In this document: positions 1 through 64,000 of the stretch, in pieces
How the letters are laid out: each line of letters starts with the position of its first letter
Numbering within the stretch: the stretch's first letter is position 1
DNA from: an uncultured cyanobacterium
GTDB taxonomy: Bacteria > Cyanobacteriota > Cyanobacteriia > Phormidesmidales > Phormidesmidaceae
Length of the DNA stretch: 64,000 nucleotides
Assembly: GCA_963793265.1 (NCBI GenBank)
Contig: CAWBZI010000006.1
Span: 640,001-704,000, forward strand
Direction: 5' to 3'
Made by a program: the position numbers and the translations under genes
Notes under the pieces: generated by a model
What the model saw: only the letters and a program-made list of their open reading frames with translations
Databases searched by the model: none
What the model was told of the DNA's origin: nothing

Positions 1-367
1 TTGGTTGTATCGGTTCATAAAGGTAAAGAGACGCGATTTCAATATAGGAGATCGCGCTGTAGATGATAGGTATTTTCGACAATCAATGTTTCAATTGAGA
101 TGTTTCAACGGATAGTGCACTACCTAGATCTATTAAATTGATCTACTTAAATAGTCCATGGTACACACACATCATCGACAGAAAGTAGGTATAAAAAAAC
201 ACATCTCACAAATACCCGGCAGATATGTAAAGACTGCTCAGCATTTCATGAAATCGGGAACTTACAGCGAGAGCGCCATTCGGAAGCAGAATAGCCCTTT
301 CAAACGGAAGCCATCAGTTTGTATGCTAGGCATTCCACACCAGGCACCTCACACCAGGCTGAGCACC

Positions 368-1219
368 ATGCAAAACCCAAGCGATCGCCCTACACCTATA
401 GATACGCTCATAGACTGCATTGCCCAAACCTTTATCATTGCCTACAAAGAGCCCACCGAGCAGCTCACAGCTACGCTCTCTGACTACGGCTGTCAGTGCA
501 CCGTCCTCAGACAGGTGCATCAGCCTGGCTACGAAACCTACTCTCCTAGCTTTTTATGCCTGCTCAATCACCGCAGTGCCTGGGAGCTAGCCCTACGCTC
601 CGAAAAACCCACGCTTATCGTAGAAGCCGACTTTGTACCTGTTAAAAACTTTGCCGAGCTACCGCCACCGTTCAATCCCGCAGATGACAAGATCGGGATT
701 GCCTGGCTCTATACCTGCGCCGCTCAGGTCTACAACGTTTCAGACACTTACGCCCAAGGCTACTCTACGTCGATGGTAGCCTATGTTGTTACTGCCCAAA
801 GCGCTCGATTGCTCATAGATTTAGCTGCCCAGGTCGAAAAAGATCCTGGCCCGAGAGCGTATTCACCTTGGGACTCTGGCATTGAATATTACTTAAGAGA
901 TAAGAATCTGCACAACTATGTGCCCTTTCGCAACTATGGCGAACACGGCGGGCTTCCAAATCCTGAGCATGGCCGCAACAAACTCAGTAAGGCGCATAGG
1001 GCTGATGTGCTGTATGGCAAGCTGGCTTTTGCGCCGATGTATGCAGAGGTCGGCGGACAGGTGAATCGCTGGGCTTGGATGAAAGGAAGGGCGTACGGGC
1101 GGATTAAAGGATTTGGGAGATTGTTGTTGTTGAAGTATTTGCGGGGTGAGGTGGTGAAGAAGTCGGCGCAGGGAAGTGATTTGGTGAAGTGGGCGATCGC
1201 CCGACAAATTACCCTATAG
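368..1219 (+). CDS. GT25-like / LPS-biosynthesis glycosyltransferase
   Basis: CLLNH..AW and LIVEADF (ExD) motifs resemble GT25. Start moved from 158 to the ATG at 368 because the upstream extension looks non-coding. Confidence 0.6.
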   Translation: MQNPSDRPTPIDTLIDCIAQTFIIAYKEPTEQLTATLSDYGCQCTVLRQVHQPGYETYSPSFLCLLNHRSAWELALRSEKPTLIVEADFVPVKNFAELPPPFNPADDKIGIAWLYTCAAQVYNVSDTYAQGYSTSMVAYVVTAQSARLLIDLAAQVEKDPGPRAYSPWDSGIEYYLRDKNLHNYVPFRNYGEHGGLPNPEHGRNKLSKAHRADVLYGKLAFAPMYAEVGGQVNRWAWMKGRAYGRIKGFGRLLLLKYLRGEVVKKSAQGSDLVKWAIARQITL

Positions 1220-1233
1220 CAGAGCGCATATTC

Positions 1234-1710
1234 TTAATCGGCAAGCTTTTCTAATGCATTGCCTGTTACACGACATCCTGTCCATTCATCCATCAAAATA
1301 GCCCCGATTCGCTTATAAAAAGTGATAGCGCTTTCATTCCAATCGAGTACGCTCCATTCCAGCCGTCCGCAGCCTTTGCTCAGCGCATGATTCGCTAGAT
1401 ACTTTAATAGATCTGTTGCAATGCCCTGCCGACGATAGTCAGGCGATACAAAAAGATCTTCTAAATAGACACCTGGCTTCATTAAGAAGGTGGAGAAGTT
1501 GTAGAAGTACAGCGCGAACCCAGCCACTTTGCCATTTACTTCAGCCACAATCGCCTCTGCATAAGCAGGCGAACCAAAAAGCCCTTTATACAAATCGGCC
1601 TCAGTACCAACGAGTTCGTGAGCGAGCTTTTCATATTCGCTTAAGGCACGAATGAGTGAAAAAATATCGGAAACATCGTCGGGCGTTGCGATGCGTATAG
1701 TAGCGGCCAT
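1234..1710 (-). CDS. GNAT N-acetyltransferase (SSAT/diamine acetyltransferase-like)
   Basis: YLEDLFVSPDYRRQGIA acetyl-CoA motif; EWSVLDWNESAITFY. Confidence 0.9.
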   Translation of the reverse strand: MAATIRIATPDDVSDIFSLIRALSEYEKLAHELVGTEADLYKGLFGSPAYAEAIVAEVNGKVAGFALYFYNFSTFLMKPGVYLEDLFVSPDYRRQGIATDLLKYLANHALSKGCGRLEWSVLDWNESAITFYKRIGAILMDEWTGCRVTGNALEKLAD

Positions 1711-1743
1711 ATACTTTTTCTCTCTTTTCTTCTTTGTTTTTAA

Positions 1744-2085
1744 TTAAACTAATCGGCTAGTCACCTTACCAACAATCAGCGATCTATCAACTACGCCAAA
1801 AGAACGGCTATCAGTTCCCTCATTTTCGTTGTCGCTTATCACATAGCAGCCACCATCATAAAAGGTTTCGCGGATGCGCTTGACCATTCTTATATCAGTC
1901 TTAAAAGGATGAAAGCAAACAACGATATCGTTAGGTGAAAGTTGCGTAGCGCTGCTAACGGGTATGACTAAAACGTCTTCGCCTGATTTGATCGTGGGCA
2001 GCATGGAATTACCGGTCACGTGGAAGCGCCAGCGTTTACCCAGTACCCATAGGCCAATTTCTGACCAGTTGCGTTTTAGTTTCAC
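1744..2085 (-). CDS. sodX: Nickel-SOD maturation protease (S26 family)
   Basis: VTGNSMLPT Ser motif, VKRI Lys, SDN...DSRSFG; directly downstream of sodN. GTG start at 2085; the upstream extension is a tandem repeat. Confidence 0.9.
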   Translation of the reverse strand: MKLKRNWSEIGLWVLGKRWRFHVTGNSMLPTIKSGEDVLVIPVSSATQLSPNDIVVCFHPFKTDIRMVKRIRETFYDGGCYVISDNENEGTDSRSFGVVDRSLIVGKVTSRLV

Positions 2086-2086
2086 G

Positions 2087-2146
2087 GATCGGTAGATAGC
2101 AGATCGGTAGATGGCAGATCGGTAGATGGCAGATCGGTAGATGGCA
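2087..2146. repeat. 15-bp tandem repeat x4 (GATCGGTAGATRGCA)
   Basis: Copies at 2087, 2102, 2117 and 2132, read directly. Confidence 0.95.
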
Positions 2147-2156
2147 TACGCACATA

Positions 2157-2186
2157 GAAGAGGGCACAGCGATGCTGTGCCCCTAC
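2157..2186 (-). repeat. GTAG-type REP-like palindrome
   Basis: Minus strand reads GTAG-GGGCACAGC-ATC-GCTGTGCCC: a 9-bp perfect stem between sodN and sodX. Confidence 0.65.
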
Positions 2187-2226
2187 GGTTGATCGACCGG
2201 GCAATCAATTCAGTTAATCTGACAGA

Positions 2227-2700
2227 CTAGCTGGCGGTGTACCAGGACACATCACGGCTCTTAGTCTCCCAGAAGATGTTGTGAATCTTTTGAACGGCGT
2301 CCATTAGCTCTGAACAGTGCTGGTTACTAACTTCTACTTTACAAGCAGAGCAAGTTTTGGCTGCTTTCCAGAAAGTATCATGCAAATCAGGATACTTCTC
2401 TAGGTGAACGGGCTTGAAGTAGTCAGTCCAAAGAATCAACAGCTCATCTTTAGTGATTTGGGCCTGCTCTTCTTTGATGGCCACATAGCGAGACATGGTG
2501 TTTTGGTAAGTCGCCATAGCCTGCTGATCGCTGTCGTCTGGATGCTGCAAGTCGAGGATTTTCTTTGTCATCGAAACAACGGCTTCAGCAGCGATGCGAG
2601 CAGAAGACGGGTCGTAGACGCCGCAAGGGCCGTCGCAGTGGGCTTGCGCTTCGGGGGCGGGAAACTGGGCCTTAAGCGTGGAAATAACTGTGCTGAACAT
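2227..2700 (-). CDS. sodN: Nickel superoxide dismutase precursor
   Basis: Ni-hook HCDGPCGVYDP after a propeptide ending AQA; LWTDYFK. Confidence 0.97.
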   Translation of the reverse strand: MFSTVISTLKAQFPAPEAQAHCDGPCGVYDPSSARIAAEAVVSMTKKILDLQHPDDSDQQAMATYQNTMSRYVAIKEEQAQITKDELLILWTDYFKPVHLEKYPDLHDTFWKAAKTCSACKVEVSNQHCSELMDAVQKIHNIFWETKSRDVSWYTAS

Positions 2701-2913
2701 AAGCTATGAGTATCAGGTGAACGGTGCCTTGAATTACCTTTTGTAAAATTGGCGTCAAGGTCATTACGAATTTAAGTATACCGCTCATGCTTTTCAAGTG
2801 GCACAACTATTAAAAAGGCCGCTGAAACGGTGTTCAGGATGACGGCGCTCATGTATTTTGTAGAACGCACGTATTCAATTGGGCGGCTCAAATTCAGCGG
2901 CGTTTACATCTCT

Positions 2914-3888
2914 ATGCAACGGTTTAAATGGTTTCAGTTGACGCAGCGCTGCGTGGTTTTTGCACTGGTTGTAACCGTTGCAGGCTGCGACTCGGCGGGT
3001 ACCGATTTTGCGAGCCTGCCGCCCTGTGTAGATAGCTACTGCGACTGTAGCGATTTTGCCAGTCAGGATCTGGCGCAGCTTGTTCTAGATTCTTTCATCG
3101 AGGACGAGTACGGGCTTGATCGCGATGGGAATGGGGCGGCCTGTGAAAGCTTGCCGCAGGTGGACTTGAGCGCGGACTGGGCGACCTACTTTTCAAATAG
3201 CGAGCATCTGGTATTTGGCAATCCGAGTAGTGCGGGCAAGGATAATTTAGACAACTACCTGATTGAGCGAGAGCAGTATGCGCTTTCGTATGACGCCTCG
3301 CGTAATGTTTTGAACTGGGCGAGCTGGTGGGTGGACGACCGCTGGCTGGGTCGTACGGAGCGGCAGGATGATTTTCGGCCTGATGGGGGGCTGCCGAAGG
3401 GGGTGTATCAGGTGACGCCGGGGGAGTATCGGCGCAGTGGATATGACAGGGGGCATATGGTGCCCTCGGGCGATCGCACCGCAAACCCCAAAGATAACTC
3501 CCTCACCTTCCTCATGAGCAATATCTTCCCACAGGCTCCTGAGAACAACCGCGGCCCCTGGCGCGAGCTAGAGCAGTACGGGCGCGATTTGGTGCGGGAG
3601 CAGGGCAAAGCAGTTTATGTGATTAGCGGTATTTATGGCGATAAGGGTGAGGTTGGGCGGGTGACGGTGCCCGGTCGGGTGTGGAAGGTGATGGTGGTGC
3701 TAGGTAGCCCGGATGATGAGGTGAGACGAGGGACTGAGGTGATTGCGGTGGACATGCCGAATAGCGATCGCGTTACCGAAGACTGGCAAACCTACCGCAC
3801 TACAGTAGACCGTATCGAAATTGCGACGGGTTACGATCTGCTCTCAGAGGTGTCTACAGGTGTCCAGGCGACTATTGAAAGCCGTTAG
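2914..3888 (+). CDS. DNA/RNA non-specific endonuclease (NucA-like) with lipoprotein-like signal and Excalibur-like Ca-binding domain
   Basis: YDRGHMVP active-site motif, NIFPQ...N; N-terminal hydrophobic stretch ending VAGC; CSDF..Q..AQ...LDRDGNGAACE. Start chosen at ATG 2914. Confidence 0.85.
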   Translation: MQRFKWFQLTQRCVVFALVVTVAGCDSAGTDFASLPPCVDSYCDCSDFASQDLAQLVLDSFIEDEYGLDRDGNGAACESLPQVDLSADWATYFSNSEHLVFGNPSSAGKDNLDNYLIEREQYALSYDASRNVLNWASWWVDDRWLGRTERQDDFRPDGGLPKGVYQVTPGEYRRSGYDRGHMVPSGDRTANPKDNSLTFLMSNIFPQAPENNRGPWRELEQYGRDLVREQGKAVYVISGIYGDKGEVGRVTVPGRVWKVMVVLGSPDDEVRRGTEVIAVDMPNSDRVTEDWQTYRTTVDRIEIATGYDLLSEVSTGVQATIESR

Positions 3889-3922
3889 TCTTTAACAGCC
3901 TCTGTTGTCGAAAAGTATTGAG

Positions 3923-4204
3923 CTAGTCGATCCAACGCCAAGAAGGCATTGGGTTGTCATTGGTAGATTCCGCTGTAGAAGACAGTGTTCTTTTAGGCGG
4001 CTGGCTAACGGCTGGCTCCTGTGAATTGACAGACACAGATAGATTTGCAAAGAGAATAGATATGAAGATACCAATGCCGACACCAATACCTAAAGCCCAG
4101 CCGTGAGAAGGTTCGAGCGTGCAGCATAGATGGCGATCGCCATCATAAACATGAACAGACCAGCCTTCGCTAGTAGGGGGCGGTGTGACCTTGAGCGTTT
4201 TCAT
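3923..4204 (-). CDS. Small hypothetical membrane protein
   Basis: 93 aa, one hydrophobic helix (WALGIGVGIGIFISILF), ATG start. Confidence 0.55.
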   Translation of the reverse strand: MKTLKVTPPPTSEGWSVHVYDGDRHLCCTLEPSHGWALGIGVGIGIFISILFANLSVSVNSQEPAVSQPPKRTLSSTAESTNDNPMPSWRWID

Positions 4205-4561
4205 GAAAACTTCTAATGTGAAAGATTTTCTTCATCATGCCTGAAATCTTTGAGCCGAACAGTCTCAGACTATAACAATCCTAAAATACAGAAATAAGCC
4301 GCCCGTATCAGTCGGCAGGGCCGCGCATGATTGTTGTTAACCGAGCAATCACAACAGTCCTGAGTGATTGCATGCAAACAAAAGAGAAATCGTCAAAAAA
4401 AGCATCTTTTTACATTTTTAGAACTTATTTTTTAGCTCGTTATATATAAGTTTTAATTATAAGGAAATTTTAAGATTGACATTTTACAGCTTATGAAGGC
4501 TACGCCAACATGAATGTATTGATAAATAGATAACGACCTCGTTACATAGGAGAAAAGTCCC

Positions 4562-6298
4562 ATGGTTGCACTGGTTGACACATCTCGTTCCATTCAGACT
4601 CACAGGCGTTTGACGCTGCAGGTGGCTGCGATTGCTGCTGATACAACAGCGCTACGCTGCTTAGACTGGGATCGTGAAAGATTCGATATTGAGTTTGAGC
4701 TTAAAAATGGCACAACCTACAATTCCTTTCTCATTCGCGGTGAAAAGGGTGCGCTGATTGACACCTCTCACGGTAAGTTCCAAGAGCAATACGTAGAGTA
4801 CATTATGCGGCATCTCAATCCGCAAGATATCACCTATCTAATTGTGAACCACACTGAGCCCGACCACAGCGGCCTGATCAAAGATATTTTGGCTTGGGCT
4901 CCTCATATTGTTGTTGTTGGATCTAAAGTAGCCATTAAGTTTTTAACGGGGATGGTTCACCAGCCCTTTAATACGCTCGTGGTAAAAAGCGGAGATACGT
5001 TAGATTTGGGTAAAGGGCACGAGCTATTGTTTGTCAGTGCGCCTAACTTACACTGGCCAGACACTATTTTTACCTACGATTCGCTGACGCGCGTACTCTA
5101 TACCTGCGATGTGTTTGGGATGCACTACTGTGATGACTTTCTCTTTGATGAGTCTCCCCATCTGCTAAGTGCCGATTTTCAGTATTACTATGACTGCCTG
5201 ATGGGGCCGAATGCTCGCTCTGTGCTGATGGCGCTTAAGCGAATTGCCAAGTTTCCTATTGATATTGTTGCAACTGGACACGGCCCCTTGCTAAAACATC
5301 ATCGGGAAAGTTGGATTGAACGGTACCGCACCTGGAGCGAAAGCCAGACCAAGGCAGAAACCTTTGTCGCGCTGTTTTATATGGAAGACTATGGCTATAG
5401 CGATCGCATCGTCAAAACCATTGCCGAAGGCATCACCAAAACTGGGGTAGAGGTGGAGCTAGTTGAGCTATCTGTCGCAGATTCGCATGAGGTGCGCGCG
5501 TTAGCTGATAGCGCTGCCGGTATTGTGATTGGGATGCCACCTCAGCAAAAGCAAGGTGCAGCAATGCACCCTGCTCTGAGTACGCTGCTGACATCGGTAA
5601 ATAAAAAACAAGCCGTGGGCCTGTTTGAAACGGGGGGCGGCCACGATGAGCCGATTTATCCGCTGCGCAATCAACTGCAATCGATGGAATTAAAGGAAGC
5701 TTTTCCGCCTATTGCGATTAAGCACGCGCCGGATGAGAGCACCGATCAGCTTTGCCATGAATCAGGCGTTGATTTGGGTCACTGGCTGACCAGAGACAAA
5801 ACGGTGCGGCAGAGCAAGCAGATGGATGCTAGCTTGAATCGAGCGCTGGGGCGAATTAGCAGCGGGCTCTATATTATTACCGCTCAAAAGGGCGATGTCT
5901 CTAGCGCGATGTTTGCTTCTTGGGTGATGCAGGCGAGCTTTGAGCCGCTGGGTATTGCGCTTTCTGTAGCGAAAGATCGGGCGATTGAATCGCTGTTGCA
6001 AAGTGGCGATCGCTTTGTGCTCAACATTTTAGAAGAAGGTCACTATCAGTCACTCATGAAGCACTTTTTAAGGCGTTTTCCGCCTGGGGCAGATCGCTTT
6101 AGCGGCATAGAAACGCATCCAGCGAAAAATGGCGCACCGATTTTGGCACAGGCTTTGGCCTATATAGAGTGCGATGTTACCAGCCGGTATGAATGCAGCG
6201 ACCACATGATTGTGTACGCCACCGTGCAAGCCGGACGCGTTGCCAAAAGAGATGGACTCACGGCGGTGCATCACCGCAAGGCAGGCAACCATTACTAA
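4562..6298 (+). CDS. flv4: Flavodiiron protein, Flv4-like
   Basis: Metallo-beta-lactamase NHTEPDHSG, LHWPD, TCDVFGMH; flavodoxin and flavin-reductase domains (HHRKAGNHY). Closest to my recollection of Synechocystis Sll0217. AGGAG RBS upstream. Confidence 0.8.
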   Translation: MVALVDTSRSIQTHRRLTLQVAAIAADTTALRCLDWDRERFDIEFELKNGTTYNSFLIRGEKGALIDTSHGKFQEQYVEYIMRHLNPQDITYLIVNHTEPDHSGLIKDILAWAPHIVVVGSKVAIKFLTGMVHQPFNTLVVKSGDTLDLGKGHELLFVSAPNLHWPDTIFTYDSLTRVLYTCDVFGMHYCDDFLFDESPHLLSADFQYYYDCLMGPNARSVLMALKRIAKFPIDIVATGHGPLLKHHRESWIERYRTWSESQTKAETFVALFYMEDYGYSDRIVKTIAEGITKTGVEVELVELSVADSHEVRALADSAAGIVIGMPPQQKQGAAMHPALSTLLTSVNKKQAVGLFETGGGHDEPIYPLRNQLQSMELKEAFPPIAIKHAPDESTDQLCHESGVDLGHWLTRDKTVRQSKQMDASLNRALGRISSGLYIITAQKGDVSSAMFASWVMQASFEPLGIALSVAKDRAIESLLQSGDRFVLNILEEGHYQSLMKHFLRRFPPGADRFSGIETHPAKNGAPILAQALAYIECDVTSRYECSDHMIVYATVQAGRVAKRDGLTAVHHRKAGNHY

Positions 6299-6379
6299 TG
6301 CGCCAGTATCCATCTCACGCGCTTAAGCGCAATTCTCTCTCATATTCTGTTGTTTTACTGACCCCACAGGCTCTTTCAC

Positions 6380-8194
6380 ATGCTACTGGATACACCACAC
6401 TCCTCTATACCGCAATCATCTGCACGGCTCTGTGCACAGCTATCCTCTGCGCCGCCATCTTCTACACCGCCCGCCCGTGACGTACAGATTACAGAAGTAG
6501 GCGACGATACGCTTACTTTTCGCTCGCGCGCCTGGGAGCGGCTGAAGTTTGAGGTAGAGTACAGCCGCCGCCAGGGCACTACGGCTAATGCCTACCTTGT
6601 TCAAGGCGATCGCACCGCCCTCATCGATCCACCGGGAGCCTCTTTCACCTCTATTTTTTTAGAAGCGATCGCGCCCTACCTAAAGCAAACGCCGCTCGAC
6701 TATATCGTTCTTAGCCACGTTAACCCTAACCGCATGGTCACCCTAGCGGCCCTGCTAGAGCGACAGCCACAGGCCGTCGTTATCTGTTCTCGCCCTGCGG
6801 CCCAAGCGCTCAAAGCAGCCTTTCCCGCGTGGGAAGAGAATCGCATTCGGCCCATCTGCCCGCCCTGCTCAAGTCTGGACTTAGGCGAAGGGCACTGCCT
6901 GCAACTGCTGACGATACCCACCCCCCGCTGGCCAGACGGACTGTGCAGCTACGACCCGCTGACGCAAACGCTTTTTAGCGACAAGCTGTTTGGCGCTCAC
7001 GTGTGTGGAGAAAGCGTGTTGGATGAGGACTGGCGATCGCTTGAAGAAGACAGACGCTATTATTTTGACTGTCTGCACGCTGCTCAGACCAAACAGGTAG
7101 AAACAACCCTAGATCAGATCGATGGGCTGAGGCTGAAATGCATCGCGCCCGGCCACGGTTCACTCGTACGCTACAGCCTTAGCCGACTAAAAGACGACTA
7201 CCGGCAGTGGTGTCAGCAGCAGGAGCAACAGAGTTTTCAGGTAGCGCTACTGTACGCTTCGGCCTATGGTAATACAGCGACGCTAGCGAATGCGATCGCC
7301 CAGGGATTAATCCAGTCTAATATTGCCGTTGAACTGGTGAACTGTGAGTCGGTTGAGCCAGACGAGCTAGCCCATATTGTTCGATCGAGTGACGGATTTA
7401 TCATCGGCTCGCCCACCTTGGCCGGACATGCCCCCGTACAGGTTCAGACTGCACTTGGCACGGTGCTCTCATCGGCAGTAAAAACCAAGCTAGCAGGCGT
7501 GTTTGGCTCCTACGGCTGGAGCGGAGAAGCCATCGACATGCTAGAGCAAAAGCTGCGAGATTCTAACTATCGCTTTGGCTTTGAAACCATTCGCGTTCGC
7601 TTTAGCCCTGAGCTAGAGACGCTACAAAGCTGTCAGCAGGCGGGCATTGAGTTTGCGCAGCAGCTTAGGAAACAGAAAAAACAGCAGGGGCCGCGTCAGG
7701 CTATCACCGAGGTACAAGCAGGGCGAACAGAGCAGGCGGTGGGTCGGATTGTAGGGTCTATTAGCGTACTTACCACCTACCAGGGCGATCGCCACAGCGG
7801 CGTACTCACCTCCTGGATTTCTCAGGCGACCTTTAACCCACCCGGCATTATGGTTGCGATCGCCTCCAACTCAGCAGCTCAGCACCTAGCCCAGCCCGGC
7901 ACCCCGTTTGTTCTAAATCTGTTGAAGGAAGGACGCGCCCTACGAAGGCACTTTCAGCATAGCGATCAAGGTGCCTCCCCCGACGAAAACCCTTTTGCCC
8001 ATCTTGAACATCGAGCGGCTGACAATGGCTGTCTCATTTTAGAAGACTCGCTAGCCTACTTAGAATGTAGCGTGCAGGGCCGAGTAGACTGCGGCGACCA
8101 CCAGCTTATTTATGCAACCGTTAATGCGGGTGATGTGCTAGAAGACCAGGGCGTGACCGCTGTTCAGCATCGAAAATCGGGGGGTCAATACTAA
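6380..8194 (+). CDS. flv2: Flavodiiron protein, Flv2-like (non-canonical iron ligands)
   Basis: HVNPNRMVTL and PTPRWPD replace the canonical ligands; CLHAAQTKQVE; YASAYGNT flavodoxin motif; HRKSG end. Confidence 0.8.
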   Translation: MLLDTPHSSIPQSSARLCAQLSSAPPSSTPPARDVQITEVGDDTLTFRSRAWERLKFEVEYSRRQGTTANAYLVQGDRTALIDPPGASFTSIFLEAIAPYLKQTPLDYIVLSHVNPNRMVTLAALLERQPQAVVICSRPAAQALKAAFPAWEENRIRPICPPCSSLDLGEGHCLQLLTIPTPRWPDGLCSYDPLTQTLFSDKLFGAHVCGESVLDEDWRSLEEDRRYYFDCLHAAQTKQVETTLDQIDGLRLKCIAPGHGSLVRYSLSRLKDDYRQWCQQQEQQSFQVALLYASAYGNTATLANAIAQGLIQSNIAVELVNCESVEPDELAHIVRSSDGFIIGSPTLAGHAPVQVQTALGTVLSSAVKTKLAGVFGSYGWSGEAIDMLEQKLRDSNYRFGFETIRVRFSPELETLQSCQQAGIEFAQQLRKQKKQQGPRQAITEVQAGRTEQAVGRIVGSISVLTTYQGDRHSGVLTSWISQATFNPPGIMVAIASNSAAQHLAQPGTPFVLNLLKEGRALRRHFQHSDQGASPDENPFAHLEHRAADNGCLILEDSLAYLECSVQGRVDCGDHQLIYATVNAGDVLEDQGVTAVQHRKSGGQY

Positions 8195-8261
8195 CCAAAC
8201 AGTTCCACTTACAGAGCAGCTTTTATACTGTTGGTGCCCTTGTTTGCCGACCGGCATTGAT

Positions 8262-9128
8262 ATGTCTGCTACGTCTTCCTTTTTTGCTAATCGAACCGCT
8301 GTGATCGCGACAATGCATCGTAAAGAGCAGGCGATCGCCCCTCTAATAGAAACCGCTCTAGAGGTTAAAACGCTTGTGCCTTCACACTTCGACACCGACA
8401 AGCTCGGCACCTTTACCCGAGACATTCAGCGCCCCGCCGATCAGCTTACAACTGCTCGACTTAAGGCCCGAGCTGCATTAGAGCTGACGGGTGAGACGTT
8501 AGCGATCGCCAGTGAGGGCAGTTTTGGGCCACATCCTCAAATACCTTTTGTGGGGTGCGATCGCGAAATCGTTCTTCTGTTGGATTCTCAGCATCAGCTC
8601 GAAATTGTCGGAGAAACTCTCTCCACGCAAACGAATCATCAGGGCCAAACCATTCGTAGCGTTCAGGCTGCTTTAGACTTTGCTCAGCAGGTAGGGTTTC
8701 CTGAGCATGGACTGATTGTGATGGAATCTGAGCAAAGGTTTGAGCCAGGGAAGAGTGTTAAAGGCATCACAACAGAGTCTGATTTGATTGCAGCCGTTGA
8801 AGCCACTTTAGAAAGATCGCCTGACGGGCAAGTGCATATTGAAACCGACATGCGAGCGCTTTACAATCCCACTCGAATGCGGGCAATTGCCGAAGCAACA
8901 GCAGCGCTAATAAAACAGATAGGGCAGCATTGCCCCGAATGTGGATATCCAGGGTTTAGCCTGGTTCAGCGTTTACCTGGCCTTCCTTGCAACCTTTGCG
9001 GCGCAGCCACACTATTGACGCTGACAAATATTTATGGCTGCCAGCACTGCCAGTTTCAACAGAATCAGCGCTTTCCTGAAGGCACTCGAGCTGCCGATCC
9101 GGCCTATTGCCCGTTCTGCAATCCTTAG
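8262..9128 (+). CDS. Conserved Cys-rich protein (DUF6671-like)
   Basis: IATMHRKE, ASEGSFGPHP, ETDMRA..NPTRM and four C-terminal CxxC pairs ending YCPFCNP. Confidence 0.7.
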   Translation: MSATSSFFANRTAVIATMHRKEQAIAPLIETALEVKTLVPSHFDTDKLGTFTRDIQRPADQLTTARLKARAALELTGETLAIASEGSFGPHPQIPFVGCDREIVLLLDSQHQLEIVGETLSTQTNHQGQTIRSVQAALDFAQQVGFPEHGLIVMESEQRFEPGKSVKGITTESDLIAAVEATLERSPDGQVHIETDMRALYNPTRMRAIAEATAALIKQIGQHCPECGYPGFSLVQRLPGLPCNLCGAATLLTLTNIYGCQHCQFQQNQRFPEGTRAADPAYCPFCNP

Positions 9129-9145
9129 CGAAGCGCCAGAGCGTC

Positions 9146-10684
9146 CTAAGACAGCAGCCTTTCCTTCAAATGATCGCCCACTCGCAGCGCATTTGCCATA
9201 ATCGTCAGCGCCGGGCCAACGCTCGCACATGAGGGAAAAAAGCTGCTGTCCACCACGTATAGATTGTCAATCTCGTGCGTCCGACAGTTCAAATCTAGCA
9301 CCGACGTTTCAGGGTCGGTGCCCATCCGGCAGGTGCCGCTTTGATAGCCCACAACCTGAATAGGCGACTCACCTCTAGGATAAACGGTACTCTGCCGCAT
9401 TCCTATCGAAGATCCTTCAAGATTTTTGAGTATCCCCATCCAGCGATAGACTAGCCGGTCATGAGCTTCAAGATTATTGGGCGTAAACTCATAGCGCAGC
9501 TTCTTGCGCTTGCGAGAGTCTTTTAAGTAAACGCGATTCTCGGCCTTGGGTAGCGTGCCCGTTTGTGCCCACCAGCCAATAGAGCTGGTTGCTAGCTGCG
9601 ATAACCCTACACCCGGTACCAGGCGAGCGAGTACCGACAGCAAAGGGGGCGATTCAGCAAAGATAATATCTTGCAGCAACCCGCCCGTATTTTCGATATG
9701 GCCCATAGGATAGGGGAAGTTGTAAAAGTCGTTATCGCCCCAGTAAAAGTCGTTAATGCTGACGCTGCGAGGAAATTTACCGTCATTTTTTGCGGCCCCG
9801 CGCTCTACAATCACCGTCATCAGGTGCTTCATCAGGTTACGACCTAGCTGATCGGATTTATTAGCAAGACCGTGCGGATGTTTGTCATTCGCAGAAATCA
9901 GCATAATGGCGGCTGAGTTGACGGCTCCACAGGCGAGTACAACAATGTCAGATTTAAACAACACTGGCTGATCGCCTACTTCAGCCTGTACGCCTTTAAT
10001 TTCGGTGCCAGTAGTGTTGGTGTGTAGGCTGATGACCTTGGCGTTGGTCTTAAGGGTGACGTTTTCGTGGGCAACAGCTACGTCTATGCCAAATACCTCC
10101 GCATCGCCAGTGGGATCATCCTCTTGCTGGGTAAGGCTCATGGGTAGAGAGGTGGGATGCAAGCCTTCTTTGTTTGCGATCGCCGCCACAATCGGCTGCA
10201 TCACAGGCGCATGATCTACCGCCGCATGAGGATAATCGCTGCTGCGCTCCGGTTCAGTCGGATCGCTGGCCTGATCGCCATGCACCTTGTACAGGTGCTC
10301 AGCAGCCGTGTAATAAGGCTCCCAGTCTTTATACTTTAAGGGCCACTCGGGCGTGACGCCGTTTTGGTATTCAACCGCTTCAAAGTCGCGATCGCGCATC
10401 CGCATCAACGTCGCATTATAAACCTTGGTATTCCCGCCCACCGCATAGTTCGTCTGTGGCGAAAACGGCTCCCCCGTCTCGTCATACCACTGCTCCGGGG
10501 CATGATAGCGCTCCTTTTTAAACACATCCACATCCGCCCGGTTTTGATCCTCAAGCGCCATCCTCCCACCGCGCTCCAAAATCAAAATCCGCTTGCCCGT
10601 AGGCGCTAGCTTTTGCGCCAGGGTGCCGCCACCTGCGCCCGTGCCGACAATAATGATGTCGTAGTGTTGGTCATCAATAATCAT
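9146..10684 (-). CDS. GMC-family oxidoreductase, last gene of the ARTO operon
   Basis: GTGAGG FAD motif, VGGNTKVY, NLYVVDSSFFPS. Confidence 0.85.
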   Translation of the reverse strand: MIIDDQHYDIIIVGTGAGGGTLAQKLAPTGKRILILERGGRMALEDQNRADVDVFKKERYHAPEQWYDETGEPFSPQTNYAVGGNTKVYNATLMRMRDRDFEAVEYQNGVTPEWPLKYKDWEPYYTAAEHLYKVHGDQASDPTEPERSSDYPHAAVDHAPVMQPIVAAIANKEGLHPTSLPMSLTQQEDDPTGDAEVFGIDVAVAHENVTLKTNAKVISLHTNTTGTEIKGVQAEVGDQPVLFKSDIVVLACGAVNSAAIMLISANDKHPHGLANKSDQLGRNLMKHLMTVIVERGAAKNDGKFPRSVSINDFYWGDNDFYNFPYPMGHIENTGGLLQDIIFAESPPLLSVLARLVPGVGLSQLATSSIGWWAQTGTLPKAENRVYLKDSRKRKKLRYEFTPNNLEAHDRLVYRWMGILKNLEGSSIGMRQSTVYPRGESPIQVVGYQSGTCRMGTDPETSVLDLNCRTHEIDNLYVVDSSFFPSCASVGPALTIMANALRVGDHLKERLLS

Positions 10685-10687
10685 GTG

Positions 10688-11299
10688 CTACTGCCACAGA
10701 TAGATCAAAATAAACAACATAATCCAAATAACATCGACGAAGTGCCAGAACAGCGAAGTTGCGGCAACCCCATATTCTCCCTCTTCGTAGTTATTTGGAA
10801 TAAAAGAGCGGCCCAGCATCACGCCTTGCAACAACACACCCGTGAGCACGTGCAGCCCGTGAAACCCGGTCAGCAAATAAAATATGCCGCCAAACACACC
10901 CGAGGTAAAGCCAAAGGGCAAGCCCATCCACTCCACCGCCTGACCGTACAGAAAAAAGGTGCCCATCGCCATTGTCAGCAGCCAGAATATCCGAAAGCCC
11001 CAGAGGTTTTCTTTATGCAAAAAGCGCTCGGCAAAGTAGATAACAAAGCTACTGGAAACTAGCACGACTGTGTTGATCAAAGGCTCTCGAACCTCTAAGC
11101 CCTCAAAGCCTTCAGGAAGCCAGTTTGCCGTGCCCGTTTTGAAGACAATGTAGCCGACAAAAAAGCTGAGGAAAATCACGCTCTCTGAAAGCAAAAAGAC
11201 AATAAAGCCAAACATGCGATTGTCTTCTTCAGCTTCCTCCAGATGCTCGGAGACAGGCACCTGTGAGTTCAGCGTAGGATCTACGTTTGTTGTACTCAT
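10688..11299 (-). CDS. ctaE: Heme-copper oxidase subunit III (ARTO)
   Basis: FLLSE, TGFHGLHV, FWHFVDVIW. Confidence 0.93.
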   Translation of the reverse strand: MSTTNVDPTLNSQVPVSEHLEEAEEDNRMFGFIVFLLSESVIFLSFFVGYIVFKTGTANWLPEGFEGLEVREPLINTVVLVSSSFVIYFAERFLHKENLWGFRIFWLLTMAMGTFFLYGQAVEWMGLPFGFTSGVFGGIFYLLTGFHGLHVLTGVLLQGVMLGRSFIPNNYEEGEYGVAATSLFWHFVDVIWIMLFILIYLWQ

Positions 11300-13020
11300 G
11301 CTAGTGCCCCCTCTGCCGTGCTGCCTTCAGGATTGCCCACCGGATGCCCGGCAGGCTCATTAGACACCAGCGGTTCATCGCTGCCATACCCGTACGGCGG
11401 CGACACCACAATCGGAATCTCTTCAAAATTCTCATGCGGCGGCGGCGAAGACACCAGCCACTCCAGTCCAATCGCTCGCCACGGATTATCACCCGCTTCT
11501 TCACCGCGTACCCAAGAACTCAGCATGTTCAAGATAAAGGGCAAGGTCGAAACGCCGAGTAAAAAGCCGCCGAGACTTGCAATCACGTTATAGAAGGCAA
11601 ACTCAGGATCGTAGGAAGCCACGCGCCGGGGCATTCCCATCAGGCCCAGCGGGTGCATCGGCAAAAAGATCATGTTAATGCCGATAAAAGTGAGCGCAAA
11701 GTGCAGCTTGCCTAAGCCTTCGTAATACATCCTTCCTGTCATCTTCGGGAACCAGTGATAGATCGCCGCATAAAAGCCCATCACCACCGCACCGTTGATC
11801 ACGTAATGGAAGTGACCCACCACAAAATATGTGTTGTTGACGTGGATATCAAACGGCGTTGAGGCCAGCATGATGCCGGTAATGCCTGCAAACAGAAACG
11901 TTGTCAGTCCGCCTAAAGCAAACAGCATTGCCGAGGTCAGCCTGATTTTACCGCCCCACACCGTCGCCACCCAGGCAAACACCTTAATCCCGGTTGGAAT
12001 TGAGATTGCCATGGTGGTGAACATGAACAACATCCGCATCCAGCCGGGCGTACCGCTAGCAAACATGTGGTGCACCCACACCACCAAGCTAAACAGCGTA
12101 ATCAGCAAAGAAGAGATCGTAACGACCCTATAGCCAAAAAGTGGCTTGCGAGAGTACACCGGAAAGACTTCGGAGAACACTCCGAAGATCGGCAGGATAA
12201 TCACATATACCGCTGGGTGAGAGTAGAACCAAAAGAAGTGCTGATACAGCACCGGATCGCCGCCGCGAGTAGGGTCAAAAAAGCTTGTGCCCACCGTTAA
12301 ATCGAGCAGCAGCATTACCGCTCCTGCCGTTAGGGCAGGCAGTCCAATGAGCTGAATGAGCTGCGCTGATAGCACCGTCCAGCAAAAAGCAGGCATTCTG
12401 AACCAGCTCATCCCCGGCGCGCGCATTCTGAATATAGTGGTGACAATATTCACCGCGCCCATAATAGAAGACACGCCCGATAGCGCCACCGCCACCAGCC
12501 AAAGCGCCTGCCCGTTGATCAAATTGCCAGTGGGATTTTGCAGGCTTACGGGCGGATAGGCCCACCAGCCAGATTGCGAAGGGCCACCGGGAATGAAGAA
12601 GCTAGCGATCAGGATGACACCGAATACAGGCACAAGCCAGAAGGCCACTGCGTTCAATCTTGGAAAGGCCATATCCCGCGCCCCGATCTGCAACGGCACC
12701 AAATAGTTCGCCAGCCCGTTCAGCATTGGAAACGTCCACATGAACAGCATAATTGTGCCGTGCATCGTGAACAAACCGTTATACACCGTGCGATCTACCA
12801 GGTCTGGCTCAGGGGTAATTAGCTCACCGCGCATCACCATCGCCAGCAGCCCGCCAAACAAAAAGAAGGCAAAGGCCGTGACAATATACTGAATGCCAAT
12901 CACCTTATGGTCGGTGCTAAAGGTGAAAAACCGCCGCCAGTTGTCAGGGGCTCCCGGCTCAGGCGTCAGGTTTTGCTGTGGCTGGTCAGGCTTTACCTTC
13001 TCCAACGTTGCATTACTCAT
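11296..13020 (-). CDS. ctaD: Heme-copper oxidase subunit I (ARTO)
   Basis: DHKVIG, HGTIM, WFYSHPAVY, VWVHHMF, VVGHFHY. Confidence 0.96.
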   Translation of the reverse strand: MSNATLEKVKPDQPQQNLTPEPGAPDNWRRFFTFSTDHKVIGIQYIVTAFAFFLFGGLLAMVMRGELITPEPDLVDRTVYNGLFTMHGTIMLFMWTFPMLNGLANYLVPLQIGARDMAFPRLNAVAFWLVPVFGVILIASFFIPGGPSQSGWWAYPPVSLQNPTGNLINGQALWLVAVALSGVSSIMGAVNIVTTIFRMRAPGMSWFRMPAFCWTVLSAQLIQLIGLPALTAGAVMLLLDLTVGTSFFDPTRGGDPVLYQHFFWFYSHPAVYVIILPIFGVFSEVFPVYSRKPLFGYRVVTISSLLITLFSLVVWVHHMFASGTPGWMRMLFMFTTMAISIPTGIKVFAWVATVWGGKIRLTSAMLFALGGLTTFLFAGITGIMLASTPFDIHVNNTYFVVGHFHYVINGAVVMGFYAAIYHWFPKMTGRMYYEGLGKLHFALTFIGINMIFLPMHPLGLMGMPRRVASYDPEFAFYNVIASLGGFLLGVSTLPFILNMLSSWVRGEEAGDNPWRAIGLEWLVSSPPPHENFEEIPIVVSPPYGYGSDEPLVSNEPAGHPVGNPEGSTAEGALA

Positions 13021-14032
13021 AAGAATCCTCTTTTGAACTGGTGTAGTTGACCATGGGGGCAGGCGCAGGCTTCACAGTCGCCCAGCCTAAGCTAATCGAG
13101 CCTGCTTCAGACTCAGCAGCAATATTTTGAGCGGCGTAGGGCGTGGTAGCAGCGGCCTCTGCTAGCCACTGCTTGTAGTCTTCTTCAGACTCGACAACAA
13201 CGTTGGTTTGGTTGTCAGCAAAGTAAGTGCCGCTGTAGGCAGAATCTCTCAGCCGGTAGCGCCCTTCTCGAATCGGCGTAAATGAAAAGTCAATTTCTCT
13301 ACCGGGGATAATGTCTTGCTTTACTCGAAAAGCGGGGACATAAAACCCGTGTAAAACATCATCTGAAGTCAGCTTGAAGCGGGCGCGCTGGTTTACTGGA
13401 ACATGAAGCTCCGTGCTGCTCACATTGTCTTCAGGGTAGCGAAACTCCCAAGACCACTGCCGAGAATGGACTTCAATCGGGGGAAAATCTTGCGCGGCCT
13501 GCTCCAAATCGCCCGGCACCTTCTCAGTCGGATCGCCTGGCACCGTGCCCACTGTACTCATCACCTGCGGCGCAAACGATTCGAGCAGGCTCATCTGATC
13601 GTAAGTTTGAAAGCTCACCGTACCAATCCACAAAATCAGCATAATCGGCACCGCCGTCCACACAATCTCTAGCTTAGTGTTGCCTTCAATCGGCGGGCCA
13701 TCGGTCGGATCGTACTTAGCCGCCCGCTGGTAGATCATTGAGTACAAGAGCGTACCAGTGACCCCAATAAAAATGAACGTACCGACAGCCGTCATAAAGC
13801 TAAAAAGTTTGTCTACCAGCACCGCTTCAGACGACGCCTGAGGTGGCAACCAGCCATAAGCCTGCTGGCCCATCCAAAAGCTAATCGCGAAGTTTCCACT
13901 CGCCAGCGCCGAAAGACCAACTATTCTGCGCCAGTTCAGGACGCGGCCTAAATCTCTTGTGCGTTCAGGCTCAGCCTGATTTTCGACTCGCTGCCTTTCA
14001 ACCTGCTGCTTAATTTCTTCGTTCTCACTCAT
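13013..14032 (-). CDS. ctaC: Heme-copper oxidase subunit II lacking CuA ligands (ARTO, CtaCII type)
   Basis: LEIVWT, QWSWEF, DVLHGF; DSAYSGTYFA replaces CxExCGxxH. Start ATG 14032. Confidence 0.9.
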   Translation of the reverse strand: MSENEEIKQQVERQRVENQAEPERTRDLGRVLNWRRIVGLSALASGNFAISFWMGQQAYGWLPPQASSEAVLVDKLFSFMTAVGTFIFIGVTGTLLYSMIYQRAAKYDPTDGPPIEGNTKLEIVWTAVPIMLILWIGTVSFQTYDQMSLLESFAPQVMSTVGTVPGDPTEKVPGDLEQAAQDFPPIEVHSRQWSWEFRYPEDNVSSTELHVPVNQRARFKLTSDDVLHGFYVPAFRVKQDIIPGREIDFSFTPIREGRYRLRDSAYSGTYFADNQTNVVVESEEDYKQWLAEAAATTPYAAQNIAAESEAGSISLGWATVKPAPAPMVNYTSSKEDSYE

Positions 14033-14720
14033 GCAAATCCTCCGGGCCAGAATCTGGGCCAAACTCTCTAGGGCCTACTACGCGAGGCTGTTCTATCACC
14101 TCGGTCACAGGCGTATCTGCCATCGTCTTAGTAATCTCTTGATTGGGATTGATCCCCGCATAAATTAGCCGGTCGGCAGTCACATGTACACCAAAATCAC
14201 CGCCCAAATGCGCACCCAATGTTCCTTGTGCAAACATCAGCCCAAAGATCACGAGCCCTGCGCCCAAGTAGCTCCACTGCACCTGCCGGGCTCTGTCTTC
14301 TCGCCACACATAGCGCTGAAACCCTCGCCAAATTGTCATCCCGACAATCAGCGTCAGCAGCAAAACGCCACCGAGCCCGTGCCATACCATCGTGTCTGTC
14401 GCATTCAATCCCCACGGGCTGATAATGTCGTCAGGCGGGTCGGCTAATAGAATCTCGTAGAAGCCAGCGGCGACGGTAAAAAAGGTGACGACCGCAGCAG
14501 CGACCATGTTATACCAGCCCACGTCGTAGAGGCCAGAGCTGGTGGCGGGGATCGCCAGAAATTTGAAGATAGGTTTTTCGAGCGGGTAGAGGGCGGCTAC
14601 GATGTCGAAGGCGATCGCAACAATAAAAAGCCCCAGCGTCAGGTGCACAAAATTAGGATGAATCGGAATGCCATAAGGCAGCCCGTTCGCTTCTAGCAGT
14701 AAAGGCATTAGAGAAATCAT
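14025..14720 (-). CDS. DUF2231 membrane protein
   Basis: PIHPNFVH, VGWYN, FGVH; in the ARTO operon. Confidence 0.8.
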   Translation of the reverse strand: MISLMPLLLEANGLPYGIPIHPNFVHLTLGLFIVAIAFDIVAALYPLEKPIFKFLAIPATSSGLYDVGWYNMVAAAVVTFFTVAAGFYEILLADPPDDIISPWGLNATDTMVWHGLGGVLLLTLIVGMTIWRGFQRYVWREDRARQVQWSYLGAGLVIFGLMFAQGTLGAHLGGDFGVHVTADRLIYAGINPNQEITKTMADTPVTEVIEQPRVVGPREFGPDSGPEDLHE

Positions 14721-15223
14721 CAGTTCAGCAAACCACTCCGCGCCGCTTCAACCACTGGCTCTGAGTGCAAACCATACACCCACACCAGCTTGTCACCTAA
14801 ATAAACCTGAAAAATAACCAGCACCGTCAAAAATGCGTTCATACCCATGTAGGCAGCCGGTAGCGATCCCGGCGACTTCAGCCGGATGATATAGCGCCAG
14901 CCTGTAATCGCCGCCAAAATCCCTGATAGCGACCAGCCTAGTAGCGTATGCAGGTTCAAATCACCTGCTGCTGCTGCATAGGGCGTTGCCAGTCCGGCCT
15001 CTATTTGGCCAAACACAATCGCAATAAAAATAGAAATCGTCGCAAACACCATATTCCACCAACCCACCTCATGCAGGCTCTTATTCTTGGTGAAATAGCC
15101 AATGCCGTCACAGACTACGGCAAACAGAACCATGGCAATCACGAAATGCACCACAATCGGATGAATAGTGTCGGGATAGGGCAGGTTGTGATTATTTAGC
15201 GGTGGAAGCAAATTCTCGAACAC
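14720..15223 (-). CDS. DUF2231 membrane protein
   Basis: IHPIVVHF, VGWWN, YGLH; first gene of the ARTO operon. Confidence 0.8.
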   Translation of the reverse strand: MFENLLPPLNNHNLPYPDTIHPIVVHFVIAMVLFAVVCDGIGYFTKNKSLHEVGWWNMVFATISIFIAIVFGQIEAGLATPYAAAAGDLNLHTLLGWSLSGILAAITGWRYIIRLKSPGSLPAAYMGMNAFLTVLVIFQVYLGDKLVWVYGLHSEPVVEAARSGLLN

Positions 15224-15408
15224 GTCGCTCTCCTTTTAGCATTAGCAGTCGTTTAGAGTTTTACACGGACTTAATTTATATGCCTTCTACTGTCGTAGGT
15301 AGTTGTAATAGATGGCTTAAAATTCGATCTATAAATCAAACGTCGTCAAAATTATAGCGTCTTAATTTAAAGCGCTTGCAGACGTGCTGTCGAGGTGAGG
15401 ATCAGCTT

Positions 15409-15825
15409 TTACGTCTCTATCAAAATAGTTTTGACCCCTGCAATGATATTGTTCGGCGCGTTGCCAAGAACGTATACCTTAATTTCTACTGCGCCACAGC
15501 GATATACCTGCAAATGCGTTAGCGAATCGGTTAGTAGTGTTTTGAGCGATCGCAGCCGAGCTATCTGCACTTCATCCTCGTCGGTATGCCAACTCTTGAT
15601 AGCCGTTGCCCGCTCAAAAAAATCTTCTACATCAACGATCTCTATTTCTGTGTCTTCTGCATGATCGAATAGCTCGCGCACAACTGATTGCTCGATTGAA
15701 CGGTCAGCTAACGCCACAGATTCCCAAACGACCTCAACCGGATAGTCACTTTCACTACTCCACCACAGATCATCGCAGGCAGCCTCCAAACTTGTCCTAA
15801 GCTCATCTGCATTAAATTCATCCAC
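15409..15825 (-). CDS. nuiA: Nuclease A inhibitor family protein
   Basis: LWWSSESDYP, FFERAT, VYRCG..EI.VYVLG, C-terminal GVKTILIET. Start is uncertain (GTG 15825 or 15840). Confidence 0.8.
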   Translation of the reverse strand: MDEFNADELRTSLEAACDDLWWSSESDYPVEVVWESVALADRSIEQSVVRELFDHAEDTEIEIVDVEDFFERATAIKSWHTDEDEVQIARLRSLKTLLTDSLTHLQVYRCGAVEIKVYVLGNAPNNIIAGVKTILIET

Positions 15826-15928
15826 CGCTTTCCCCTCCACTGTTTCCCCCTTTATGCAGTAGCATCTGAGCTTCATTTGCTCTACGATCTTTAGCCTACG
15901 ATCTAACTGCTCCGGCCCTTAAATTTTC

Positions 15929-17401
15929 ATGCGCATTCTCATCTGGCTCCGTAACGACCTTCGCCTCCACGACCACGAACCTCTACACAGAGCCCTCGAA
16001 AACAACGCTGAGGTGATTGGGCTGTACTGCTTCGATCCGCGTCAGTTTGGCGAAACGTCTTATGGGTTTGCGAAAACAGGTGCGTATCGGGCGAAGTTTT
16101 TGCTAGAGACGGTGGCGGACTTGAGAGAAGGGTGGCGATCGCGCGGCAGCGATTTAGTCATTCGCCAAGGCAAACCTGAGACAGAAATACCTAAGCTCGT
16201 AAAAGCGCTCAACATCGACGCGGTGTACTGGCACGAAGAAGTCGCTAAAGAAGAAACTGACGTAGAGCGCAGCGTTGAGCAGGCGCTTAAAGAACTTAAG
16301 GTAGCTTCAGAAGTGTACTGGGGCGCTACGCTATATCATCCCGACGACCTACCTTTTGAGATTAATAAACTACCGGAAGTATTCACACAGTTTCGTAAAG
16401 CCGTTGAGAAAGAGACGCAGATTTCACCGACGTTTCCTACACCCGAAAAGCTGCCTGCACTGCCTGACGAAGTAGAGCCTGGCGAATTGCCTACGCTTGC
16501 CGCTTTTGGTCTAGAAGAGAATCCAATAGATCCGAGAGGCGTGTTGAACTTTAAAGGCGGAGAAACAGAAGCCTTCAAGCGTCTACAGCATTACTTTTGG
16601 GATGCCGACCGGCTGCAAGTTTATAAAGAGACTCGGAATGGAATGCTGGGTGCAGATTATTCTTCTAAGTTCTCGGCTTGGCTAGCAAATGGAAGTCTCT
16701 CACCTCGAAGGATTTACGAAGAGGTACAGAAATACGAGAATCAGAGAAGAAAAAATAATTCTACGTATTGGATGATATTTGAGCTGATATGGCGAGATTA
16801 CTTCAGGTTCGTATGTGCAAAGTATGGCCGCAAGATATTTCGCAAAGGCGGTATTCGAGGTTTACCAATTGATTGGCAGGAAGACCAGAAGCGCTTTGAC
16901 AAATGGCGCGATGGCGAAACCGGCTATCCGCTGGTAGATGCCAACATGAAAGAGATTGCAGCAACTGGCTTTATGTCTAATCGGGGGCGGCAAAACGTGG
17001 CGAGCTTTTTGACAAAAAATTTGGGCATTGACTGGCGCTGGGGCGCGGAGTGGTTTGAGTCGCTGCTGATAGACTATGACGTGTGCAGCAACTGGGGCAA
17101 CTGGAACTACACAGCAGGCGTAGGCAATGACGCTCGCGGCTTTCGCTACTTCAATATTCCAAAGCAGTCAAAAGATTATGACGCCGATGGCTCATATGTA
17201 AAGCATTGGCTTCCTGAGTTAGAGGATCTGCCTGCAAAAAAGGTACATAGCCCCTGGAAGCTACAGCCTGTAGAGCAAAAGCGGTTTAACGTTCGTTTGG
17301 GCGTTGATTATCCTAATCCAGTGGTGGACTTGCAAAAGTCTGCTGATGCGAATCAGCGGAAGTATGAGGAGGCATGGGATAAAAAGAAAGGGAAACGCTA
17401 A
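15929..17401 (+). CDS. cry: Cryptochrome DASH
   Basis: WLRNDLRLHD, YKETRNGM, SSKFSAWL, MSNRGRQNVASFL, NWGNWNY. Confidence 0.93.
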   Translation: MRILIWLRNDLRLHDHEPLHRALENNAEVIGLYCFDPRQFGETSYGFAKTGAYRAKFLLETVADLREGWRSRGSDLVIRQGKPETEIPKLVKALNIDAVYWHEEVAKEETDVERSVEQALKELKVASEVYWGATLYHPDDLPFEINKLPEVFTQFRKAVEKETQISPTFPTPEKLPALPDEVEPGELPTLAAFGLEENPIDPRGVLNFKGGETEAFKRLQHYFWDADRLQVYKETRNGMLGADYSSKFSAWLANGSLSPRRIYEEVQKYENQRRKNNSTYWMIFELIWRDYFRFVCAKYGRKIFRKGGIRGLPIDWQEDQKRFDKWRDGETGYPLVDANMKEIAATGFMSNRGRQNVASFLTKNLGIDWRWGAEWFESLLIDYDVCSNWGNWNYTAGVGNDARGFRYFNIPKQSKDYDADGSYVKHWLPELEDLPAKKVHSPWKLQPVEQKRFNVRLGVDYPNPVVDLQKSADANQRKYEEAWDKKKGKR

Positions 17402-17447
17402 AGTGACCACTTGAGACAATTACCTATAGCTTCGATTCATGTGTCAC

Positions 17448-17867
17448 TTATGTAGACTTTTCGTGAGCGGTGCTATTTTCTTCCAACTGGGCTAGTTCAC
17501 TTATACGGTCGTGAAGATCTTGAATCTGAGAAATGATGCTTCCCCGAGCAATGGGTTCTGCATCATCGTCTAAGCCGACGTATCGTATCTGCGCAGCAAA
17601 AATGCTATAAGCCGAAAAATCTTTATATGCAGAAACCTCACAGCCTGCATCTGTTAGCCTATCGAGCAGAAGGTTTATATCATGTGTATACGGATAGATT
17701 TCGTTTAATAGTGCTAGCCATGCCTTCAAGCACTTTTCTACAGCCTGTTGCACATGAAATCCAAATATTTCATCTGTGAATAGGTCAATGTTGATCATTG
17801 CTGTTAGAGCTGTCAAATCGCGTTGGGCTGCGTTTAATAAAGTTTTAGCTTGAAGTAGATCGCTCAT
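17448..17867 (-). CDS. HEPN-domain protein, copy 1
   Basis: FHVQQAVEKCLKA, YTHDI, RY; overlaps the MNT gene; ATG 17867. Confidence 0.88.
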   Translation of the reverse strand: MSDLLQAKTLLNAAQRDLTALTAMINIDLFTDEIFGFHVQQAVEKCLKAWLALLNEIYPYTHDINLLLDRLTDAGCEVSAYKDFSAYSIFAAQIRYVGLDDDAEPIARGSIISQIQDLHDRISELAQLEENSTAHEKST

Positions 17868-18213
17868 AGAGCACTTTTCCCTCCCTGAGTGCGCAAGCAA
17901 CAACGTTGTTAAGGCTTTGGCTCCAGTACTCTACCTCGTCGGCGTTGTACATTAGCACGTCAGCAGGTACTCTAAATGGGCTTAATGCATTCCACACTTT
18001 ACCTGCCGTTTCGCGGCGGCTGTGCTCTTTGCCAAACGGCGTCGGGTCGATGATGAGAAAGTCGTAATCGGAATGGATATTGGCGGTGCCTCTCGCTTGT
18101 GAGCCGAAGAGGATGATTTTGTCGGGGGCGATCGCCTCAACTATCGCATTAGCCATATCGTCAAGTAGCTGCGACTTTTCATCTCGTTTGATATCGACCT
18201 GTTCTAGCACCAT
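17845..18213 (-). CDS. Minimal nucleotidyltransferase (MNT), copy 1
   Basis: ILFGSQARG...SDYDFL (GSx10DxD). Confidence 0.9.
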   Translation of the reverse strand: MVLEQVDIKRDEKSQLLDDMANAIVEAIAPDKIILFGSQARGTANIHSDYDFLIIDPTPFGKEHSRRETAGKVWNALSPFRVPADVLMYNADEVEYWSQSLNNVVACALREGKVLYERSTSS

Positions 18214-18266
18214 CGTTTTAAGCGTTTTTGGTGTTCACTGACTGTATAGCCCCATACTACACTTGT

Positions 18267-18686
18267 CTACTCAGACTCAGCTTTGGACTCTCTGTCTGAT
18301 ATGGATTGGAAGATATAACTTACTCGATCGTAAAGGCTTTGGACTTGCTCGATTGTGCCTTCGCGATCGATGGGTTCTGCATCACTACCTAGCCCTACAT
18401 ACCGTACCTGAGCGGCAAAAATACTGTACGCAACAAAGTTCTCGTAGTTAGAAACATCACAGTCTAGTTTCTCTAGTCTTTCAAGTAAGCGGTTCAAATC
18501 ATGCGTATAGGGATAGACTTCTCCCAACGCTGCTAGCCATGCTTTGAGACACTTCTCTACAGACTGCTGCACATGATAACCAAACGTTTCATCATCAATC
18601 AGCTCAGCGTCAATTATCACAGGTAGCGTTTTTAGATCTCGAAAGGCTGCATCTAATAACGTTTTAGCTTGAAGCAGGTCGCTCAT
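18267..18686 (-). CDS. HEPN-domain protein, copy 2
   Basis: YHVQQSVEKCLKA, YTHDL; ATG 18686. Confidence 0.88.
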   Translation of the reverse strand: MSDLLQAKTLLDAAFRDLKTLPVIIDAELIDDETFGYHVQQSVEKCLKAWLAALGEVYPYTHDLNRLLERLEKLDCDVSNYENFVAYSIFAAQVRYVGLGSDAEPIDREGTIEQVQSLYDRVSYIFQSISDRESKAESE

Positions 18687-19059
18687 AAAGTACCTTACCC
18701 TCTCTAAGAGCACAGGAAACAACGTTATTAAGGCTTTGGCTCCAATACTCTACCTCCTCTGCGTTATACATCAAAACGTCGGCAGCGATTGCAAACGGAC
18801 GCAGGGCTCGCCACACCTTGACTGCTGTTTTTCGGCGGCTGTGCTCTTTACCGAATGGCGTGGGGTCAATGATGAGAAAGTCGTAGTCGGAATGGATGTT
18901 GGCGGTGCCTCTCGCTTGTGAGCCGAAGAGGATGATTTTGTCGGGGGCGATCGCCTCAACTATCGCTTTAGCCATATCGTCAAGTAGCTGCGACTTTTCA
19001 TCTTGTTTGGGAGCGGTCTGTTTTAGCACCATTGTCTTAGGTGGGTTTGGAGCGTTCAT
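18664..19059 (-). CDS. Minimal nucleotidyltransferase (MNT), copy 2
   Basis: Nearly identical to copy 1 across the GSQARG...SDYD region. Confidence 0.9.
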   Translation of the reverse strand: MNAPNPPKTMVLKQTAPKQDEKSQLLDDMAKAIVEAIAPDKIILFGSQARGTANIHSDYDFLIIDPTPFGKEHSRRKTAVKVWRALRPFAIAADVLMYNAEEVEYWSQSLNNVVSCALREGKVLYERPASS

Positions 19060-19087
19060 TGATGACGTAGCTTTATACTACACCCGC

Positions 19088-19954
19088 CTAGCTTTGAAAA
19101 GTGTTGCACTGATCGACATCGCCGGAAGTAAAGCCGCGTCTGAACCACTCGACGCGCTGGGCAGAAGTGCCGTGAGTGAAAGAGTCGGGGTTTACGTAGC
19201 CGCGCTGTTGCTTTTGTAGGCTGTCGTCACCGATTTGGCTAGCGGCGTTTAGGGCTTCTTCAATATCACCGGCTTCTAAAATGTTGCGCTCGCGATCGGC
19301 GTGGTGCGCCCATATGCCAGAGAAACAGTCGGCTTGTAATTCTTGTAACACGGAGAGCTGGTTGGCCTCTGTTTCACTGACGCGGCGTTGAGCCGCGCGA
19401 ACTTGTTCAGAAACGCCTATCAGGTTTTGAACATGGTGGCCGACTTCGTGAGCAATGACGTAGGCTTGAGCAAAATCGCCAGGCGCGCCTAATTTGTATT
19501 TAAGATCTCGGTAGAAGTCGAGATCGATATAGACCTGCTGGTCGGCGGGGCAGTAGAAGGGGCCGACAGCGGCAGTTGCCCTGCCGCAGGCAGATTGGAC
19601 TGCGCCTGTGAAAAGAACAAGTTCCGGCTCGCGGTAGCTGCCGCCAAACTCGCGAGGAAAAATATTGTTCCAAGTGTCTTCGGTATCAGCAAGTACCACA
19701 GAAACGAAGTCTGCTAGCTGATCTTGTTCTGGAGAAGTAGTCTGATACGGGCCACCTGCGGGGCTTTGTCTGGGCGGCTGCGCACCAGAGTCTAGTAAGA
19801 CAGTGGGATCGCCGCCCAATAGCGTAATTACGATAGCTACCACAACCATACCGAGGCCACCGCCGCCAACCACCATCGGACTGCCACCACCCCGATAGCT
19901 TCGTCCTCGACGGTCTTGAATATTTTGACTACGACGGCCCGTTTTCCAGCGCAT
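19088..19954 (-). CDS. ypfJ: Neutral zinc metallopeptidase (YpfJ family)
   Basis: GPFYCPAD, AHEVGHHVQ, ELQADC, THGTSAQR. Confidence 0.9.
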   Translation of the reverse strand: MRWKTGRRSQNIQDRRGRSYRGGGSPMVVGGGGLGMVVVAIVITLLGGDPTVLLDSGAQPPRQSPAGGPYQTTSPEQDQLADFVSVVLADTEDTWNNIFPREFGGSYREPELVLFTGAVQSACGRATAAVGPFYCPADQQVYIDLDFYRDLKYKLGAPGDFAQAYVIAHEVGHHVQNLIGVSEQVRAAQRRVSETEANQLSVLQELQADCFSGIWAHHADRERNILEAGDIEEALNAASQIGDDSLQKQQRGYVNPDSFTHGTSAQRVEWFRRGFTSGDVDQCNTFQS

Positions 19955-20140
19955 AACTCTAATGACTCTGTGACTTACCTAGCAGCCCAGACCACCCATA
20001 GACTACCATCTGATTCTCCATAAGTCTGTCACCGTAATCTATTGACCCAAAGTAGGTTTTTTCTTACTTAAGAAACGTTAAAACCGGGAACAAAACGGCT
20101 ACCTTTTAAACTTTAGATTTCCTTAATAATCTCCTGTTTT

Positions 20141-20167
20141 CATAACTTATGTATGTGATAAGTTATG
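20141..20167. promoter_or_regulatory. Palindromic operator candidate CATAACTTAT-N7-ATAAGTTATG
   Basis: Perfect 10-bp inverted repeat upstream of the plus-strand arm of the cluster. Confidence 0.5.
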
Positions 20168-20242
20168 GTCAGATTAAATGCACAAGCCTATAGCCTTTAT
20201 CAATAAGCCCTACGGATACTTAAGAAGGCTGAAGGTACTGCC

Positions 20243-21457
20243 GTGATAATTATGGAACAGCGAAGGGTCATCAATATCGTTACCGGACAGGGTGGCGCAG
20301 GTCACTACGCGACTTACTACGCCATTCGAGCACTGGCCGAGCAGCAGAATCTGCCTTGGAAATTTCAAGTGACCGATATGGATGAGATTATTACGAATCT
20401 CTCCGAGCGAAAACAGATTGAAAATGCATATGAGAGGTTTGGCTTTTCAGGACATGACCTGTACAACCTGATGGTGAAAGGTGGGTGGACTTGGCTATGG
20501 CCACTGAAGATGAGGCTCAATAAGCTGCTGGTGAAGATAAACCATGAGACTGGTGTAAAAATCTTTACGGAGTACTGGCGGCAGCAACGGCCAGATTTGG
20601 TAGTGTCGGTGATGCCGCTCTACAACAAAGGTCTGTGGCAAAGCCTGCAGAAAGCGCAGCCGAGCACGCCCTACATTACGGTAATGACCGACTTTGCCGA
20701 TAGTCCACCTGACTTTTGGATAGATACAGATATTCAAAACGTTTTGGTGTGTGGTACGAGGAAGGCTGCTAGGCAGGCGTGGCAAGTAGGCGTAGCAGAG
20801 AGTCGGATAAAGGCGACTTCTGGGCTTGTTGTTCATCCTAATTTTTGTGAGGCCAACGAGCGTGAGGAAGAGAAAAGTCGACGGCGATCGCGTCTCGGCT
20901 TAGAACCTAACGTACCTACAGGTATAGTCATGTTTGGCGGCAACGGCTCAGCCAAAATGGAAGAGATTGCTAGTCGTCTTGAACGATTCAAAGAGAATAT
21001 TCAGCTTATCTTTTTGTGTGGTAGAAATTTCGAACTTGCGGCGGTGCTACGACAATATAACGGCCTGCAAAATCGGTGCGTTGTTGAATTTACAGATCGG
21101 GTGCATAACTATCTATCTATGGCTGATTTCTTTATTGGTAAGCCTGGGAACGTCAGCGTTAGCGAGGCGATCGCAATGCACGTGCCCGTCATTACTGAGC
21201 GCAATCGATTCACGATGGTGCAGGAAAAAGACTGTGCTGATTGGGTAGAAGCGCAGGAATGCGGCATTGTTCTTTCTAGATTTAAGACGGTCGATAAGGC
21301 AGTCGAACAAATGCTAGATCAGCGCGTTTACAGCCGCTATCAGCAGGCTATACAAAAGCATAATAATCGTGCTGTCTATGAGGTCGTAGAGATTATGAAA
21401 CAGTCGCTACAGCCCGAATACGCTACGAAAACACCTATTTCGCAGGCTATTGCATAG
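20243..21457 (+). CDS. GT28 MGDG-synthase/UgtP-like glycosyltransferase (1 of 4)
   Basis: GQGGAGH, PDLVVSVMP, TVMTDF, FGGNG, CGRN, IGKPG..SVSEA, QE. Confidence 0.85.
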   Translation: MIIMEQRRVINIVTGQGGAGHYATYYAIRALAEQQNLPWKFQVTDMDEIITNLSERKQIENAYERFGFSGHDLYNLMVKGGWTWLWPLKMRLNKLLVKINHETGVKIFTEYWRQQRPDLVVSVMPLYNKGLWQSLQKAQPSTPYITVMTDFADSPPDFWIDTDIQNVLVCGTRKAARQAWQVGVAESRIKATSGLVVHPNFCEANEREEEKSRRRSRLGLEPNVPTGIVMFGGNGSAKMEEIASRLERFKENIQLIFLCGRNFELAAVLRQYNGLQNRCVVEFTDRVHNYLSMADFFIGKPGNVSVSEAIAMHVPVITERNRFTMVQEKDCADWVEAQECGIVLSRFKTVDKAVEQMLDQRVYSRYQQAIQKHNNRAVYEVVEIMKQSLQPEYATKTPISQAIA

Positions 21458-21498
21458 GCAACCTAGACCCTCTTGAGCATCTACTATGGCACTTTTAC

Positions 21499-23010
21499 AT
21501 GGCACTTCCTTTAGTACAAACGCGCGAAGCTGACGCCGCAGACATCACCCGCCAAATTACTCAGATGGTTGCGGCCAGCGGCATTTCAAGAGAAAAGGTG
21601 CCTGCACTTTTAGGTGGCGTACCTGTGCGAACAGCACCATATCCTAGCTGGCCCACGCTAGACGAGGCGGCTGTTAAGGCGGATATTGAGGCGGTGAGTG
21701 CGGTTTTGCGCTCGAGGCAGTGGGGCGGTGCACCTTATCCGGGGGTGCACACTCGAGCGTTTGCAGCGGCGTTCTTAGCGATGCAGGTTGGAAACAATCA
21801 GCCTGATAAAGAGACTTTTTTTGCGGTGCCGATGATGAATGGCACTTTGACGATGGAGGTAGCGCTGCGAGCGGCTGATATTGGCTGGGGTGATGAGGTG
21901 ATTGTGCCTGCCTACACGTTTCAGGCGACGGCGACAGCTCCGATTGCGATTGGCGCAGTTCCGGTGCTGGTTGATGTTGATCCTGATACGTATTGCATTA
22001 GTCCCATTGCTATTGAGGCTGCGATTACAGATAGAACAAAGGCGATTATGCCGGTGCATTTGGGCGCGCAGATGGCGGATATGGATGAGATTATGGCGAT
22101 CGCATCCCGTCATAATCTTGTTGTCATTGAAGACTGTGCTCATGCTCATGGGGCCGAGTGGAACGGGCGTGGGGCCGGGACGATAGGGCACTTTGGCTCG
22201 TTTAGCTTGCAGTCTTCTAAGCTGCTGACGACTGGGGAAGGGGGCGTTTTAATCGGTAGAGGTGAGGACACCTGGCGAAAGGTGGTGGGGTTGGTGGACT
22301 GTGGGCGATCGCCTACGTCTTCACAAGGTTCAACCCCACATAGTCCAATCTCACTAACCCAAGATCCCACCGGCTTGATGAGTTCACTCATCGGCCAGCT
22401 ACGCACGCAGGTGAATTCGCATAGTCTCGAAGGCGCTGTAGGCATAGGCAGCAACTATCGCATGACTGAACTACAGGCGGCGCTGGGCCGTACGGCCTTG
22501 CAAAGATTCCCACAACAGCAGCTACAGCGGGCAGCTATGGCCGATTATTTAGAGCAACAGTTTGAAGGGGTTGAAGGCGTACGACTGCTAAAGCGACAGA
22601 AAAATCATACTCGGCGGTCTGTTTATCGGTATATTTTTGCGATTGATCCTGAGCTGTTCGGCGTCGATCATCAGGTAGTAGCGCTGGCCCTGCATTTAGA
22701 AGGCATTGCCTGCTGGCAAGGGTATGCGGCTCTGCATTGTCATGAGAGTTTTCAGCCGTTGCGATCGCGTCTCCCGGTACCGAGCGTATACCCTCAAGCC
22801 TTTAACTTTGAGGCCATGAGCTTTCCTGAAGCTGAAAGCGCCAGCGAAGCGGAAGCCATCTGGTTAGAAGAGTCTGTTTTTAGAGCAGGAAAGCAGGGTA
22901 TAGACGACGTGGTAAGGGCGCTAAAGAAAATTCAAGCAAGCGCGCCGTTGCTAAAAGCGGCTAGGGTTTATTTCTTAGAAGCTGTTGCAACGCAGGGGGT
23001 ATCCAGATGA
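21499..23010 (+). CDS. DegT/DnrJ/EryC1/StrS PLP aminotransferase (RifK/StsC-like)
   Basis: VIEDCAHAHG, FSLQSSKLLTTGEGG (PLP Lys), NYRMTELQAA; N-terminal LLGGVPVR..PSWP. Confidence 0.9.
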   Translation: MALPLVQTREADAADITRQITQMVAASGISREKVPALLGGVPVRTAPYPSWPTLDEAAVKADIEAVSAVLRSRQWGGAPYPGVHTRAFAAAFLAMQVGNNQPDKETFFAVPMMNGTLTMEVALRAADIGWGDEVIVPAYTFQATATAPIAIGAVPVLVDVDPDTYCISPIAIEAAITDRTKAIMPVHLGAQMADMDEIMAIASRHNLVVIEDCAHAHGAEWNGRGAGTIGHFGSFSLQSSKLLTTGEGGVLIGRGEDTWRKVVGLVDCGRSPTSSQGSTPHSPISLTQDPTGLMSSLIGQLRTQVNSHSLEGAVGIGSNYRMTELQAALGRTALQRFPQQQLQRAAMADYLEQQFEGVEGVRLLKRQKNHTRRSVYRYIFAIDPELFGVDHQVVALALHLEGIACWQGYAALHCHESFQPLRSRLPVPSVYPQAFNFEAMSFPEAESASEAEAIWLEESVFRAGKQGIDDVVRALKKIQASAPLLKAARVYFLEAVATQGVSR

Positions 23011-25637
23011 AGACTAAACAGATCGCATCTCAAAGAGATACCCACAAAGAGAGCAGCTTACAGCCAATAAAAAAAACTATTCACGTGCTTGTACTTCGCG
23101 GTGGCGGCGGTCACTATGCAACCTATAGAGCACTTCAGGCCGTGATTGAACAGCAGCAGCTTCCCTGGAATTTGGAGCTGACATTTGCTGATGATATTGG
23201 TGGCAATGGTATAGATACATCAGAAGCTCGCCCTGGTATAGCAAGAGCGCTATCTCGACTATCAGGCTACGTTGCCGATATAGTCTATGACCTTATCTTG
23301 AAGAAAGGGTGGAACTGGATACATCTTTTTACCCTGCCTTTGCACAAGCAAATCGTTAAGCTCCGAGGCCCAGTCGATCGGCAAATGCTCAGCGAAAAGT
23401 GGCAAGTGCATCCACCGGATCTAATTCTCTCGGTGGTGCCTTTTCACAACCGCTGCCTGTGGGAAAGTTTATCAGAACAATCTATTCCCATCGTCACACT
23501 GCTTACCGATTTCGGAGACTCCCCACCGGCTTACTGGATAGAGCCTGACACCGACAACTATCTGATTTGCGGCACCGCAATCGCGTCGCAGCAGGCACTT
23601 GCGCAGGGCGTTCAACCTGAGCGAATTTTGCCGACATCGGGGCTGGTCATCGATCCCAGCTTTTATGAGCCGCCCAAGTCGGCGTCGTGGATTTGTCAGG
23701 AGAGAGAAAAGCTGGGACTAGAGGCAGATCGCCCGACGGCGCTGGTTCTTTTTGGTGCGAATGGGTCTTTGGCGATGATTGATATTGCTGAGCAGCTAGA
23801 GGCTTTGGGCGATCACCTCCAAATCATCTTCGTCTGCGGGCGCAATCTCGCCGTTGAGCAGACGCTGTGGAAGCGCGAAACTGCGCAGAAGAGAGTGGTG
23901 GTTGGCTTTACGCAGGAAATTGCACACTACATGGCGATCGCTGACTTCTTTATCGGCAAGCCCGGCAACGTCAGCATCAGTGAAGCGCTCAAAATGGGCC
24001 TGCCTGTTATCGTCAATCGCAACTGGCTCACCATGCCTCAAGAGCGCCATGTTGCTGGTTGGATAAAAGATCAGCAGGTCGGCCTTACGGTTCAAAACTT
24101 TAAGCAGACTCGCGCTGCCGTTGAGCAAATGTTACAGCCCGGCGCACTCGCTCGCTATCAAAGCAATGTGGAAAAGTTCGAGAATCAGGCAGTGTTTGAA
24201 GTCGTTGAGATTTTGCAGGCGCTTTTACAGCGTGAGCCCTTGCCGTATCAGCTTTCTGAGACAGGCATTCTAGAGCAACAGATTGATACAAACAAACCGC
24301 TACAAATTCTAAGCAGCGCGGTTTCGCTCTATCAATTTACGCCACGGGCCGTCTTTCATCCAGCCACCGAAGCCGATTTGGCGCAGGCAGTTCAGCTAGC
24401 CGCTAAAGAAGGTCTGAAGATTCGAGCGATTGGCGCGCTACATTCAGCCGTACCGATTCCGGCGACTGACGGCGTTTGTATTATGCTCGATCGCTACCAA
24501 AAGCTGTTGAAAGTCGAAGGCACTCAGGTTACTGTGCAGGCAGGCATTCAGATCTGTCAGCTCAATGAGGTGCTAGCAGAAAAAGGGCTTGCCTTACCGA
24601 TTCTCGGGACTATCGATCAACAGACGATTGCGGGCGCTATTTCGACGGGTACCCACGGTGGCTCGCTTCATCGGCCTAGCCTGAGTAGCTACGTTAGCGC
24701 CGTGAGTCTCATTAAAGCAGACGGCTCAATCGTGACAATCTCGCGAAATCAGCCAGCATTTAAAGCGGTCGGCATCTCTTTAGGTCTTTTAGGCATTCTC
24801 TCTACCGTCACAATCGACTGTGTGCCTGCTTTCTCTTTAAGGGCAAAGACTTATGCTTTTAGTTTTGAGCAGCTTATTAAAAACTTTGAGCGCATTCATC
24901 AAGACAACGACTTTGTTGATATCCGATACTCACCAATCACTAACACTGCCCATGCGGTGCTGATTAATCAGCCCGAGCAGCCCATTGCTAAAAATGGCGG
25001 ATGGGAGCCGGTTAAGCAAAGCAAGCTAACCTGGCGAGCCACTGAAACAGTCAACAAAATGGCGCAGCGGGTGTTTCAACAGCTACCCGTCAATGGCTTA
25101 CAGCGCTGGTGCTTAAATCGGTACGAACAGTCGGTTTATTCAGCGCCCTATGGTCGTAGCGATTTTGTACTCACGCACTTTGATGCGACTTCAGATGATT
25201 TGATTAGCAACAAAGCCTCAGTTGATCTTGACCCGGTGGCGGACATGGAACTAGCCGTGCCTTATGGGCGGGCGATCGCGGCCCTGCAAGCCATCAGAGA
25301 TCACTTTCACAAAACCCAACGCTATCCCACCATGCAAATTCACATTCGCTGTTCGGCAGGCGAAGATTTTTGGCTTAGCCCGAGTCAAAGTGAGCCCATT
25401 TGCTGGCTAGAGTTTTGGGAATATCCCTGTACAGGCGAATTCTTTGCAGAGATGGTGGCGCTGCTCAAACCCTTTGGACTTAGGGGTCACTGGGGTAAAC
25501 AGATTCCGATAGAGACTAATTACTTGCAGGCTCAATATCCGCGCTGGCAAGACTTTTGTCAGCTTGTCAAACAGTGGGATGCTGACGGGCGTTTTAGCAA
25601 CTCGACGCTGACTCATTATTTTAGAACAGAGGGTTGA
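23007..25637 (+). CDS. Fusion of GT28 glycosyltransferase (2 of 4) and aldonolactone-oxidase-type FAD oxidoreductase
   Basis: N-half GGGGH, IGKPG; C-half RAIGALHS, QTIAGAISTGTHG, SLGLLGI, HWGK. Confidence 0.85.
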   Translation: MKTKQIASQRDTHKESSLQPIKKTIHVLVLRGGGGHYATYRALQAVIEQQQLPWNLELTFADDIGGNGIDTSEARPGIARALSRLSGYVADIVYDLILKKGWNWIHLFTLPLHKQIVKLRGPVDRQMLSEKWQVHPPDLILSVVPFHNRCLWESLSEQSIPIVTLLTDFGDSPPAYWIEPDTDNYLICGTAIASQQALAQGVQPERILPTSGLVIDPSFYEPPKSASWICQEREKLGLEADRPTALVLFGANGSLAMIDIAEQLEALGDHLQIIFVCGRNLAVEQTLWKRETAQKRVVVGFTQEIAHYMAIADFFIGKPGNVSISEALKMGLPVIVNRNWLTMPQERHVAGWIKDQQVGLTVQNFKQTRAAVEQMLQPGALARYQSNVEKFENQAVFEVVEILQALLQREPLPYQLSETGILEQQIDTNKPLQILSSAVSLYQFTPRAVFHPATEADLAQAVQLAAKEGLKIRAIGALHSAVPIPATDGVCIMLDRYQKLLKVEGTQVTVQAGIQICQLNEVLAEKGLALPILGTIDQQTIAGAISTGTHGGSLHRPSLSSYVSAVSLIKADGSIVTISRNQPAFKAVGISLGLLGILSTVTIDCVPAFSLRAKTYAFSFEQLIKNFERIHQDNDFVDIRYSPITNTAHAVLINQPEQPIAKNGGWEPVKQSKLTWRATETVNKMAQRVFQQLPVNGLQRWCLNRYEQSVYSAPYGRSDFVLTHFDATSDDLISNKASVDLDPVADMELAVPYGRAIAALQAIRDHFHKTQRYPTMQIHIRCSAGEDFWLSPSQSEPICWLEFWEYPCTGEFFAEMVALLKPFGLRGHWGKQIPIETNYLQAQYPRWQDFCQLVKQWDADGRFSNSTLTHYFRTEG

Positions 25638-27200
25638 GTGGCCATTATGCAACATATTGAAAGCAAGTATGCGATCGCTCCACCACTGATGCCACCGCGC
25701 CGGTTGATCTTAAGCGCAATGTGCCTGGCTTTATTTATCACTAACTTTGACGGTACCGCTATGGACGTGGCGCTGCCGGTTGTGCAGAAAAGCTTGGGCG
25801 CGAATATGACTGGGCTTCAGTGGATTTTGAACGCCTATAACTTGCCGATTGCAAGCCTGTTGTTAGTGAGTGGAACGCTGGGCGATCGCTATGGTCGCAA
25901 GCGTATTTTTCTCTTTGGCCTCGGTTTATTCACCATCGCCTCTATTATCTGCGGCTGCGCGACGACGCTACCGGGCCTTATTGTCGGCAGAACCCTACAG
26001 GGCTTTGGTGCTGCCGCGCTTGTGCCTTTATCTCTAACCATCTTGAGTGCGACCTTTGTTGAAGCCGATGAAAAGACTAAGGCAATCGGCATTTGGTCTG
26101 CAATATCAGCCTTTGCACTCATCGCGGGCCCTGGGCTCGGCGGCATTCTCATCAGCACGCTTAACTGGCAAAGTATCTTCTGGCTCAACGTGCCTTTAGG
26201 ACTGTTGACCTGGGGTTTAGCAGCCTACGCGGTGCCCGCCGATCAGTCACAGGCTGATCGCAACAAACCTCAGCTAGACTGGCCGGGCCTAATATTCAGC
26301 ATTTCTATGCTCTCAACTTTTGCCTTAGCGCTCAGTGCGGGCGGTGAAGGGCAGTGGCTCTCAGGTTCTGTAGTGAAACTCGCAGCGGCTTCTGTGCTTA
26401 GCCTGGTGGGCTTTGTCGTGGTAGAGTCTCTCGCACGACACCCCATGCTGCCGCTGCCGCTGTTGAAAAATGCGGTGTTCTCAGTGGCCACGGTGGCGCA
26501 GGGGCTGGTGTTCTTTGCCTCGGGCAGCCTGGTGTTTCTCTTTAGCCTGTTTCTACAGCAGGTGCAGGGCTACTCTCCACTGCAAACAGGGCTGCGCTTT
26601 TTGCCGATGAACGCAGCTATTATTACAGCCGCTTTTCTCTCTGGCTGGCTGGCAAATCGCTTTGGCTGGCGGGTGCCCGTTATCGGTGGCTTTATGCTGG
26701 CGAGCGGCGCTATTTTCACACTCACCTCTATCGGGGTCGAAACACCCTACAGCAAACTGTTGTTTGGGCTAGTACTCTCTGGATTTGGCGGCGGGCTGAC
26801 CATCGCCCCGCTCACCGCACAGGCGATGGCCGCAGTGCCTACGGGACTCTCCGGTATCGCCTCTGCTGTGCTGAATGTGGGGATTCAGCTCGGGGGAATT
26901 TTGGGAATTTCATTGCAGGGAACGCTGTTGGCGCGGCGGCTAGAGGGTGCGATCGCGCTACAGCTTACCGAGTGGAATGTGCCCTTGGCGCTACAGCCCG
27001 AGATTATTCAGGGCGCTTTAGAGAATCAGGTGCGGGTGCCAGTGGCAAGTGCGCTGTCTGCTGCTGAGGTGCAAATTGCTATTCAACAGTCTTTTGTGGT
27101 TGGCTTGCAGGCAGCTTTGTGGGTGGCAGCGCTGGCTTTGTTTAGCGGGGCTGTGCTGGTTGGGATGCTCAGGCGATCGCAATTCGAGAAAATAAAATAG
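25638..27200 (+). CDS. DHA2 (14-TMS) MFS exporter (1 of 3)
   Basis: VALP, LGDRYGRK, GRTLQGFG, WQSIFWLNVPLG. Confidence 0.9.
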   Translation: MAIMQHIESKYAIAPPLMPPRRLILSAMCLALFITNFDGTAMDVALPVVQKSLGANMTGLQWILNAYNLPIASLLLVSGTLGDRYGRKRIFLFGLGLFTIASIICGCATTLPGLIVGRTLQGFGAAALVPLSLTILSATFVEADEKTKAIGIWSAISAFALIAGPGLGGILISTLNWQSIFWLNVPLGLLTWGLAAYAVPADQSQADRNKPQLDWPGLIFSISMLSTFALALSAGGEGQWLSGSVVKLAAASVLSLVGFVVVESLARHPMLPLPLLKNAVFSVATVAQGLVFFASGSLVFLFSLFLQQVQGYSPLQTGLRFLPMNAAIITAAFLSGWLANRFGWRVPVIGGFMLASGAIFTLTSIGVETPYSKLLFGLVLSGFGGGLTIAPLTAQAMAAVPTGLSGIASAVLNVGIQLGGILGISLQGTLLARRLEGAIALQLTEWNVPLALQPEIIQGALENQVRVPVASALSAAEVQIAIQQSFVVGLQAALWVAALALFSGAVLVGMLRRSQFEKIK

Positions 27201-27212
27201 AAAATTCTTGCT

Positions 27213-28742
27213 ATGAAACAAATTCGAGACGGTAAGGTTACAGTCCTCTGCGCAATGTGCCTGGCGCTGTTTATGACTAACTTCAACGCCACCGCAGCAG
27301 ATGTGGCCCTGCCTCAAATGCAACAGAACTTGGGCGCTGACATGCTTGGGGTGCAGTGGATTCTAAACGCATACCTTTTACCCGTTGCCAGCCTGCTATT
27401 GGTGACTGGCAAACTAGGCGATAGGTACGGTCGCAAGCGCATATTTTTAGCCGGTATTCTACTATTTAGCATCGCCACCGTAGTCTGTGGGCTCGCGCCT
27501 AACTTAGCCGTGCTGATTGTTGGACGCGGTTTGCAAGGCATCGGTGCAGCGGCGGTAATTCCTTTATCGCTCACGATTGTGACGGCGACCTTTAGTGACC
27601 ATCAGGCGCGGGCAAAAGCAATTGGGATATGGTCGGCAGTTTCAGCGATCGCACTTGTCGCGGGCCCCGGCTTAGGCGGCTTTTTGGTAGACGGCTTAGG
27701 CTGGCGCAGCATCTTTTTTATTACGCTTCCTTTAGGCTTAGTCACGTTTGCGATGACGGCTCGGGCCTTTAAAGAACAATTAAGAGAAAAAGCTGTGGTT
27801 AGCTGGGTTGGGTTGGGGTTGAGTGTGGTTGCGATCACCTCCCTTGTATACGTTCTCACCCAGGGCAGCATAGCAGCCTGGCAATCCACCCGAACCCTCG
27901 GCCTACTCACTATTACCGGCCTCAGCTTCACCGCCTTCTGGCAGGTCAACGCCCGCAGCAACACGCCCGTCATTCCACCAACTCTGCTTAGAAACAGAAA
28001 ATTCCTCACGCTCTGCTTCGTACAAACCTTGGTTTTCTTCACCTCTGGCGGATTGTTCTTCATTCTGAGCTTGTTCTTACAGCAGGTTCAAGGCTATTCC
28101 GCTGCCGCTACCGGCCTGTGCTTCATCCCGATGAACATCGCAATCGTTTCAGCCTCCTTCGCCTCCGGGTGGATTGCGGCCAAGCTAGGCTGGCGCTTCC
28201 CCATTCTCAGCGGCCTTACAATTGCGAGCATTGCACTATTCTCACTCACTCGCATCAGCATCAATACGCCCTACCTCACCACGCTATCGACCCTCATATT
28301 CTCAGGATTCGGCGGTGGCCTGACCATCGCCCCCCTCGCTGCTGCCGCGATGAATTCCGTACGTCCGGTAGAAGAAGGCATCGCCTCAGCCGTTTCGAGC
28401 ATCAGCATTCAATTTGGCGGCATTCTAGGCATTGGCTTACAGGGTGCGCTGTTCTCAGGCAGGCTCACCGCTGCGCTAAAAGACACAATGCTCGACTGGA
28501 ATTTATCGTCCGATCTCCAAGAGAAAATTTTAGCGGACGGCATCCAAAACCTGTCCAATTCCCCTGTTAATTTACCGCCCACCCTCTCTTCAGCAGCATT
28601 AGAACAAGCGGTCAAACTAGCGTTCGTCTCAGGGCTACAGTCCGTAGTACTCATAGCCGCGCTCTCACTGGTTTTCGGCGTACTACTCATATTTACCTTA
28701 GTTCCTTCAATCGTTCGGTCTTCTGTCCATGAACAAGTTTAA
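27213..28742 (+). CDS. DHA2 MFS exporter (2 of 3)
   Basis: LGDRYGRK, GRGLQGIG, WRSIFF; paralogue of the preceding gene. Confidence 0.9.
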   Translation: MKQIRDGKVTVLCAMCLALFMTNFNATAADVALPQMQQNLGADMLGVQWILNAYLLPVASLLLVTGKLGDRYGRKRIFLAGILLFSIATVVCGLAPNLAVLIVGRGLQGIGAAAVIPLSLTIVTATFSDHQARAKAIGIWSAVSAIALVAGPGLGGFLVDGLGWRSIFFITLPLGLVTFAMTARAFKEQLREKAVVSWVGLGLSVVAITSLVYVLTQGSIAAWQSTRTLGLLTITGLSFTAFWQVNARSNTPVIPPTLLRNRKFLTLCFVQTLVFFTSGGLFFILSLFLQQVQGYSAAATGLCFIPMNIAIVSASFASGWIAAKLGWRFPILSGLTIASIALFSLTRISINTPYLTTLSTLIFSGFGGGLTIAPLAAAAMNSVRPVEEGIASAVSSISIQFGGILGIGLQGALFSGRLTAALKDTMLDWNLSSDLQEKILADGIQNLSNSPVNLPPTLSSAALEQAVKLAFVSGLQSVVLIAALSLVFGVLLIFTLVPSIVRSSVHEQV

Positions 28743-29859
28743 CTTTGAGCCTCATCTCATCGACTCAGACCTACCCAAACGCCGCTTTTACGCTCAAACT
28801 GCCCTGGCCGACTTAGACAACGACGGCCGGTTAGAGGTAATTATGGGTCAGCGCCACGGCAACATTTACTACTACAAATATCACGACAACAAAACATGGT
28901 CGCGTCATCTGCTGGGCAAAAACTCACCGTCAGACGTCGGAGCCTGCGCCTTTGATGTAGACGGCGATGGCTGGATAGACTTTGTAGCGGGCGGGGCATG
29001 GTATCAAAACTCTCGCGATCCTAATAAGCCCTTTACGCGGCATGTGTTTGATCGGCGGCTCAAAGCTGTTCATGATTTAGTAGCGGCTGATATTGATGGA
29101 GACGGACAAAAAGAAGTGCTCACTATGTCTGATAAAAACAATTTGCGCTGGTACAAAGTGCCGGTTGATCCAACCCAACCTTGGATTCGGCATGATATTG
29201 CGACTTCTGTTCATGCTGGACTCAGCGTCGGAGATATTGACGGCGATGGCGATTTAGACATTGTGCGAACGGATATATGGCTTGAAAACATCAGAGGTGA
29301 CGGTACGCTTTGGGTAGAGCATCCTATTGGGCCAAGTACACCGCCGCCGAAAGACTTTCGTCCGTCGTATGCGTTTAATGCAACCTGTAGCGTGGTGTGC
29401 GATGTGAATAAAGACGGTAAGAACGACGTTGTTTTTACTGACTCAGAGATTCCGGGCGGGCAGGTGTGGTGGATGGAGAATGTGGATGGTAAGGGGCGCG
29501 AGTGGCGGCGGCATGAGATTTATTGCCGTGGGGATGAGCCTAGACGGGGGGCGTATCACAGCCTTTTTGTAGGCGATTTGGATGGCGATGGTGACTGGGA
29601 TGTTTTTAGCTGTGAGATGGAGGCGGTGAGCGGTGAGGAAGGGCCGCGTTTTTATATTTGGGAGAATGTGGATGGCTACGGGCAAGCGTGGAAGGAGCAC
29701 GTCATTTTAGATGTAAATTTGGGGGGACATGCAACTCTCGTGGGCGATATTTCGGGAAATGGGTGGCTAGATATGTTTACGAAGCCCTGGCGCGCGAGTC
29801 GGAAGAATGCGCTGGGGGGGAAGATGTATGCAATGTTTTTGGAGAATATTGGGTGGTAG
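28729..29859 (+). CDS. FG-GAP/VCBS repeat beta-propeller protein, no obvious signal peptide
   Basis: Seven DxDxDG-type Ca loops (DLDNDG, DVDGDG, DIDGDG x2, DVNKDG, DLDGDG, DISGNG). Confidence 0.8.
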   Translation: MNKFNFEPHLIDSDLPKRRFYAQTALADLDNDGRLEVIMGQRHGNIYYYKYHDNKTWSRHLLGKNSPSDVGACAFDVDGDGWIDFVAGGAWYQNSRDPNKPFTRHVFDRRLKAVHDLVAADIDGDGQKEVLTMSDKNNLRWYKVPVDPTQPWIRHDIATSVHAGLSVGDIDGDGDLDIVRTDIWLENIRGDGTLWVEHPIGPSTPPPKDFRPSYAFNATCSVVCDVNKDGKNDVVFTDSEIPGGQVWWMENVDGKGREWRRHEIYCRGDEPRRGAYHSLFVGDLDGDGDWDVFSCEMEAVSGEEGPRFYIWENVDGYGQAWKEHVILDVNLGGHATLVGDISGNGWLDMFTKPWRASRKNALGGKMYAMFLENIGW

Positions 29860-29860
29860 C

Positions 29861-32800
29861 CTAAACCAACATTAAGAACAACTTAATCAGTAGCTGGGTT
29901 CGATCTAAAGGCTTACCTAAACAGGCAGAGGCACCATACCACTTTGCTTTGAGTCTTGTAAACCAGTTTGCCTTCGGCACCATCAGTAGAATAGGAACCG
30001 TGCGGAAGGTGGGATTTTTGCGGAGGCGATCGCACACCTCAAACGCATTTAACCCCGGCATAGAGGTCGTGAGCAAAATAATATCTGGCTGATAATACAC
30101 CAAATCAGTCAGCGCCGTGACCGGATCATCAACCGGCAATAGAGAGAAAACAGTATCGCCTAGATAGTTGTGAATGTTGCACAGCGTTGGAAAGTCATCT
30201 TCAATGCAGGCAATGGTGTAAACCGTTTTCTCGGGCTCGCTGAGCCTATCTGGCTGCGGCTTAATTGCGATCGCTGCTGACGTTTTCATAGCTTCTCTCC
30301 TTTCACTATCATCTATAGGCGCTGAATCTCTTGAGGCCAAATCTTTCGAGGCTAGATCCTTCACCGCCAAAAGCTTATCTTTGTGCTGAGACTCAGTGAT
30401 AAAAGGCGATCCCTCGGGCTGCGCCCCCCCATAGGCATAGGCCAAATTGCTATCTAATCGTCGGTTAAACAACTGCCCTATTTTGTAAGTCCAACGGCCC
30501 AAACGCTGCTGCAATCCGGCGATATAGGTAAAGCAAACGGGTACGACGACTAACGTTAGCAAGGTTGCCGTTGAAAAGCCACCAATGACTGCGATCGCCA
30601 TCGGACTTCTCACCTCTCCGCCCGCCCCTAGCTCCAAGGCAATCGGCACCATGCCCGCCACAGTAGAAATCGAGGTCATCAAAATAGGCCGTAGCCGGGT
30701 AACGCCCGAAGAAATTGCCGCCTGCTTCAAAGACTGACCGCTCTCTTTCGCCTGCAACGCATAGTCCACCAGCAAAATAGAGTTTTTAGTCACCAGCCCC
30801 ATCAGCAGCACAATACCGATAAGCGCGTAAAGATCGAGCGGTTTGTGCGTGAGCATCAGGGCAATGAAGGTGCCGCCAATGCTGAGGGGCAGCGCTGACA
30901 TGACTGCTAAAGGGTAAATAAAACTGTTGTACAAAAGCACCAGTACCGCGTAGATCATGACGATAGCAGTGCCAAGGGCGATCGCGAACCGACTAAACAC
31001 ATCTTGCAAAATATCGGCATCGCCAGCAGTTTGCTCGCTCACATCGTCAGGGAGATTCTGCAAAACAGGCAGCGCATAAACCGCATCTAGCGCCTGGCCT
31101 AAGCTAATGCCCTGGAGATTTGCGCCCACCGTAACCTGACGGGCGCGATCGAACCGTTCAATTTCAGCAGTGCCGCCGCCGATAGAGACTTCGGCTACCG
31201 CCGAGAGCGGCACAAGCTGCTGCCGGTTGCTGGCGACTTGAATATTGCTGATAGCCGCCAGGTCTGTTCTAAACTCGGGGGCGAGCCGGGTACGGATAGG
31301 AATTTGGCGATCGCCCGCATCAATTTCAGACAGGTTAGCATCGCGATCGCCCAGAGTCGCCAGTGTCGCCGTCGTCGCAATATCCCTCAGCTTCACGCCC
31401 AAATCCGCCGCCTGCTGAGCATTGGGCCGAATCAACAGTTCAGGCTTTACCAGCCCAATACTCGTACTCACCTCCACCAGTCCGGGAATCTCTCGCATCT
31501 GCTGCGCGAGCTGATTAGCCGTTTGGTTTAAGCTTTGCGGATTCGCACTTTTGAGCACTACGCTAAACGCCTCAGAGCCCCCGCCCGGACTCTGGTTGTC
31601 AAAGCCGAATCGAATATCTGGCACCCTTTGCAGTTGCCCTCTCACTTGCTGCTCAAAATCTTGCCGAGAAATATCACGTTCTCCCTTTGGCTTCAGACGA
31701 ATCACCATCTCCGACTCGTCTACATTTTGAGCCACATAAACGCTTTCGACCGCTGGATGCGTTAGCAGGCGATCGCTCAGTCCCCGCGTAATCTCATCGG
31801 CCCGCTCAAACGTGGTTCCCGGCGGCAGCTCAATTTTCAGTTGCGAGAGATCCGTATCACCTGCGCCGTAAAGTCCCGTTGGAATATGTGGAATCAGCGC
31901 CAGGCTAGAAGCAAAAATTGCGATCGCTACTCCTAAAGTCACCAGCCGATGCCGCAACGCTCGCCCCAAAAGCCATCGATAGCCCCCTCTTTGCGATGTA
32001 GTTTCCTCTGTTGAGTGCCCAGATTGTCCAGATTGACCTTCGGGAGCCGCCAGCAAAATCCGCGAGGCCAAAAGCGGCGTCACAAACCGCGCCACCAGCG
32101 TAGAAAACATCGTCGAAACCGCCACCGTCACCCCAAACGGCTGAAAAAACTGCCCCGGAATGCCGCCCATAAACGCGACCGGAATAAAAACAGCCACCAC
32201 CGTCGCCGTTGTTGTCACCACGGCCAAACCCACCTCAGCCGAAGAATCAATCGCCGCCTGAGTCGGCGGCTTACCCATTGCAATATGCCGCTCGATATTC
32301 TCAATTTCAACAATCGCATCGTCTACCAAATTACCCACCGCCAGCGTCAGCGCCAGCAGCGTCATACTGTTGAGCGAATAGCCCAGCGCGTTAATTACCG
32401 TAAATGTTGGGATAATAGAAAGCGGCAGCGCTACTGCCGTAATCAGCGTTGTTCGCCAGTTTCGCAAAAAGCAGCCAACGACAACAACAGCCAGCACAGA
32501 TCCCAGCAAAAGCGCCTCAATCGAAGCCTTATACGCCTCACGCACATCTGTTGCCCGCGTGAAAATAAGCTGTAGCTGCACGTCATCTGGCAAAGTCTCT
32601 TCAAGCTGCGCGATCTCTTGAACAACACCATCTTCGACAGTTGCCAGCAAGCTACCGTTACTGCGAAATACGCCAAACGAAACCACCGGCTGAGAGTCTA
32701 CAATTGCACCCTCACGAACTTCTGCGGGGCCGTCAGTCACCGCCGCTAAAGACTGTAAAGGGACTGTTTCGCCAGTCGGTAAGTCTATGCTGAGCGATCG

Positions 32801-33538
32801 CAAAGCCGCCAAACTCTCTGCGGTACTATTCGCCCTGCCCAACGCCCGTACGCTTTGTTCCTGGCCCGACACTTGCGATCGCCCGCCCGGCAAATTACGG
32901 TTAAATTCCTTAACCTGCTCATTCACCTGCGCAGCACTAATCCCATAAGCATTGAGCTGCCCAGCGTCTAGCGCCACGCTAATCTCTCGATCAACCCCGC
33001 CAATTCTCTCTACCTCAGCTACGCCCTTAACAGACATCAGCGCCGGACTAATCGTGCGATCAACCAAATCACTGAGCGCTTCAACAGGTTGCGTCTCGGA
33101 GCGAACCGCGTAGGTAAGAATCGCGCCGTCGTCGTAGCGCAACTGCTGAATGGTCATGCTTTCAGCGTAGGGGGCTAAGTCCTCACGAATGCGGGCGATC
33201 GCATCGCGCACCCCGTCCATAATCTCATCGGTTTCGGCCCCCAAATCAAACCGCACCGCCGTGTAGGCATAGCCGTCACTCACCGACGAATAAATCTCAT
33301 CGACATCGCCTAGCCCGGCAACCGCGTCCTCTACTTTTTTAGTAAACTGCGTCTCTAGCTCCTGTGGCCCCGCACCCGCATAAGCGGTTTCAATTGTGAC
33401 AATCGGCAGGTCAATATTAGGGTTAGCATCAATACCGAGCTGCAAAAAAGAGACAATGCCCGCCAGCGTCAGCACCAAAAACAGCACCAGCGTCGGTACC
33501 GGATTCCGAATAGACCAGCCAGGAGCGGTAATACTCAT
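29861..33538 (-). CDS. RND (AcrB/AcrD/AcrF) permease with C-terminal pseudo-receiver domain
   Basis: GNLVDDAIVEIEN, KNSILLVD, RLRPILMTS. The last ~120 aa have a CheY fold with PDIILLT instead of PDLILLD. Confidence 0.9.
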   Translation of the reverse strand: MSITAPGWSIRNPVPTLVLFLVLTLAGIVSFLQLGIDANPNIDLPIVTIETAYAGAGPQELETQFTKKVEDAVAGLGDVDEIYSSVSDGYAYTAVRFDLGAETDEIMDGVRDAIARIREDLAPYAESMTIQQLRYDDGAILTYAVRSETQPVEALSDLVDRTISPALMSVKGVAEVERIGGVDREISVALDAGQLNAYGISAAQVNEQVKEFNRNLPGGRSQVSGQEQSVRALGRANSTAESLAALRSLSIDLPTGETVPLQSLAAVTDGPAEVREGAIVDSQPVVSFGVFRSNGSLLATVEDGVVQEIAQLEETLPDDVQLQLIFTRATDVREAYKASIEALLLGSVLAVVVVGCFLRNWRTTLITAVALPLSIIPTFTVINALGYSLNSMTLLALTLAVGNLVDDAIVEIENIERHIAMGKPPTQAAIDSSAEVGLAVVTTTATVVAVFIPVAFMGGIPGQFFQPFGVTVAVSTMFSTLVARFVTPLLASRILLAAPEGQSGQSGHSTEETTSQRGGYRWLLGRALRHRLVTLGVAIAIFASSLALIPHIPTGLYGAGDTDLSQLKIELPPGTTFERADEITRGLSDRLLTHPAVESVYVAQNVDESEMVIRLKPKGERDISRQDFEQQVRGQLQRVPDIRFGFDNQSPGGGSEAFSVVLKSANPQSLNQTANQLAQQMREIPGLVEVSTSIGLVKPELLIRPNAQQAADLGVKLRDIATTATLATLGDRDANLSEIDAGDRQIPIRTRLAPEFRTDLAAISNIQVASNRQQLVPLSAVAEVSIGGGTAEIERFDRARQVTVGANLQGISLGQALDAVYALPVLQNLPDDVSEQTAGDADILQDVFSRFAIALGTAIVMIYAVLVLLYNSFIYPLAVMSALPLSIGGTFIALMLTHKPLDLYALIGIVLLMGLVTKNSILLVDYALQAKESGQSLKQAAISSGVTRLRPILMTSISTVAGMVPIALELGAGGEVRSPMAIAVIGGFSTATLLTLVVVPVCFTYIAGLQQRLGRWTYKIGQLFNRRLDSNLAYAYGGAQPEGSPFITESQHKDKLLAVKDLASKDLASRDSAPIDDSERREAMKTSAAIAIKPQPDRLSEPEKTVYTIACIEDDFPTLCNIHNYLGDTVFSLLPVDDPVTALTDLVYYQPDIILLTTSMPGLNAFEVCDRLRKNPTFRTVPILLMVPKANWFTRLKAKWYGASACLGKPLDRTQLLIKLFLMLV

Positions 33539-33540
33539 GA

Positions 33541-34935
33541 CTACTGCACCGCGTCTACAGTATCACCATCTTGTAAATAGCTAGCGCCACCGACGATAAT
33601 CTGACTGCCTGCACTTACACCAGAGAGTACTTCAACGGTTGGCTGCTCAGCTTTCGATGTCGTTGAACTAATTTGACTGGCCACCTCAACCGGATTCGCC
33701 TGCACTTTATTGTCGGAGCCGAGCGTATATACCAACGTTGTGCCGTCAGGCTGAGCGATCGCCGCTGCCGCCGGAATCACCACACTTCGCCGCCGCCCAG
33801 TCACCATCTCGGCCTGCAAAAACATCCCTGGCCGTAACTGACGCTCATCGTTAATCGAAACTCTCACCGTCGCCTGCCGACTGTCAGCATCTAAAGTCGG
33901 ATCTATCGTGCGAACGCTACCCTGCACCGTTAGTTCCGAATTCTGTTCAGGCGAGCGATCAGCCGCCGCGCTCATCACCACAGGCGCACCTACCTGAATC
34001 TGTTCGAGCTGCGCCTGCGATGGCTCCAAGGCTAGCTCCAACTGTCCGTTTTCGATCAGGCTATACAAAGGCGTCGAGGCTGAGGCCGTATCTCCGATGG
34101 TCATTAATCGTTCGGCAACAATGCCATCAGTAGGGGCCGTAACGACTGTTTGTGATCGCTGCGCCTGAATCTTATTAATCTCCGCTAGCCGACTAGCAAC
34201 ACTTGCCCGAGCGCTGTCAATATTAGCCGCTGCTACTGCCACATTCCCTTGAGCCGTCGCCGCCTCAATCTGGCGCGTACCAAGCTGTTCCTGGCTGACC
34301 GCACCCTCACGATACAGCGAACTGTAGCGACTCACGTCAACGCCTGCGGCCGCTTGTAGTACCTGGGCTTGGGCAAAGGCGACTTCCTGTTGTTCTAGTT
34401 CAGCTTGAGCCTGAGCAAGATTTGCTTCAGCTTGAGCAAGATCGGCCTGTAAAAGGCTGCTGTCTAGTATGGCGATTATCTGTCCGGTTTGGACGCGATC
34501 GCCCGCCCTCACCCTCATCTCTACAATCGGCAACCCGCTCACCGCAGGCGTCACCCGCAGCAAGTCCTTTGGCACCACAGTTCCCGTCAGCGACAGCGAA
34601 CTTTCAACTGTCGCAAGCTGAGCCGTTTGCAGCGTCACGCTTTGAGCAGGCGCGCGATCTGTTGCAGCAGTCAAAGCTGTATTAGAAGCTGTATCGACAT
34701 CTGCCTGTTCTGCCTGGTTTTCTTGCACCTGAGCCACCAAAAACCGTCCGCCGCCAAAAGCGAGCCAGGATACAGCTAATCCTAAGAAGAGACTTTTTGG
34801 CCCCCAAAGGAGACGAACTTGTGTGCCTATTCGACCAATTAGAGAAGGTTTGTGAATCGGCGTTCCTAATTGAGAGATGGGACGAAGCACTAGATTCTCG
34901 TCAAAGTCTTTTGAGGAATGTTTTGGGTGGCTCAA
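33541..34935 (-). CDS. RND membrane-fusion (periplasmic adaptor) protein
   Basis: N-terminal TM, lipoyl half-motifs (VRAGDRV, VTAPTDGIV), coiled coil, LRPGMF. Confidence 0.9.
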   Translation of the reverse strand: MSHPKHSSKDFDENLVLRPISQLGTPIHKPSLIGRIGTQVRLLWGPKSLFLGLAVSWLAFGGGRFLVAQVQENQAEQADVDTASNTALTAATDRAPAQSVTLQTAQLATVESSLSLTGTVVPKDLLRVTPAVSGLPIVEMRVRAGDRVQTGQIIAILDSSLLQADLAQAEANLAQAQAELEQQEVAFAQAQVLQAAAGVDVSRYSSLYREGAVSQEQLGTRQIEAATAQGNVAVAAANIDSARASVASRLAEINKIQAQRSQTVVTAPTDGIVAERLMTIGDTASASTPLYSLIENGQLELALEPSQAQLEQIQVGAPVVMSAAADRSPEQNSELTVQGSVRTIDPTLDADSRQATVRVSINDERQLRPGMFLQAEMVTGRRRSVVIPAAAAIAQPDGTTLVYTLGSDNKVQANPVEVASQISSTTSKAEQPTVEVLSGVSAGSQIIVGGASYLQDGDTVDAVQ

Positions 34936-34983
34936 GGAAATAAAGCTCCTGACGAGAAGAATAGTTTTGTTTAGCGTAGGGGC

Positions 34984-37659
34984 CTAACCAACAAACTCGA
35001 ACGTATTCGTATCGAACAAGCTCAAATCTTCCTCATCTTTAATCACACCAACCAAATCGTTTTGATAGAAGATAGCAGTGCCGTCTTTAACCCCCTTCAC
35101 GTCCTGACCTAGAACGTAGTCACTAGCGCTACCCCGCAGGCGGATGCGATCGCCCTCTTTCGCTTTAAAGTCATCAACCAGGCCATAGTCACTATTGCCA
35201 CCGCCTAAATAGAACACATTATTCGCATCACCTAAAACAAACGTATCAGCACCCTTCTCACCCTTCAGCTTATCTTGCTCGCCTTGGCCAAATCCACTGC
35301 TCGTATCAACCCCAAAGAGCAAATCGTCGCCGTCATCGCCTTTAATCTCATCTGAGCCTAGCCCGCCAAATATGGTGTCGTTGCCTTTCGTGCCGTCTAC
35401 TTTCTCACTCTTGTCGCTGCCTTGAACGGTATTAGCGCTTCCAGGCGCGGCGGTTAAAGCCTGGCCTGGCGCTGTATTCCCTAACTCAGTTCTAAGCGCG
35501 TCAGTAAAAGAGCCCTCTCTATCAGGATCGAAGATAGACCCCAGGCCGCTAGCAACATTGCCCTGATCAAAAAAGCCAAGGCCCGTAGAAACGTTGTTAT
35601 CACCGCCAGGAAGCCTTTCGTCAGTGACAAAAGATCCGGTAATATCGGTTACCTGAATGTTGCCGCGCCCCGTTACAACCGGATCAACACCCTTCTGCTT
35701 ACCCACAAACTTTTCCAGCTTGCCCTTCTCACTATCCAAGCGTGCGACCCAGCCGTCAATCGATTCGCCCGCCTGCTTCTTACCGCCCAAAGAGCCCTCC
35801 GTAAAGCCCGTGACAATCACGCTGCCTCGATCGTCTACAGCCACGCCAGTTGCATAGTCGGCTTTCTCTTTTGCGCCCACCTGCTGAATCCACTGGTCGT
35901 TCAAATCACTGTCAAACTTAGCGACAAAAGCATTCGTATCACCGTTGCTAGCGCCCTTGCTGTCTTTGCCTTTCCCGCCCAGCTTGCCAATGGTATAGCC
36001 CGTCAAATAAACGTTGTCCTGCGCGTCTACTGTCAAATCGCTAAAGTACGCACCATCGTCATCTTGAGAACCAATTTGCTTGGTCACAAGCTGAGTACCC
36101 TCGGGCGTAAACTTAGTCACCCACACGTCAAAGTTCTCAGAATCTGCGTTTGACTTATCGCCCAAATTGCCGTTCGTCCAGCCCGAAGCAAAGACGTTAC
36201 CCTGACTATCTGTATCAACCGCCCAGCCAAAATCTAGCCCCTCATCAACGCTACCAAACTGCTGTACCCACTGCACGTTCCCGGTCGGATCGACCTTGGC
36301 TAGATACGCGTCGTACTTCAGCAGCAGCCGCGAAGGGTCAGACTCTTTTGAGAGCCCTTGAGTCCAACCCACTACGTAGGAGTTGCCCGCCTCATCTACG
36401 GCTAAGTCGTAGCTTTCATCAAAAAATGGCGTAATGCTCAGCGGAAAAGGAGCCTCTGGATCGCGAATTTGAGTGAACCAGCCCTGAGCACCCGAGTTTT
36501 TATCGAAGGTGCCAACCCAAGAGTCATCTTGAGCTGAAAAGTCGAAGATTTCTCGGTTCTGGTTTTCTTTAATCGCCAGGCCCGAAACAAAGACGCGATC
36601 GCCCTGTACCTGCAAGCCAAACGCCGTACTCGCAAACGCTGGATTAGCCGTATCGCCTGCCAGTACGCCAGGATTAAACTGCTGGCCCCAAATAAAATCA
36701 CCACTGCCAGCATCGAGCTTCGCAACCCAGGCATCCTGCTCTGCTGACTTCAGCGAGCCGACTAAGTTACCGCTGGTATCGCCTGCTAAATAGACGCCGC
36801 CCTCATTGTCAGTTACCACTTCAAAGGCGCTATCGCTACCCGCCGAGCCAATCTGACGCAGCCAAAGCTGATTGCCGTTATTGTTGTACTTGGCAATCCA
36901 CACGTCGCCGTTACCCTGGTTTGCACCGCCCAGGCTACCGCTCGTAGAGCCCACCACATAGATATTGCCTGCATCGTCGATCGTGGTGTTTTGTCCCTGA
37001 TCAACACCGGGCGTTGTGAGCTGAACAATGTCCTTATCACCGCCTTTTTTGGCTTTATCGCCAACAAACCTGAAAACGTCTTTATCCTTAATGTCGTAGT
37101 CTTGCTCAGGCGTAGAAACAATAAAGCCCACTAAATCAGGCGCAATGCCACCGTTATAAAAAATAGCTTCGCCGCTTACTGGCTGAGCAAGCCCGTCCAC
37201 CTGAAGATCGTTGGTTTCAAAGAGAAAATATTCGTCAGACTTTCCGTGCAACTGAATTACGTCATCGGTGGCATCGAAGTCGTAGATAACTGCAAATTCA
37301 TTAGCACCGACGAGGTTACTGGTGAATAAAGTAGACTGATCAGAAGCCGTGTAGAAGGGTCTGCTTTCGTCACCGAGTACGAAGCGATCGCTCCCAACAG
37401 AAGGAATATTTTTATCTAAGATGCCGAAGGGTCGAGTCTCGTTTGAGATACCGACGATAATCTCAAACTCATCGGCAGAATTATCAAACAGATCGCCAAA
37501 GAGAAAGTCGATATTGGTTTCAGGGTAGGTCGCCGCCGGATCGAAGGCATAGATAGTATCGCTACCGGAGCGGCCAAAAACAGCCTCAAACTCAGCAGTG
37601 TTAGAGCCACCTACTAAGTCGCTAGCGGGCGTAAGAAGAGAGACGCTAAAATTTTCCAT
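34984..37659 (-). CDS. CylK/BrtB-like Ca-binding SBBP beta-propeller alkylating enzyme with RTX C-terminus
   Basis: FGRSGSDTIYAFDP..IDFLFGD, SDRFVLGD..PFY and DFDATDDVIQLHG match the recalled CylK N-domain. SBBP repeats (DxWxAKY, QQFG); GGxGxD nonamers. Confidence 0.75.
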   Translation of the reverse strand: MENFSVSLLTPASDLVGGSNTAEFEAVFGRSGSDTIYAFDPAATYPETNIDFLFGDLFDNSADEFEIIVGISNETRPFGILDKNIPSVGSDRFVLGDESRPFYTASDQSTLFTSNLVGANEFAVIYDFDATDDVIQLHGKSDEYFLFETNDLQVDGLAQPVSGEAIFYNGGIAPDLVGFIVSTPEQDYDIKDKDVFRFVGDKAKKGGDKDIVQLTTPGVDQGQNTTIDDAGNIYVVGSTSGSLGGANQGNGDVWIAKYNNNGNQLWLRQIGSAGSDSAFEVVTDNEGGVYLAGDTSGNLVGSLKSAEQDAWVAKLDAGSGDFIWGQQFNPGVLAGDTANPAFASTAFGLQVQGDRVFVSGLAIKENQNREIFDFSAQDDSWVGTFDKNSGAQGWFTQIRDPEAPFPLSITPFFDESYDLAVDEAGNSYVVGWTQGLSKESDPSRLLLKYDAYLAKVDPTGNVQWVQQFGSVDEGLDFGWAVDTDSQGNVFASGWTNGNLGDKSNADSENFDVWVTKFTPEGTQLVTKQIGSQDDDGAYFSDLTVDAQDNVYLTGYTIGKLGGKGKDSKGASNGDTNAFVAKFDSDLNDQWIQQVGAKEKADYATGVAVDDRGSVIVTGFTEGSLGGKKQAGESIDGWVARLDSEKGKLEKFVGKQKGVDPVVTGRGNIQVTDITGSFVTDERLPGGDNNVSTGLGFFDQGNVASGLGSIFDPDREGSFTDALRTELGNTAPGQALTAAPGSANTVQGSDKSEKVDGTKGNDTIFGGLGSDEIKGDDGDDLLFGVDTSSGFGQGEQDKLKGEKGADTFVLGDANNVFYLGGGNSDYGLVDDFKAKEGDRIRLRGSASDYVLGQDVKGVKDGTAIFYQNDLVGVIKDEEDLSLFDTNTFEFVG

Positions 37660-37914
37660 GGTTTCCGATTGAATAAGACCCGGCGGGCCAGGTTGAAAGT
37701 CTTTAGAAGAGGGCTGTCGCGCTTGGAAAAGTATGCTACCTCTGTTAGGGACTGCAAAAGTATGGCGATAGTTTCCTTAAAGTAAGCTTTTTTGCGGTGG
37801 AAATTTAATAAAGTTATGTATCAAATAAATGACTGCATTGGTTTTAGAGTCAAGGCTTTCTTCGCTGCTGAGGATCTAAAGATTAAATAAACTGTTTCAC
37901 CGTTATTTGCTGAA

Positions 37915-37999
37915 GCCCTCACCCCAGCCCTCTCCCAAAAGGAGAGGGAGCCGGATTCAAAGTCCTTCTCCCTTGGGGAGAAGGATTTAGGATGAGGGC
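37915..37999. repeat. Cyanobacterial dispersed palindromic element (REP/MITE-like)
   Basis: Outer inverted repeat GCCCTCA...TGAGGGC enclosing hairpins CCCTCTCC-CAAAA-GGAGAGGG and TCCTTCTCCC-TTG-GGGAGAAGGA. Confidence 0.8.
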
Positions 38000-38088
38000 C
38001 TCGATGTGTGTAGATTACTGAGTCCTCATTCTTAATAAAAATCGAAAAACCATTCAATAGCATACTTTCGCAGGCTCTTTACATACTT

Positions 38089-38976
38089 TTATGGTGATAA
38101 AAAAGTCATCACAAAGGCCAAACAAACCACGGCATTGCCCACCGGAATAAAAAAGTTGTCGGTGCCTCTTGGGGCTACTAGCTCGATTACGGTTGTGAGC
38201 GTGGCGATCGCCAGCGCTAAGCACCACCAGGGCAGCGGCAGTTGGTTAAAGCTAGCCACTAGCAGTAGCGGGATGAGGCTGCCGAAAAAGACTGCACTTG
38301 TGCCTAATACTGACTTACGGTTGATTTGGCCGATGCCCCAAACGTGTAGCTTTTGCTTGCCCCAAGTAGTGCCTACTAGCTCACCGAGCGCGTCGCCTAT
38401 CGTCAGCGGTAAAAAGACAAAGAAGGAGAACAGCACTAAGTTAGCCGGGTCGGCAACGCTGCCGCGAGCGAGATGATCAATCACTGCTAGCGGCAAAAGG
38501 TTCAGAAAAGAACAGCGTGCGGCAAATAGATTTTTGCGTCCGTAAACGCCATCTCGAATACGGCTAGAAGCGCCGTACATAAGCCCCGCCAGGCCATATA
38601 TTTTGTTTGAGTGATAGCTAATAATGCTCAGCCCCAGCACAAAAATTTGATAGGCCAGCGTTGCGATTAAGGCCACCTCTGTGTCTTTGATCACTAAGTT
38701 AAGAATGGCGAGCTGCCAGAAGCCAGCGACGATATGTAGCAGCTTACGAGAGAGTCCATCTACTACGCACAGCTTGCGATCACCATAGCGATCAACAAAG
38801 TAGTCGAGGTTGAAGTAGTGGGAGCGATCGGAGAACACGAGCTTGCGATCGCCCGAAGGCATCCCGATATAGGCCATCAGCTTCCACTTAAACCAGGCAA
38901 ACGCAGGATAAAGAATCAGAAGTTCTACGCCGAAAATAACGACATATATCAGCGCAATCGAAGAGAGATTTATCAT
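38089..38976 (-). CDS. Phytol/dolichol/diacylglycerol kinase-like (CTP-dependent) membrane protein
   Basis: SRKLLHI, GDALGELVG..WGK, KSVLGT, GTDNFFIP. ATG 38976 overlaps the MFS stop (TGATG). Confidence 0.7.
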   Translation of the reverse strand: MINLSSIALIYVVIFGVELLILYPAFAWFKWKLMAYIGMPSGDRKLVFSDRSHYFNLDYFVDRYGDRKLCVVDGLSRKLLHIVAGFWQLAILNLVIKDTEVALIATLAYQIFVLGLSIISYHSNKIYGLAGLMYGASSRIRDGVYGRKNLFAARCSFLNLLPLAVIDHLARGSVADPANLVLFSFFVFLPLTIGDALGELVGTTWGKQKLHVWGIGQINRKSVLGTSAVFFGSLIPLLLVASFNQLPLPWWCLALAIATLTTVIELVAPRGTDNFFIPVGNAVVCLAFVMTFLSP

Positions 38977-40568
38977 CAAAGAGAAGTCATTGTTTGAGTA
39001 GAACCGTCCGCATTTGGACTCGAACGAATGCAGGTAAAGCTCAGCCCTGCGCCGACTAATAGCGCGATGCCACAGGCCCACACCACGCTATGCAAGCCAG
39101 AAACAAACGCCTGATGAATTGTCTGCTCTAGGGTGACTAAAGAGACGGTTGAAGCATCACCTAAAGCCGCGAGCAGGCGATCAGGGCGGGTCGCCCCATG
39201 GCCCAGCGCTTCAGCAACAACAGCTTGCGCGGCGGCAGGCGCTAGGCCCAACTCAAAGAGCGATCGCCCCAAAGAGAGCCCGAGCCCCTGCGTAAACACG
39301 CTGCCCTGCACCGCAATTCCCAAAGCGCCCCCCAAGCGAGTACTGGTGTTCAACAAAGCGGCGGCAACCCCCGACTGGGCGGCGGGGGCACTCCCCATGC
39401 CCGCAGCCGTGAGCGGAGAGAGCGTGAAGCCTACGCCAAATCCTACGAGCATAAGCTGCCAAAGCATAGCGATGTAGGGCGTGTTTGCCTGCACCTGCCA
39501 GAGAGAAAGGACACCGACAGCCGCGAGTAAAAAGCCTGCTGTGATTGCTTTTCGCCAGCCTAGACGGGCGGAGGCGTAGCCCGAGACTATTGAGGCTAAA
39601 ATAAACGCGCCGTTAAGCGGTAAAAATCGTATGCCCGTCGCGACGGCTGAGTAGCCCTGTACCTGCTGTAGGAACAAGCTAAACAGAAATAACAGGCTCA
39701 CTAGCATAAAGAACAATAGGGCATTTACCACAATCGCACTGGCAAATGTCGGCTGTGAAAATAGCCTCAGCGGCAGCATCGGGTAGGCGCTGCGAGATTC
39801 GATGAAGATAAAGGCAGCAGCACTGCTGAGGGTGAGTAGTCCTAAGATGAGCGATCGCCCCGAGAACAAGCTTGCGCCCTCGCTGCCAGTCAGCATGGTC
39901 ACCAGTGTCGCCAGCGTGACGACGCTTAGCACCATCCCAGGGAAATCTAACCGCCGTTTTTGCAGCGATCGCCGCCCCATCTTTCTGCTCATCGGCACCG
40001 CCCGGCAAGTTAGCCAAAAGGTCGCTACGCCCAAAGGCACGTTCAGAAAAAAGATACTTCGCCAGCCCAAACTATCGACCAAAACGCCACCTAAAGCAGG
40101 CCCAACAATCAGCGCCAACCCCGATACGCCCGACCAGATACCAATCGCCTTAGTTCTCTCTTTTGGGTTAGGAAACACATCGGACAAAATTGCGAGCGAT
40201 GTGGGCAGTAGAGCCGCTGCGCCAATGCCCTGTAACAGGCGTCCTGCGATCGCCATTTGCCCGCCTGCCGCCAGCCCCACCCAAACCGAAGCGCCGACAA
40301 ATACCAGCAGCCCCAACAAAAAGACTTGCCTGCGCCCGTACATGTCCCCTAACAAACCCGCAGGCAGCACCAAACAAGCAATCGGCAACAGATAGCCATT
40401 CAGCATCCATTGCAGCCCAGTAACAGACAGGCCCAAATTAGCCTGCAGGCTTGGCAGCGCCACATTCACCACCGTATCGTCAAGCGCTGACATGCCCAAA
40501 GCAAGGCACATAGCTATCAGGGTCATTGTTTGAGTTTTGGTAGAAACACCTTCAGCCGTAAGCGTCAT
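38976..40568 (-). CDS. DHA2 MFS exporter (3 of 3)
   Basis: LDDTVVNVALP, LGDMYGRR, WRSIFFLNVPLG. ATGA overlap with the upstream GT. Confidence 0.9.
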   Translation of the reverse strand: MTLTAEGVSTKTQTMTLIAMCLALGMSALDDTVVNVALPSLQANLGLSVTGLQWMLNGYLLPIACLVLPAGLLGDMYGRRQVFLLGLLVFVGASVWVGLAAGGQMAIAGRLLQGIGAAALLPTSLAILSDVFPNPKERTKAIGIWSGVSGLALIVGPALGGVLVDSLGWRSIFFLNVPLGVATFWLTCRAVPMSRKMGRRSLQKRRLDFPGMVLSVVTLATLVTMLTGSEGASLFSGRSLILGLLTLSSAAAFIFIESRSAYPMLPLRLFSQPTFASAIVVNALLFFMLVSLLFLFSLFLQQVQGYSAVATGIRFLPLNGAFILASIVSGYASARLGWRKAITAGFLLAAVGVLSLWQVQANTPYIAMLWQLMLVGFGVGFTLSPLTAAGMGSAPAAQSGVAAALLNTSTRLGGALGIAVQGSVFTQGLGLSLGRSLFELGLAPAAAQAVVAEALGHGATRPDRLLAALGDASTVSLVTLEQTIHQAFVSGLHSVVWACGIALLVGAGLSFTCIRSSPNADGSTQTMTSL

Positions 40569-41806
40569 GGGGCTTGCCTGGCAGGAGAGCATAATACGGG
40601 AGCCGCTTCACTCGCCTGACTATCAGCCAAACGCGCCTGTAAAAGATCTAGCACCTCAAAAATGCCGTTGTTCTCAAGCGCTGCTGCATTCGCCCGATAG
40701 CGCTCCAAGGTCGAACCATCGAGTAACTGTTCGACCGCTTTGGGCACCTGCTTAAAACTCTTAAGCACAATACCTACCGCTTTCTCTTTTACCCAGTCGG
40801 TGTTGTAGCGCTCGTGAATCAAAGTGGCTCTATTACACTCTGTAATCACCGGCAGATTCATCACCAGCGCTTCGCTCAGGCTACCGGGGCCAGGCTTACC
40901 AATAAAAAAGTCCGAGAGCTGCATGTAGTAGGGCATATCTTCGGTAAAGGCAACCACGTGCCGCTGCTGCTCTCCCGGTAGCTGCTTTAGCGCGTCCGCT
41001 AGCGCTTCGTTGCGGCCACACACAAAAATAAGCTGGAGGTCGCGCTCAAATCGCTCTAGACTTTCGGCAATATCCACCATCACCTGAGCCCCGTTACCGC
41101 CAAACATCACAATGCCCGTCAGCTTGTCAGCAGCGAGTCCCAGCTTTTGCCGCTCAGCAGCAATGTCTAGCTCAGGGCACTGATAGAACTTGGGGTGAAG
41201 CATCATGCCCGAAGATTTCATGAGAAGAGAGTCATCGACGCCTAGCGTTTGGGCTTGTGCGATCGCCTTCTCAGTCGCGCAAACAGTCGTACAGCTTGCC
41301 TCTGGCTCTAGCCAAAAAGCCGGTGGGTAGTCAGCCAAATCACCCATCACCGTCACGTAAGGCACGCCCGGCCTGGCCGCTTCAAGACTTTTCGAGAGCC
41401 CTTTGTTGTACAGCGGCATCACCGACACCACCAAATCAGGCTGTTGCTTGCGCCAGTGCTGCTCAAAAAACCGAAAGCCCACGTCATAGTTCAGCGCCAC
41501 CATGAACTTATTAAGCCGCATTTTCAGCGGCCACATCCAAGTCCAGCCGCTCTTGAGCATCAGATTGTACAAATCATGGCCGCTCATGCCAAACAGCTCA
41601 TAGGCATTTTGAATCTCATTTTGCGCGGTCAGCTCAGTGATGATCTCATCCATATCTGTCGCCTGAAATTCCCAAGGCAGATCCCTTTGTTCAGCCGCCG
41701 CTTTTAGCGCTCGGTAAGCCGCATAGTGTCCGCCACCGCCTTGCCCTGTGACAACATTTACTTTTAACTTTTTTTGAGAGACGGTTGAAACCATCGGTTG
41801 TATCAT
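40565..41806 (-). CDS. GT28 MGDG-synthase-like glycosyltransferase (3 of 4)
   Basis: GQGGGGH, PDLVVSVMP, FGGNG, IGKPGPGSLSEA; close paralogue of 20243-21457. Confidence 0.85.
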   Translation of the reverse strand: MIQPMVSTVSQKKLKVNVVTGQGGGGHYAAYRALKAAAEQRDLPWEFQATDMDEIITELTAQNEIQNAYELFGMSGHDLYNLMLKSGWTWMWPLKMRLNKFMVALNYDVGFRFFEQHWRKQQPDLVVSVMPLYNKGLSKSLEAARPGVPYVTVMGDLADYPPAFWLEPEASCTTVCATEKAIAQAQTLGVDDSLLMKSSGMMLHPKFYQCPELDIAAERQKLGLAADKLTGIVMFGGNGAQVMVDIAESLERFERDLQLIFVCGRNEALADALKQLPGEQQRHVVAFTEDMPYYMQLSDFFIGKPGPGSLSEALVMNLPVITECNRATLIHERYNTDWVKEKAVGIVLKSFKQVPKAVEQLLDGSTLERYRANAAALENNGIFEVLDLLQARLADSQASEAAPVLCSPARQAP

Positions 41807-41906
41807 TGTTTTACCCTATGAGTCGAATTACTACTACACATCTTGTCTCAGAGCCCCAAAGTGGGGACGGGGGCCAGCAAATAACTAATTTTTCTCTAAA
41901 AACTTG

Positions 41907-43046
41907 TCATACCAAAGCCGGTTGCCGCGCAATCTCTTTTTCAAAGATCCCCAGCGCTCGAATAACCGCCTGATCCATGTTGTAATACTTGTAATCGCCC
42001 AAGCGGCCTGCAAACAAAACGCTGCCGTTGAGCTTTTTAGCGTCTTTAAGATAGAGAGAAAGGCGATCGCGATTTTCAGCTCTTGGAATGGGATAATACG
42101 GATCGTTTCGCCCTGGAATATACGCCTGTGGAAACTCTCTTACAAGCGTCGTCTTTGGCGAAACCTGGCCCGTCAGATACTTCTGCTCAGTAATACGAGT
42201 AATGTCATAGTCGTTAGGATAGTTCACCGTTCCTACTTCCTGATAAAACGCCTGATCCAACGTTTCAAAACGAAAGTCAATACTGCGGTAGGGCATTTCC
42301 CCATGAGCATAGTCAAAGAAGGCGTCAATCGGCCCGGTGCACACCGCTCGATTAAAAGAGATATCGTCTATCACCTCTTTATAGTCCGTATTAAGTAAAA
42401 CCTTGATGTTGGGATGATTGAGCATCTGCCCAAACATTTCGGTGTAGCCCTGCTTTGGCATCGCCTGATAGGGATCTTGAAAATAGCGATCGTCCCGGCT
42501 GATATAAATCGGTACCCGCGCCGTAACGCCACTATCTAGCTCCTCTGGCCTCAGGTTCCACTGCTTTTGCGTATAGCGCAAAAATACATTGTCGTAAATG
42601 TAGTCGGCCAAAAAGCCCAGGTCGCCGCTACTAGACTCCTTGAGCTTCAATATCGGCACCTTTTTACCAAAGCCAAAGTTTTGCAGCAAAAGCCCTTCTA
42701 GCTTTTCGGCATAGCTCGGTGGAAACAGCGCGTACAGCGTATTGAGGTTAAACGGAATCGGTACTTTTTTACCCTCAACGACGCCTAGCACATGATGATA
42801 GTAAGGTCGCCACTGCGTAAATTGAGACAGATAGTCCCACACTTCTTTAGACTTTGTGTGAAAAATGTGCGGCCCGTATTTATGAATTAAATGGCCGTGC
42901 TCGTTGTAGTAGTCATAGGCATTTCCCCCAATATGATTGCGCTTTTCAACAATTAGCACCCGCTGCTCAAGCTGAGTTGCAATCCGTTCAGCGAGCACAC
43001 AGGCCGAGTAGCCCGCCCCAATTATCAACCAGTCAAATTTCATCAT
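41907..43046 (-). CDS. glf: UDP-galactopyranose mutase
   Basis: IGGNAYD, HKYGPHIFHT, PYYP, GRLGDYKYYNMDQ. Confidence 0.96.
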   Translation of the reverse strand: MMKFDWLIIGAGYSACVLAERIATQLEQRVLIVEKRNHIGGNAYDYYNEHGHLIHKYGPHIFHTKSKEVWDYLSQFTQWRPYYHHVLGVVEGKKVPIPFNLNTLYALFPPSYAEKLEGLLLQNFGFGKKVPILKLKESSSGDLGFLADYIYDNVFLRYTQKQWNLRPEELDSGVTARVPIYISRDDRYFQDPYQAMPKQGYTEMFGQMLNHPNIKVLLNTDYKEVIDDISFNRAVCTGPIDAFFDYAHGEMPYRSIDFRFETLDQAFYQEVGTVNYPNDYDITRITEQKYLTGQVSPKTTLVREFPQAYIPGRNDPYYPIPRAENRDRLSLYLKDAKKLNGSVLFAGRLGDYKYYNMDQAVIRALGIFEKEIARQPALV

Positions 43047-43070
43047 GCTAATCCACGCAACAATATTTTT

Positions 43071-44708
43071 CTAACGAAACGCCACCGTAACCACGTTTGA
43101 ATCCCTTTGGCCATCCGACCGTTCGACGACCGGCTCATCCACCGCCCACCCCGCCGCGCCCGATAGCCGCTGCACCAGATGCTCGGCAACTCGAATAGCG
43201 TTTGCAACAATTGTCAGCGTCGGATTCAGCGCCGCACTAGACGGAAAAAAGCTGCCGTCTACCACATAGAGATTGTCTACATCGTGCGTTTGGCAGTTTA
43301 GATCAAGCACCGAAGTCTGCGGATCTTCTCCAAACCGGCAGGTGCCGCACTGATGTCCGACATCCTTCAGCTCCATTTCTGTTGTGAAGGTCACCGACAG
43401 CGGATCGAGAGACTTTAGCACGCCCTTCCAGCGCTCAATTAGGCGATTAAACGCCTCGTCGTTATTTGGCGTATACTCCAACACAATTTTGCTCTCTTCA
43501 CCAGCACCCTCTAGCCGAATTCGATTGTTTAAATCGGGTAAATCTTCTCCGATTAAAAACCAGGGTGTCGTTCTAGCCGCCGCTGCCTTGAAAATTGCCA
43601 TTGGAATTAGCTTGCTAGGAATAAACGGCGGACTGCTAGTAGCCGCGCGCTCAGCGTTAACGTCTCCAAGCGTTTGAATGTGACCCATAGGATAAGGAAA
43701 GTCTGCCTCGCCCCAGTAATAGTCATTAATCGCCATAGTTTTTGAATAAACTGTCGGGTTCGGCCTGAGCCCCAGTGAAACTAGCGCGCAAATCTTGTGA
43801 CGCATGAAGTTACGCCCAACCAGATCAGAACTGTTGGCTAGGCCATTCGGATGCTGTTCGTTAGCAGAGCGCAAAAGCAGCACCGCCGAGTTGAGCGCGC
43901 CTGCTGAGACAACAACAATATCGGCAGAGAATAAGTAAGTCTCGCCGTTTATTTGAGTCTCTACAGCCGTCACCTTTTTACCCGTCGCGTCCGTGTGCAG
44001 CCGGGTCACCTTAGCGTGCGTCTTAAGCGTGACGTTGGGATACATCATCGTCGGCCTGATCCCATTCACATCTCCGTCAGCTTTGGCATTCACCATGCAA
44101 GGAAACCCATCGCAGGTTTCACAGCGCACGCACTCACTTAAAGATCTATTTGCCTCATTGAGCTTCAGGCCCAAAGGCTGATAGGCAGGATGAAGTCCTT
44201 TCGCCTTGAGCGCTTCACCAATTTCAGCAATCCGGGGCTCGTGGCTAATCGGTGGGAACGGGAACGGTGAATCGCTTGGGGGTTCAGTGGGGTCAGTATC
44301 GCGCAAGCCGTGCACATCAAAGAGCTTTTCGGCCTCGGTGTAATAGGGCTCAAAGTCGCTGTACTTTAGCGGCCATTCAGGCGAAATGCCGCCCTTGTGC
44401 TCCACTTCATCAAAGTCTCTTTCGCGCAGGCGGTAGTGGGCGCTACCGTAAAACTTAGTGTTGCCACCGACAAAATAGTGCGTAAAGGGGCGAAAAGGAT
44501 TGCCGTCTTTGTCGTACCATTCTTCGGCAGTGCGGTAGCGATCGCGCCCATACACTGCTTCCGCATCCCAATTCTCTTTTTCTCTCGGCAAAAAACCACC
44601 GCGCTCTAGCACCAGCACCTTTTTCCCACTCGGCGCAAGCACTCTAGCCAAAGTTCCCCCGGCGGCTCCAGTGCCGATGATGATGATGTCGTAGTCGGTG
44701 CTTTGCAT
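43071..44708 (-). CDS. GMC oxidoreductase with Cys-rich Fe-S-type motif
   Basis: GTGAAG, VGGNTKFYG, CVRCETCDGFPC, VGHQCGT, NPTLT. Confidence 0.88.
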   Translation of the reverse strand: MQSTDYDIIIIGTGAAGGTLARVLAPSGKKVLVLERGGFLPREKENWDAEAVYGRDRYRTAEEWYDKDGNPFRPFTHYFVGGNTKFYGSAHYRLRERDFDEVEHKGGISPEWPLKYSDFEPYYTEAEKLFDVHGLRDTDPTEPPSDSPFPFPPISHEPRIAEIGEALKAKGLHPAYQPLGLKLNEANRSLSECVRCETCDGFPCMVNAKADGDVNGIRPTMMYPNVTLKTHAKVTRLHTDATGKKVTAVETQINGETYLFSADIVVVSAGALNSAVLLLRSANEQHPNGLANSSDLVGRNFMRHKICALVSLGLRPNPTVYSKTMAINDYYWGEADFPYPMGHIQTLGDVNAERAATSSPPFIPSKLIPMAIFKAAAARTTPWFLIGEDLPDLNNRIRLEGAGEESKIVLEYTPNNDEAFNRLIERWKGVLKSLDPLSVTFTTEMELKDVGHQCGTCRFGEDPQTSVLDLNCQTHDVDNLYVVDGSFFPSSAALNPTLTIVANAIRVAEHLVQRLSGAAGWAVDEPVVERSDGQRDSNVVTVAFR

Positions 44709-44746
44709 AGTTGTGTTCCTTAAGATAATCCCTTTATCGAATCGAG

Positions 44747-45589
44747 CTAAACAGTCAGCACTGCCTTATCAGCTTCCTTCTCCATTTGCCTTTGCGCACA
44801 GTCTTTATTTGTCTCCACAACGCCCACCTTGCGCAAAATGCGATCGCTCAACTCAGGCGAAAACTGAGAAAGCGCTACAAATACCTTATTCGTCAAACCG
44901 TCCAGCATCACCTCGGGCTGATTCTGCAAAATCACCTGAACCACCACATCCGCAACAGCCTCAGGCGGCGTCACCTTCATCCCCTCAGGAGCCTCTGTTT
45001 CCAAAGCGTGAAACATCCCCGCGTCCGTAATCCCAGGGCACACCACCGAAACATTTACAGGCGAATCCGACAGCTCCAGCCGCACCCCTTCCGACCAGTT
45101 AATCAGCGCCGCTTTCGTCGCAGAATACACGCTGTTAAAGGGCGCGCCTCGCTTACCGGCTCCCGAGGAGATGTTGACAATGTGCCCTGAAGCTCTAGCC
45201 AACATGTCAGGTAGGAGCAGGCGAGCCAGCGCCATCGGAGCCAAAATATTAGTTGCCGTCATCGTTTGAATGTCGTCTAGCGAATAGTTTTGAAAGGCTC
45301 GAAACTTCTCAATAGCCGCGTTGTTGATCAGCACGTCTACTGACCCCATGCGCTGTTCTATTTCACTGACTAAATCAGGCATGTCTTGGATGTTTTGCAG
45401 GTCGAAAGGGAGCGCGATCGCCCGGCACCCGCTGTCTTCCAAAGTTTGAACAAGGGCATCCAAAGGCGCAGGCGATCGCCCCACGCACACCACATTCGCC
45501 TTTTGATCAGCTAGAGCCTTTGCGATCACACTCCCAATACCGCCAGCCGCGCCCGTCAATAAAACAGTTTTTTGAGCCAGTGTTTTCAC
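44747..45589 (-). CDS. Short-chain dehydrogenase/reductase
   Basis: TGAAGGIG, NNAA, YSATK. Confidence 0.92.
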   Translation of the reverse strand: MKTLAQKTVLLTGAAGGIGSVIAKALADQKANVVCVGRSPAPLDALVQTLEDSGCRAIALPFDLQNIQDMPDLVSEIEQRMGSVDVLINNAAIEKFRAFQNYSLDDIQTMTATNILAPMALARLLLPDMLARASGHIVNISSGAGKRGAPFNSVYSATKAALINWSEGVRLELSDSPVNVSVVCPGITDAGMFHALETEAPEGMKVTPPEAVADVVVQVILQNQPEVMLDGLTNKVFVALSQFSPELSDRILRKVGVVETNKDCAQRQMEKEADKAVLTV

Positions 45590-45594
45590 AATTA

Positions 45595-46770
45595 CTATCT
45601 CCGAGAAAGATTGAGTTCTACAGGTTGAGCCACTTCAGGTTGCCAGAGGTCGTCACTAGAAAGAATCTCTTCTAAAATGTCTACGACTTCAAAAGCGGCC
45701 CGGTTACGATAGCCGTTCACACGGGCCTGCACTTGGGCAAACCTCTCAGGCTGCAACAGCGCCGCTAATGCCTCGTCTATCTGCCCAAAGCTAGACACCA
45801 CCGTACCAAAGTCGTTTTGCCTCAGCCAGTCAGCCGTGGCCCGCTCTTGAAAAAGGGTCATCACGTTGTTGCATTCGGTGACCACAGGCAGGCCCAGTGC
45901 GATCGCCTCACTCACCCCAACGCTCCCCGGCTTGCCTATAAAGAAATCAGCCGTCTTCATCAAAGTCGGTAGCTCCTTAGTAAAGCCTTCTACGTGCTTG
46001 ACATAGCGAGTCGGCAGCTCTCGTAGCGCCTCAGCAAGCCGCTGATTACGACCGCACACAAAAATAAGCTGTAGCGGCTGATTGCCCTCGTTTAGCCGCT
46101 GAGCAATCTCCAACATTTCCTGCGATCCGTGGCTACCAAAGCACACCAGCCCCGTTGGCAAATCAGGGTGCAGCCCTAGCCTCTGCCGTTGGGCCACCGG
46201 ATCGACCGTGACCGGCTGATCGTAGCGGGGATGAATCACCACGCCCGAGGTATGAAAAAGACTCTCATCCGCATAGCCCATTGCTTTCGCCTGCTGTGCG
46301 ACCGTAGCAGAAGGGCAGATCATGAGCTGGTCTTGAGGCTCGATCCAGAAGTGTTCAGGGCAGTCGGCAAAGTCTGTTACAGAGGTGATAAAAGGCGTGC
46401 CCGGCAGCGCTTTCCCGACGCTTTCGCACAGCACCCGATTCATCAGGGGCATTAATGAAACCACCATATCGGGCTGCTGCTGCTGCCAGTATTTTGTCAG
46501 CTTCTTCATCCATATGCTGTGCATAACCTGAATGCGAGCTTTGAAAATCGGCACAGAAATTGGATCGTTGATCCGCTTGGCCCACTTGCGTTTGAGAATC
46601 CAGGTGTTGTAAAAGTGCTGTGCAAACGTGGTGTCTAAAACATCTTCGAGCACTTCCACAATTTCGACCTGCCAGGGCAAACCGCGACTCTCAATTACTT
46701 CTTTTAGCGCATTAGCGGTACTGCGATGCCCTGCGCCCATATCGTAAATTGCGAAGATTACTTTTTTCAT
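45595..46770 (-). CDS. GT28 MGDG-synthase-like glycosyltransferase (4 of 4)
   Basis: MGAGHRSTA, PDMVVS, CGRN, IGKPG..VSEA, QE. Confidence 0.85.
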   Translation of the reverse strand: MKKVIFAIYDMGAGHRSTANALKEVIESRGLPWQVEIVEVLEDVLDTTFAQHFYNTWILKRKWAKRINDPISVPIFKARIQVMHSIWMKKLTKYWQQQQPDMVVSLMPLMNRVLCESVGKALPGTPFITSVTDFADCPEHFWIEPQDQLMICPSATVAQQAKAMGYADESLFHTSGVVIHPRYDQPVTVDPVAQRQRLGLHPDLPTGLVCFGSHGSQEMLEIAQRLNEGNQPLQLIFVCGRNQRLAEALRELPTRYVKHVEGFTKELPTLMKTADFFIGKPGSVGVSEAIALGLPVVTECNNVMTLFQERATADWLRQNDFGTVVSSFGQIDEALAALLQPERFAQVQARVNGYRNRAAFEVVDILEEILSSDDLWQPEVAQPVELNLSRR

Positions 46771-47669
46771 AATGAAGTTAGAGGAGTCGGTTGTTTTACG
46801 GGAGCAGGCAGCGGAACTTCTTTGCAGGCTGTTGATTGGTTGGCCTTCTGACGATTGCTTTGAGTGATACCAAGCCAGTCGTTAGAAAGGTCGGCTAGCA
46901 CAGGAAAAATCTGTTCTAGCGCCAGCAGCAGTCGAGTCACAGCTTCTATCCCCCAGTTTTGATTGACAATTACCTCACGGCGGCGATGCAATACCGCATT
47001 GAGAACAGCTTTTGCCACGGTTTGAGAGTGCGATCGCCCCGCCAAAAAAGGCGCTTCTACCCCGGTATCAGCCAGCATCCCCTGGTCAACTACATACCCT
47101 GGACAAATGGCAGACACGCCAATTTGCGAACCAGCAAGCTCCTGGCGCAAAGAGTGATTCCACATCAACAGACCAGCCTTACTTGCCGCATAGGCGCTGT
47201 CAAAGGGATGGCCTTTCTTACTTGCCAAAGAGGCCATATTCACCACATGCCCCTCACCGTTCATCTGCGGCAACAGCAGCCGAGTCAGCGCCATCGCCGC
47301 CAGCAAATTCACCCGAACCACGCGCTCTATCTCGTCTAATCCATAGTCTTGAAAGGCTCGGTAGATTTCAATACCAGCATTGTTGATCAAGATATCAACC
47401 CGGCCCGACGCCATGTTCTTAGCCCGCTGATCAATCTGCCGGGAAAGCTCAGGTATGCGAGCAGTCTCGTTGAGATCGAAAGCAATACCGACCGCCTGCA
47501 CACCATATAGCTCAACGCTTGCTTGCCAGCTATCTAGCTGAGATTGAGATCTGGCAATGCCGATAATGTGGACACCCTGCTGCGCAAAAGCTCTCGAAAT
47601 CTCTAAGCCAATACCGCGCGAGGCTCCGGTCAATACGGCTGTTTTTCCTGACAGTGATAGTCTGTTCAC
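46767..47669 (-). CDS. Short-chain dehydrogenase/reductase
   Basis: TGASRGIG, NNAG, YAASK. Confidence 0.92.
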   Translation of the reverse strand: MNRLSLSGKTAVLTGASRGIGLEISRAFAQQGVHIIGIARSQSQLDSWQASVELYGVQAVGIAFDLNETARIPELSRQIDQRAKNMASGRVDILINNAGIEIYRAFQDYGLDEIERVVRVNLLAAMALTRLLLPQMNGEGHVVNMASLASKKGHPFDSAYAASKAGLLMWNHSLRQELAGSQIGVSAICPGYVVDQGMLADTGVEAPFLAGRSHSQTVAKAVLNAVLHRRREVIVNQNWGIEAVTRLLLALEQIFPVLADLSNDWLGITQSNRQKANQSTACKEVPLPAPVKQPTPLTSL

Positions 47670-49540
47670 GAACCCGTTCCTCCAACTATTGCAGGTTGAG
47701 ATCTTGGCACCTTCAAATCAGGCAAATACCGTCCGCCTAGCTCTATCTGCGAGGTTTCTATTCCCTGCTCAATTCGGTTAAGCAAATAGGACAAATCGCT
47801 AGCCAGCAGATTAATCCCATGATCAGGTTCTACCATGCCCACCAGCGACAAAGGCCGCTGCTTGCTGCTTGCAAGCTGATGAATGCTCAAAAAGTTGAAC
47901 ACCCCTGACTCGTAGGTACCGCAGGGAACTGCTGGATTTTCGACGCCTGCAAAGTCTTCTTGATCGCCAAACCAGTCCCGATCTGGGTAGCCGTGAAAGT
48001 GAATAATGGGCGCGCCGTTTTCGATGAGTTCTGGCGTGTAGAGCGCCGTTGCTAGCGCGATCGCAATCATCACATACGTATCATAAGAAGGCTTGATATC
48101 GGTCTTAGTAACATCAGCCCCTTCAGGCACCTGCAACTGCAACCTATCGTTGATTCCAAGCCGCACAATGTCGCGAGCAGGATCTAAGTTTGTTTTGTCA
48201 GCTCCCGAGCGCGAGCACACTAGCCAAATATCAGGAATCTGTTTGTAAATGGTTTGACTGCCAATCTGCGTTTTAAGATATCGTCGGCCTGCTTCGTTTT
48301 GTCTGATCTCTTCAAAAGAAAAGCCTGCCACGGGCGCAAGAGACTGCCAGTCTTCAGCAAAAATTTCTACAGCACCAAAATACTGTGGCGGCTCGGCATA
48401 GGCAACAAATCCGTAAGAGACGCCCGTTCTACCGTTGACGATCGCACTTACAATGTCGCGATGCGATCGCCTGCGAACCACTTCAGCCAGCTTAAAGCCA
48501 GAGGGGAACAGACCTGTTGTCGCTAAAGATTTGCTAAGGTCTATCAGCTTTTGAGCATAGGTAGAACGCTGAGGTGCGTAGTGGCCCAGATTAAAGCGGC
48601 TGAGGGGTAAAGGCGCAATGGGGACGTAGATTTTAGGGATGAGCGATCGCAGCACAAACGACTCAAGCTTCTCTCTATCAAACAAAGAATCCGACAGATT
48701 CATGTTCAAAATAGAAATTTTGTCAGCCGATACACCAATCACAATCTCTGAGAACTGACTGACCAGCGTATTTACGCCCAGCGCAATCTTTTGAGCATAG
48801 GGTAATTCAGCCTCTACAAAGGTTGGGTCTATCTCAGTGAGCAGCACCACCTGAGTCGCCGTCGGATCTTCTAGCCGTTGAATCGCATGGTCTTCGGCCC
48901 AACCAATTCGCTGGGTAATTTCAGCCACCGAAGCCGGAGCCCCTCGCCACGCTGAAAACTTATACAGGTTCTCAGCAATATAGCTTTTGGCTTTGTTGAT
49001 AGGACGCTCTACATCAATCACCGCGCTAATATCGCTGCGAACCACCGACATCGCAGGCCGTTTGTCTATCGGCAGTTTAGCCACTAGCGGCCCCACCACA
49101 GGCGGCAAATAGTAAAACTCGCGAGTCGCATCGGCCCAGGGCACAATCTCAACGCCATACGCTTGCAAAGTAGTTTCTAGCGCACACCGTAGCTGCAAAA
49201 CGCTATCGGCAATCTTTTTATGCGGTGGCAGCGGGCGAAAAGTCACGCTTAGCTGCCTGGCCATCACCTCTGGATCGACCACAGGAGAAGCATCTTGCCC
49301 GCCGCCAATAAGCTGCCCGATAGTGCGCAGGCTCAGACCGCTAGACGTTGTGCTATTAGCTGCTGGGCCTGTTGTTTTTTGCGTTAAAAGCTGAAGAATC
49401 TCAGCTTTATTTTCAGCAATATCAGCCTTAAGCTGCGGGCTTAACGATCCTTTGGGCGCGTTAATGCGCAACTTGTCACGATCGGCCCATAGCCGGACGC
49501 CTTTACTATCGAGTTGGTGAATCAGTTGCGCAATTGTCAT
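47666..49540 (-). CDS. TubC-type N-terminal docking domain plus class II aldolase-like domain
   Basis: N-term L..L...GVRLW....LRINAPKG.L......K.EIL; C-term SRSGADK, KPSYD, IIHFHG, PCGT, EPDHG. Confidence 0.6.
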   Translation of the reverse strand: MTIAQLIHQLDSKGVRLWADRDKLRINAPKGSLSPQLKADIAENKAEILQLLTQKTTGPAANSTTSSGLSLRTIGQLIGGGQDASPVVDPEVMARQLSVTFRPLPPHKKIADSVLQLRCALETTLQAYGVEIVPWADATREFYYLPPVVGPLVAKLPIDKRPAMSVVRSDISAVIDVERPINKAKSYIAENLYKFSAWRGAPASVAEITQRIGWAEDHAIQRLEDPTATQVVLLTEIDPTFVEAELPYAQKIALGVNTLVSQFSEIVIGVSADKISILNMNLSDSLFDREKLESFVLRSLIPKIYVPIAPLPLSRFNLGHYAPQRSTYAQKLIDLSKSLATTGLFPSGFKLAEVVRRRSHRDIVSAIVNGRTGVSYGFVAYAEPPQYFGAVEIFAEDWQSLAPVAGFSFEEIRQNEAGRRYLKTQIGSQTIYKQIPDIWLVCSRSGADKTNLDPARDIVRLGINDRLQLQVPEGADVTKTDIKPSYDTYVMIAIALATALYTPELIENGAPIIHFHGYPDRDWFGDQEDFAGVENPAVPCGTYESGVFNFLSIHQLASSKQRPLSLVGMVEPDHGINLLASDLSYLLNRIEQGIETSQIELGGRYLPDLKVPRSQPAIVGGTGS

Positions 49541-49582
49541 GGTGTTGAGATCTCTACTTAGATCTGTAGTTAGGTCTTTGAA

Positions 49583-49927
49583 CTAAATCTCAAAGAGGTC
49601 GCTATCGTCAGTAGCGAGTTCTTCAACAATGTGAGCCGAAAGAGAGTCGATGGTAGGACAGTTCCAAATGACGAGCGGAGAAATTTCAAGACCGAAGCGC
49701 TGCTTGCCCTGGGTGGCGATCGCCATTGCCTGCACGGAATCTAAACCATAGCTGTGAAAGGGCGATCGCGTATCGATATCATCCGCCTCTATGCCGAGCT
49801 GTCCGGCCACTTGTTCAGCGAGCCAGTCTTGAATATCAGCTAAGTCCATTGGCAAACTTTCACTGAGTCCAGGCACGGTAGGAGAAGTATTTTTAACGCT
49901 TTGCTGAGCTGTTGATGGAGTAGTCAT
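49583..49927 (-). CDS. Stand-alone acyl carrier protein
   Basis: FHSYGLDSVQA, PTIDSL; acidic tail DDSDLFEI resembles a C-terminal docking peptide. ATG 49927. Confidence 0.88.
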   Translation of the reverse strand: MTTPSTAQQSVKNTSPTVPGLSESLPMDLADIQDWLAEQVAGQLGIEADDIDTRSPFHSYGLDSVQAMAIATQGKQRFGLEISPLVIWNCPTIDSLSAHIVEELATDDSDLFEI

Positions 49928-49943
49928 GGTCGTAAAAACACCG

Positions 49944-52472
49944 TTAGTTGTTATTGATTGCCCGAGAACGCTCTGCATAATAAAGACTCTTCATCGCGTT
50001 GTTTTTGACAGGCCGCTGAGTAGGCACTTGGCGAGAAGCAAACCAGTAAGACGAGCGCTCAAATGGATAGGTCGGCAGCGGCATTTTTTGTCGGCAATAG
50101 CCCGCATCAAAAACCGCCCAGTCAACCTCAGCGCCACTCACAAACAGCTCACCCAAATGAGAGAGAAGCTGCGGCCAAATCTCTATCCCATCCTGCATAG
50201 CTAGCAGCTTTACAGCCCCCAACTCTGCTTTACTCAGGCATCCAAACACAGATCCCTCTACGCCCATACACAGCGCTATGTCATAGCCCGAAAGTCCGGT
50301 TAACGGCAGCTTTTTATAGGTGTCTGGATGATCGCTCGCAGAGACAAACTGCGATACTGCTTGCTGCAACAGTGGGCTATAGGCATTAACGCGCACCTCA
50401 GTAAAAGCGTGGGGAGAAGAAGGGCTAATAGGGGCAGAAATAGCAGCGGTAGCCGCAGAGAGTAGCGGTAGGTGAGGCAGTTTGTAGGTGAGTGACGCAG
50501 CGCTCCAAAGCGGTGTTGTTAGCGGTAAAGACAGCAGGGGCAGCACTTCTCTAATATCTAACAGACCGGAAACGCAGGCTGCGACATATTCGCCTAAGCC
50601 TCTGCCCATCACAGCTCTAGGCACAATGCCCCAGGTTTGCCAGAGGGTGCTAAGCGCGTAGCTCGCGGCAAATCCACTCACCCGTGCCACCGCTGGCTCA
50701 GTTGCAAAAGAAGCCGTTAGGCGGAGCTGCCTCCCAACCAGGCGCGAGCAGAGATCGAAGGATTCGCGGAACACAGGCTGCGTTTTGTACAGGTGGTTGC
50801 CCAGGGCCAAGGTGCCTGCTGTCGCTGGTTCAGGAAAGTAAAACACTATCTTAGGGCGCTTTCTCCTCTGCGCTTTGCCGGTAATAAACTGACTGGCCAG
50901 CAAAGTCTCTTCGCCTTCTGCAAACTGGGCAAGCTGCTGTTGTAAGTGCGATCGCGAATGACTCACCAAACAAAGCCGCTCGGCAAAGTGAGTGCGCCCG
51001 GTATTTGCGGCAAAGCAGATATCGGCCAAGGAAGTCTCGGGCTGTGAGGTAGCAGCCATGCTCCCCTGTCCGCTAAGTAAAAAGTCACTGTAGCGCTGTG
51101 CTAAAGCTCGCAAAGCCGTTTTACTTTTGGCTGTCATCGCAAAAACATGATGCGACCTATCGCCATAAAGCGCGCTGTCGGCAAGTCTCACACCAACCGG
51201 CGTTTCCTCAATCACCAAATGAGCATTCGTGCCGCCAAATCCAAACGTACTCACGCCCGCTATACGAGGTCGCGAGCCGCGCTGCCAGGGTTTACCCGCC
51301 GCCAAAATCTCAAACAATCCGTCATTCAAATCAACATAGTCATTCGCCCGCTCAAAATTTAGCTGCGGCGGAATCTCGCCGTGCTGCAACGCCAGCACTA
51401 CCTTAATCAGGCTGGCAATGCCCGAAGCCGCCTCTAAGTGACCGATACTCGGCTTCAGCGAGCCAATCGTACAGGCTTCTTTACGCCCCGCTGCTAGCAC
51501 CTTTCTCAACGCCTTAAATTCGATGGCATCCCCCAAGGGCGTTCCTACCGCGTGTGCTTCTACATAGTCAACCTCTGCGGGAGTAACAGAACTATTTGCC
51601 AAGCTCTGTTGAATTAAAGCCTGCTGAGCGCGACCGTTAGGAGCAACCATGCTGTTGCTCAATCCATCTTGATTAACAGCCGAACCGCGAATAACAGCCA
51701 AAATATTATCACCATCAGCGATCGCATCATTCAACCGCTTTAGCACCACCACCCCGCAGCCCTCACCTCTCACATAGCCATCGGCATTAGCATCAAAGGG
51801 TCGGCATTCGCCTTTAGCCGAGAGCAGCCCAGTCTGCGAAGAGGAGATCATCGAGTCGGGTGAGAGAATGAGATTAACGCCGCCTGCAATGCCCAGGTTT
51901 GTCTCTTGTGATCGCAAACTCTGCATCGCTAAATGCACAGCTACCAGCGAAGAAGAACAGGCAGCATCTACCGCCATACTCGGCCCTCTTAAGTCCAACA
52001 GATACGAAAGCCGGTTGGCTGTAATCGACATTGTGGTGCCCGTGCCGCTATGCGGGCCAATGCAGTCAAAGTCTTTGTACAGCAGGCGGTGGTAGTCAAT
52101 CGTGCACAGCCCCGTAAACACGCCCGTAGCGCTACCGCCCAAGCCCATCGGAGCAACGCCCGCATGTTCAAGTGCCTCCCATGCCACCTCTAAAAACAAG
52201 CGCTGTTGCGGATCGATATGGGCAGCTTCAGCATCACTGATACCGAAAAAAGACGCGTCAAATTGATCAACATCCTTTAAGAAGCCGCCCCGACAGCTAC
52301 TCATTTTCCCGGCGATGCGAGGGTCAGGATCGTAAAAGTGTGCACTCTCCCAGCGCTCAGTTGGAACCGTGCTAATGGCGCGATCGCCGCTTTGCAACAA
52401 ACGCCAAAAGGCTTCGGGACTATTCGCCTGTGGGAACCGGCAGCCAATGCCGATAATTGCAATAGGTTCCAT
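49944..52472 (-). CDS. Type I PKS: ketosynthase plus degenerate AT
   Basis: DPQQRL, DAACSSS, EAHAVGT, IGHLE. The AT motif GHSxG reads GRGLG; ends with LPTYPF. Confidence 0.9.
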   Translation of the reverse strand: MEPIAIIGIGCRFPQANSPEAFWRLLQSGDRAISTVPTERWESAHFYDPDPRIAGKMSSCRGGFLKDVDQFDASFFGISDAEAAHIDPQQRLFLEVAWEALEHAGVAPMGLGGSATGVFTGLCTIDYHRLLYKDFDCIGPHSGTGTTMSITANRLSYLLDLRGPSMAVDAACSSSLVAVHLAMQSLRSQETNLGIAGGVNLILSPDSMISSSQTGLLSAKGECRPFDANADGYVRGEGCGVVVLKRLNDAIADGDNILAVIRGSAVNQDGLSNSMVAPNGRAQQALIQQSLANSSVTPAEVDYVEAHAVGTPLGDAIEFKALRKVLAAGRKEACTIGSLKPSIGHLEAASGIASLIKVVLALQHGEIPPQLNFERANDYVDLNDGLFEILAAGKPWQRGSRPRIAGVSTFGFGGTNAHLVIEETPVGVRLADSALYGDRSHHVFAMTAKSKTALRALAQRYSDFLLSGQGSMAATSQPETSLADICFAANTGRTHFAERLCLVSHSRSHLQQQLAQFAEGEETLLASQFITGKAQRRKRPKIVFYFPEPATAGTLALGNHLYKTQPVFRESFDLCSRLVGRQLRLTASFATEPAVARVSGFAASYALSTLWQTWGIVPRAVMGRGLGEYVAACVSGLLDIREVLPLLSLPLTTPLWSAASLTYKLPHLPLLSAATAAISAPISPSSPHAFTEVRVNAYSPLLQQAVSQFVSASDHPDTYKKLPLTGLSGYDIALCMGVEGSVFGCLSKAELGAVKLLAMQDGIEIWPQLLSHLGELFVSGAEVDWAVFDAGYCRQKMPLPTYPFERSSYWFASRQVPTQRPVKNNAMKSLYYAERSRAINNN

Positions 52473-52559
52473 ATTCTGTATACTCCAGGGGCCTCTACGA
52501 GTAAGAGGTTAGAAAGAGATTCTTTGCGGCAATAAGCCTGCAACTGTGGTGACCACAAA

Positions 52560-53939
52560 CTAGGCCGCTGTCTCAAAAAACTGTTTCATCGTTTGCTTGT
52601 TCGCCGCTAGCGCGCTCAAAATAGCGCCCCGACTTTCCATAGCGCCCATCGTCCGATTGACGGGCCACAGATAGTCCACATCAGCAAAAAAGTCTTGCAG
52701 TTCCTTCAGCAATCGCTGCCGATTAGCCGCTGCCGTATGAATACCGCTGTGCTCCTGGCACAGACATTTCTCCATCCAGTGCCTTGCTTCTGTTTTAGAG
52801 AAACCAAACGCAGAAGACTGTAGCAGTTGATACAACAGTTCTAAAATAGTGAAATCATCGGCAAAATAACGGTGAGGCAGCACCGCCGAAAGCCCGCCCA
52901 GCGTGCCTTTTTGCATTTTCAAGATAATGCTGTTGGCGACTATCTTTTCGTAGGCACTCGGCGCTGAGAAGGCTTTGTACAAATCTCTTGCAAGCAGCTT
53001 GGAGATAGTAGTGTGAAAAGCCTCATCTAAAAAGTGATAGCGCGAGATAGCCGTTGGCGCAGGCACCGAGTCTCCTTTGTTTTCTAGCTGCTTGGCATGT
53101 TTGGCGATCGCATGTTCCATATTCTTCAAATACAGGTTCGCAATCATCCGAATGGTATAGAACTGGCAGGCCATAAACGGCGAGCCTGCCCCCCAGCTAA
53201 AGCCATAAAAGCTTTGCCACGGTAGCGACGGGCCAATAGAACGCCCCAGCATCCCCGCCGTCGGTGCCTTCAAGATAAATCGACTATCTTGTTCAACCGT
53301 TTGCAAATACTGGGAGTATTGATGGGGTTGTTTCCCAGCTGTTCTAGCAACCTGTCGAAGCGCGTAATACTGATAGGTTGGCAGCTTCTTTTTGCCCAGC
53401 ATCAGCTTATACGAGTTCCACTTCAGCAGCGCATTGAGCCCCGAGCGCCCAATTAATGCCGTCGCCGTCATCAGACCCACCTTACGGAAAGCCTTAATAT
53501 GATCGTGCTCCTGTTCTGTTTCAAAAGCCAGCTCAGAAGCCAGCGTATCGTAGCCGCCAATCGACTCAAACACGCTAGCTGTCACCTGGTTATACATCAC
53601 CGTTTCGGTTTCCGAATTAGAGATGTAGTTGTAGTTTGCAAACCAGCTCAGATGGTTGAGCGCTAGCTTTTGAGCTTCGGTAGCCTCAGCGTATAAAGGC
53701 GTGCCGTACAGCAAAGAATGGCTGGGATCGCTCCAGAGGCGATCGCGATTCTTTTGATAGCTAAACGTCCGGCTCAAGTCAGCAATTTTCTCGGTATAGT
53801 CAGAATCAAGATTGTTGCGATAGGTCGTCTCAACCAGCCTGGACGTTTTACGCGTCAGCGCGTCATGGGCAGAACGTCTAGACCTTTGGTTAGTTTTTTG
53901 GTCGGCTTTTTGGTCAGGTAGTGCATTAGCAACTGTCAT
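52560..53939 (-). CDS. CylC-type dimetal-carboxylate halogenase (AurF-like fold)
   Basis: LLYGTPLY, ALNHL, SETETVMYNQ, ETEQEHDH, HFLDEAFH; sits between FAAL-ACP and PKS. ATG 53939. Confidence 0.85.
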   Translation of the reverse strand: MTVANALPDQKADQKTNQRSRRSAHDALTRKTSRLVETTYRNNLDSDYTEKIADLSRTFSYQKNRDRLWSDPSHSLLYGTPLYAEATEAQKLALNHLSWFANYNYISNSETETVMYNQVTASVFESIGGYDTLASELAFETEQEHDHIKAFRKVGLMTATALIGRSGLNALLKWNSYKLMLGKKKLPTYQYYALRQVARTAGKQPHQYSQYLQTVEQDSRFILKAPTAGMLGRSIGPSLPWQSFYGFSWGAGSPFMACQFYTIRMIANLYLKNMEHAIAKHAKQLENKGDSVPAPTAISRYHFLDEAFHTTISKLLARDLYKAFSAPSAYEKIVANSIILKMQKGTLGGLSAVLPHRYFADDFTILELLYQLLQSSAFGFSKTEARHWMEKCLCQEHSGIHTAAANRQRLLKELQDFFADVDYLWPVNRTMGAMESRGAILSALAANKQTMKQFFETAA

Positions 53940-53944
53940 AGACT

Positions 53945-54208
53945 CTACGATTCTCCTAAATAACAAACCAAGCTTTCCACTGTCGGATAGTCATACAGCA
54001 AAGTAGGATCGACTTCTTTACCTAGCCAGTCTTCAAGATCTCCGGTCAAGCCGATGGCCGCCGAAGAGTCTAAGCCATAGCTATCAAAGGGCACTTCGGT
54101 ATCAATCTCATCAGAGCTTATTTCTAAAAGTCCTGATAAATAGGCAACAATCCACGCTCTAATCTCTTCATCTGTAACGTTAGAAACCTGTCTTTCTTTA
54201 ACTTCCAT
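53945..54208 (-). CDS. Acyl carrier protein
   Basis: FDSYGLDSSAA, LLYDYPT. Confidence 0.92.
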   Translation of the reverse strand: MEVKERQVSNVTDEEIRAWIVAYLSGLLEISSDEIDTEVPFDSYGLDSSAAIGLTGDLEDWLGKEVDPTLLYDYPTVESLVCYLGES

Positions 54209-54549
54209 CTAAAAAACCTTTATTTTCATGTACTTGTAGAATAATTGCTCACTTATCTCGGCAGCTAAACTTAGCAAGATGAGTGACGAATGTTTTAGGC
54301 AGCACGCGCCTGAGTCGCTAGTCTAAAATACTGGTTAAATCTCAAGCCAAAGTTTTAGAGAAGGGAGTCACCTGCTACCTGGCTTCAAACATCCAATCTC
54401 TCTTGAATTGATTGGTAAGTTTGATACGCTGTAATCAGGCCGCAATCGGAAGGCTGAAGAGGAAAAACAAAAAAATTACTCTCTGTGCTATCTCTCTTTG
54501 TTATGTAGACCGATTCGCTCAAAGGTTGTTCCGATCTATTTCTTCTTTT

Positions 54550-56436
54550 TTATGATTTATTTTTCCTCTCTATTGTCTTTAAAATTGAATCTACCTCGCT
54601 TTGAATTTTGACAAATTCACTTTTGTGCGTCGGGCTCTCACTCCAGTCTTTTACAATTGCCAGCTCTCCCGATAAAAACAGATCGCGGCAGCGGTAGCGC
54701 TGAAGTTTTCCACTAGAGGTTTTGGGAATGCTCCCAGGCTTTACCAGCAAAGTTGCATACACTTGCAGGTCGTGAGCTGCCGCGATCGCCCGACGAACAC
54801 AGCCACTCACCGCCACTACATCTAGCTTACGCACGTGCGATCGCGCTACCTCCGAGACAATCACCAGCCGCTCTTTGCCTTTATGCTCTATCGAAAAAGC
54901 TGCGATCGCCCCCACCTTCAAAGCCGCATGAGCTGTCTCCAACGTTCGCTCAATATCCTGAGGGTAATAGTTTTTCCCTCGAATAATCATCACATCTTTA
55001 ATGCGCCCAGTCACAAACAGCTCTTGACCTTCTAAAAAGCCCAGATCTCCCGTCCGCAAAAATGGCCCCGCAAAAGTATCTGCCGTATAGGCTTGAAAAG
55101 TCTGCGAAGTCTCCTCGGGCTTTCGCCAATAGCCTTTGGCCACGCTTTCGCCCTGCACCCAGATCTCACCCACTTCACCAGACGAACAACACGTCAGCGT
55201 CTCAGGATGAACAATCTTCACGCGCTGATCCTGCAGGCTTTGGCCGCAGCCAACAACCGTCACAAACCCGAAATCATTCTTCTTATTCTTGTCAGCTTCA
55301 CCGACCGCTTCCACTTGATGTTGACCAAGCTTTTGGGCATCAACGTGTTTTATTGTTGGCTTCGCGGCTATCTCACCGCCCGATACGATTAGGGTTGTCT
55401 CAGCCATGCCATAGCAAGGATAGAAAGCCTCACTGCTAAAGCCGTAGGGCTCAAAAACTTCACCAAACCGGGCCAGGGTGTCAGCGCGAATAGGCTCTGC
55501 CCCGGTAAAGGCAACCTGCCAACTGCTCAGATCAAGACCTTTTAGCGGTGCCGGATTCTCTTCACGTGAGAGCAAAATTTGGGCTTTGCGAGCACATAAA
55601 TCGTAGGCAAAATCTGGCCCGCCGCTGGTTGTTCCTCTATAGTCAGAAACGGCTCGCAGCCAGCGTAAAGGCTTTTGCAAAAAATCAACCGGAGACATCA
55701 GCGTTACTTCAAAGCCGCCGTATAGTGGCTGAAGAATACCCCCAATCAAACCCATATCGTGATACGGCGGTAGCCAGATAACGCCTTTGCTATCTGCACT
55801 ATGACCAAAGCAACGGTGAATTGCTGCTAGGTTATGCAACAGATTTTCTTGAGTGACCATGACACCCTTAGGCGTACCTGTCGATCCCGAAGTGTACTGT
55901 AAGAACGCAAGCGAACTAGGCGTAGCGTTGCGATCCCAAAAGTGGGCGTCTGCTGGCACATCTTCTGTAATCACATCTACCGAAAGCCACGGAATATCTG
56001 CTAAAGGCGATGATTCGTCAAACCATTTTCCAATCTTGTCGGCTAGATCAGCTGTGGTGAGGACAGCCGTTGCCGCTGAATCATCCACAATAGAAAGCAG
56101 CCGCAGCAGCTTTTGGTTTTTACGGGGAGGATAAGCCGGTACCGCCGTAACCCCTGCGTACAGGCATCCCAAGAAGGCTGTCACAAAATCCAGACCGGGA
56201 GAGAACAGCAGCAGCGCCCGCCCGCCTGTGATGTTAAGCGATCGCAAATGAGCAGCTACCGCCCGAGCCCGAGCCCGCAGCGTTTGATAGTCCATCTGAC
56301 CATCAGGCACCTCGCCTCTTCGCAAGTACCGATAGGCAAGGTCGTGCGGCTGATGCTGCGCGCGATAGTCTAACAGTTCAGTGAAGCTCAAACCTGCCGG
56401 AACAATCTCTGATGAGATCTGTAAAGTTGTTGTCAC
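54550..56436 (-). CDS. Fatty acyl-AMP ligase (FAAL)
   Basis: FLQYTSGSTGTPKGV, WLPPYHDMGLIG, YPCYGMAE, FAAL-type insertion after SGG, IPKTSSGKLQR. Confidence 0.92.
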   Translation of the reverse strand: MTTTLQISSEIVPAGLSFTELLDYRAQHQPHDLAYRYLRRGEVPDGQMDYQTLRARARAVAAHLRSLNITGGRALLLFSPGLDFVTAFLGCLYAGVTAVPAYPPRKNQKLLRLLSIVDDSAATAVLTTADLADKIGKWFDESSPLADIPWLSVDVITEDVPADAHFWDRNATPSSLAFLQYTSGSTGTPKGVMVTQENLLHNLAAIHRCFGHSADSKGVIWLPPYHDMGLIGGILQPLYGGFEVTLMSPVDFLQKPLRWLRAVSDYRGTTSGGPDFAYDLCARKAQILLSREENPAPLKGLDLSSWQVAFTGAEPIRADTLARFGEVFEPYGFSSEAFYPCYGMAETTLIVSGGEIAAKPTIKHVDAQKLGQHQVEAVGEADKNKKNDFGFVTVVGCGQSLQDQRVKIVHPETLTCCSSGEVGEIWVQGESVAKGYWRKPEETSQTFQAYTADTFAGPFLRTGDLGFLEGQELFVTGRIKDVMIIRGKNYYPQDIERTLETAHAALKVGAIAAFSIEHKGKERLVIVSEVARSHVRKLDVVAVSGCVRRAIAAAHDLQVYATLLVKPGSIPKTSSGKLQRYRCRDLFLSGELAIVKDWSESPTHKSEFVKIQSEVDSILKTIERKNKS

Positions 56437-56506
56437 AAGACGAAGCCTCTCTCATTTATTGTCAATAAAACAAATGTCAGCGCCTACAAGGTCGATCTCC
56501 CAATCT

Positions 56507-56576
56507 CCCCTGCCCCTCTCTGGCCTCTAAACCTTGACCATAAACATAGTAAGGTTAACTCAGAGAGGGGCAGGGG
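56507..56576 (-). terminator. 16-bp perfect inverted repeat (terminator, attenuator or processing stem)
   Basis: CCCCTGCCCCTCTCTG (56507-56522) pairs with CAGAGAGGGGCAGGGG (56561-56576); 38-nt loop; lies between the RTX gene and FAAL. Confidence 0.55.
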
Positions 56577-56594
56577 GCAACACCCTACATCGCC

Positions 56595-57845
56595 CTATAC
56601 GAAGTGAGCACTATACTCTAGGCTAATGTGCGCCGTATTTTGTAAGAAGGCAATGCGATCGCCCTGAAATAAAATCTGCGTGCTACCATCACTTTCTTGC
56701 ACAGCATAATCACTCGCTGAGCCCGAGAGCACAAGCTTATCTTTGCCCACCATAAAGTCAGCAATTCCGGCAAAATCATGAACACCATCACCGACGTAAT
56801 AAGCGCCATTAGCATCGCCCAAAACAAACTTGTCGTAGCCATCGCCGCTGATAATAAAGTCTTGCTCACCGCGACCCGCGTTTTTAGCGTCCGTGCCATT
56901 CAAGATATCATCACCCAGCAGTCCGGTAAGCGTATCGTCGCCCGCGCCGCCTTCTAGAAAGTCACCGCCGACGCCGCCAATCATCGTGTCGTCGCCATGA
57001 CCACCAAAGATGCGATCGCTGCCACCACCACCTTCTAGCGTATCATCGCCACCCGCGCCGTATATCTTGTCGTCGCCCGCGCCACCTTCTATTATGTTGT
57101 CTTCATCATCACCAACAATATCGTCATTAAAGGCCGTGCCCACCACATTCTCGATACTGCTCAGGTGCTCACGACCATAAATACCATCGGCAAACTCTTC
57201 TTCTAAGTCAACGCGCACCGCACCTTTGCTATCCAAGAAAGAAACCGTGTCGTTGCCAAAGCCGCCGTCGAGAAAGTCTAGGCCATCGCCGCCCTGCAAA
57301 AAGTCGTTACCGTTTCCACCGAACAATTCATCGTCACCGTTGCCGCCAAATAGATCGTCATTGCCATGGTCGCCAAAGAGAGTATCGTCGCCATTGTCAC
57401 CAAAGAGAAAGTCGTTACCATCTTCTCCTTCTAGCAGATCGTTGCCATCGCCACCGTGAATGTTGTCGATGCCGTCGCCGCCAAATAGCTCGTCGTTACC
57501 GAGCCCACCTTTAAGCAAATCATTGCCATCATCGCCCCATAACTCATCGTGACCGCTACCCCCAATTAAGGTATCGTCACCGTTGCCACCTGTGAGTTCA
57601 TCATCACCGTTGCCACCGTCTACAACGTCGTTACCATCTTCTCCTTCTACAAAGTCATCGCCATCGCCGCCATATAGCTTGTCGTAGCCGTCGCCACCAA
57701 AGATTTCATCGTGACCGCCTAAGCCAAAAAGGATGTCGTTGCCACCAAATCCATCAATCCAGTCGCTTTCGCCGGTACCAAATAGCTCATTAAAACCGTC
57801 ATCGCCCTCAACCCGATTGAAGGTCCAATACGAAAAGAATCCCAT
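56595..57845 (-). CDS. RTX (hemolysin-type) calcium-binding protein
   Basis: Many GGxGxDxLx nonamers; C-terminal FVLGDAN..Y..D...I.DF..LSGSASDY. Confidence 0.9.
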   Translation of the reverse strand: MGFFSYWTFNRVEGDDGFNELFGTGESDWIDGFGGNDILFGLGGHDEIFGGDGYDKLYGGDGDDFVEGEDGNDVVDGGNGDDELTGGNGDDTLIGGSGHDELWGDDGNDLLKGGLGNDELFGGDGIDNIHGGDGNDLLEGEDGNDFLFGDNGDDTLFGDHGNDDLFGGNGDDELFGGNGNDFLQGGDGLDFLDGGFGNDTVSFLDSKGAVRVDLEEEFADGIYGREHLSSIENVVGTAFNDDIVGDDEDNIIEGGAGDDKIYGAGGDDTLEGGGGSDRIFGGHGDDTMIGGVGGDFLEGGAGDDTLTGLLGDDILNGTDAKNAGRGEQDFIISGDGYDKFVLGDANGAYYVGDGVHDFAGIADFMVGKDKLVLSGSASDYAVQESDGSTQILFQGDRIAFLQNTAHISLEYSAHFV

Positions 57846-57949
57846 AAATTAATGCCTTGTGAGTAATTCTGATAGGAAGGTGAACTATTTGCTGCTGTTG
57901 ACGCTGTGGTTAACAGCAGCAAATAGTTCATCACATCAGTAAAACTATC

Positions 57950-57966
57950 ACATAACTTAGTTATGT
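57950..57966. promoter_or_regulatory. Palindromic operator candidate ACATAACT-T-AGTTATGT
   Basis: Perfect 8-bp inverted repeat upstream of the minus-strand arm; shares CATAACTT with the 20141 site. Confidence 0.45.
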
Positions 57967-58318
57967 TTACTTTCGCATAATTGGGGATTTATAAAAATAA
58001 GAACTCAGTAGCATATCTACAAATATTTCTGATTCTTCCTAAATATCTCTATGACTGTAGGAATGTCAGCTATGTTCCTGATCCCCTGCAAACAACACTT
58101 TTAAATATGAAAGTGCTATGTTTTTGCGTTGACTATATCTAATAAGACACATAAATTGCGTTCTGTTGCATTCACATTAGCCAGATATATATCAGAAATT
58201 GTCAGACAAAAGGAAAACTTATAATTCGTATTTGATATTACATTCCTGATTTGCGCTGATCCTAGCGAATCAGAATACTTTTTAGGATAGACTTAAACAC
58301 ATGCAGATTCAGTTACCG

Positions 58319-58334
58319 ATAGATGTTTATCTAT
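58319..58334 (+). promoter_or_regulatory. NdhR/CcmR-type box ATAG-N8-CTAT
   Basis: ATAG-ATGTTTAT-CTAT about 180 bp upstream of sbtA, a known NdhR target. Confidence 0.7.
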
Positions 58335-58510
58335 ATTAAAACGGGTTGAATACAGCTTCGCTCCCTGCCACGTTCAGAAAAAGGCCACCTCTGGACACCC
58401 TAGCTGCAGGTTTTCTCGTAGCAACTCTGCTGTCGGGGTGAAGCGCTTCACCCTTTCTTTTCTCAACTTTGTTAAAGCTCACTTATTGCAGTTTAAGGAG
58501 GAGTTCCATC

Positions 58511-59897
<1,387 letters not shown>

Positions 59898-59923
59898 CTA
59901 CAGACAACGCAGATCTCAATACG

Positions 59924-59961
59924 AGTCTACGGAGGGAACATTATTGCCTTCGTAGACTTTT
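59924..59961 (+). terminator. Rho-independent terminator after sbtB
   Basis: AGTCTACGGAGG pairs with CCTTCGTAGACT, followed by a T run. Confidence 0.7.
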
Positions 59962-60015
59962 CACGTAATAGCGATGTTTTCCAAGGTGTCCAAAAGCTAG
60001 AGAAAATGGACTATT

Positions 60016-60170
60016 CTAATCCTCAAAAATCTTTGCAATAGTTGCCATTGGCAGAAATAAAGATGTGTCGCGATCTTCAAAAGGAATAAAGTCATACTTT
60101 AGCCAGAACGCCTTTGCACTATCGTCAATGGCATCTACGATTACGCTATCTAAACCTAGCCGAGAAGGGA
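60016..60170 (-). pseudogene. C-terminal remnant of an AtaT/TacT-like GNAT toxin
   Basis: Manual translation LGLDSVIVDAIDDSAKAFWLKYDFIPFEDRDTSLFLPMATIAKIFED*; N-terminal part absent. Confidence 0.7.
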
Positions 60171-60223
60171 TTTTGAGTTGTCACAATAGCTGCAATACAC
60201 CTAAATTAACTGGCCAGAGAACA

Positions 60224-60656
60224 CTAAGCGTCAATAGTGTACTTTCTTCTATATTGAGATGCTGCGGCTCCGAGATTCTTAGAAGGTGCAGGTGGATCGT
60301 CTATAGCCTCAATGAATATTGCTGGGTCTCTATCAGAGAGAGACAGTCTTTCGTGCTCTTTAATAGAGCTGTTGCGATATAAGAAAAATAATGGCTGAAA
60401 CCACTGCTACATAAAGCATTCAGCGATTTTACTCAAAAAACGTCTGAATTCGCTGCTATATAAGGGTTACAGCGATTTTTGAGTCTTATTACGCAACACG
60501 TCTAATAACTTCAATTGCCCGCTCTACCGTAGCGTCTGTAATGAAGCTAGTAAGATCCTGTCCAGCCAAAGCTGCCGCCTTCTTTAAAATGGCTTTGTTT
60601 TGAGCAGTCACACGGCAGTGAACTCTCTCGATTTTTCCTTTGGGTGCAGCAGTCAT
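60224..60656 (-). pseudogene. DUF1778 (AtaR/TacA-like) antitoxin interrupted by a MITE
   Basis: N-half ...KKAAALAGQDLTSFI..ERAIEVI and C-half KEHERLSLSDRD..FIEAIDDPPAPS join in frame once the insert is removed. Confidence 0.85.
60366..60502. mobile_element. 137-bp MITE
   Basis: Imperfect 19-bp TIRs GAGCTGTTGCGATATAAGA / GACGTGTTGCGTAATAAGA (15/19), flanked by TAATA direct repeats at 60361-60365 and 60503-60507. Confidence 0.85.
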
Positions 60657-60666
60657 CGTTTTACAC

Positions 60667-60741
60667 AGCTGGATTGGCTTTGAAGACATCCAGGCTTGCC
60701 TCAGCTATGCCAGCGCTGCGCTCAAGTCTGAAAAAGTTTAG
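60667..60741 (+). pseudogene. C-terminal remnant of a DUF433 protein
   Basis: Manual translation SWIGFEDIQACLSYASAALKSEKV* matches the DUF433 tail (EDIxACLxYA). Confidence 0.5.
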
Positions 60742-60757
60742 AACACGTTACCAACTA

Positions 60758-63263
60758 TCAAGACAGACAAGCACTAGCGCTGACTCGTGAGATTTGTTGA
60801 GGTGCGCGGATATCTGAGAACAAGGCGATCACACGCCCAAAACAATCCCCATAACTCACCTCACCACTTTCAAGCATACTCAGCCCACACTGAAAATGCG
60901 CCTCCGCCAAATCGCACTGCGCCCCAATCTTTTCACACAGCTCTATCGCCTGAGCATGAAGCACCAAAGCCGCCGCATACTCACCCTGCTGCCGATGCAA
61001 AACAGCCAGTCCAGTTAGCGCCTTCGCCTTCACCTGTATGTAATGGCCCGACTCTGCAAATTCAATTGCTCTTTCATATAAAACGTTAGCTTTTTGCAAG
61101 TCGCCCAGACTATTAAACGTTTGACCCAATAGCTGTAGAGAAGTAGGCAGAGCGTCCGTGTCGATCGGCAGAGCCAGCCGTCAGCTTTCCATAAAGACTG
61201 TTAGCAAGCTTAGCGGCCCTGTCATCTCCTAAGTAGGCATACACTAAGGCCAATCCCACCTTTGCTTTATCAGCCCACGCTTGATGAGCCGTACCCGAGG
61301 CCAGCGCAATCACCTCTTCAAACTGTTCAGCCGCCTGCGCAAGCTCCCATAGATCTATGGAGTAGAGGCCAATGCTCAAGTGTGCATCTACTACAAGCAT
61401 TTGAAAGTAATAGGTATCGCGATCGCACGAAAGCAACACCCCCTGTTCAAAATCACACTCTAAATATTGTTCTACTTGAGCACCCTGCGGCAAAGCCTGC
61501 CGCCGCTGAGACTGTTCTACTTCAGCCTCAGCTAGCGTTTTCTCCTGACAGGCGATCGCACTATGAATCCGCCCCGTAATCCAATACACATCGCCCAAAA
61601 TATTATTCAGCTCACTCCGCCCCTGCTCCACGTGAGGCAGCACTTGAGTAATCGCATTAATCACCGGCTGCAATAGCCCCATCCGATACAGGCTACTCGC
61701 CAGCGGCAAAAACTGATGCCACCGATTATGACGACTTTGCAACAGCACCGCAGCAGCGCCATCATAGTCTTGCGCCGCAATCAAATGGTAGTAAGCCTCA
61801 AGCGCTTGCAGGCCATCTTCTACCGACACGATTTGGCTCACGCGATCGCGCCAATACCCAGCCGCCGAGTAATTCGCCCGCAGCCACTCGCCCTCTAGCC
61901 GCAGCCGAGAAATCGCCACCGCCCGGCTCACTGGATGTAGCCAATAGTTGCCCTTGCGAAACTCCAACAAAGAACGATCCCGCAAAGAATTTATCGTTTG
62001 CCTGTGCTGATCAGAGTTAATATCCCACATCAGCGCCGCGATCGCCTCAGCCCTCAGCGTCGGCTGCTCTTGGTACCGATAGCAGCCCAGCCGACAAAAC
62101 ACCTTATACGCATCATCATCCAACGCCTGCAACCGAGACACCTGACTCACTACCAAATTCCGTAAGTCAGTCGGCCCCAGCAAATCGGTTTCATTCTCCT
62201 GCCAATAAGCCGCCAAATCCCCCTCAAAGTCTTCTAATACCGCCGCATACACAATCTCCATTGCCTTAGCATTGCCACCATAGGCCCGATGCATTTTAAC
62301 CAGTATGCTCTCATTTTCTACCGTGATTCCAGTTGCAAAAAACTGTTGCCAAGCCTCTACACTCAGCCCTGGCAACCTGTAGTGGTGCACCTTTACACCC
62401 GGTTCGCAGAGGCGATCGCGACTCGTCATTACCACGCTCACCCGCGCATCTATCAGCATCCGCAACAGCTCTACATAGCGGCGATGCTGAGCAATCAACT
62501 GACCGTTTCTATCCAACGCAGGCTCCAAATTATCAATCAGTACGCCCGTCGAGAAACCAGTGCGATCGCCTGAGAGCAAACGCTGCTTCAGCCGACTCAG
62601 CGTCACCCCAAACGCTCGCCCCGGCTCCTCGTCAAAATGCTGTCGCAGCCACTCTTCTGCGACGCTCTCAGCCGGTGTGATGTTCGCCGACTCTTTCGCC
62701 ATCGGCAGCTCAAACACTCGCTCAAACCGCTGGCAATACTGCTGCGCAAGCGTCGTCTTACCAATGCCGCCCTCCCCCTGAATAACAATCATCTGGTGAG
62801 TCTGAGCGAGCGTGTGTAGCGTTTGGAGCGCTTGAGTTCTACCTACAAAAATAGGAATTGTAGCCGTAGCGTCAGCGGCGATGAGTGGCAGCAAGGTTGG
62901 CACTAAAGCCTGTGAAGCAGCCTGTGAAGAATACTGGGGAAAGGCCGGTCTAGCGACGCTGGCAATGGATTCGTAGGTGTTGGGCGCGGCGTTTTTGACC
63001 GTGCGTTTGACACGGTTGATTAGGCGCGATCGCAAATTTCCTTTCGTGATGCGCTCGCCCAAAGCCTCCGACAGCACCCGCCAAAGCTGAGAGGCCACAT
63101 CCTTAATATGGCCTTCGCTATAGCCTGCAGCCGACGCCACCTGCGAATAGGTGCGACCCTGCCAGCTCTGCTGAATAATCCGGCTTTGCAAATCGCTCAA
63201 ATGTTGGCCGGTGCGCTCATACAGCAGTTGGTCAGCATACTCAATCGCCGTATCTATCCTCAT
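60758..63263 (-). pseudogene. HTH + NB-ARC/STAND ATPase + TPR protein, frameshifted near 61140
   Basis: N-term QSWQG.TY..VA...GYSEGHIKD..SQLW; Walker A GEGGIGKT; IDNLE. The TPR tail continues in another frame (YF/LQLLGQTFN). Confidence 0.75.
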
Positions 63264-63514
63264 ATCGCCCCGTGCTCTATCGCTATCACTCCTCGTTCAA
63301 AAGTAGACTACCAGCTACGCGCTGGATGTTCCGAACACAGCGAACCCTTTTGCCCCAGCTTATTGAGAGTTCACTGAGTCTTCATCATGACATCCCTTTG
63401 CGTAGTCTCAGCGCCATCCTACTTTTAACCAGACTTTTTCCGACTGACATTCTCCCGCCGTAACCCTAACTTGATAGGTGAAGCCACTCTTAGAGGCCAT
63501 CCACCTTGCTCGCA

Positions 63515-64000
63515 ATGTCGTCACTAAAGCCCAGCCACACGCCGATAAGAATCGCCGCCCTATCGGTAAATAAAACAACATATGAAACGAACTATCTAAG
63601 CGACAGACAGCTTAGCGATCGCATAGAAAATACCGTTCAAACGCATCTCTCACTAGATAACTTACAACAGCTTCTCAAGCAAGCCATCTCGCAACAAATC
63701 ACTTTAGAACAACAAACTAGAACGCGCGCTCAGTCGGCTATGGTTTCAGCGATCGCTCCCGACTCTATCAGCTCCGAATCCGCCACTATAGAATCCATCG
63801 CCACAGCGTACGGCACCACCTGCGTTCTCATCTGGCAGTCCCTCTGGCACCCCACCCCTCTTTCAAAATTTAGTCAGCAAATCCAGCAGCTCTGCCTCAC
63901 CTGGGCAGCCGCAAAACGACACTCATCCGGCCATCCCTTCTTAGCTAATCACCCCACATCCTTTGCCGCCCTCCAAGCCAAATGGCAAAACCCACATATC
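63515..64000 (+). CDS. Hypothetical protein, 3'-partial
   Basis: Frame is open from ATG 63515 to the window end (162 codons, manual translation); no recognisable motif. Confidence 0.45.
   Translation, partial: MSSLKPSHTPIRIAALSVNKTTYETNYLSDRQLSDRIENTVQTHLSLDNLQQLLKQAISQQITLEQQTRTRAQSAMVSAIAPDSISSESATIESIATAYGTTCVLIWQSLWHPTPLSKFSQQIQQLCLTWAAAKRHSSGHPFLANHPTSFAALQAKWQNPHI

Follow-up and report, generated by a model that had tools for sequence, protein, structure and literature searches.

The ngl cluster of Nostoc punctiforme encodes homologues of CylC and CylK without a resorcinol-forming enzyme (CylI), and its products, the nostochlorosides, are chlorinated glycolipids that the CylK homologue NglO oligomerises through ether bonds, with a hydroxyl as the nucleophile (Glasser et al. 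2024, PMC10849952). NglA appears as a fatty acyl-AMP ligase in a supplementary table of that paper, which also puts forward that the ketosynthase of NglF (KS*) carries the residues C-Q-H and that NglG combines docking with aldolase-like chain release (Supplementary Note 3, Fig. 22); the release chemistry is a hypothesis in the ngl paper itself. Among CylK homologues with halide-binding residues, Braffman et al. 2022 (PMC8916777) give a figure of only 19% that adjoin a CylI homologue.

Results

A cluster of 24 genes in two convergent arms was found in the window, the whole stretch of 64,000 nucleotides analysed (ORF listing, Pfam and a separate ACP1 call; Table 1). The plus-strand arm consists of six ORFs (20243 to 29859) and the minus-strand arm of seventeen ORFs of at least 100 aa (29861 to 57845), with an 87-aa ACP (53945-54208) raising the total to 24. 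The arms end at 29859 and 29861, one base apart, as the preliminary description had stated. Most of the genes it named were confirmed by Pfam: four GT28-type glycosyltransferases, one of them fused to FAD_binding_4 and ALO domains, together with DegT, Glf, GMC, two SDRs, an FG-GAP protein, a KS, two ACPs, a FAAL-type AMP-binding enzyme and an RTX-repeat protein. Exporters are present as described, although they number five and not four (three MFS proteins plus an RND/MFP pair, in which the RND is of the AcrB type and carries a C-terminal receiver domain and the MFP is of the HlyD type). The reported lack of type III PKS, NRPS and thioesterase domains was reproduced by Pfam within the cluster, and PF00195 has no match anywhere in the genome, which is 98.97% complete.

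Table 1. Annotated genes of the cluster, with positions in the window.
Feature	Position	Strand	Evidence
GT28a, MGDG-synthase/MurG-type lipid glycosyltransferase, first cassette gene	20243..21457	+	Pfam MGDG_synth + Glyco_tran_28_C
DegT/DnrJ/EryC1-family PLP sugar aminotransferase	21499..23010	+	Pfam E 1.1e-78
GT28 + FAD-linked ALO/sugar-lactone-oxidase-type oxidase fusion	23007..25637	+	Pfam
MFS transporter 1	25638..27200	+	Pfam MFS_1 E 7e-52
MFS transporter 2	27213..28742	+	Pfam MFS_1 E 7e-53
FG-GAP repeat protein, last cassette gene	28729..29859	+	Pfam FG-GAP_3 E 1.3e-32
RND (AcrB-type) exporter + C-terminal response-regulator receiver	29861..33538	-	Pfam ACR_tran E 1e-228; Response_reg 1109-1218
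HlyD-type membrane fusion protein	33541..34935	-	Pfam HlyD_D23/HlyD_3
CylK-family alkyl-halide-utilising enzyme + C-terminal RTX, NglO-like architecture	34984..37659	-	PDB 7RON E 2.1e-87
330-aa multi-pass membrane protein, possibly dolichol-kinase/CTP-transferase-like	38089..39081	-	feature search lead only
MFS transporter 3	38976..40592	-	Pfam MFS_1 E 1e-53
GT28b glycosyltransferase	40565..41806	-	Pfam
UDP-galactopyranose mutase (Glf)	41907..43046	-	Pfam GLF E 3.9e-71
GMC flavin oxidoreductase	43071..44708	-	Pfam GMC_oxred_N/C
SDR1 short-chain dehydrogenase/reductase	44747..45589	-	Pfam adh_short E 3.6e-54; TGxxxGxG + YxxxK motifs
GT28c glycosyltransferase	45595..46770	-	Pfam
SDR2, NglH counterpart (HetN-type reductase)	46767..47669	-	Pfam adh_short E 1.2e-47; both SDR motifs
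NglG-like protein: TubC_N docking, Rossmann-like middle, class II aldolase-fold domain	47666..49540	-	Pfam TubC_N E 2.6e-17
ACP2, stand-alone carrier protein of terminal module	49583..49978	-	Pfam PP-binding E 1.7e-17; GLDS serine motif, residue 78
KS + dead AT remnant, terminal NglF module counterpart	49944..52472	-	Pfam KS N/C
CylC-family dimetal-carboxylate halogenase	52560..53966	-	QEHDH 152, HFLDEAFH 311
ACP1, carrier for halogenase's fatty acyl substrate	53945..54208	-	87-aa ORF; GLDS motif, residue 45
Fatty acyl-AMP ligase (FAAL)	54550..56436	-	Pfam AMP-binding E 7.8e-63
416-aa protein of RTX calcium-binding repeats	56595..57845	-	Pfam HemolysinCabind, 11 stretches

The ngl gene list was taken from supplementary Table 8 of PMC10849952, with an ngl-type locus (G066) as reference; this locus fits the published cluster in its span of 36,029 bp, in Q344 of its NglF-type KS and in R84/E428/Y460 of its NglO-type protein. 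The lipid core of the window (FAAL, ACP, CylC, KS-ACP without a working AT, NglG-type protein and SDR) shares 40-65% identity with it: 55% for the FAAL (NglA type), 65% for ACP1 (NglB type), 44% for CylC (NglC type), 50% for the KS and 40% for ACP2 (both NglF type), 54% over the full length of the NglG-like protein and 49% for SDR2 (NglH type). Values for the RTX-tailed CylK homologue (34%, NglO type), the ALO domain (28%, NglI-type oxidase), SDR1 (27%, NglJ type) and the GMC protein (23-24%, NglL type) are lower. Twelve of the eighteen ngl-type proteins have a homologue in the window, so that the match to this characterised cluster is partial and not near-complete. At a threshold of E 1e-8, an ngl-type homologue is missing for twelve of the 24 window genes, namely four transporters, the MFP, GT28a/b/c, Glf, DegT, FG-GAP and the 330-aa membrane protein (TM330).

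The halogenase was assigned to the CylC family, as proposed earlier, through the family motifs (defined in PMC12101540; QExxH as QEHDH, HxxDExxH as HFLDEAFH) and its identity to the ngl-type enzyme, and not through Pfam, where AurF gives only 21.5 bits, below the cut-off of 29.6. Which start codon it uses is uncertain, since the TTG frame in the ORF list shares 22 nt with ACP1. Homologues in G010, G020 and G045 are 73-76% identical. The KS active site is intact (C172/H307/H345) and its HGTGT motif reads HAVGT in all four sequences from the window and three close relatives. The AT was correctly described as dead, as GHSxG is replaced by GRGLG and the catalytic serine and histidine are gone; a working AT is missing from the terminal module in all three cluster types compared (none in the NglF type, GYGVG in G041, GRGLG here). 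The ACP serines and SDR motifs are retained.

In the NglG-like protein, the TubC_N docking domain covers residues 1-56 (Pfam). Its predicted structure (pLDDT 91.4) supports the aldolase-like domain of the preliminary description, as residues 322-619 resemble class II aldolases in the model, with rhamnulose-1-phosphate aldolase as the match (Z 14.1, rmsd 3.3 A, 189 residues aligned). Conservation of the HxH...H triad (H514/H516/H574) is 90% or higher among 58 sequences. SDR2 always adjoins the NglG-like gene, and GT28c is the glycosyltransferase next to this pair in all relatives.

The match of the CylK-like protein to the CylK structure is accompanied by conservation of the halide-binding and base residues, since R30/E415/Y449 occupy the positions of CylK R105/D440/Y473 and align with the NglO-type residues; the earlier assignment is thereby confirmed. 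The RTX repeat lies at 755-782 (Pfam). In a quick tree of 46 rows, the window enzyme is on a well-supported branch separate from NglO, in a clade of 32 rows that has no characterised member among the 46, while NglO is found among the other 14.

The sugar genes and the GMC gene of the main arm recur in related clusters, with identities of 80-93% for Glf, 82-85% for GMC (G010 and G045), 68-74% for GT28b in the same two genomes and 57% in G041, and 71-76% for GT28c in G010, G020 and G045 and 57% in G041. The RND exporter (66-67%, full length) and the HlyD-type MFP (46-47%) also have homologues in G010, G020 and G045. In Nostoc and in marine relatives, MFS transporter 3 keeps its place next to the CylK-like gene. 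The 416-aa RTX protein forms the border of the cluster in two relatives and has 66% identical counterparts at the equivalent position in G020 and G045. For the 330-aa membrane protein, described earlier as lipid-kinase-like, a protein-language-model search led to dolichol-kinase-like clusters (0.93), but Pfam, NCBIfam and PDB sequence searches gave no match, so that the description stands as no more than a lead. In 9 of 41 related loci, no more than 10 kb separates its gene from the CylK-like gene.

G045 has counterparts of 23 of the 24 window genes, in conserved order, and the main arm is also present in G010 and G020. Homologues of both arms do co-occur in other genomes; the preliminary description had named a lack of such co-occurrence as a result that would refute its proposal. 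G041 forms a bridge, joining an ngl-like lipid part (69% identity to NglA, NglC and NglG) to window-like sugar genes in the order GT28c-Glf-GT28b-MFS-CylK.

The six genes of the plus-strand arm form a cassette that accompanies the main cluster, although it is sometimes located elsewhere in the genome. Within the cassettes of G045, G020, G174 and G175, GT28a orthologues (57-59% identity) stand at the head, MFS transporter 2 is the sole MFS (58-60%), and the two halves of the GT28/ALO fusion (GT28 128-336, FAD_binding_4 446-579, ALO 601-869; Pfam) match separate adjacent stretches, which are separate ORFs in G045. DegT orthologues (56-64%) occur in these four genomes and in G176 and G178; the window protein matches NCBIfam sugar transaminase models below their cut-offs. 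FG-GAP proteins are 73-79% identical among cassette copies.

Discussion

The window holds a genuine cyanobacterial gene cluster whose products are most likely chlorinated sugar-lipids, and this cluster is an uncharacterised variant of the nostochloroside pathway, not a pathway without a known relative. The preliminary description had proposed a new type of glycolipid pathway driven by halogenation, and knew of no characterised cluster with such content. Half of the genes lack an ngl-type homologue, the CylK-like clade lacks a characterised member in our tree, and a literature search found no paper joining 'CylK' and 'galactofuranose', yet we consider a new kind of pathway highly improbable and largely refuted by the ngl homology: the ngl cluster, published in 2024, is a characterised relative to which the lipid core and the resorcinol-free CylC/CylK pairing correspond gene for gene, G041 unites both cluster types at one locus, and the 2022 account had already described most CylC/CylK clusters as free of resorcinol enzymes. 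The product class proposed earlier, a chlorinated or cross-linked glycosylated lipid in which a non-resorcinol nucleophile takes the place of the chloride of the alkyl chain, is well supported by the same homology. It is also unlikely that the plus-strand arm (GT28a-DegT-GT28/ALO-MFS-FG-GAP) constitutes a separate operon, serving some other envelope glycoconjugate, that just happens to adjoin the halogenase/alkylase cluster in this genome. The intact cassette and the main cluster do lie on different contigs in three genomes (C1 and C5 in G174/G185, C6 and C36 in G175/G182, C127 and C34 in G183), the G020 cassette is about 14 kb off on the other flank, and G010, G019 and G022 have the main cluster with no cassette found by DegT or FG-GAP query. 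However, the FG-GAP gene occurs in 6 of 10 genomes of the genus with a CylK-like gene and in 1 of 36 without (46 genomes that are kin, not independent; the single match in the latter, in G186, is partial at 118 aa), G045 shows the identical convergent adjacency, and GT28a is 55-56% identical to GT28b-type proteins. An ALO-type oxidase lies inside the main arm in G010 and an ALO-domain match adjoins GT28b in further related loci, therefore ALO chemistry belongs to the pathway.

Two further alternatives concern single steps of the ngl-like route. Because the Cys-His-His triad of the KS is intact, whereas NglF and the terminal KS of G041 have C-Q-H, one elongation with malonate loaded onto ACP2 in trans may be conceivable; it would add two carbons, and reduction of the beta-keto group by one of the two encoded SDRs would supply an internal hydroxyl as nucleophile. 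We regard a condensing KS as improbable, given the loss of the catalytic residues of the cis AT, the altered HGTGT motif in all four sequences and the place of the module, which is that of the non-elongating NglF. For the last step, and compatible with the rest of the route, the CylK-like enzyme might resemble BrtB and form esters at the envelope from the alkyl chloride and free fatty acids, with a carboxylate nucleophile and no ether-linked oligomers. The mid-chain hydroxyl proposed as the NglO nucleophile comes from NglD, a module missing in the window, and the nucleophile must therefore differ from that of NglO; the enzyme has a Glu (E415) as its base, which is also the residue reported in BrtB and NglO; and according to PMC13712857, BrtB works on exogenous fatty acids, at the envelope or close to it. 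This comparison rests on descriptions of BrtB and not on its sequence, other nucleophiles are available in the hydroxyls of the sugars and the diol and possibly in an amino sugar, and the C-terminal RTX architecture is that reported for NglO, so that we hold BrtB-like esterification to be possible but rather doubtful.

The route that we propose for the ngl-like cluster is built step by step from homology. A free fatty acid would be loaded onto ACP1 by the FAAL, and the CylC-type diiron halogenase would chlorinate an unactivated mid-chain carbon of the bound chain. The dead-AT KS would hand the chain to ACP2, probably without elongation, after which the NglG-like protein would dock through TubC_N and its class II aldolase-fold metal domain would release the chain for reduction by SDR2. 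As in nostochloroside A, the resulting lipid would be extended by one carbon and carry a terminal 1,2-diol. GT28 lipid glycosyltransferases would add hexoses, of which at least one is probably a galactofuranose supplied by Glf. Two enzyme pairs, the GMC oxidase and SDR1 on the one hand and the ALO-type oxidase and DegT on the other, may convert sugar hydroxyls to keto groups, followed by epimerisation or by transamination to an amino sugar. The MFS and RND/MFP exporters would carry the lipid to the cell envelope, and the RTX-tailed CylK homologue could then exchange chloride for an oxygen (possibly nitrogen) nucleophile, yielding ether-linked oligomers or esters.

Neither of the two elongating PKS modules of the ngl pathway, NglD and NglE, is present in the window, and no homologue was found in it for the thioesterase, the epimerase NglK, the glycosyltransferase NglM, the methyltransferase NglN, NglP and NglQ. 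Its sugar genes (four GT28, Glf and DegT) are unlike the ngl-type set. The cluster is thus probably a shortened, differently glycosylated relative of ngl which, judged from its genes, would make chlorinated alkane-diol glycolipids.

Layout and gene content of the cluster

A total of twenty-four genes were found in the cluster, arranged in two convergent arms whose ends are separated by a single base, and the Pfam assignments divide them into recognisable functional groups. The + arm contains a GT28 glycosyltransferase, a DegT protein, a GT28-FAD_binding_4-ALO fusion, two MFS transporters and an FG-GAP protein. In the - arm, the exporters are an AcrB-type RND transporter with a C-terminal receiver domain, an HlyD-type membrane fusion protein (MFP) and an MFS transporter, and they are accompanied by an SBBP propeller protein with an RTX repeat (the CylK-like protein) and a 330-aa membrane protein (TM330) without an assigned family. 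The sugar and redox genes of this arm encode GT28, Glf, GMC, SDR, GT28 and SDR proteins, and the lipid genes encode a 624-aa protein with a TubC_N domain as its only match (NglG-like), an ACP, a KS with a weak AT match, a further ACP and a FAAL-type enzyme. The remaining two genes encode a 468-aa protein with an AurF match below threshold and, as the last gene of the arm, an RTX-repeat protein.

Housekeeping genes lie on both flanks, namely a Zn peptidase, HEPN/nucleotidyltransferase pairs, a photolyase and a cytochrome oxidase on the left and SbtA/SbtB on the other side, so the boundaries given in the preliminary description are reasonable; the layout that it gave (two convergent arms whose ends lie 1 nt apart) is likewise borne out by the ORF list and the Pfam scan. 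The HEPN/nucleotidyltransferase pairs look like a duplicated toxin-antitoxin-type module.

Positions of the annotated features (window coordinates)
Feature	Position	Strand	Remarks
Two flavodiiron-type proteins in tandem (ODP metallo-beta-lactamase and flavin reductase domains)	4562-8194	+	ordinary flank
HEPN-domain and nucleotidyltransferase-domain genes	17448-19059	-	two tandem pairs, directly left of the cluster
Whole cluster	20243-57845		24 genes
+ arm (accessory cassette)	20243-29859	+	six ORFs
GT28-ALO protein	23007-25637	+	single 876-aa frame
Minus-strand arm (main cluster)	29861-57845	-	seventeen ORFs of at least 100 aa, and ACP1
RND transporter	29861-33538	-	1225 aa; response-regulator receiver domain at residues 1109-1218
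CylC-like halogenase	52560-53966	-	listed with a TTG start
ACP1 (adjoining the halogenase)	53945-54208	-	87 aa; additional gene of the - arm
RTX-repeat protein	56595-57845	-	416 aa
SbtA/SbtB bicarbonate transporter pair	58469-59897	+	ordinary flank
NACHT protein beside a TPR protein	60758-63263	-	ordinary flank

The fusion of a transporter with a receiver domain is unusual, and this architecture is kept over the whole 1225 aa at 66-67% identity in three genomes of the same genus (G010, G020 and G045). The RTX-repeat protein, which consists almost entirely of nonapeptide repeats, has counterparts of 66% identity in G020 and G045, likewise at this edge of the cluster. Rfam and tRNA scans of the window gave no match. 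TM330 gave none in the PDB sequence search, in NCBIfam or in Pfam up to E 10, and the FG-GAP protein had no NCBIfam match. The listed public runs covering 49944-53966 comprise eight DNA runs from 2 studies and no RNA data.

Similarity to the nostochloroside (ngl) locus

The preliminary description took the pairing of CylC and CylK homologues without resorcinol enzymes for a candidate new pathway; such a pairing has already been explained in print. Clusters with CylC and CylK homologues but without CylI were sought by Glasser et al. (2024, Nat Chem; PMC10849952), who characterised the ngl (pks3) cluster of Nostoc punctiforme ATCC 29133. Its products, the nostochlorosides, are glycolipids in which a C21 chain, chlorinated at C12 and hydroxylated at C6, carries a 1,2-diol and 6-O-methylgulose. 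The published gene list begins with a thioesterase, a FAAL, an ACP, a hypothetical protein (the halogenase), three type I PKSs and the TubC_N protein NglG, and continues with an SDR, an FAD-linked oxidase, an SDR, an epimerase, a GMC oxidoreductase, a group-1 GT, a methyltransferase, the SBBP protein NglO and a membrane fusion protein (PMC10849952). NglO, a CylK homologue with a C-terminal RTX domain, oligomerises nostochloroside A through displacement of chloride by a hydroxyl, with O6 as the favoured nucleophile (PMC10849952). The KS of NglF has a C-Q-H triad and is proposed to hand the chain on (Supplementary Note 3, PMC10849952); NglG, which combines a docking domain with a putative aldolase domain, is suggested to end the assembly line and to form the odd-carbon diol (PMC10849952). 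More broadly, only 19% of the CylK homologues with halide-binding residues were reported beside a CylI homologue (Braffman et al. 2022, PMC8916777).

The ngl-type locus of the Nostoc genome G066 was used as reference. It fits the published ngl cluster, spanning 36,029 bp from the thioesterase gene to the last gene, with Gln at residue 344 of the third PKS in place of the first catalytic His and with R84, E428 and Y460 in the CylK homologue, both as in the published cluster.

Identity of window proteins to proteins of the G066 ngl-type locus (BLASTP)
Window protein	ngl-type protein	Identity
FAAL	NglA	55%
ACP1	NglB	65%
Halogenase	NglC	44%
KS	NglF KS	50%
ACP2 (terminal KS module)	NglF ACP	40%
624-aa NglG-like	NglG	54%, full length
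SDR2 (adjoining the NglG-like gene)	NglH	49%
ALO domain	NglI	28%
SDR1	NglJ	27%
GMC	NglL	23-24%
CylK-like	NglO	34%

At E 1e-5, twelve of the eighteen ngl-type proteins have a homologue in the window, NglD and NglE through their KS/linker part only, and the remaining six (the thioesterase, NglK, NglM, NglN, NglP and NglQ) have none. Half of the window genes (12 of 24) are without an ngl-type counterpart at E 1e-8, namely GT28a of the + arm, GT28b and GT28c of the - arm, Glf, DegT, three MFS, RND, MFP, FG-GAP and TM330; the RTX-repeat protein matches the locus through its repeats only. Judged from sequence, the cluster is an ngl-type core without elongation modules, with a different and larger sugar set and with a CylK homologue of a separate clade.

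A resorcinol-type cyl or brt cluster was ruled out, as there is no type III PKS. No CylI-type enzyme was found in the cluster, PF00195 had no match in the whole genome (98.97% complete), and the Pfam scan of 23 cluster ORFs detected neither a DarA/DarB-type nor a type III PKS domain.

Loading cassette, halogenase and KS module

The FAAL-ACP-CylC loading cassette is present in the same order as the NglA/B/C-type genes of G066, with ACP1 and FAAL directly upstream of the CylC-like gene. The 468-aa CylC-like protein contains QExxH as QEHDH at residue 152 and HxxDExxH as HFLDEAFH at residue 311, the two motifs that account for seven of the nine conserved residues of the CylC halogenase family (PMC12101540). 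It had no match in the PDB sequence search or in NCBIfam. The listed frame shares 22 nt with the end of ACP1, and translation probably begins at an ATG further downstream. Outside the window, the same genome has a second CylC-like gene, a distant one (G000:C1:1006566-1007696), with a 395-aa frame of 30-38% identity that also contains both motifs.

The only KS gene of the cluster encodes 842 aa, and KR, DH and ER domains are absent in cis. The KS residues Cys172, His307 and His345 are intact, and HGTGT is altered to HAVGT both in the window and in all three close relatives checked. The AT remnant reads GRGLG in place of the GHSVG of working ATs in related PKSs. The GLDS serine motif was found in ACP1 and ACP2, and both SDR1 and SDR2 have the TGxxxGxG and YxxxK motifs.

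Modelled structure of the NglG-like protein

The AlphaFold model of the NglG-like protein, built on 58 sequences, has a mean pLDDT of 91.4. Residues 322-619 of the model superpose on rhamnulose-1-phosphate aldolase (Z 14.1, rmsd 3.3 A, 189 residues aligned; Foldseek E 8e-6), and H514, H516 and H574, conserved to at least 90% in the 58 sequences, form a His-x-His...His pattern, the presumed aldolase metal site. The modelled fold places the C-terminal domain in the class II aldolase/adducin superfamily, whose reactions are varied. Since decarboxylases, epimerases and non-haem iron oxygenases (NovR, TqaM, pyruvic oxime dioxygenase) are also among the fold matches, the reaction type is not fixed by the fold. 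The middle domain, modelled alone (pLDDT 85.6), gave Rossmann-like matches only, the best of which was CoaB at a level near background (Z 9.3, rmsd 4.7 A, 150 residues).

The protein had no NCBIfam match, and extending the Pfam search up to E 10 added nothing. Its family comprises 352 representatives at E <= 1e-3, many of which match through the docking domain alone, and 106 at E <= 1e-10. Three NglG-like genes were observed at separate genome sites in G041, the Nostoc genome with a bridging locus.

The CylK-like enzyme

The CylK-like protein matches the solved CylK (7RON) with E 2.1e-87 in four stretches spanning query residues 18-651, and by this similarity it has the architecture of the CylK family, an N-terminal Ca-binding domain followed by a beta-propeller. 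Residues R30, E415 and Y449 are kept in all nine aligned sequences (the window protein and eight relatives) and align with R84, E428 and Y460 of the NglO-type protein, the positions of Arg105, Asp440 and Tyr473 in CylK. In CylK, Arg105 and Tyr473 bind halide and the acid at position 440 activates the nucleophile (PMC8916777, PMC10849952). The window protein ends in an RTX domain, and no resorcinol-forming enzyme is encoded alongside.

A quick maximum likelihood tree of 46 CylK-like proteins (unrooted, with SH-aLRT support and a midpoint root only for drawing, and with no CylK or BrtB reference in it) contains a branch of support 100 that splits 32 rows from 14 rows. The larger side holds the window protein together with the Glf-associated Nostoc CylK-like proteins, and the smaller side holds the NglO-type protein. 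The window enzyme's clade has no characterised member among the compared sequences, and the cluster is of interest as a representative of it. This Glf/GT28-associated clade, whose members always have Glf and GT28 genes in their neighbourhood, is represented in marine filamentous cyanobacteria as well as in many Nostoc genomes. Two CylK-like genes in one locus were observed in three cases (L031, L032 and L037).

Distribution and conservation in related genomes

A close CylK-like gene was found in ten of the 46 genomes of the genus, the window's own included. The most complete conservation was observed in G045, where 23 of the 24 window genes have counterparts in the same order and orientation, including the convergent second arm; the differences are a single MFS gene instead of two and separate genes for the GT28 and ALO parts. 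In G010 the genes form a single arm with the order FAAL-ACP-CylC-KS/AT-ACP-NglG-like-SDR-GT28-SDR-GMC-Glf, continued by ALO-GT28-MFS-TM330-CylK-MFP-RND. The main arm of G020 is smaller, without GMC, SDR1, GT28b, MFS3 and TM330. A 660-aa CylK-like gene without an RTX tail and with 51% identity occurs in G013, also a genome of this genus (G013:C11:4476958-4478844); it was rejected as part of an orthologous cluster, there being no other cluster gene within 80 kb around it (~40 kb each side).

The + arm forms a six-gene cassette, GT28a-DegT-GT28-ALO-MFS-FG-GAP, which is intact in G020 ~14 kb past the other end of the main arm; in G174 and G175, cassette and main arm lie on different contigs. The FG-GAP gene of the cassette was found in seven of the 46 genomes of the genus, six of these being among the ten with a CylK-like gene and the seventh (G186) having only a partial 118-aa match. 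This co-occurrence is only suggestive and does not amount to a statistical test, the genomes being kin. The GT28 and ALO halves of the single window frame match separate adjacent stretches in G045, G020, G174 and G175, with two ORFs in G045, and the window frame may be either a true fusion or the product of a lost stop codon.

When species-representative genomes outside the genus were scanned by pattern, 41 CylK-like loci were recovered, none of them ngl-type, with Glf in sixteen and an NglG-like gene in nine (<= 10 kb each side). The order NglG-like-SDR-GT28-Glf-GT28-MFS-CylK is repeated in several Nostoc records. Within one Nostoc genus, a CylK-like match (E <= 1e-40) was found in 23 of 127 genomes, most matches having 50-57% identity to the window protein; identity is 41-43% at five places, spread over four genomes that include G066.

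Proposed pathway

All steps of the pathway proposed here draw on homology and on the published ngl work. ACP1 would receive a fatty acid from the FAAL, and chlorination of the chain would fall to the CylC-type enzyme. The KS, which like its ngl and G041 counterparts is without a working AT, most likely transfers the chain to ACP2 without extension. The NglG-like protein may then release the chain and SDR2 reduce the product; by analogy with nostochloroside A, this would yield a lipid with a 1,2-diol and one carbon more than the acyl chain.

The GT28 enzymes, similar to lipid glycosyltransferases of the MGDG/diglucosyl-diacylglycerol synthase type, would add the sugars, and Glf points to galactofuranose. 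No NDP-sugar 4,6-dehydratase was found in the cluster, and for this reason we propose that keto sugars are made on the glycolipid by the GMC and ALO-type oxidases, to be reduced by SDR1 (epimerisation) or transaminated by DegT. This idea fits the GT28-ALO fusion and the adjacency of GT28/ALO to DegT in every copy of the cassette. Displacement of the chloride by the RTX-tailed CylK homologue would follow export.

For this last step, the nucleophile proposed for NglO is not available. The absence of NglD and NglE implies that no mid-chain hydroxyl, the proposed NglO nucleophile, is installed by a KR, and with the NglD module missing the nucleophile must differ; candidates are a free fatty acid, an amine, the diol and a hydroxyl of a sugar. 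A broader reading, which we regard as rather unlikely, is that CylK enzymes of the Glf/GT28 clade carry out an undescribed substitution with a sugar hydroxyl or a DegT-made amine as nucleophile, and that KS(dead AT)-ACP-NglG-SDR serves as a general release unit. The chain would lack the mid-chain hydroxyl of nostochlorosides, hence the choice of a sugar hydroxyl or an amino-sugar amine. If true, the cell envelope would contain glycolipid polymers linked from sugar to tail by ether or amine bonds, and the unit would be a one-carbon-adding release for both fatty acyl and PKS chains, acting here straight on a fatty acid with no prior PKS elongation.

Comparison with known systems

The window shares with the cyl pathway the predicted chlorination of a fatty acyl-ACP by FAAL, ACP and CylC and the subsequent CylK-type displacement of chloride. 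The equivalents of CylK R105 and Y473 are kept whereas Asp440 is replaced by Glu, the window protein has a C-terminal RTX domain, and the expected product is a glycolipid and not a paracyclophane. The bartoloside (brt) pathway, reportedly described by Reis et al. in 2020, is said to employ the halogenase BrtJ together with BrtB. It resembles the prediction for the window in having a chlorinated glycolipid as the electrophile for a CylK homologue and an oxygen nucleophile. BrtB, the subject of more recent work (Kahn et al. 2026, PMC13712857), has Glu at the base position (PMC8916777), as does the window enzyme. However, brt products are dialkylresorcinol glycosides formed via DarA/B-type enzymes, and the window cluster is without such enzymes.

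The Glf/GT28-type clusters of Nostoc and relatives (e.g. G041, Nostoc sp. NIES-4103) have the order NglG-like - SDR - GT28c - Glf - GT28b - MFS - CylK-like in common with the window, with identities of 48-54% for the CylK-like protein, about 81% for Glf and about 57% for GT28, and their CylK homologues fall into one clade with that of the window. No product of such clusters was found in the open-access literature searched. The G041 locus combines an ngl-like lipid part (69% to NglA, NglC and NglG) with window-like sugar genes. Unlike the window, it has three PKS genes, the last with a C-Q-H KS and a dead AT (GYGVG), while the stretch examined is without RND/MFP, GMC, SDR1, TM330 and the DegT cassette, and its CylK-like protein of 731 aa is shorter.

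Regarding ngl itself, the preliminary description was partly right on the chemistry but wrong in claiming that there is no characterised relative. Common to both are the FAAL-ACP-CylC loading cassette, a terminal KS-ACP module without a working AT, an NglG-type docking/aldolase-like protein followed by a HetN-type SDR, an FAD-linked ALO-type oxidase, a second SDR and a GMC oxidase. Both also have a membrane fusion protein and an RTX-tailed CylK homologue with the R/E/Y residues, and neither has a resorcinol-forming enzyme. The differences are as follows: the elongating modules NglD (KS-KR-AT-ACP) and NglE (KS-AT-DH-ER-KR-ACP) are absent from the window, as are the thioesterase and the gulose-type sugar genes (NglK epimerase, NglM group-1 GT and NglN methyltransferase), and its KS is C-H-H with a dead AT whereas NglF is C-Q-H. 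The window in turn has four GT28, Glf, DegT, three MFS, the RND-receiver fusion, the FG-GAP protein and the 330-aa membrane protein, and its CylK-like protein is separated from NglO by a well-supported branch of the unrooted tree.

The product, which may contain galactofuranose and an amino sugar, would enlarge the small set of chlorinated glycolipids known from cyanobacteria. The cluster will not surprise specialists, but it lends itself well to natural-product work and to the study of NglG-type release. Chain release by NglG and the origin of the odd-carbon diol were left as a hypothesis by the ngl authors (PMC10849952). Among the loci compared, the window has the simplest nostochloroside-type lipid machinery, in which the loading cassette leads straight into the KS-ACP-NglG-SDR unit; with no elongating PKS modules between, it should be a convenient system for NglG-type chain release and odd-carbon 1,2-diol formation.

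Follow-up and report, generated by a model that had tools for sequence, protein, structure and literature searches.

A putative chain terminator of the NglG family with a docking domain and an aldolase-like fold in a cyanobacterial lipid cluster

The nostochloroside precedent and the locus

For the way in which these cyanobacterial lipid assembly lines end, the nearest described case is NglG (Npun_F3362), from the nostochloroside (ngl) cluster of Nostoc punctiforme ATCC 29133 (PMC10849952), presented in Supplementary Note 3 of that paper as a proposed, uncharacterised assembly-line terminator with a docking domain and a putative aldolase domain; its function is thus a published hypothesis and not a result (PMC10849952). 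The nostochloroside product is a C21 1,2-diol lipid on a C16 starter, without a carboxyl group, and the authors state that termination "involves an uncharacterized mechanism", that a five-carbon extension of palmitate has little precedent and that the last KS of ngl is, in their view, non-extending (PMC10849952). The other nostochloroside papers found do not, by title and abstract, address the terminator. The literature searched gave no biochemical characterisation of an NglG-type terminator, and no report of a class II aldolase acting in PKS chain release with a docking domain in cyanobacteria was found.

Here we analyse a gene, called X, in a 64,000-nucleotide stretch of DNA from an uncultured cyanobacterium (the window). 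We conclude that X genuinely belongs to a family, as yet uncharacterised, of putative terminators of assembly lines, and we assign a probability of roughly 70% to its acting in trans to terminate a small fatty-acid/polyketide line, as a member of the NglG family and with release at a putative metal site. Most likely X releases the completed chlorinated lipid chain from the carrier protein. It may be noted that the initial annotation of this locus had treated this fusion of a docking domain to an aldolase-like enzyme as possible new chain-release chemistry, which was overstated, as the NglG proposal is already in print (PMC10849952, Supplementary Note 3). The features discussed below are collected in Table 1.

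Table 1. Features of the window around gene X, in order of position
Feature	Coordinates	Strand	Evidence and remarks
CylK homologue with C-terminal RTX region, NglO-like architecture	34984..37659	-	CylK 7fh6 phmmer E 1.3e-87; SBBP, HemolysinCabind
GT28-like GT	40565-41806	-	Pfam
UDP-galactopyranose mutase	41907-43046	-	Pfam
GMC oxidoreductase	43071-44708	-	Pfam
SDR	44747-45589	-	Pfam
GT	45595-46770	-	Pfam
SDR, candidate reductase of the released product	46767..47669	-	adh_short E 1.2e-47; overlaps the end of X by 4 nt
Gene X (P0001)	47666..49540	-	ORF, structure model; docking domain + PPCS-like alpha/beta domain + class II aldolase-like domain; NglG-family
Class II aldolase/adducin-like domain, X residues ~322-600	47741..48577	-	fold matches, invariant columns
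Three-layer alpha/beta domain, X residues ~90-310	48611..49273	-	best structural matches are CoaB domains
TubC_N / beta-hairpin docking domain, X residues 1-56	49373..49540	-	
ACP2, stand-alone	49583..49978	-	PP-binding E 1.7e-17; tail DDSDLFEI; presumed docking partner
KS + degenerate AT	49944..52472	-	Pfam, motifs
Putative CylC-type dimetal halogenase	52560..53966	-	weak AurF match E 1.4e-4, below cut-off
ACP1, loading carrier for FAAL	53945..54208	-	PP-binding E 9.9e-16
Fatty acyl-AMP ligase (FAAL)	54550..56436	-	AMP-binding E 7.8e-63 + DIP2-like C-terminal domain

Docking domain, carrier protein and cluster

The ORF analysis returned X at the coordinates given in the initial annotation, on the minus strand, with an ATG start and a length of 624 aa. 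The TubC-type docking domain that had been read over the first ~55 aa is confirmed by Pfam, by PDB sequence matches and by the fold. The TubC_N match (PF18563) covers residues 3-54 and profile positions 1-52 of 52 (E 2.6e-17) with a score of 63.1 bits against a curated cut-off of 26, the only PDB sequence matches in a single-sequence search were the docking domains of EpoB, AerJ and TubC, and on structure comparison the domain has the fold of solved docking domains. Pfam and NCBIfam gave nothing beyond it, so that the C, A and KS domains said to be missing from X are indeed missing; NCBIfam gave no family match for X and the ESM Atlas no usable one. The middle domain appears PPCS-like in the structure model, its best matches lying closest to phosphopantothenoylcysteine synthetase (CoaB) domains.

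A gap of 42 nt separates the ACP2 gene from the start codon of X, and the ACP2 sequence ends ...ELATDDSDLFEI, the final DDSDLFEI of which is presumed to be the docking partner of the X docking domain. In 71 of 80 related loci, the position directly upstream of X is taken by an ACP whose tail follows the pattern E-E-L-x-x-S-x-S-E-x-F-[EQ]-I, and such a tailed ACP also precedes X in 16 of the 17 loci of another set; the tail pattern is conserved in an alignment of 30 sequences. The earlier statement that X directly follows an ACP with an acidic docking-like tail is therefore borne out.

In the rest of the cluster, the KS keeps its Cys and both His, and the AT motif reads GRGLGE and therefore misses the active-site Ser. 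The putative halogenase has no PDB match and shows 43-80% identity across syntenic loci; we call it CylC-type because the CylC homologue NglC adjoins FAAL and ACP genes in ngl (PMC10849952, Supplementary Note 2). Synteny of the tailoring block (40565..46770) was found in about 20 loci. Of 45 ORFs of the window that were scanned, 17 at E <= 0.01 and 28 at E <= 1e-6, none matched Thioesterase (PF00975) or NAD_binding_4 (PF07993), as expected of a cluster described as having neither a thioesterase nor a reductase domain.

X has the layout of the NglG family, a docking domain with a ~560-residue core whose C-terminal part is aldolase-like, and also its context, as it comes after the final carrier protein of a PKS-type cluster whose scanned ORFs show no known termination domain. 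The template ranges given for NglG in Supplementary Table 10 of PMC10849952 (TubC 2-55; 2z7b 450-598) fit the layout of P0001. X is likened to NglG here via the ngl-type loci of other Nostoc strains and not via the sequence of NglG itself; among the homologue matches listed, NglG of N. punctiforme was not found by name. The X orthologues of three ngl-type loci (L043, L045, L056) have 54-55% identity to P0001 over 610 residues, and the KS-ACP of these loci carries Q344, the hallmark reported for NglF (PMC10849952). In the last KS of the ngl-type loci, Gln or Asn replaces the first His.

The aldolase-like domain and the X family

All the motifs quoted for X in the initial annotation were found as quoted: CSRSGADKT (442-450), KPSYD (483-487), IIHFHG (512-517), VPCGTYE (538-544) and EPDHG (571-575). 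In an alignment of 54 homologues, reaching down to ~22% identity, S445, G446, K449, S485, D487, H514, H516, C540, E571, H574, G575, R371 and D457 are invariant; the eleven polar residues of this set include three His, one Cys, Asp, Glu, Lys and Arg. The motif match is more than chance because its residues are invariant in these homologues. The candidate metal ligands H514, H516 and H574 sit in the order expected of class II aldolases. The order in X (SG..K, S485/D487, H514/H516, H574-G575) and the spacing resemble those of an Aldolase_II alignment from cyanobacterial genomes (..SGVDKG.., S76/E78, H96/H98, H170-G171), with the equivalence of S485/D487 and of S445-G446..K449 assigned by order alone. 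X reads S485-Y-D487, with Asp where the aldolase S-x-E motif has its catalytic Glu.

Comparison of the structure model with class II aldolase members, proposed as a check in the initial annotation, found the aldolase fold: residues ~322-600 match the class II aldolase/adducin superfamily, with ~100 residues in this range left unaligned to the aldolases. The claim of a class II aldolase-like C-terminal half thus stands for the fold as modelled, and it does not stand for the PF00596 sequence model and hhalign. X has no Pfam PF00596 match at E <= 0.01, a six-frame PF00596 scan of the whole genome gave a match only on contig C1, in a gene other than X, and hhalign of the X-family alignment against the Aldolase_II alignment returned a probability of 0.06%. 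A profile search of the PDB with the X family yielded only GlyRS at E 2.6, and Pfam gave nothing for 27 of 28 X-family representatives, the exception being a thioesterase fusion. We regard a class II aldolase-like fold of the C-terminal half as supported by the structure model. Class II aldolase/adducin enzymes are homo-oligomers with the active site between subunits.

X belongs to a large cyanobacterial family. Its homologues number 744 proteins at E <= 1e-3 among 8000 candidates scored, a count in which some may match by the docking domain alone, as the query included it. In a collection of species-representative genomes we confirmed 210 X stretches, and 24 of 301 sampled cyanobacterial genomes gave X matches. 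X was found in at least three BGC types, always ending a carrier-protein line, and its tree (FastTree) follows BGC type, the X of the window cluster type grouping apart from the ngl-type clade. One of the cluster types ending with X is that of the "hgl-like" islands, described in PMC11804610 as widespread and of unknown product. As to the heterocyst-glycolipid island gene all5343, its identity with X was considered and rejected; all5343 lies at 6376587-6377849 and has ~420 codons (PMC2211374). Downstream of X, 44 of 80 loci have an SDR or an extended SDR, which fits a carbonyl product, and a classical SDR lies <=400 nt downstream in 29 of the 80; 36 of the 80 have no reductase after X, and X is the last cluster gene in some loci. 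Homologues without the docking domain apparently also occur apart from PKS clusters, including one from a Candidatus Campbellbacteria genome, and the X core would therefore not be intrinsically an ACP enzyme.

The ACP-dependent off-loading role suggested in the initial annotation gains support from two sides. There are two natural FAAL-ACP-X fusions, P0343 (1284 aa) and P0344 (1249 aa), in which a covalent link replaces the docking domain; P0343 has 47% identity to P0001 and keeps all motifs. The thioesterase-fused relative P0138, a single sequence present on two contigs, has lost H514, H516, H574, C540 and the SG..K loop, and with them the candidate metal site.

Chain release and its alternatives

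We infer the binding, the metal, the donor and the reaction of X from the above, as follows. The FAAL would load a fatty acid onto ACP1, the CylC-like enzyme would chlorinate the ACP1-bound chain, and the KS would pass it on to ACP2 or extend it once. The beta-hairpin docking domain of X would then capture the acidic-hydrophobic tail of ACP2 and let the acyl-phosphopantetheine thioester enter the aldolase-like domain, where a metal at H514/H516/H574, with D487 or E571 as acid/base, may bring about release. In the manner of DHAP-dependent class II aldolases, this metal would stabilise the enediolate of a phosphorylated hydroxy-ketone donor, whose carbanion would attack the carbonyl of the ACP thioester, possibly after acyl transfer to the invariant C540. 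The C-C bond so formed would free the chain from the ACP as a hydroxy-ketone, and once the adduct is cleaved and reduced by the neighbouring SDRs, a polyol lipid would result for glycosylation by the GTs. Acylation of the enediolate by the ACP thioester, followed by reduction, is the chemistry that we favour, by analogy and tentatively; the proposal of the initial annotation, in which the chain is joined to a sugar or triose phosphate by aldol-type or decarboxylative C-C bond formation, is one hypothesis among several. No gene for making the donor substrate was found. A wider and still more doubtful proposal is that the class II aldolase-type metal centre of X and several hundred relatives turns DHAP or a phosphorylated ketose into an enediolate, which the ACP thioester C-acylates, possibly via Cys540, so that the new C-C bond frees the chain, with trimming and reduction leading to odd-numbered vicinal-diol lipids (the C21 nostochloroside tail) and with the PPCS-like domain holding the phosphopantetheine arm.

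Alternatively, X may be a metal-dependent thioester hydrolase that frees a (chloro)fatty or 3-oxo acid, the head group being built by other enzymes. P0138 would fit this equally well, as it has a fused thioesterase but no longer the candidate metal site, which makes the two activities look interchangeable, and so would the lack of a TE in the 45 scanned ORFs of the window and the minimal hgl-like loci, which X closes with no reductase behind it. However, hydrolysis is not among the reactions listed for the matched members of the fold, the nostochlorosides have neither a carboxyl group nor a derivative of it and their authors judge a thioesterase insufficient (PMC10849952), and the conserved SG..K and S-x-D loops beside the His suggest, by motif resemblance only, a second and possibly phosphorylated substrate, so that we hold hydrolysis to be unlikely. 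The FAAL-ACP-X fusions bear on another alternative, in which X is a decarboxylase that releases a 3-oxoacyl chain with loss of CO2 as a methyl ketone, to be reduced by the SDR to a 2-alkanol and glycosylated. These fusions have no KS, and therefore no 3-oxo group would be available there. The last KS of ngl-type loci, with Gln or Asn for its first His and non-extending according to the authors (PMC10849952), and the AT without Ser in the window KS also argue against decarboxylation, and a methyl ketone would leave the 1,2-diol of nostochloroside unexplained. We rate this alternative below hydrolysis. Least probable of all is a role of X as a non-haem iron enzyme that needs O2, of the NovR, TqaM or pyruvic oxime dioxygenase kind, which would cleave or oxidatively decarboxylate the ACP-bound chain. 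Structures of this kind score below the Zn aldolases, though within ~3 Z units, and the sequence of X gives nothing to tell iron from zinc.

If the preferred reading holds and an aldolase-fold domain forms or breaks a C-C bond in chain release, this would be a new off-loading chemistry for the PKS toolbox, and the chemistry of X would explain the odd-chain diol glycolipids. The window cluster, with one FAAL, halogenase, KS, ACP and X, is a simpler test system than ngl, and the natural FAAL-ACP-X fusions are simpler still.

Set against known systems, X shares its fold with the class II aldolase/adducin superfamily (PF00596), whose members include FucA, RhuA, AraD, MtnB/APIP, HMPD decarboxylase, NovR, TqaM and pyruvic oxime dioxygenase, but has no detectable sequence-profile similarity to it. 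X also differs from these enzymes in having Asp for the motif Glu and an invariant Cys, in the fusion to docking and PPCS-like domains and in a presumed substrate that is carrier-protein-bound. A triose phosphate as acceptor of an acyl chain leaving its ACP has a precedent in AfsA. In butenolide biosynthesis, enzymes of the AfsA type transfer the 3-oxoacyl chain of an ACP to dihydroxyacetone phosphate; the ester is formed first, and the fold is unrelated to that of X. TubC_N docking domains on trans-acting assembly-line enzymes are known from the chain-releasing condensation protein of enacyloxin (PDB 6cgo) and the AerJ halogenase (PDB 8aqq), whereas in X the docking domain is joined to a catalytic domain of neither type. 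In comparison with ngl, the window cluster is limited to a single KS, which keeps both its His and has a dead AT, its ACP is a separate protein, and its sugar genes differ, the window holding a UDP-galactopyranose mutase and two MGDG-synthase-like GTs.

Gene organisation, docking domain and predicted fold of X

The gene under study, X (protein P0001, to which residue numbers refer), is a single minus-strand open reading frame of 624 aa (47666..49540), the extent proposed in the initial annotation, and is part of a co-directional run in the window from FAAL through a CylK homologue. TubC_N was found to match residues 3-54 (E 2.6e-17) and the docking domains of EpoB, AerJ and TubC were the sole PDB sequence matches, which bears out the N-terminal TubC-type docking domain noticed initially. 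The rest of X has no match in Pfam or NCBIfam, in agreement with the claim that no C, A or KS domain follows. Also, no thioesterase or thioester-reductase was matched among the 45 window ORFs scanned, as had been claimed for the cluster.

Features of the window, with the co-directional run listed first
Feature	Coordinates	Strand	Remark
FAAL	54550-56436	(-)	
ACP1, carrier beside FAAL	53945-54208	(-)	
Putative CylC-type halogenase	52560-53966	(-)	AurF match only, weak
KS with degenerate AT	49944-52472	(-)	
ACP2, carrier just upstream of X	49583-49978	(-)	
X	47666-49540	(-)	
SDR	46767-47669	(-)	
GT	45595-46770	(-)	
SDR	44747-45589	(-)	
GMC oxidoreductase	43071-44708	(-)	
UDP-galactopyranose mutase	41907-43046	(-)	
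GT	40565-41806	(-)	
MFS	38976-40592	(-)	
CylK homologue	34984-37659	(-)	891 aa, RTX repeats; E 1.3e-87 to CylK 7fh6
330-aa ORF	38089-39081	(-)	conserved in syntenic loci L019, L021 and L027 (54-78% identity); no Pfam or NCBIfam match
AcrB-type transporter and adjoining HlyD-type membrane-fusion protein	29861-34935	(-)	AcrB-type protein fused to response-regulator receiver domain, 1225 aa
Divergent gene set	20243-29859	(+)	MGDG-synthase-like GT, DegT-type sugar aminotransferase, two MFS transporters, FG-GAP protein, 876-aa protein with FAD_binding_4 and ALO domains; may belong to the X cluster
Two adjoining HEPN-domain ORFs	17448-18722	(-)	151 aa each
NACHT-domain protein	61113-63263	(-)	716 aa

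An AlphaFold2 model of X from 39 sequences (mean pLDDT 85.2, pTM 0.87) was searched with Foldseek against the PDB. Every match listed through rank 18 (E <= 1e-3) was a member of the class II aldolase superfamily; these are RhuA, YgbL, AraD and a sugar-phosphate aldolase of Thermotoga, and FucA, TqaM, NovR and pyruvic oxime dioxygenase come just beneath. The docking domains of AerJ, EpoB and enacyloxin (6cgo) superpose on the first 56 residues of the model with rmsd 1.1-1.4. Because of the Foldseek matches of this predicted structure, the class II aldolase fold suspected initially from the motifs is supported, though at the structure level only. At the sequence level, the Aldolase_II model searched in the genome did not match X, hhalign of the X family against the Aldolase_II alignment gave a probability of 0.06%, and the X family profile matched nothing in the PDB.

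All five motifs quoted initially are present in the sequence. Their arrangement in X (SG..K, S-x-D, HxH on a strand, H-G in a hairpin) resembles, in order and spacing, that of the Aldolase_II alignment (S76/E78, H96/H98 and H170-G171), the first sequence of which also contains ...SGVDKG.... On aligning 54 homologues with identity down to about 22%, we found P310, R371, G377, S445, G446, K449, D457, S485, D487, H514, H516, G532, C540, E571, H574 and G575 to be invariant, and the motifs are therefore not due to chance.

Distribution of the family and its genomic contexts

Of 8000 candidates scored in a search with X, 744 proteins reached E <= 1e-3, some of which may match the docking domain alone since the query included it; among the matches listed, the best 120 of the 744, all have 605-693 aa, TubC_N and at least 52% identity. 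A match was present in 24 of 301 sampled cyanobacterial genomes, 20 of them in one family (35 genomes sampled there). Docking-less homologues (P0148-P0235, about 500-565 aa, 23-30% identity) retain SG..K, S-x-D, HxH, the Cys and E-P-x-H-G, and one is named from a Candidatus Campbellbacteria genome, so that the X core is not confined to PKS clusters.

Three contexts were seen among 80 named loci. About 21 are syntenic with the window, most of the 80 are PUFA-synthase-like "hgl-like islands", the product of which is unknown according to PMC11804610, and a small number are type I PKS clusters containing a CylK-RTX gene. The FastTree phylogeny of X tracks the context type and groups the window X with others of the syntenic type (6-row clade, support 100). 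It may be noted that X is the last cluster gene in some hgl-like islands, followed directly by the housekeeping genes pipX, a YggS-like gene, sepF and proC (L046, 12058-14956) or by a YggS-like gene, sepF and proC (L013, 1870-4384). Elsewhere, X is followed by UbiA and a HAD hydrolase (L043) or by an ALO/FAD_binding_4 protein and then an SDR (the ngl-type L045).

The position directly after an ACP with a docking-like tail, pointed out initially, is seen in the window, where ACP2 ends in ...ELATDDSDLFEI, and recurs widely: an ACP, free-standing or the last PKS domain, lies immediately upstream of X in 71 of the 80 loci (61 by pattern and 10 more by inspection), with the tail consensus A-E-E-L-x-x-S-x-S-E-x-F-[EQ]-I. 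Of the other 9, 7 have a PapA/condensation-like gene upstream, 1 lies at a contig edge and 1 follows a 1931-aa PKS.

Proposed chain release and its alternatives

P0343 and P0344 are single-chain fusions of a FAAL, an ACP and the X core (Pfam); P0343 is 47% identical to P0001 residues 41-610 with all motifs retained, its covalent link taking the place of the docking domain. These fusions argue that X works with an ACP, and in them the substrate would be a plain fatty acyl thioester without a KS step. In the window, the KS retains Cys169, His307 and His345 and its AT has no active-site Ser, the motif being GRGLGE; this KS may extend the chain or may only transfer it. In the release that we propose, X would dock on ACP2 and free the chain at a predicted site where H514, H516 and H574 would hold a metal. 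As to the chemistry, a metal-bound enediolate donor would be acylated by the thioester, with trimming and SDR reduction afterwards.

We favour this chemistry tentatively, with a probability of roughly 0.3, because DHAP-dependent members of the fold (FucA, RhuA) make enediolates, the Ser/Gly/Lys loops of X could bind a phosphate, 44 of the 80 loci have an SDR or extended SDR after X, and the extra carbon and 1,2-diol of the nostochlorosides would be accounted for. Its rivals are that X is a plain hydrolase, that it decarboxylates a 3-oxoacyl chain, or that it cleaves O2-dependently as in NovR, TqaM or POD, and these cannot be told apart by the fold alone. A single relative, P0138, has a docking domain, an X-like core with H514, H516, H574 and C540 substituted and the SG..K loop deleted, and a C-terminal thioesterase; this one sequence fits an aldolase-like site as the normal off-loading site, and is also consistent with hydrolysis by X.

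Comparison with the nostochloroside system

Nostochlorosides of Nostoc punctiforme are described in PMC10849952 as chlorinated glycolipids with a C21 tail on palmitate and a 1,2-diol head, having no carboxyl group. According to its Supplementary Note 3, the ngl PKSs all lack a thioesterase domain, and NglF, the third KS, has H to Q at residue 344. The hypothetical protein NglG, described there as having a docking domain of the PKS type and possibly an aldolase domain, is proposed to end the line via C-C cleavage of a larger product; several hundred NglG homologues are placed there in PKS clusters without termination domains. The initial reading of X as an off-loading enzyme is partly supported: its folds, conserved residues, position after the ACP, conserved tail, lack of another terminator and the FAAL-ACP-X fusions are seen, while docking on ACP2 and release at a metal site are inferred. 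The idea is already in print as a hypothesis for NglG (Supplementary Note 3 of PMC10849952). No later characterisation was found in the literature searched, and the interest of X lies in the unsolved chemistry rather than in the idea itself.

The CylK homologue of the window contains beta-propeller repeats and, at its C-terminus, an RTX region; it has the architecture described for NglO and suggests further alkylation or oligomerisation of the chlorinated lipid. Directly downstream of it lies the AcrB-type/HlyD-type pair, which may be a lipid exporter. In three loci (L043, L045, L056) the cluster layout agrees with ngl, Gln occupies precisely residue 344 of the KS-ACP preceding X, and X is 54-55% identical to P0001. 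The window KS keeps the first His, whereas the equivalent KS of ngl-type loci has Gln344 or Asn there. X is of the NglG kind, in a simpler cluster related to ngl.
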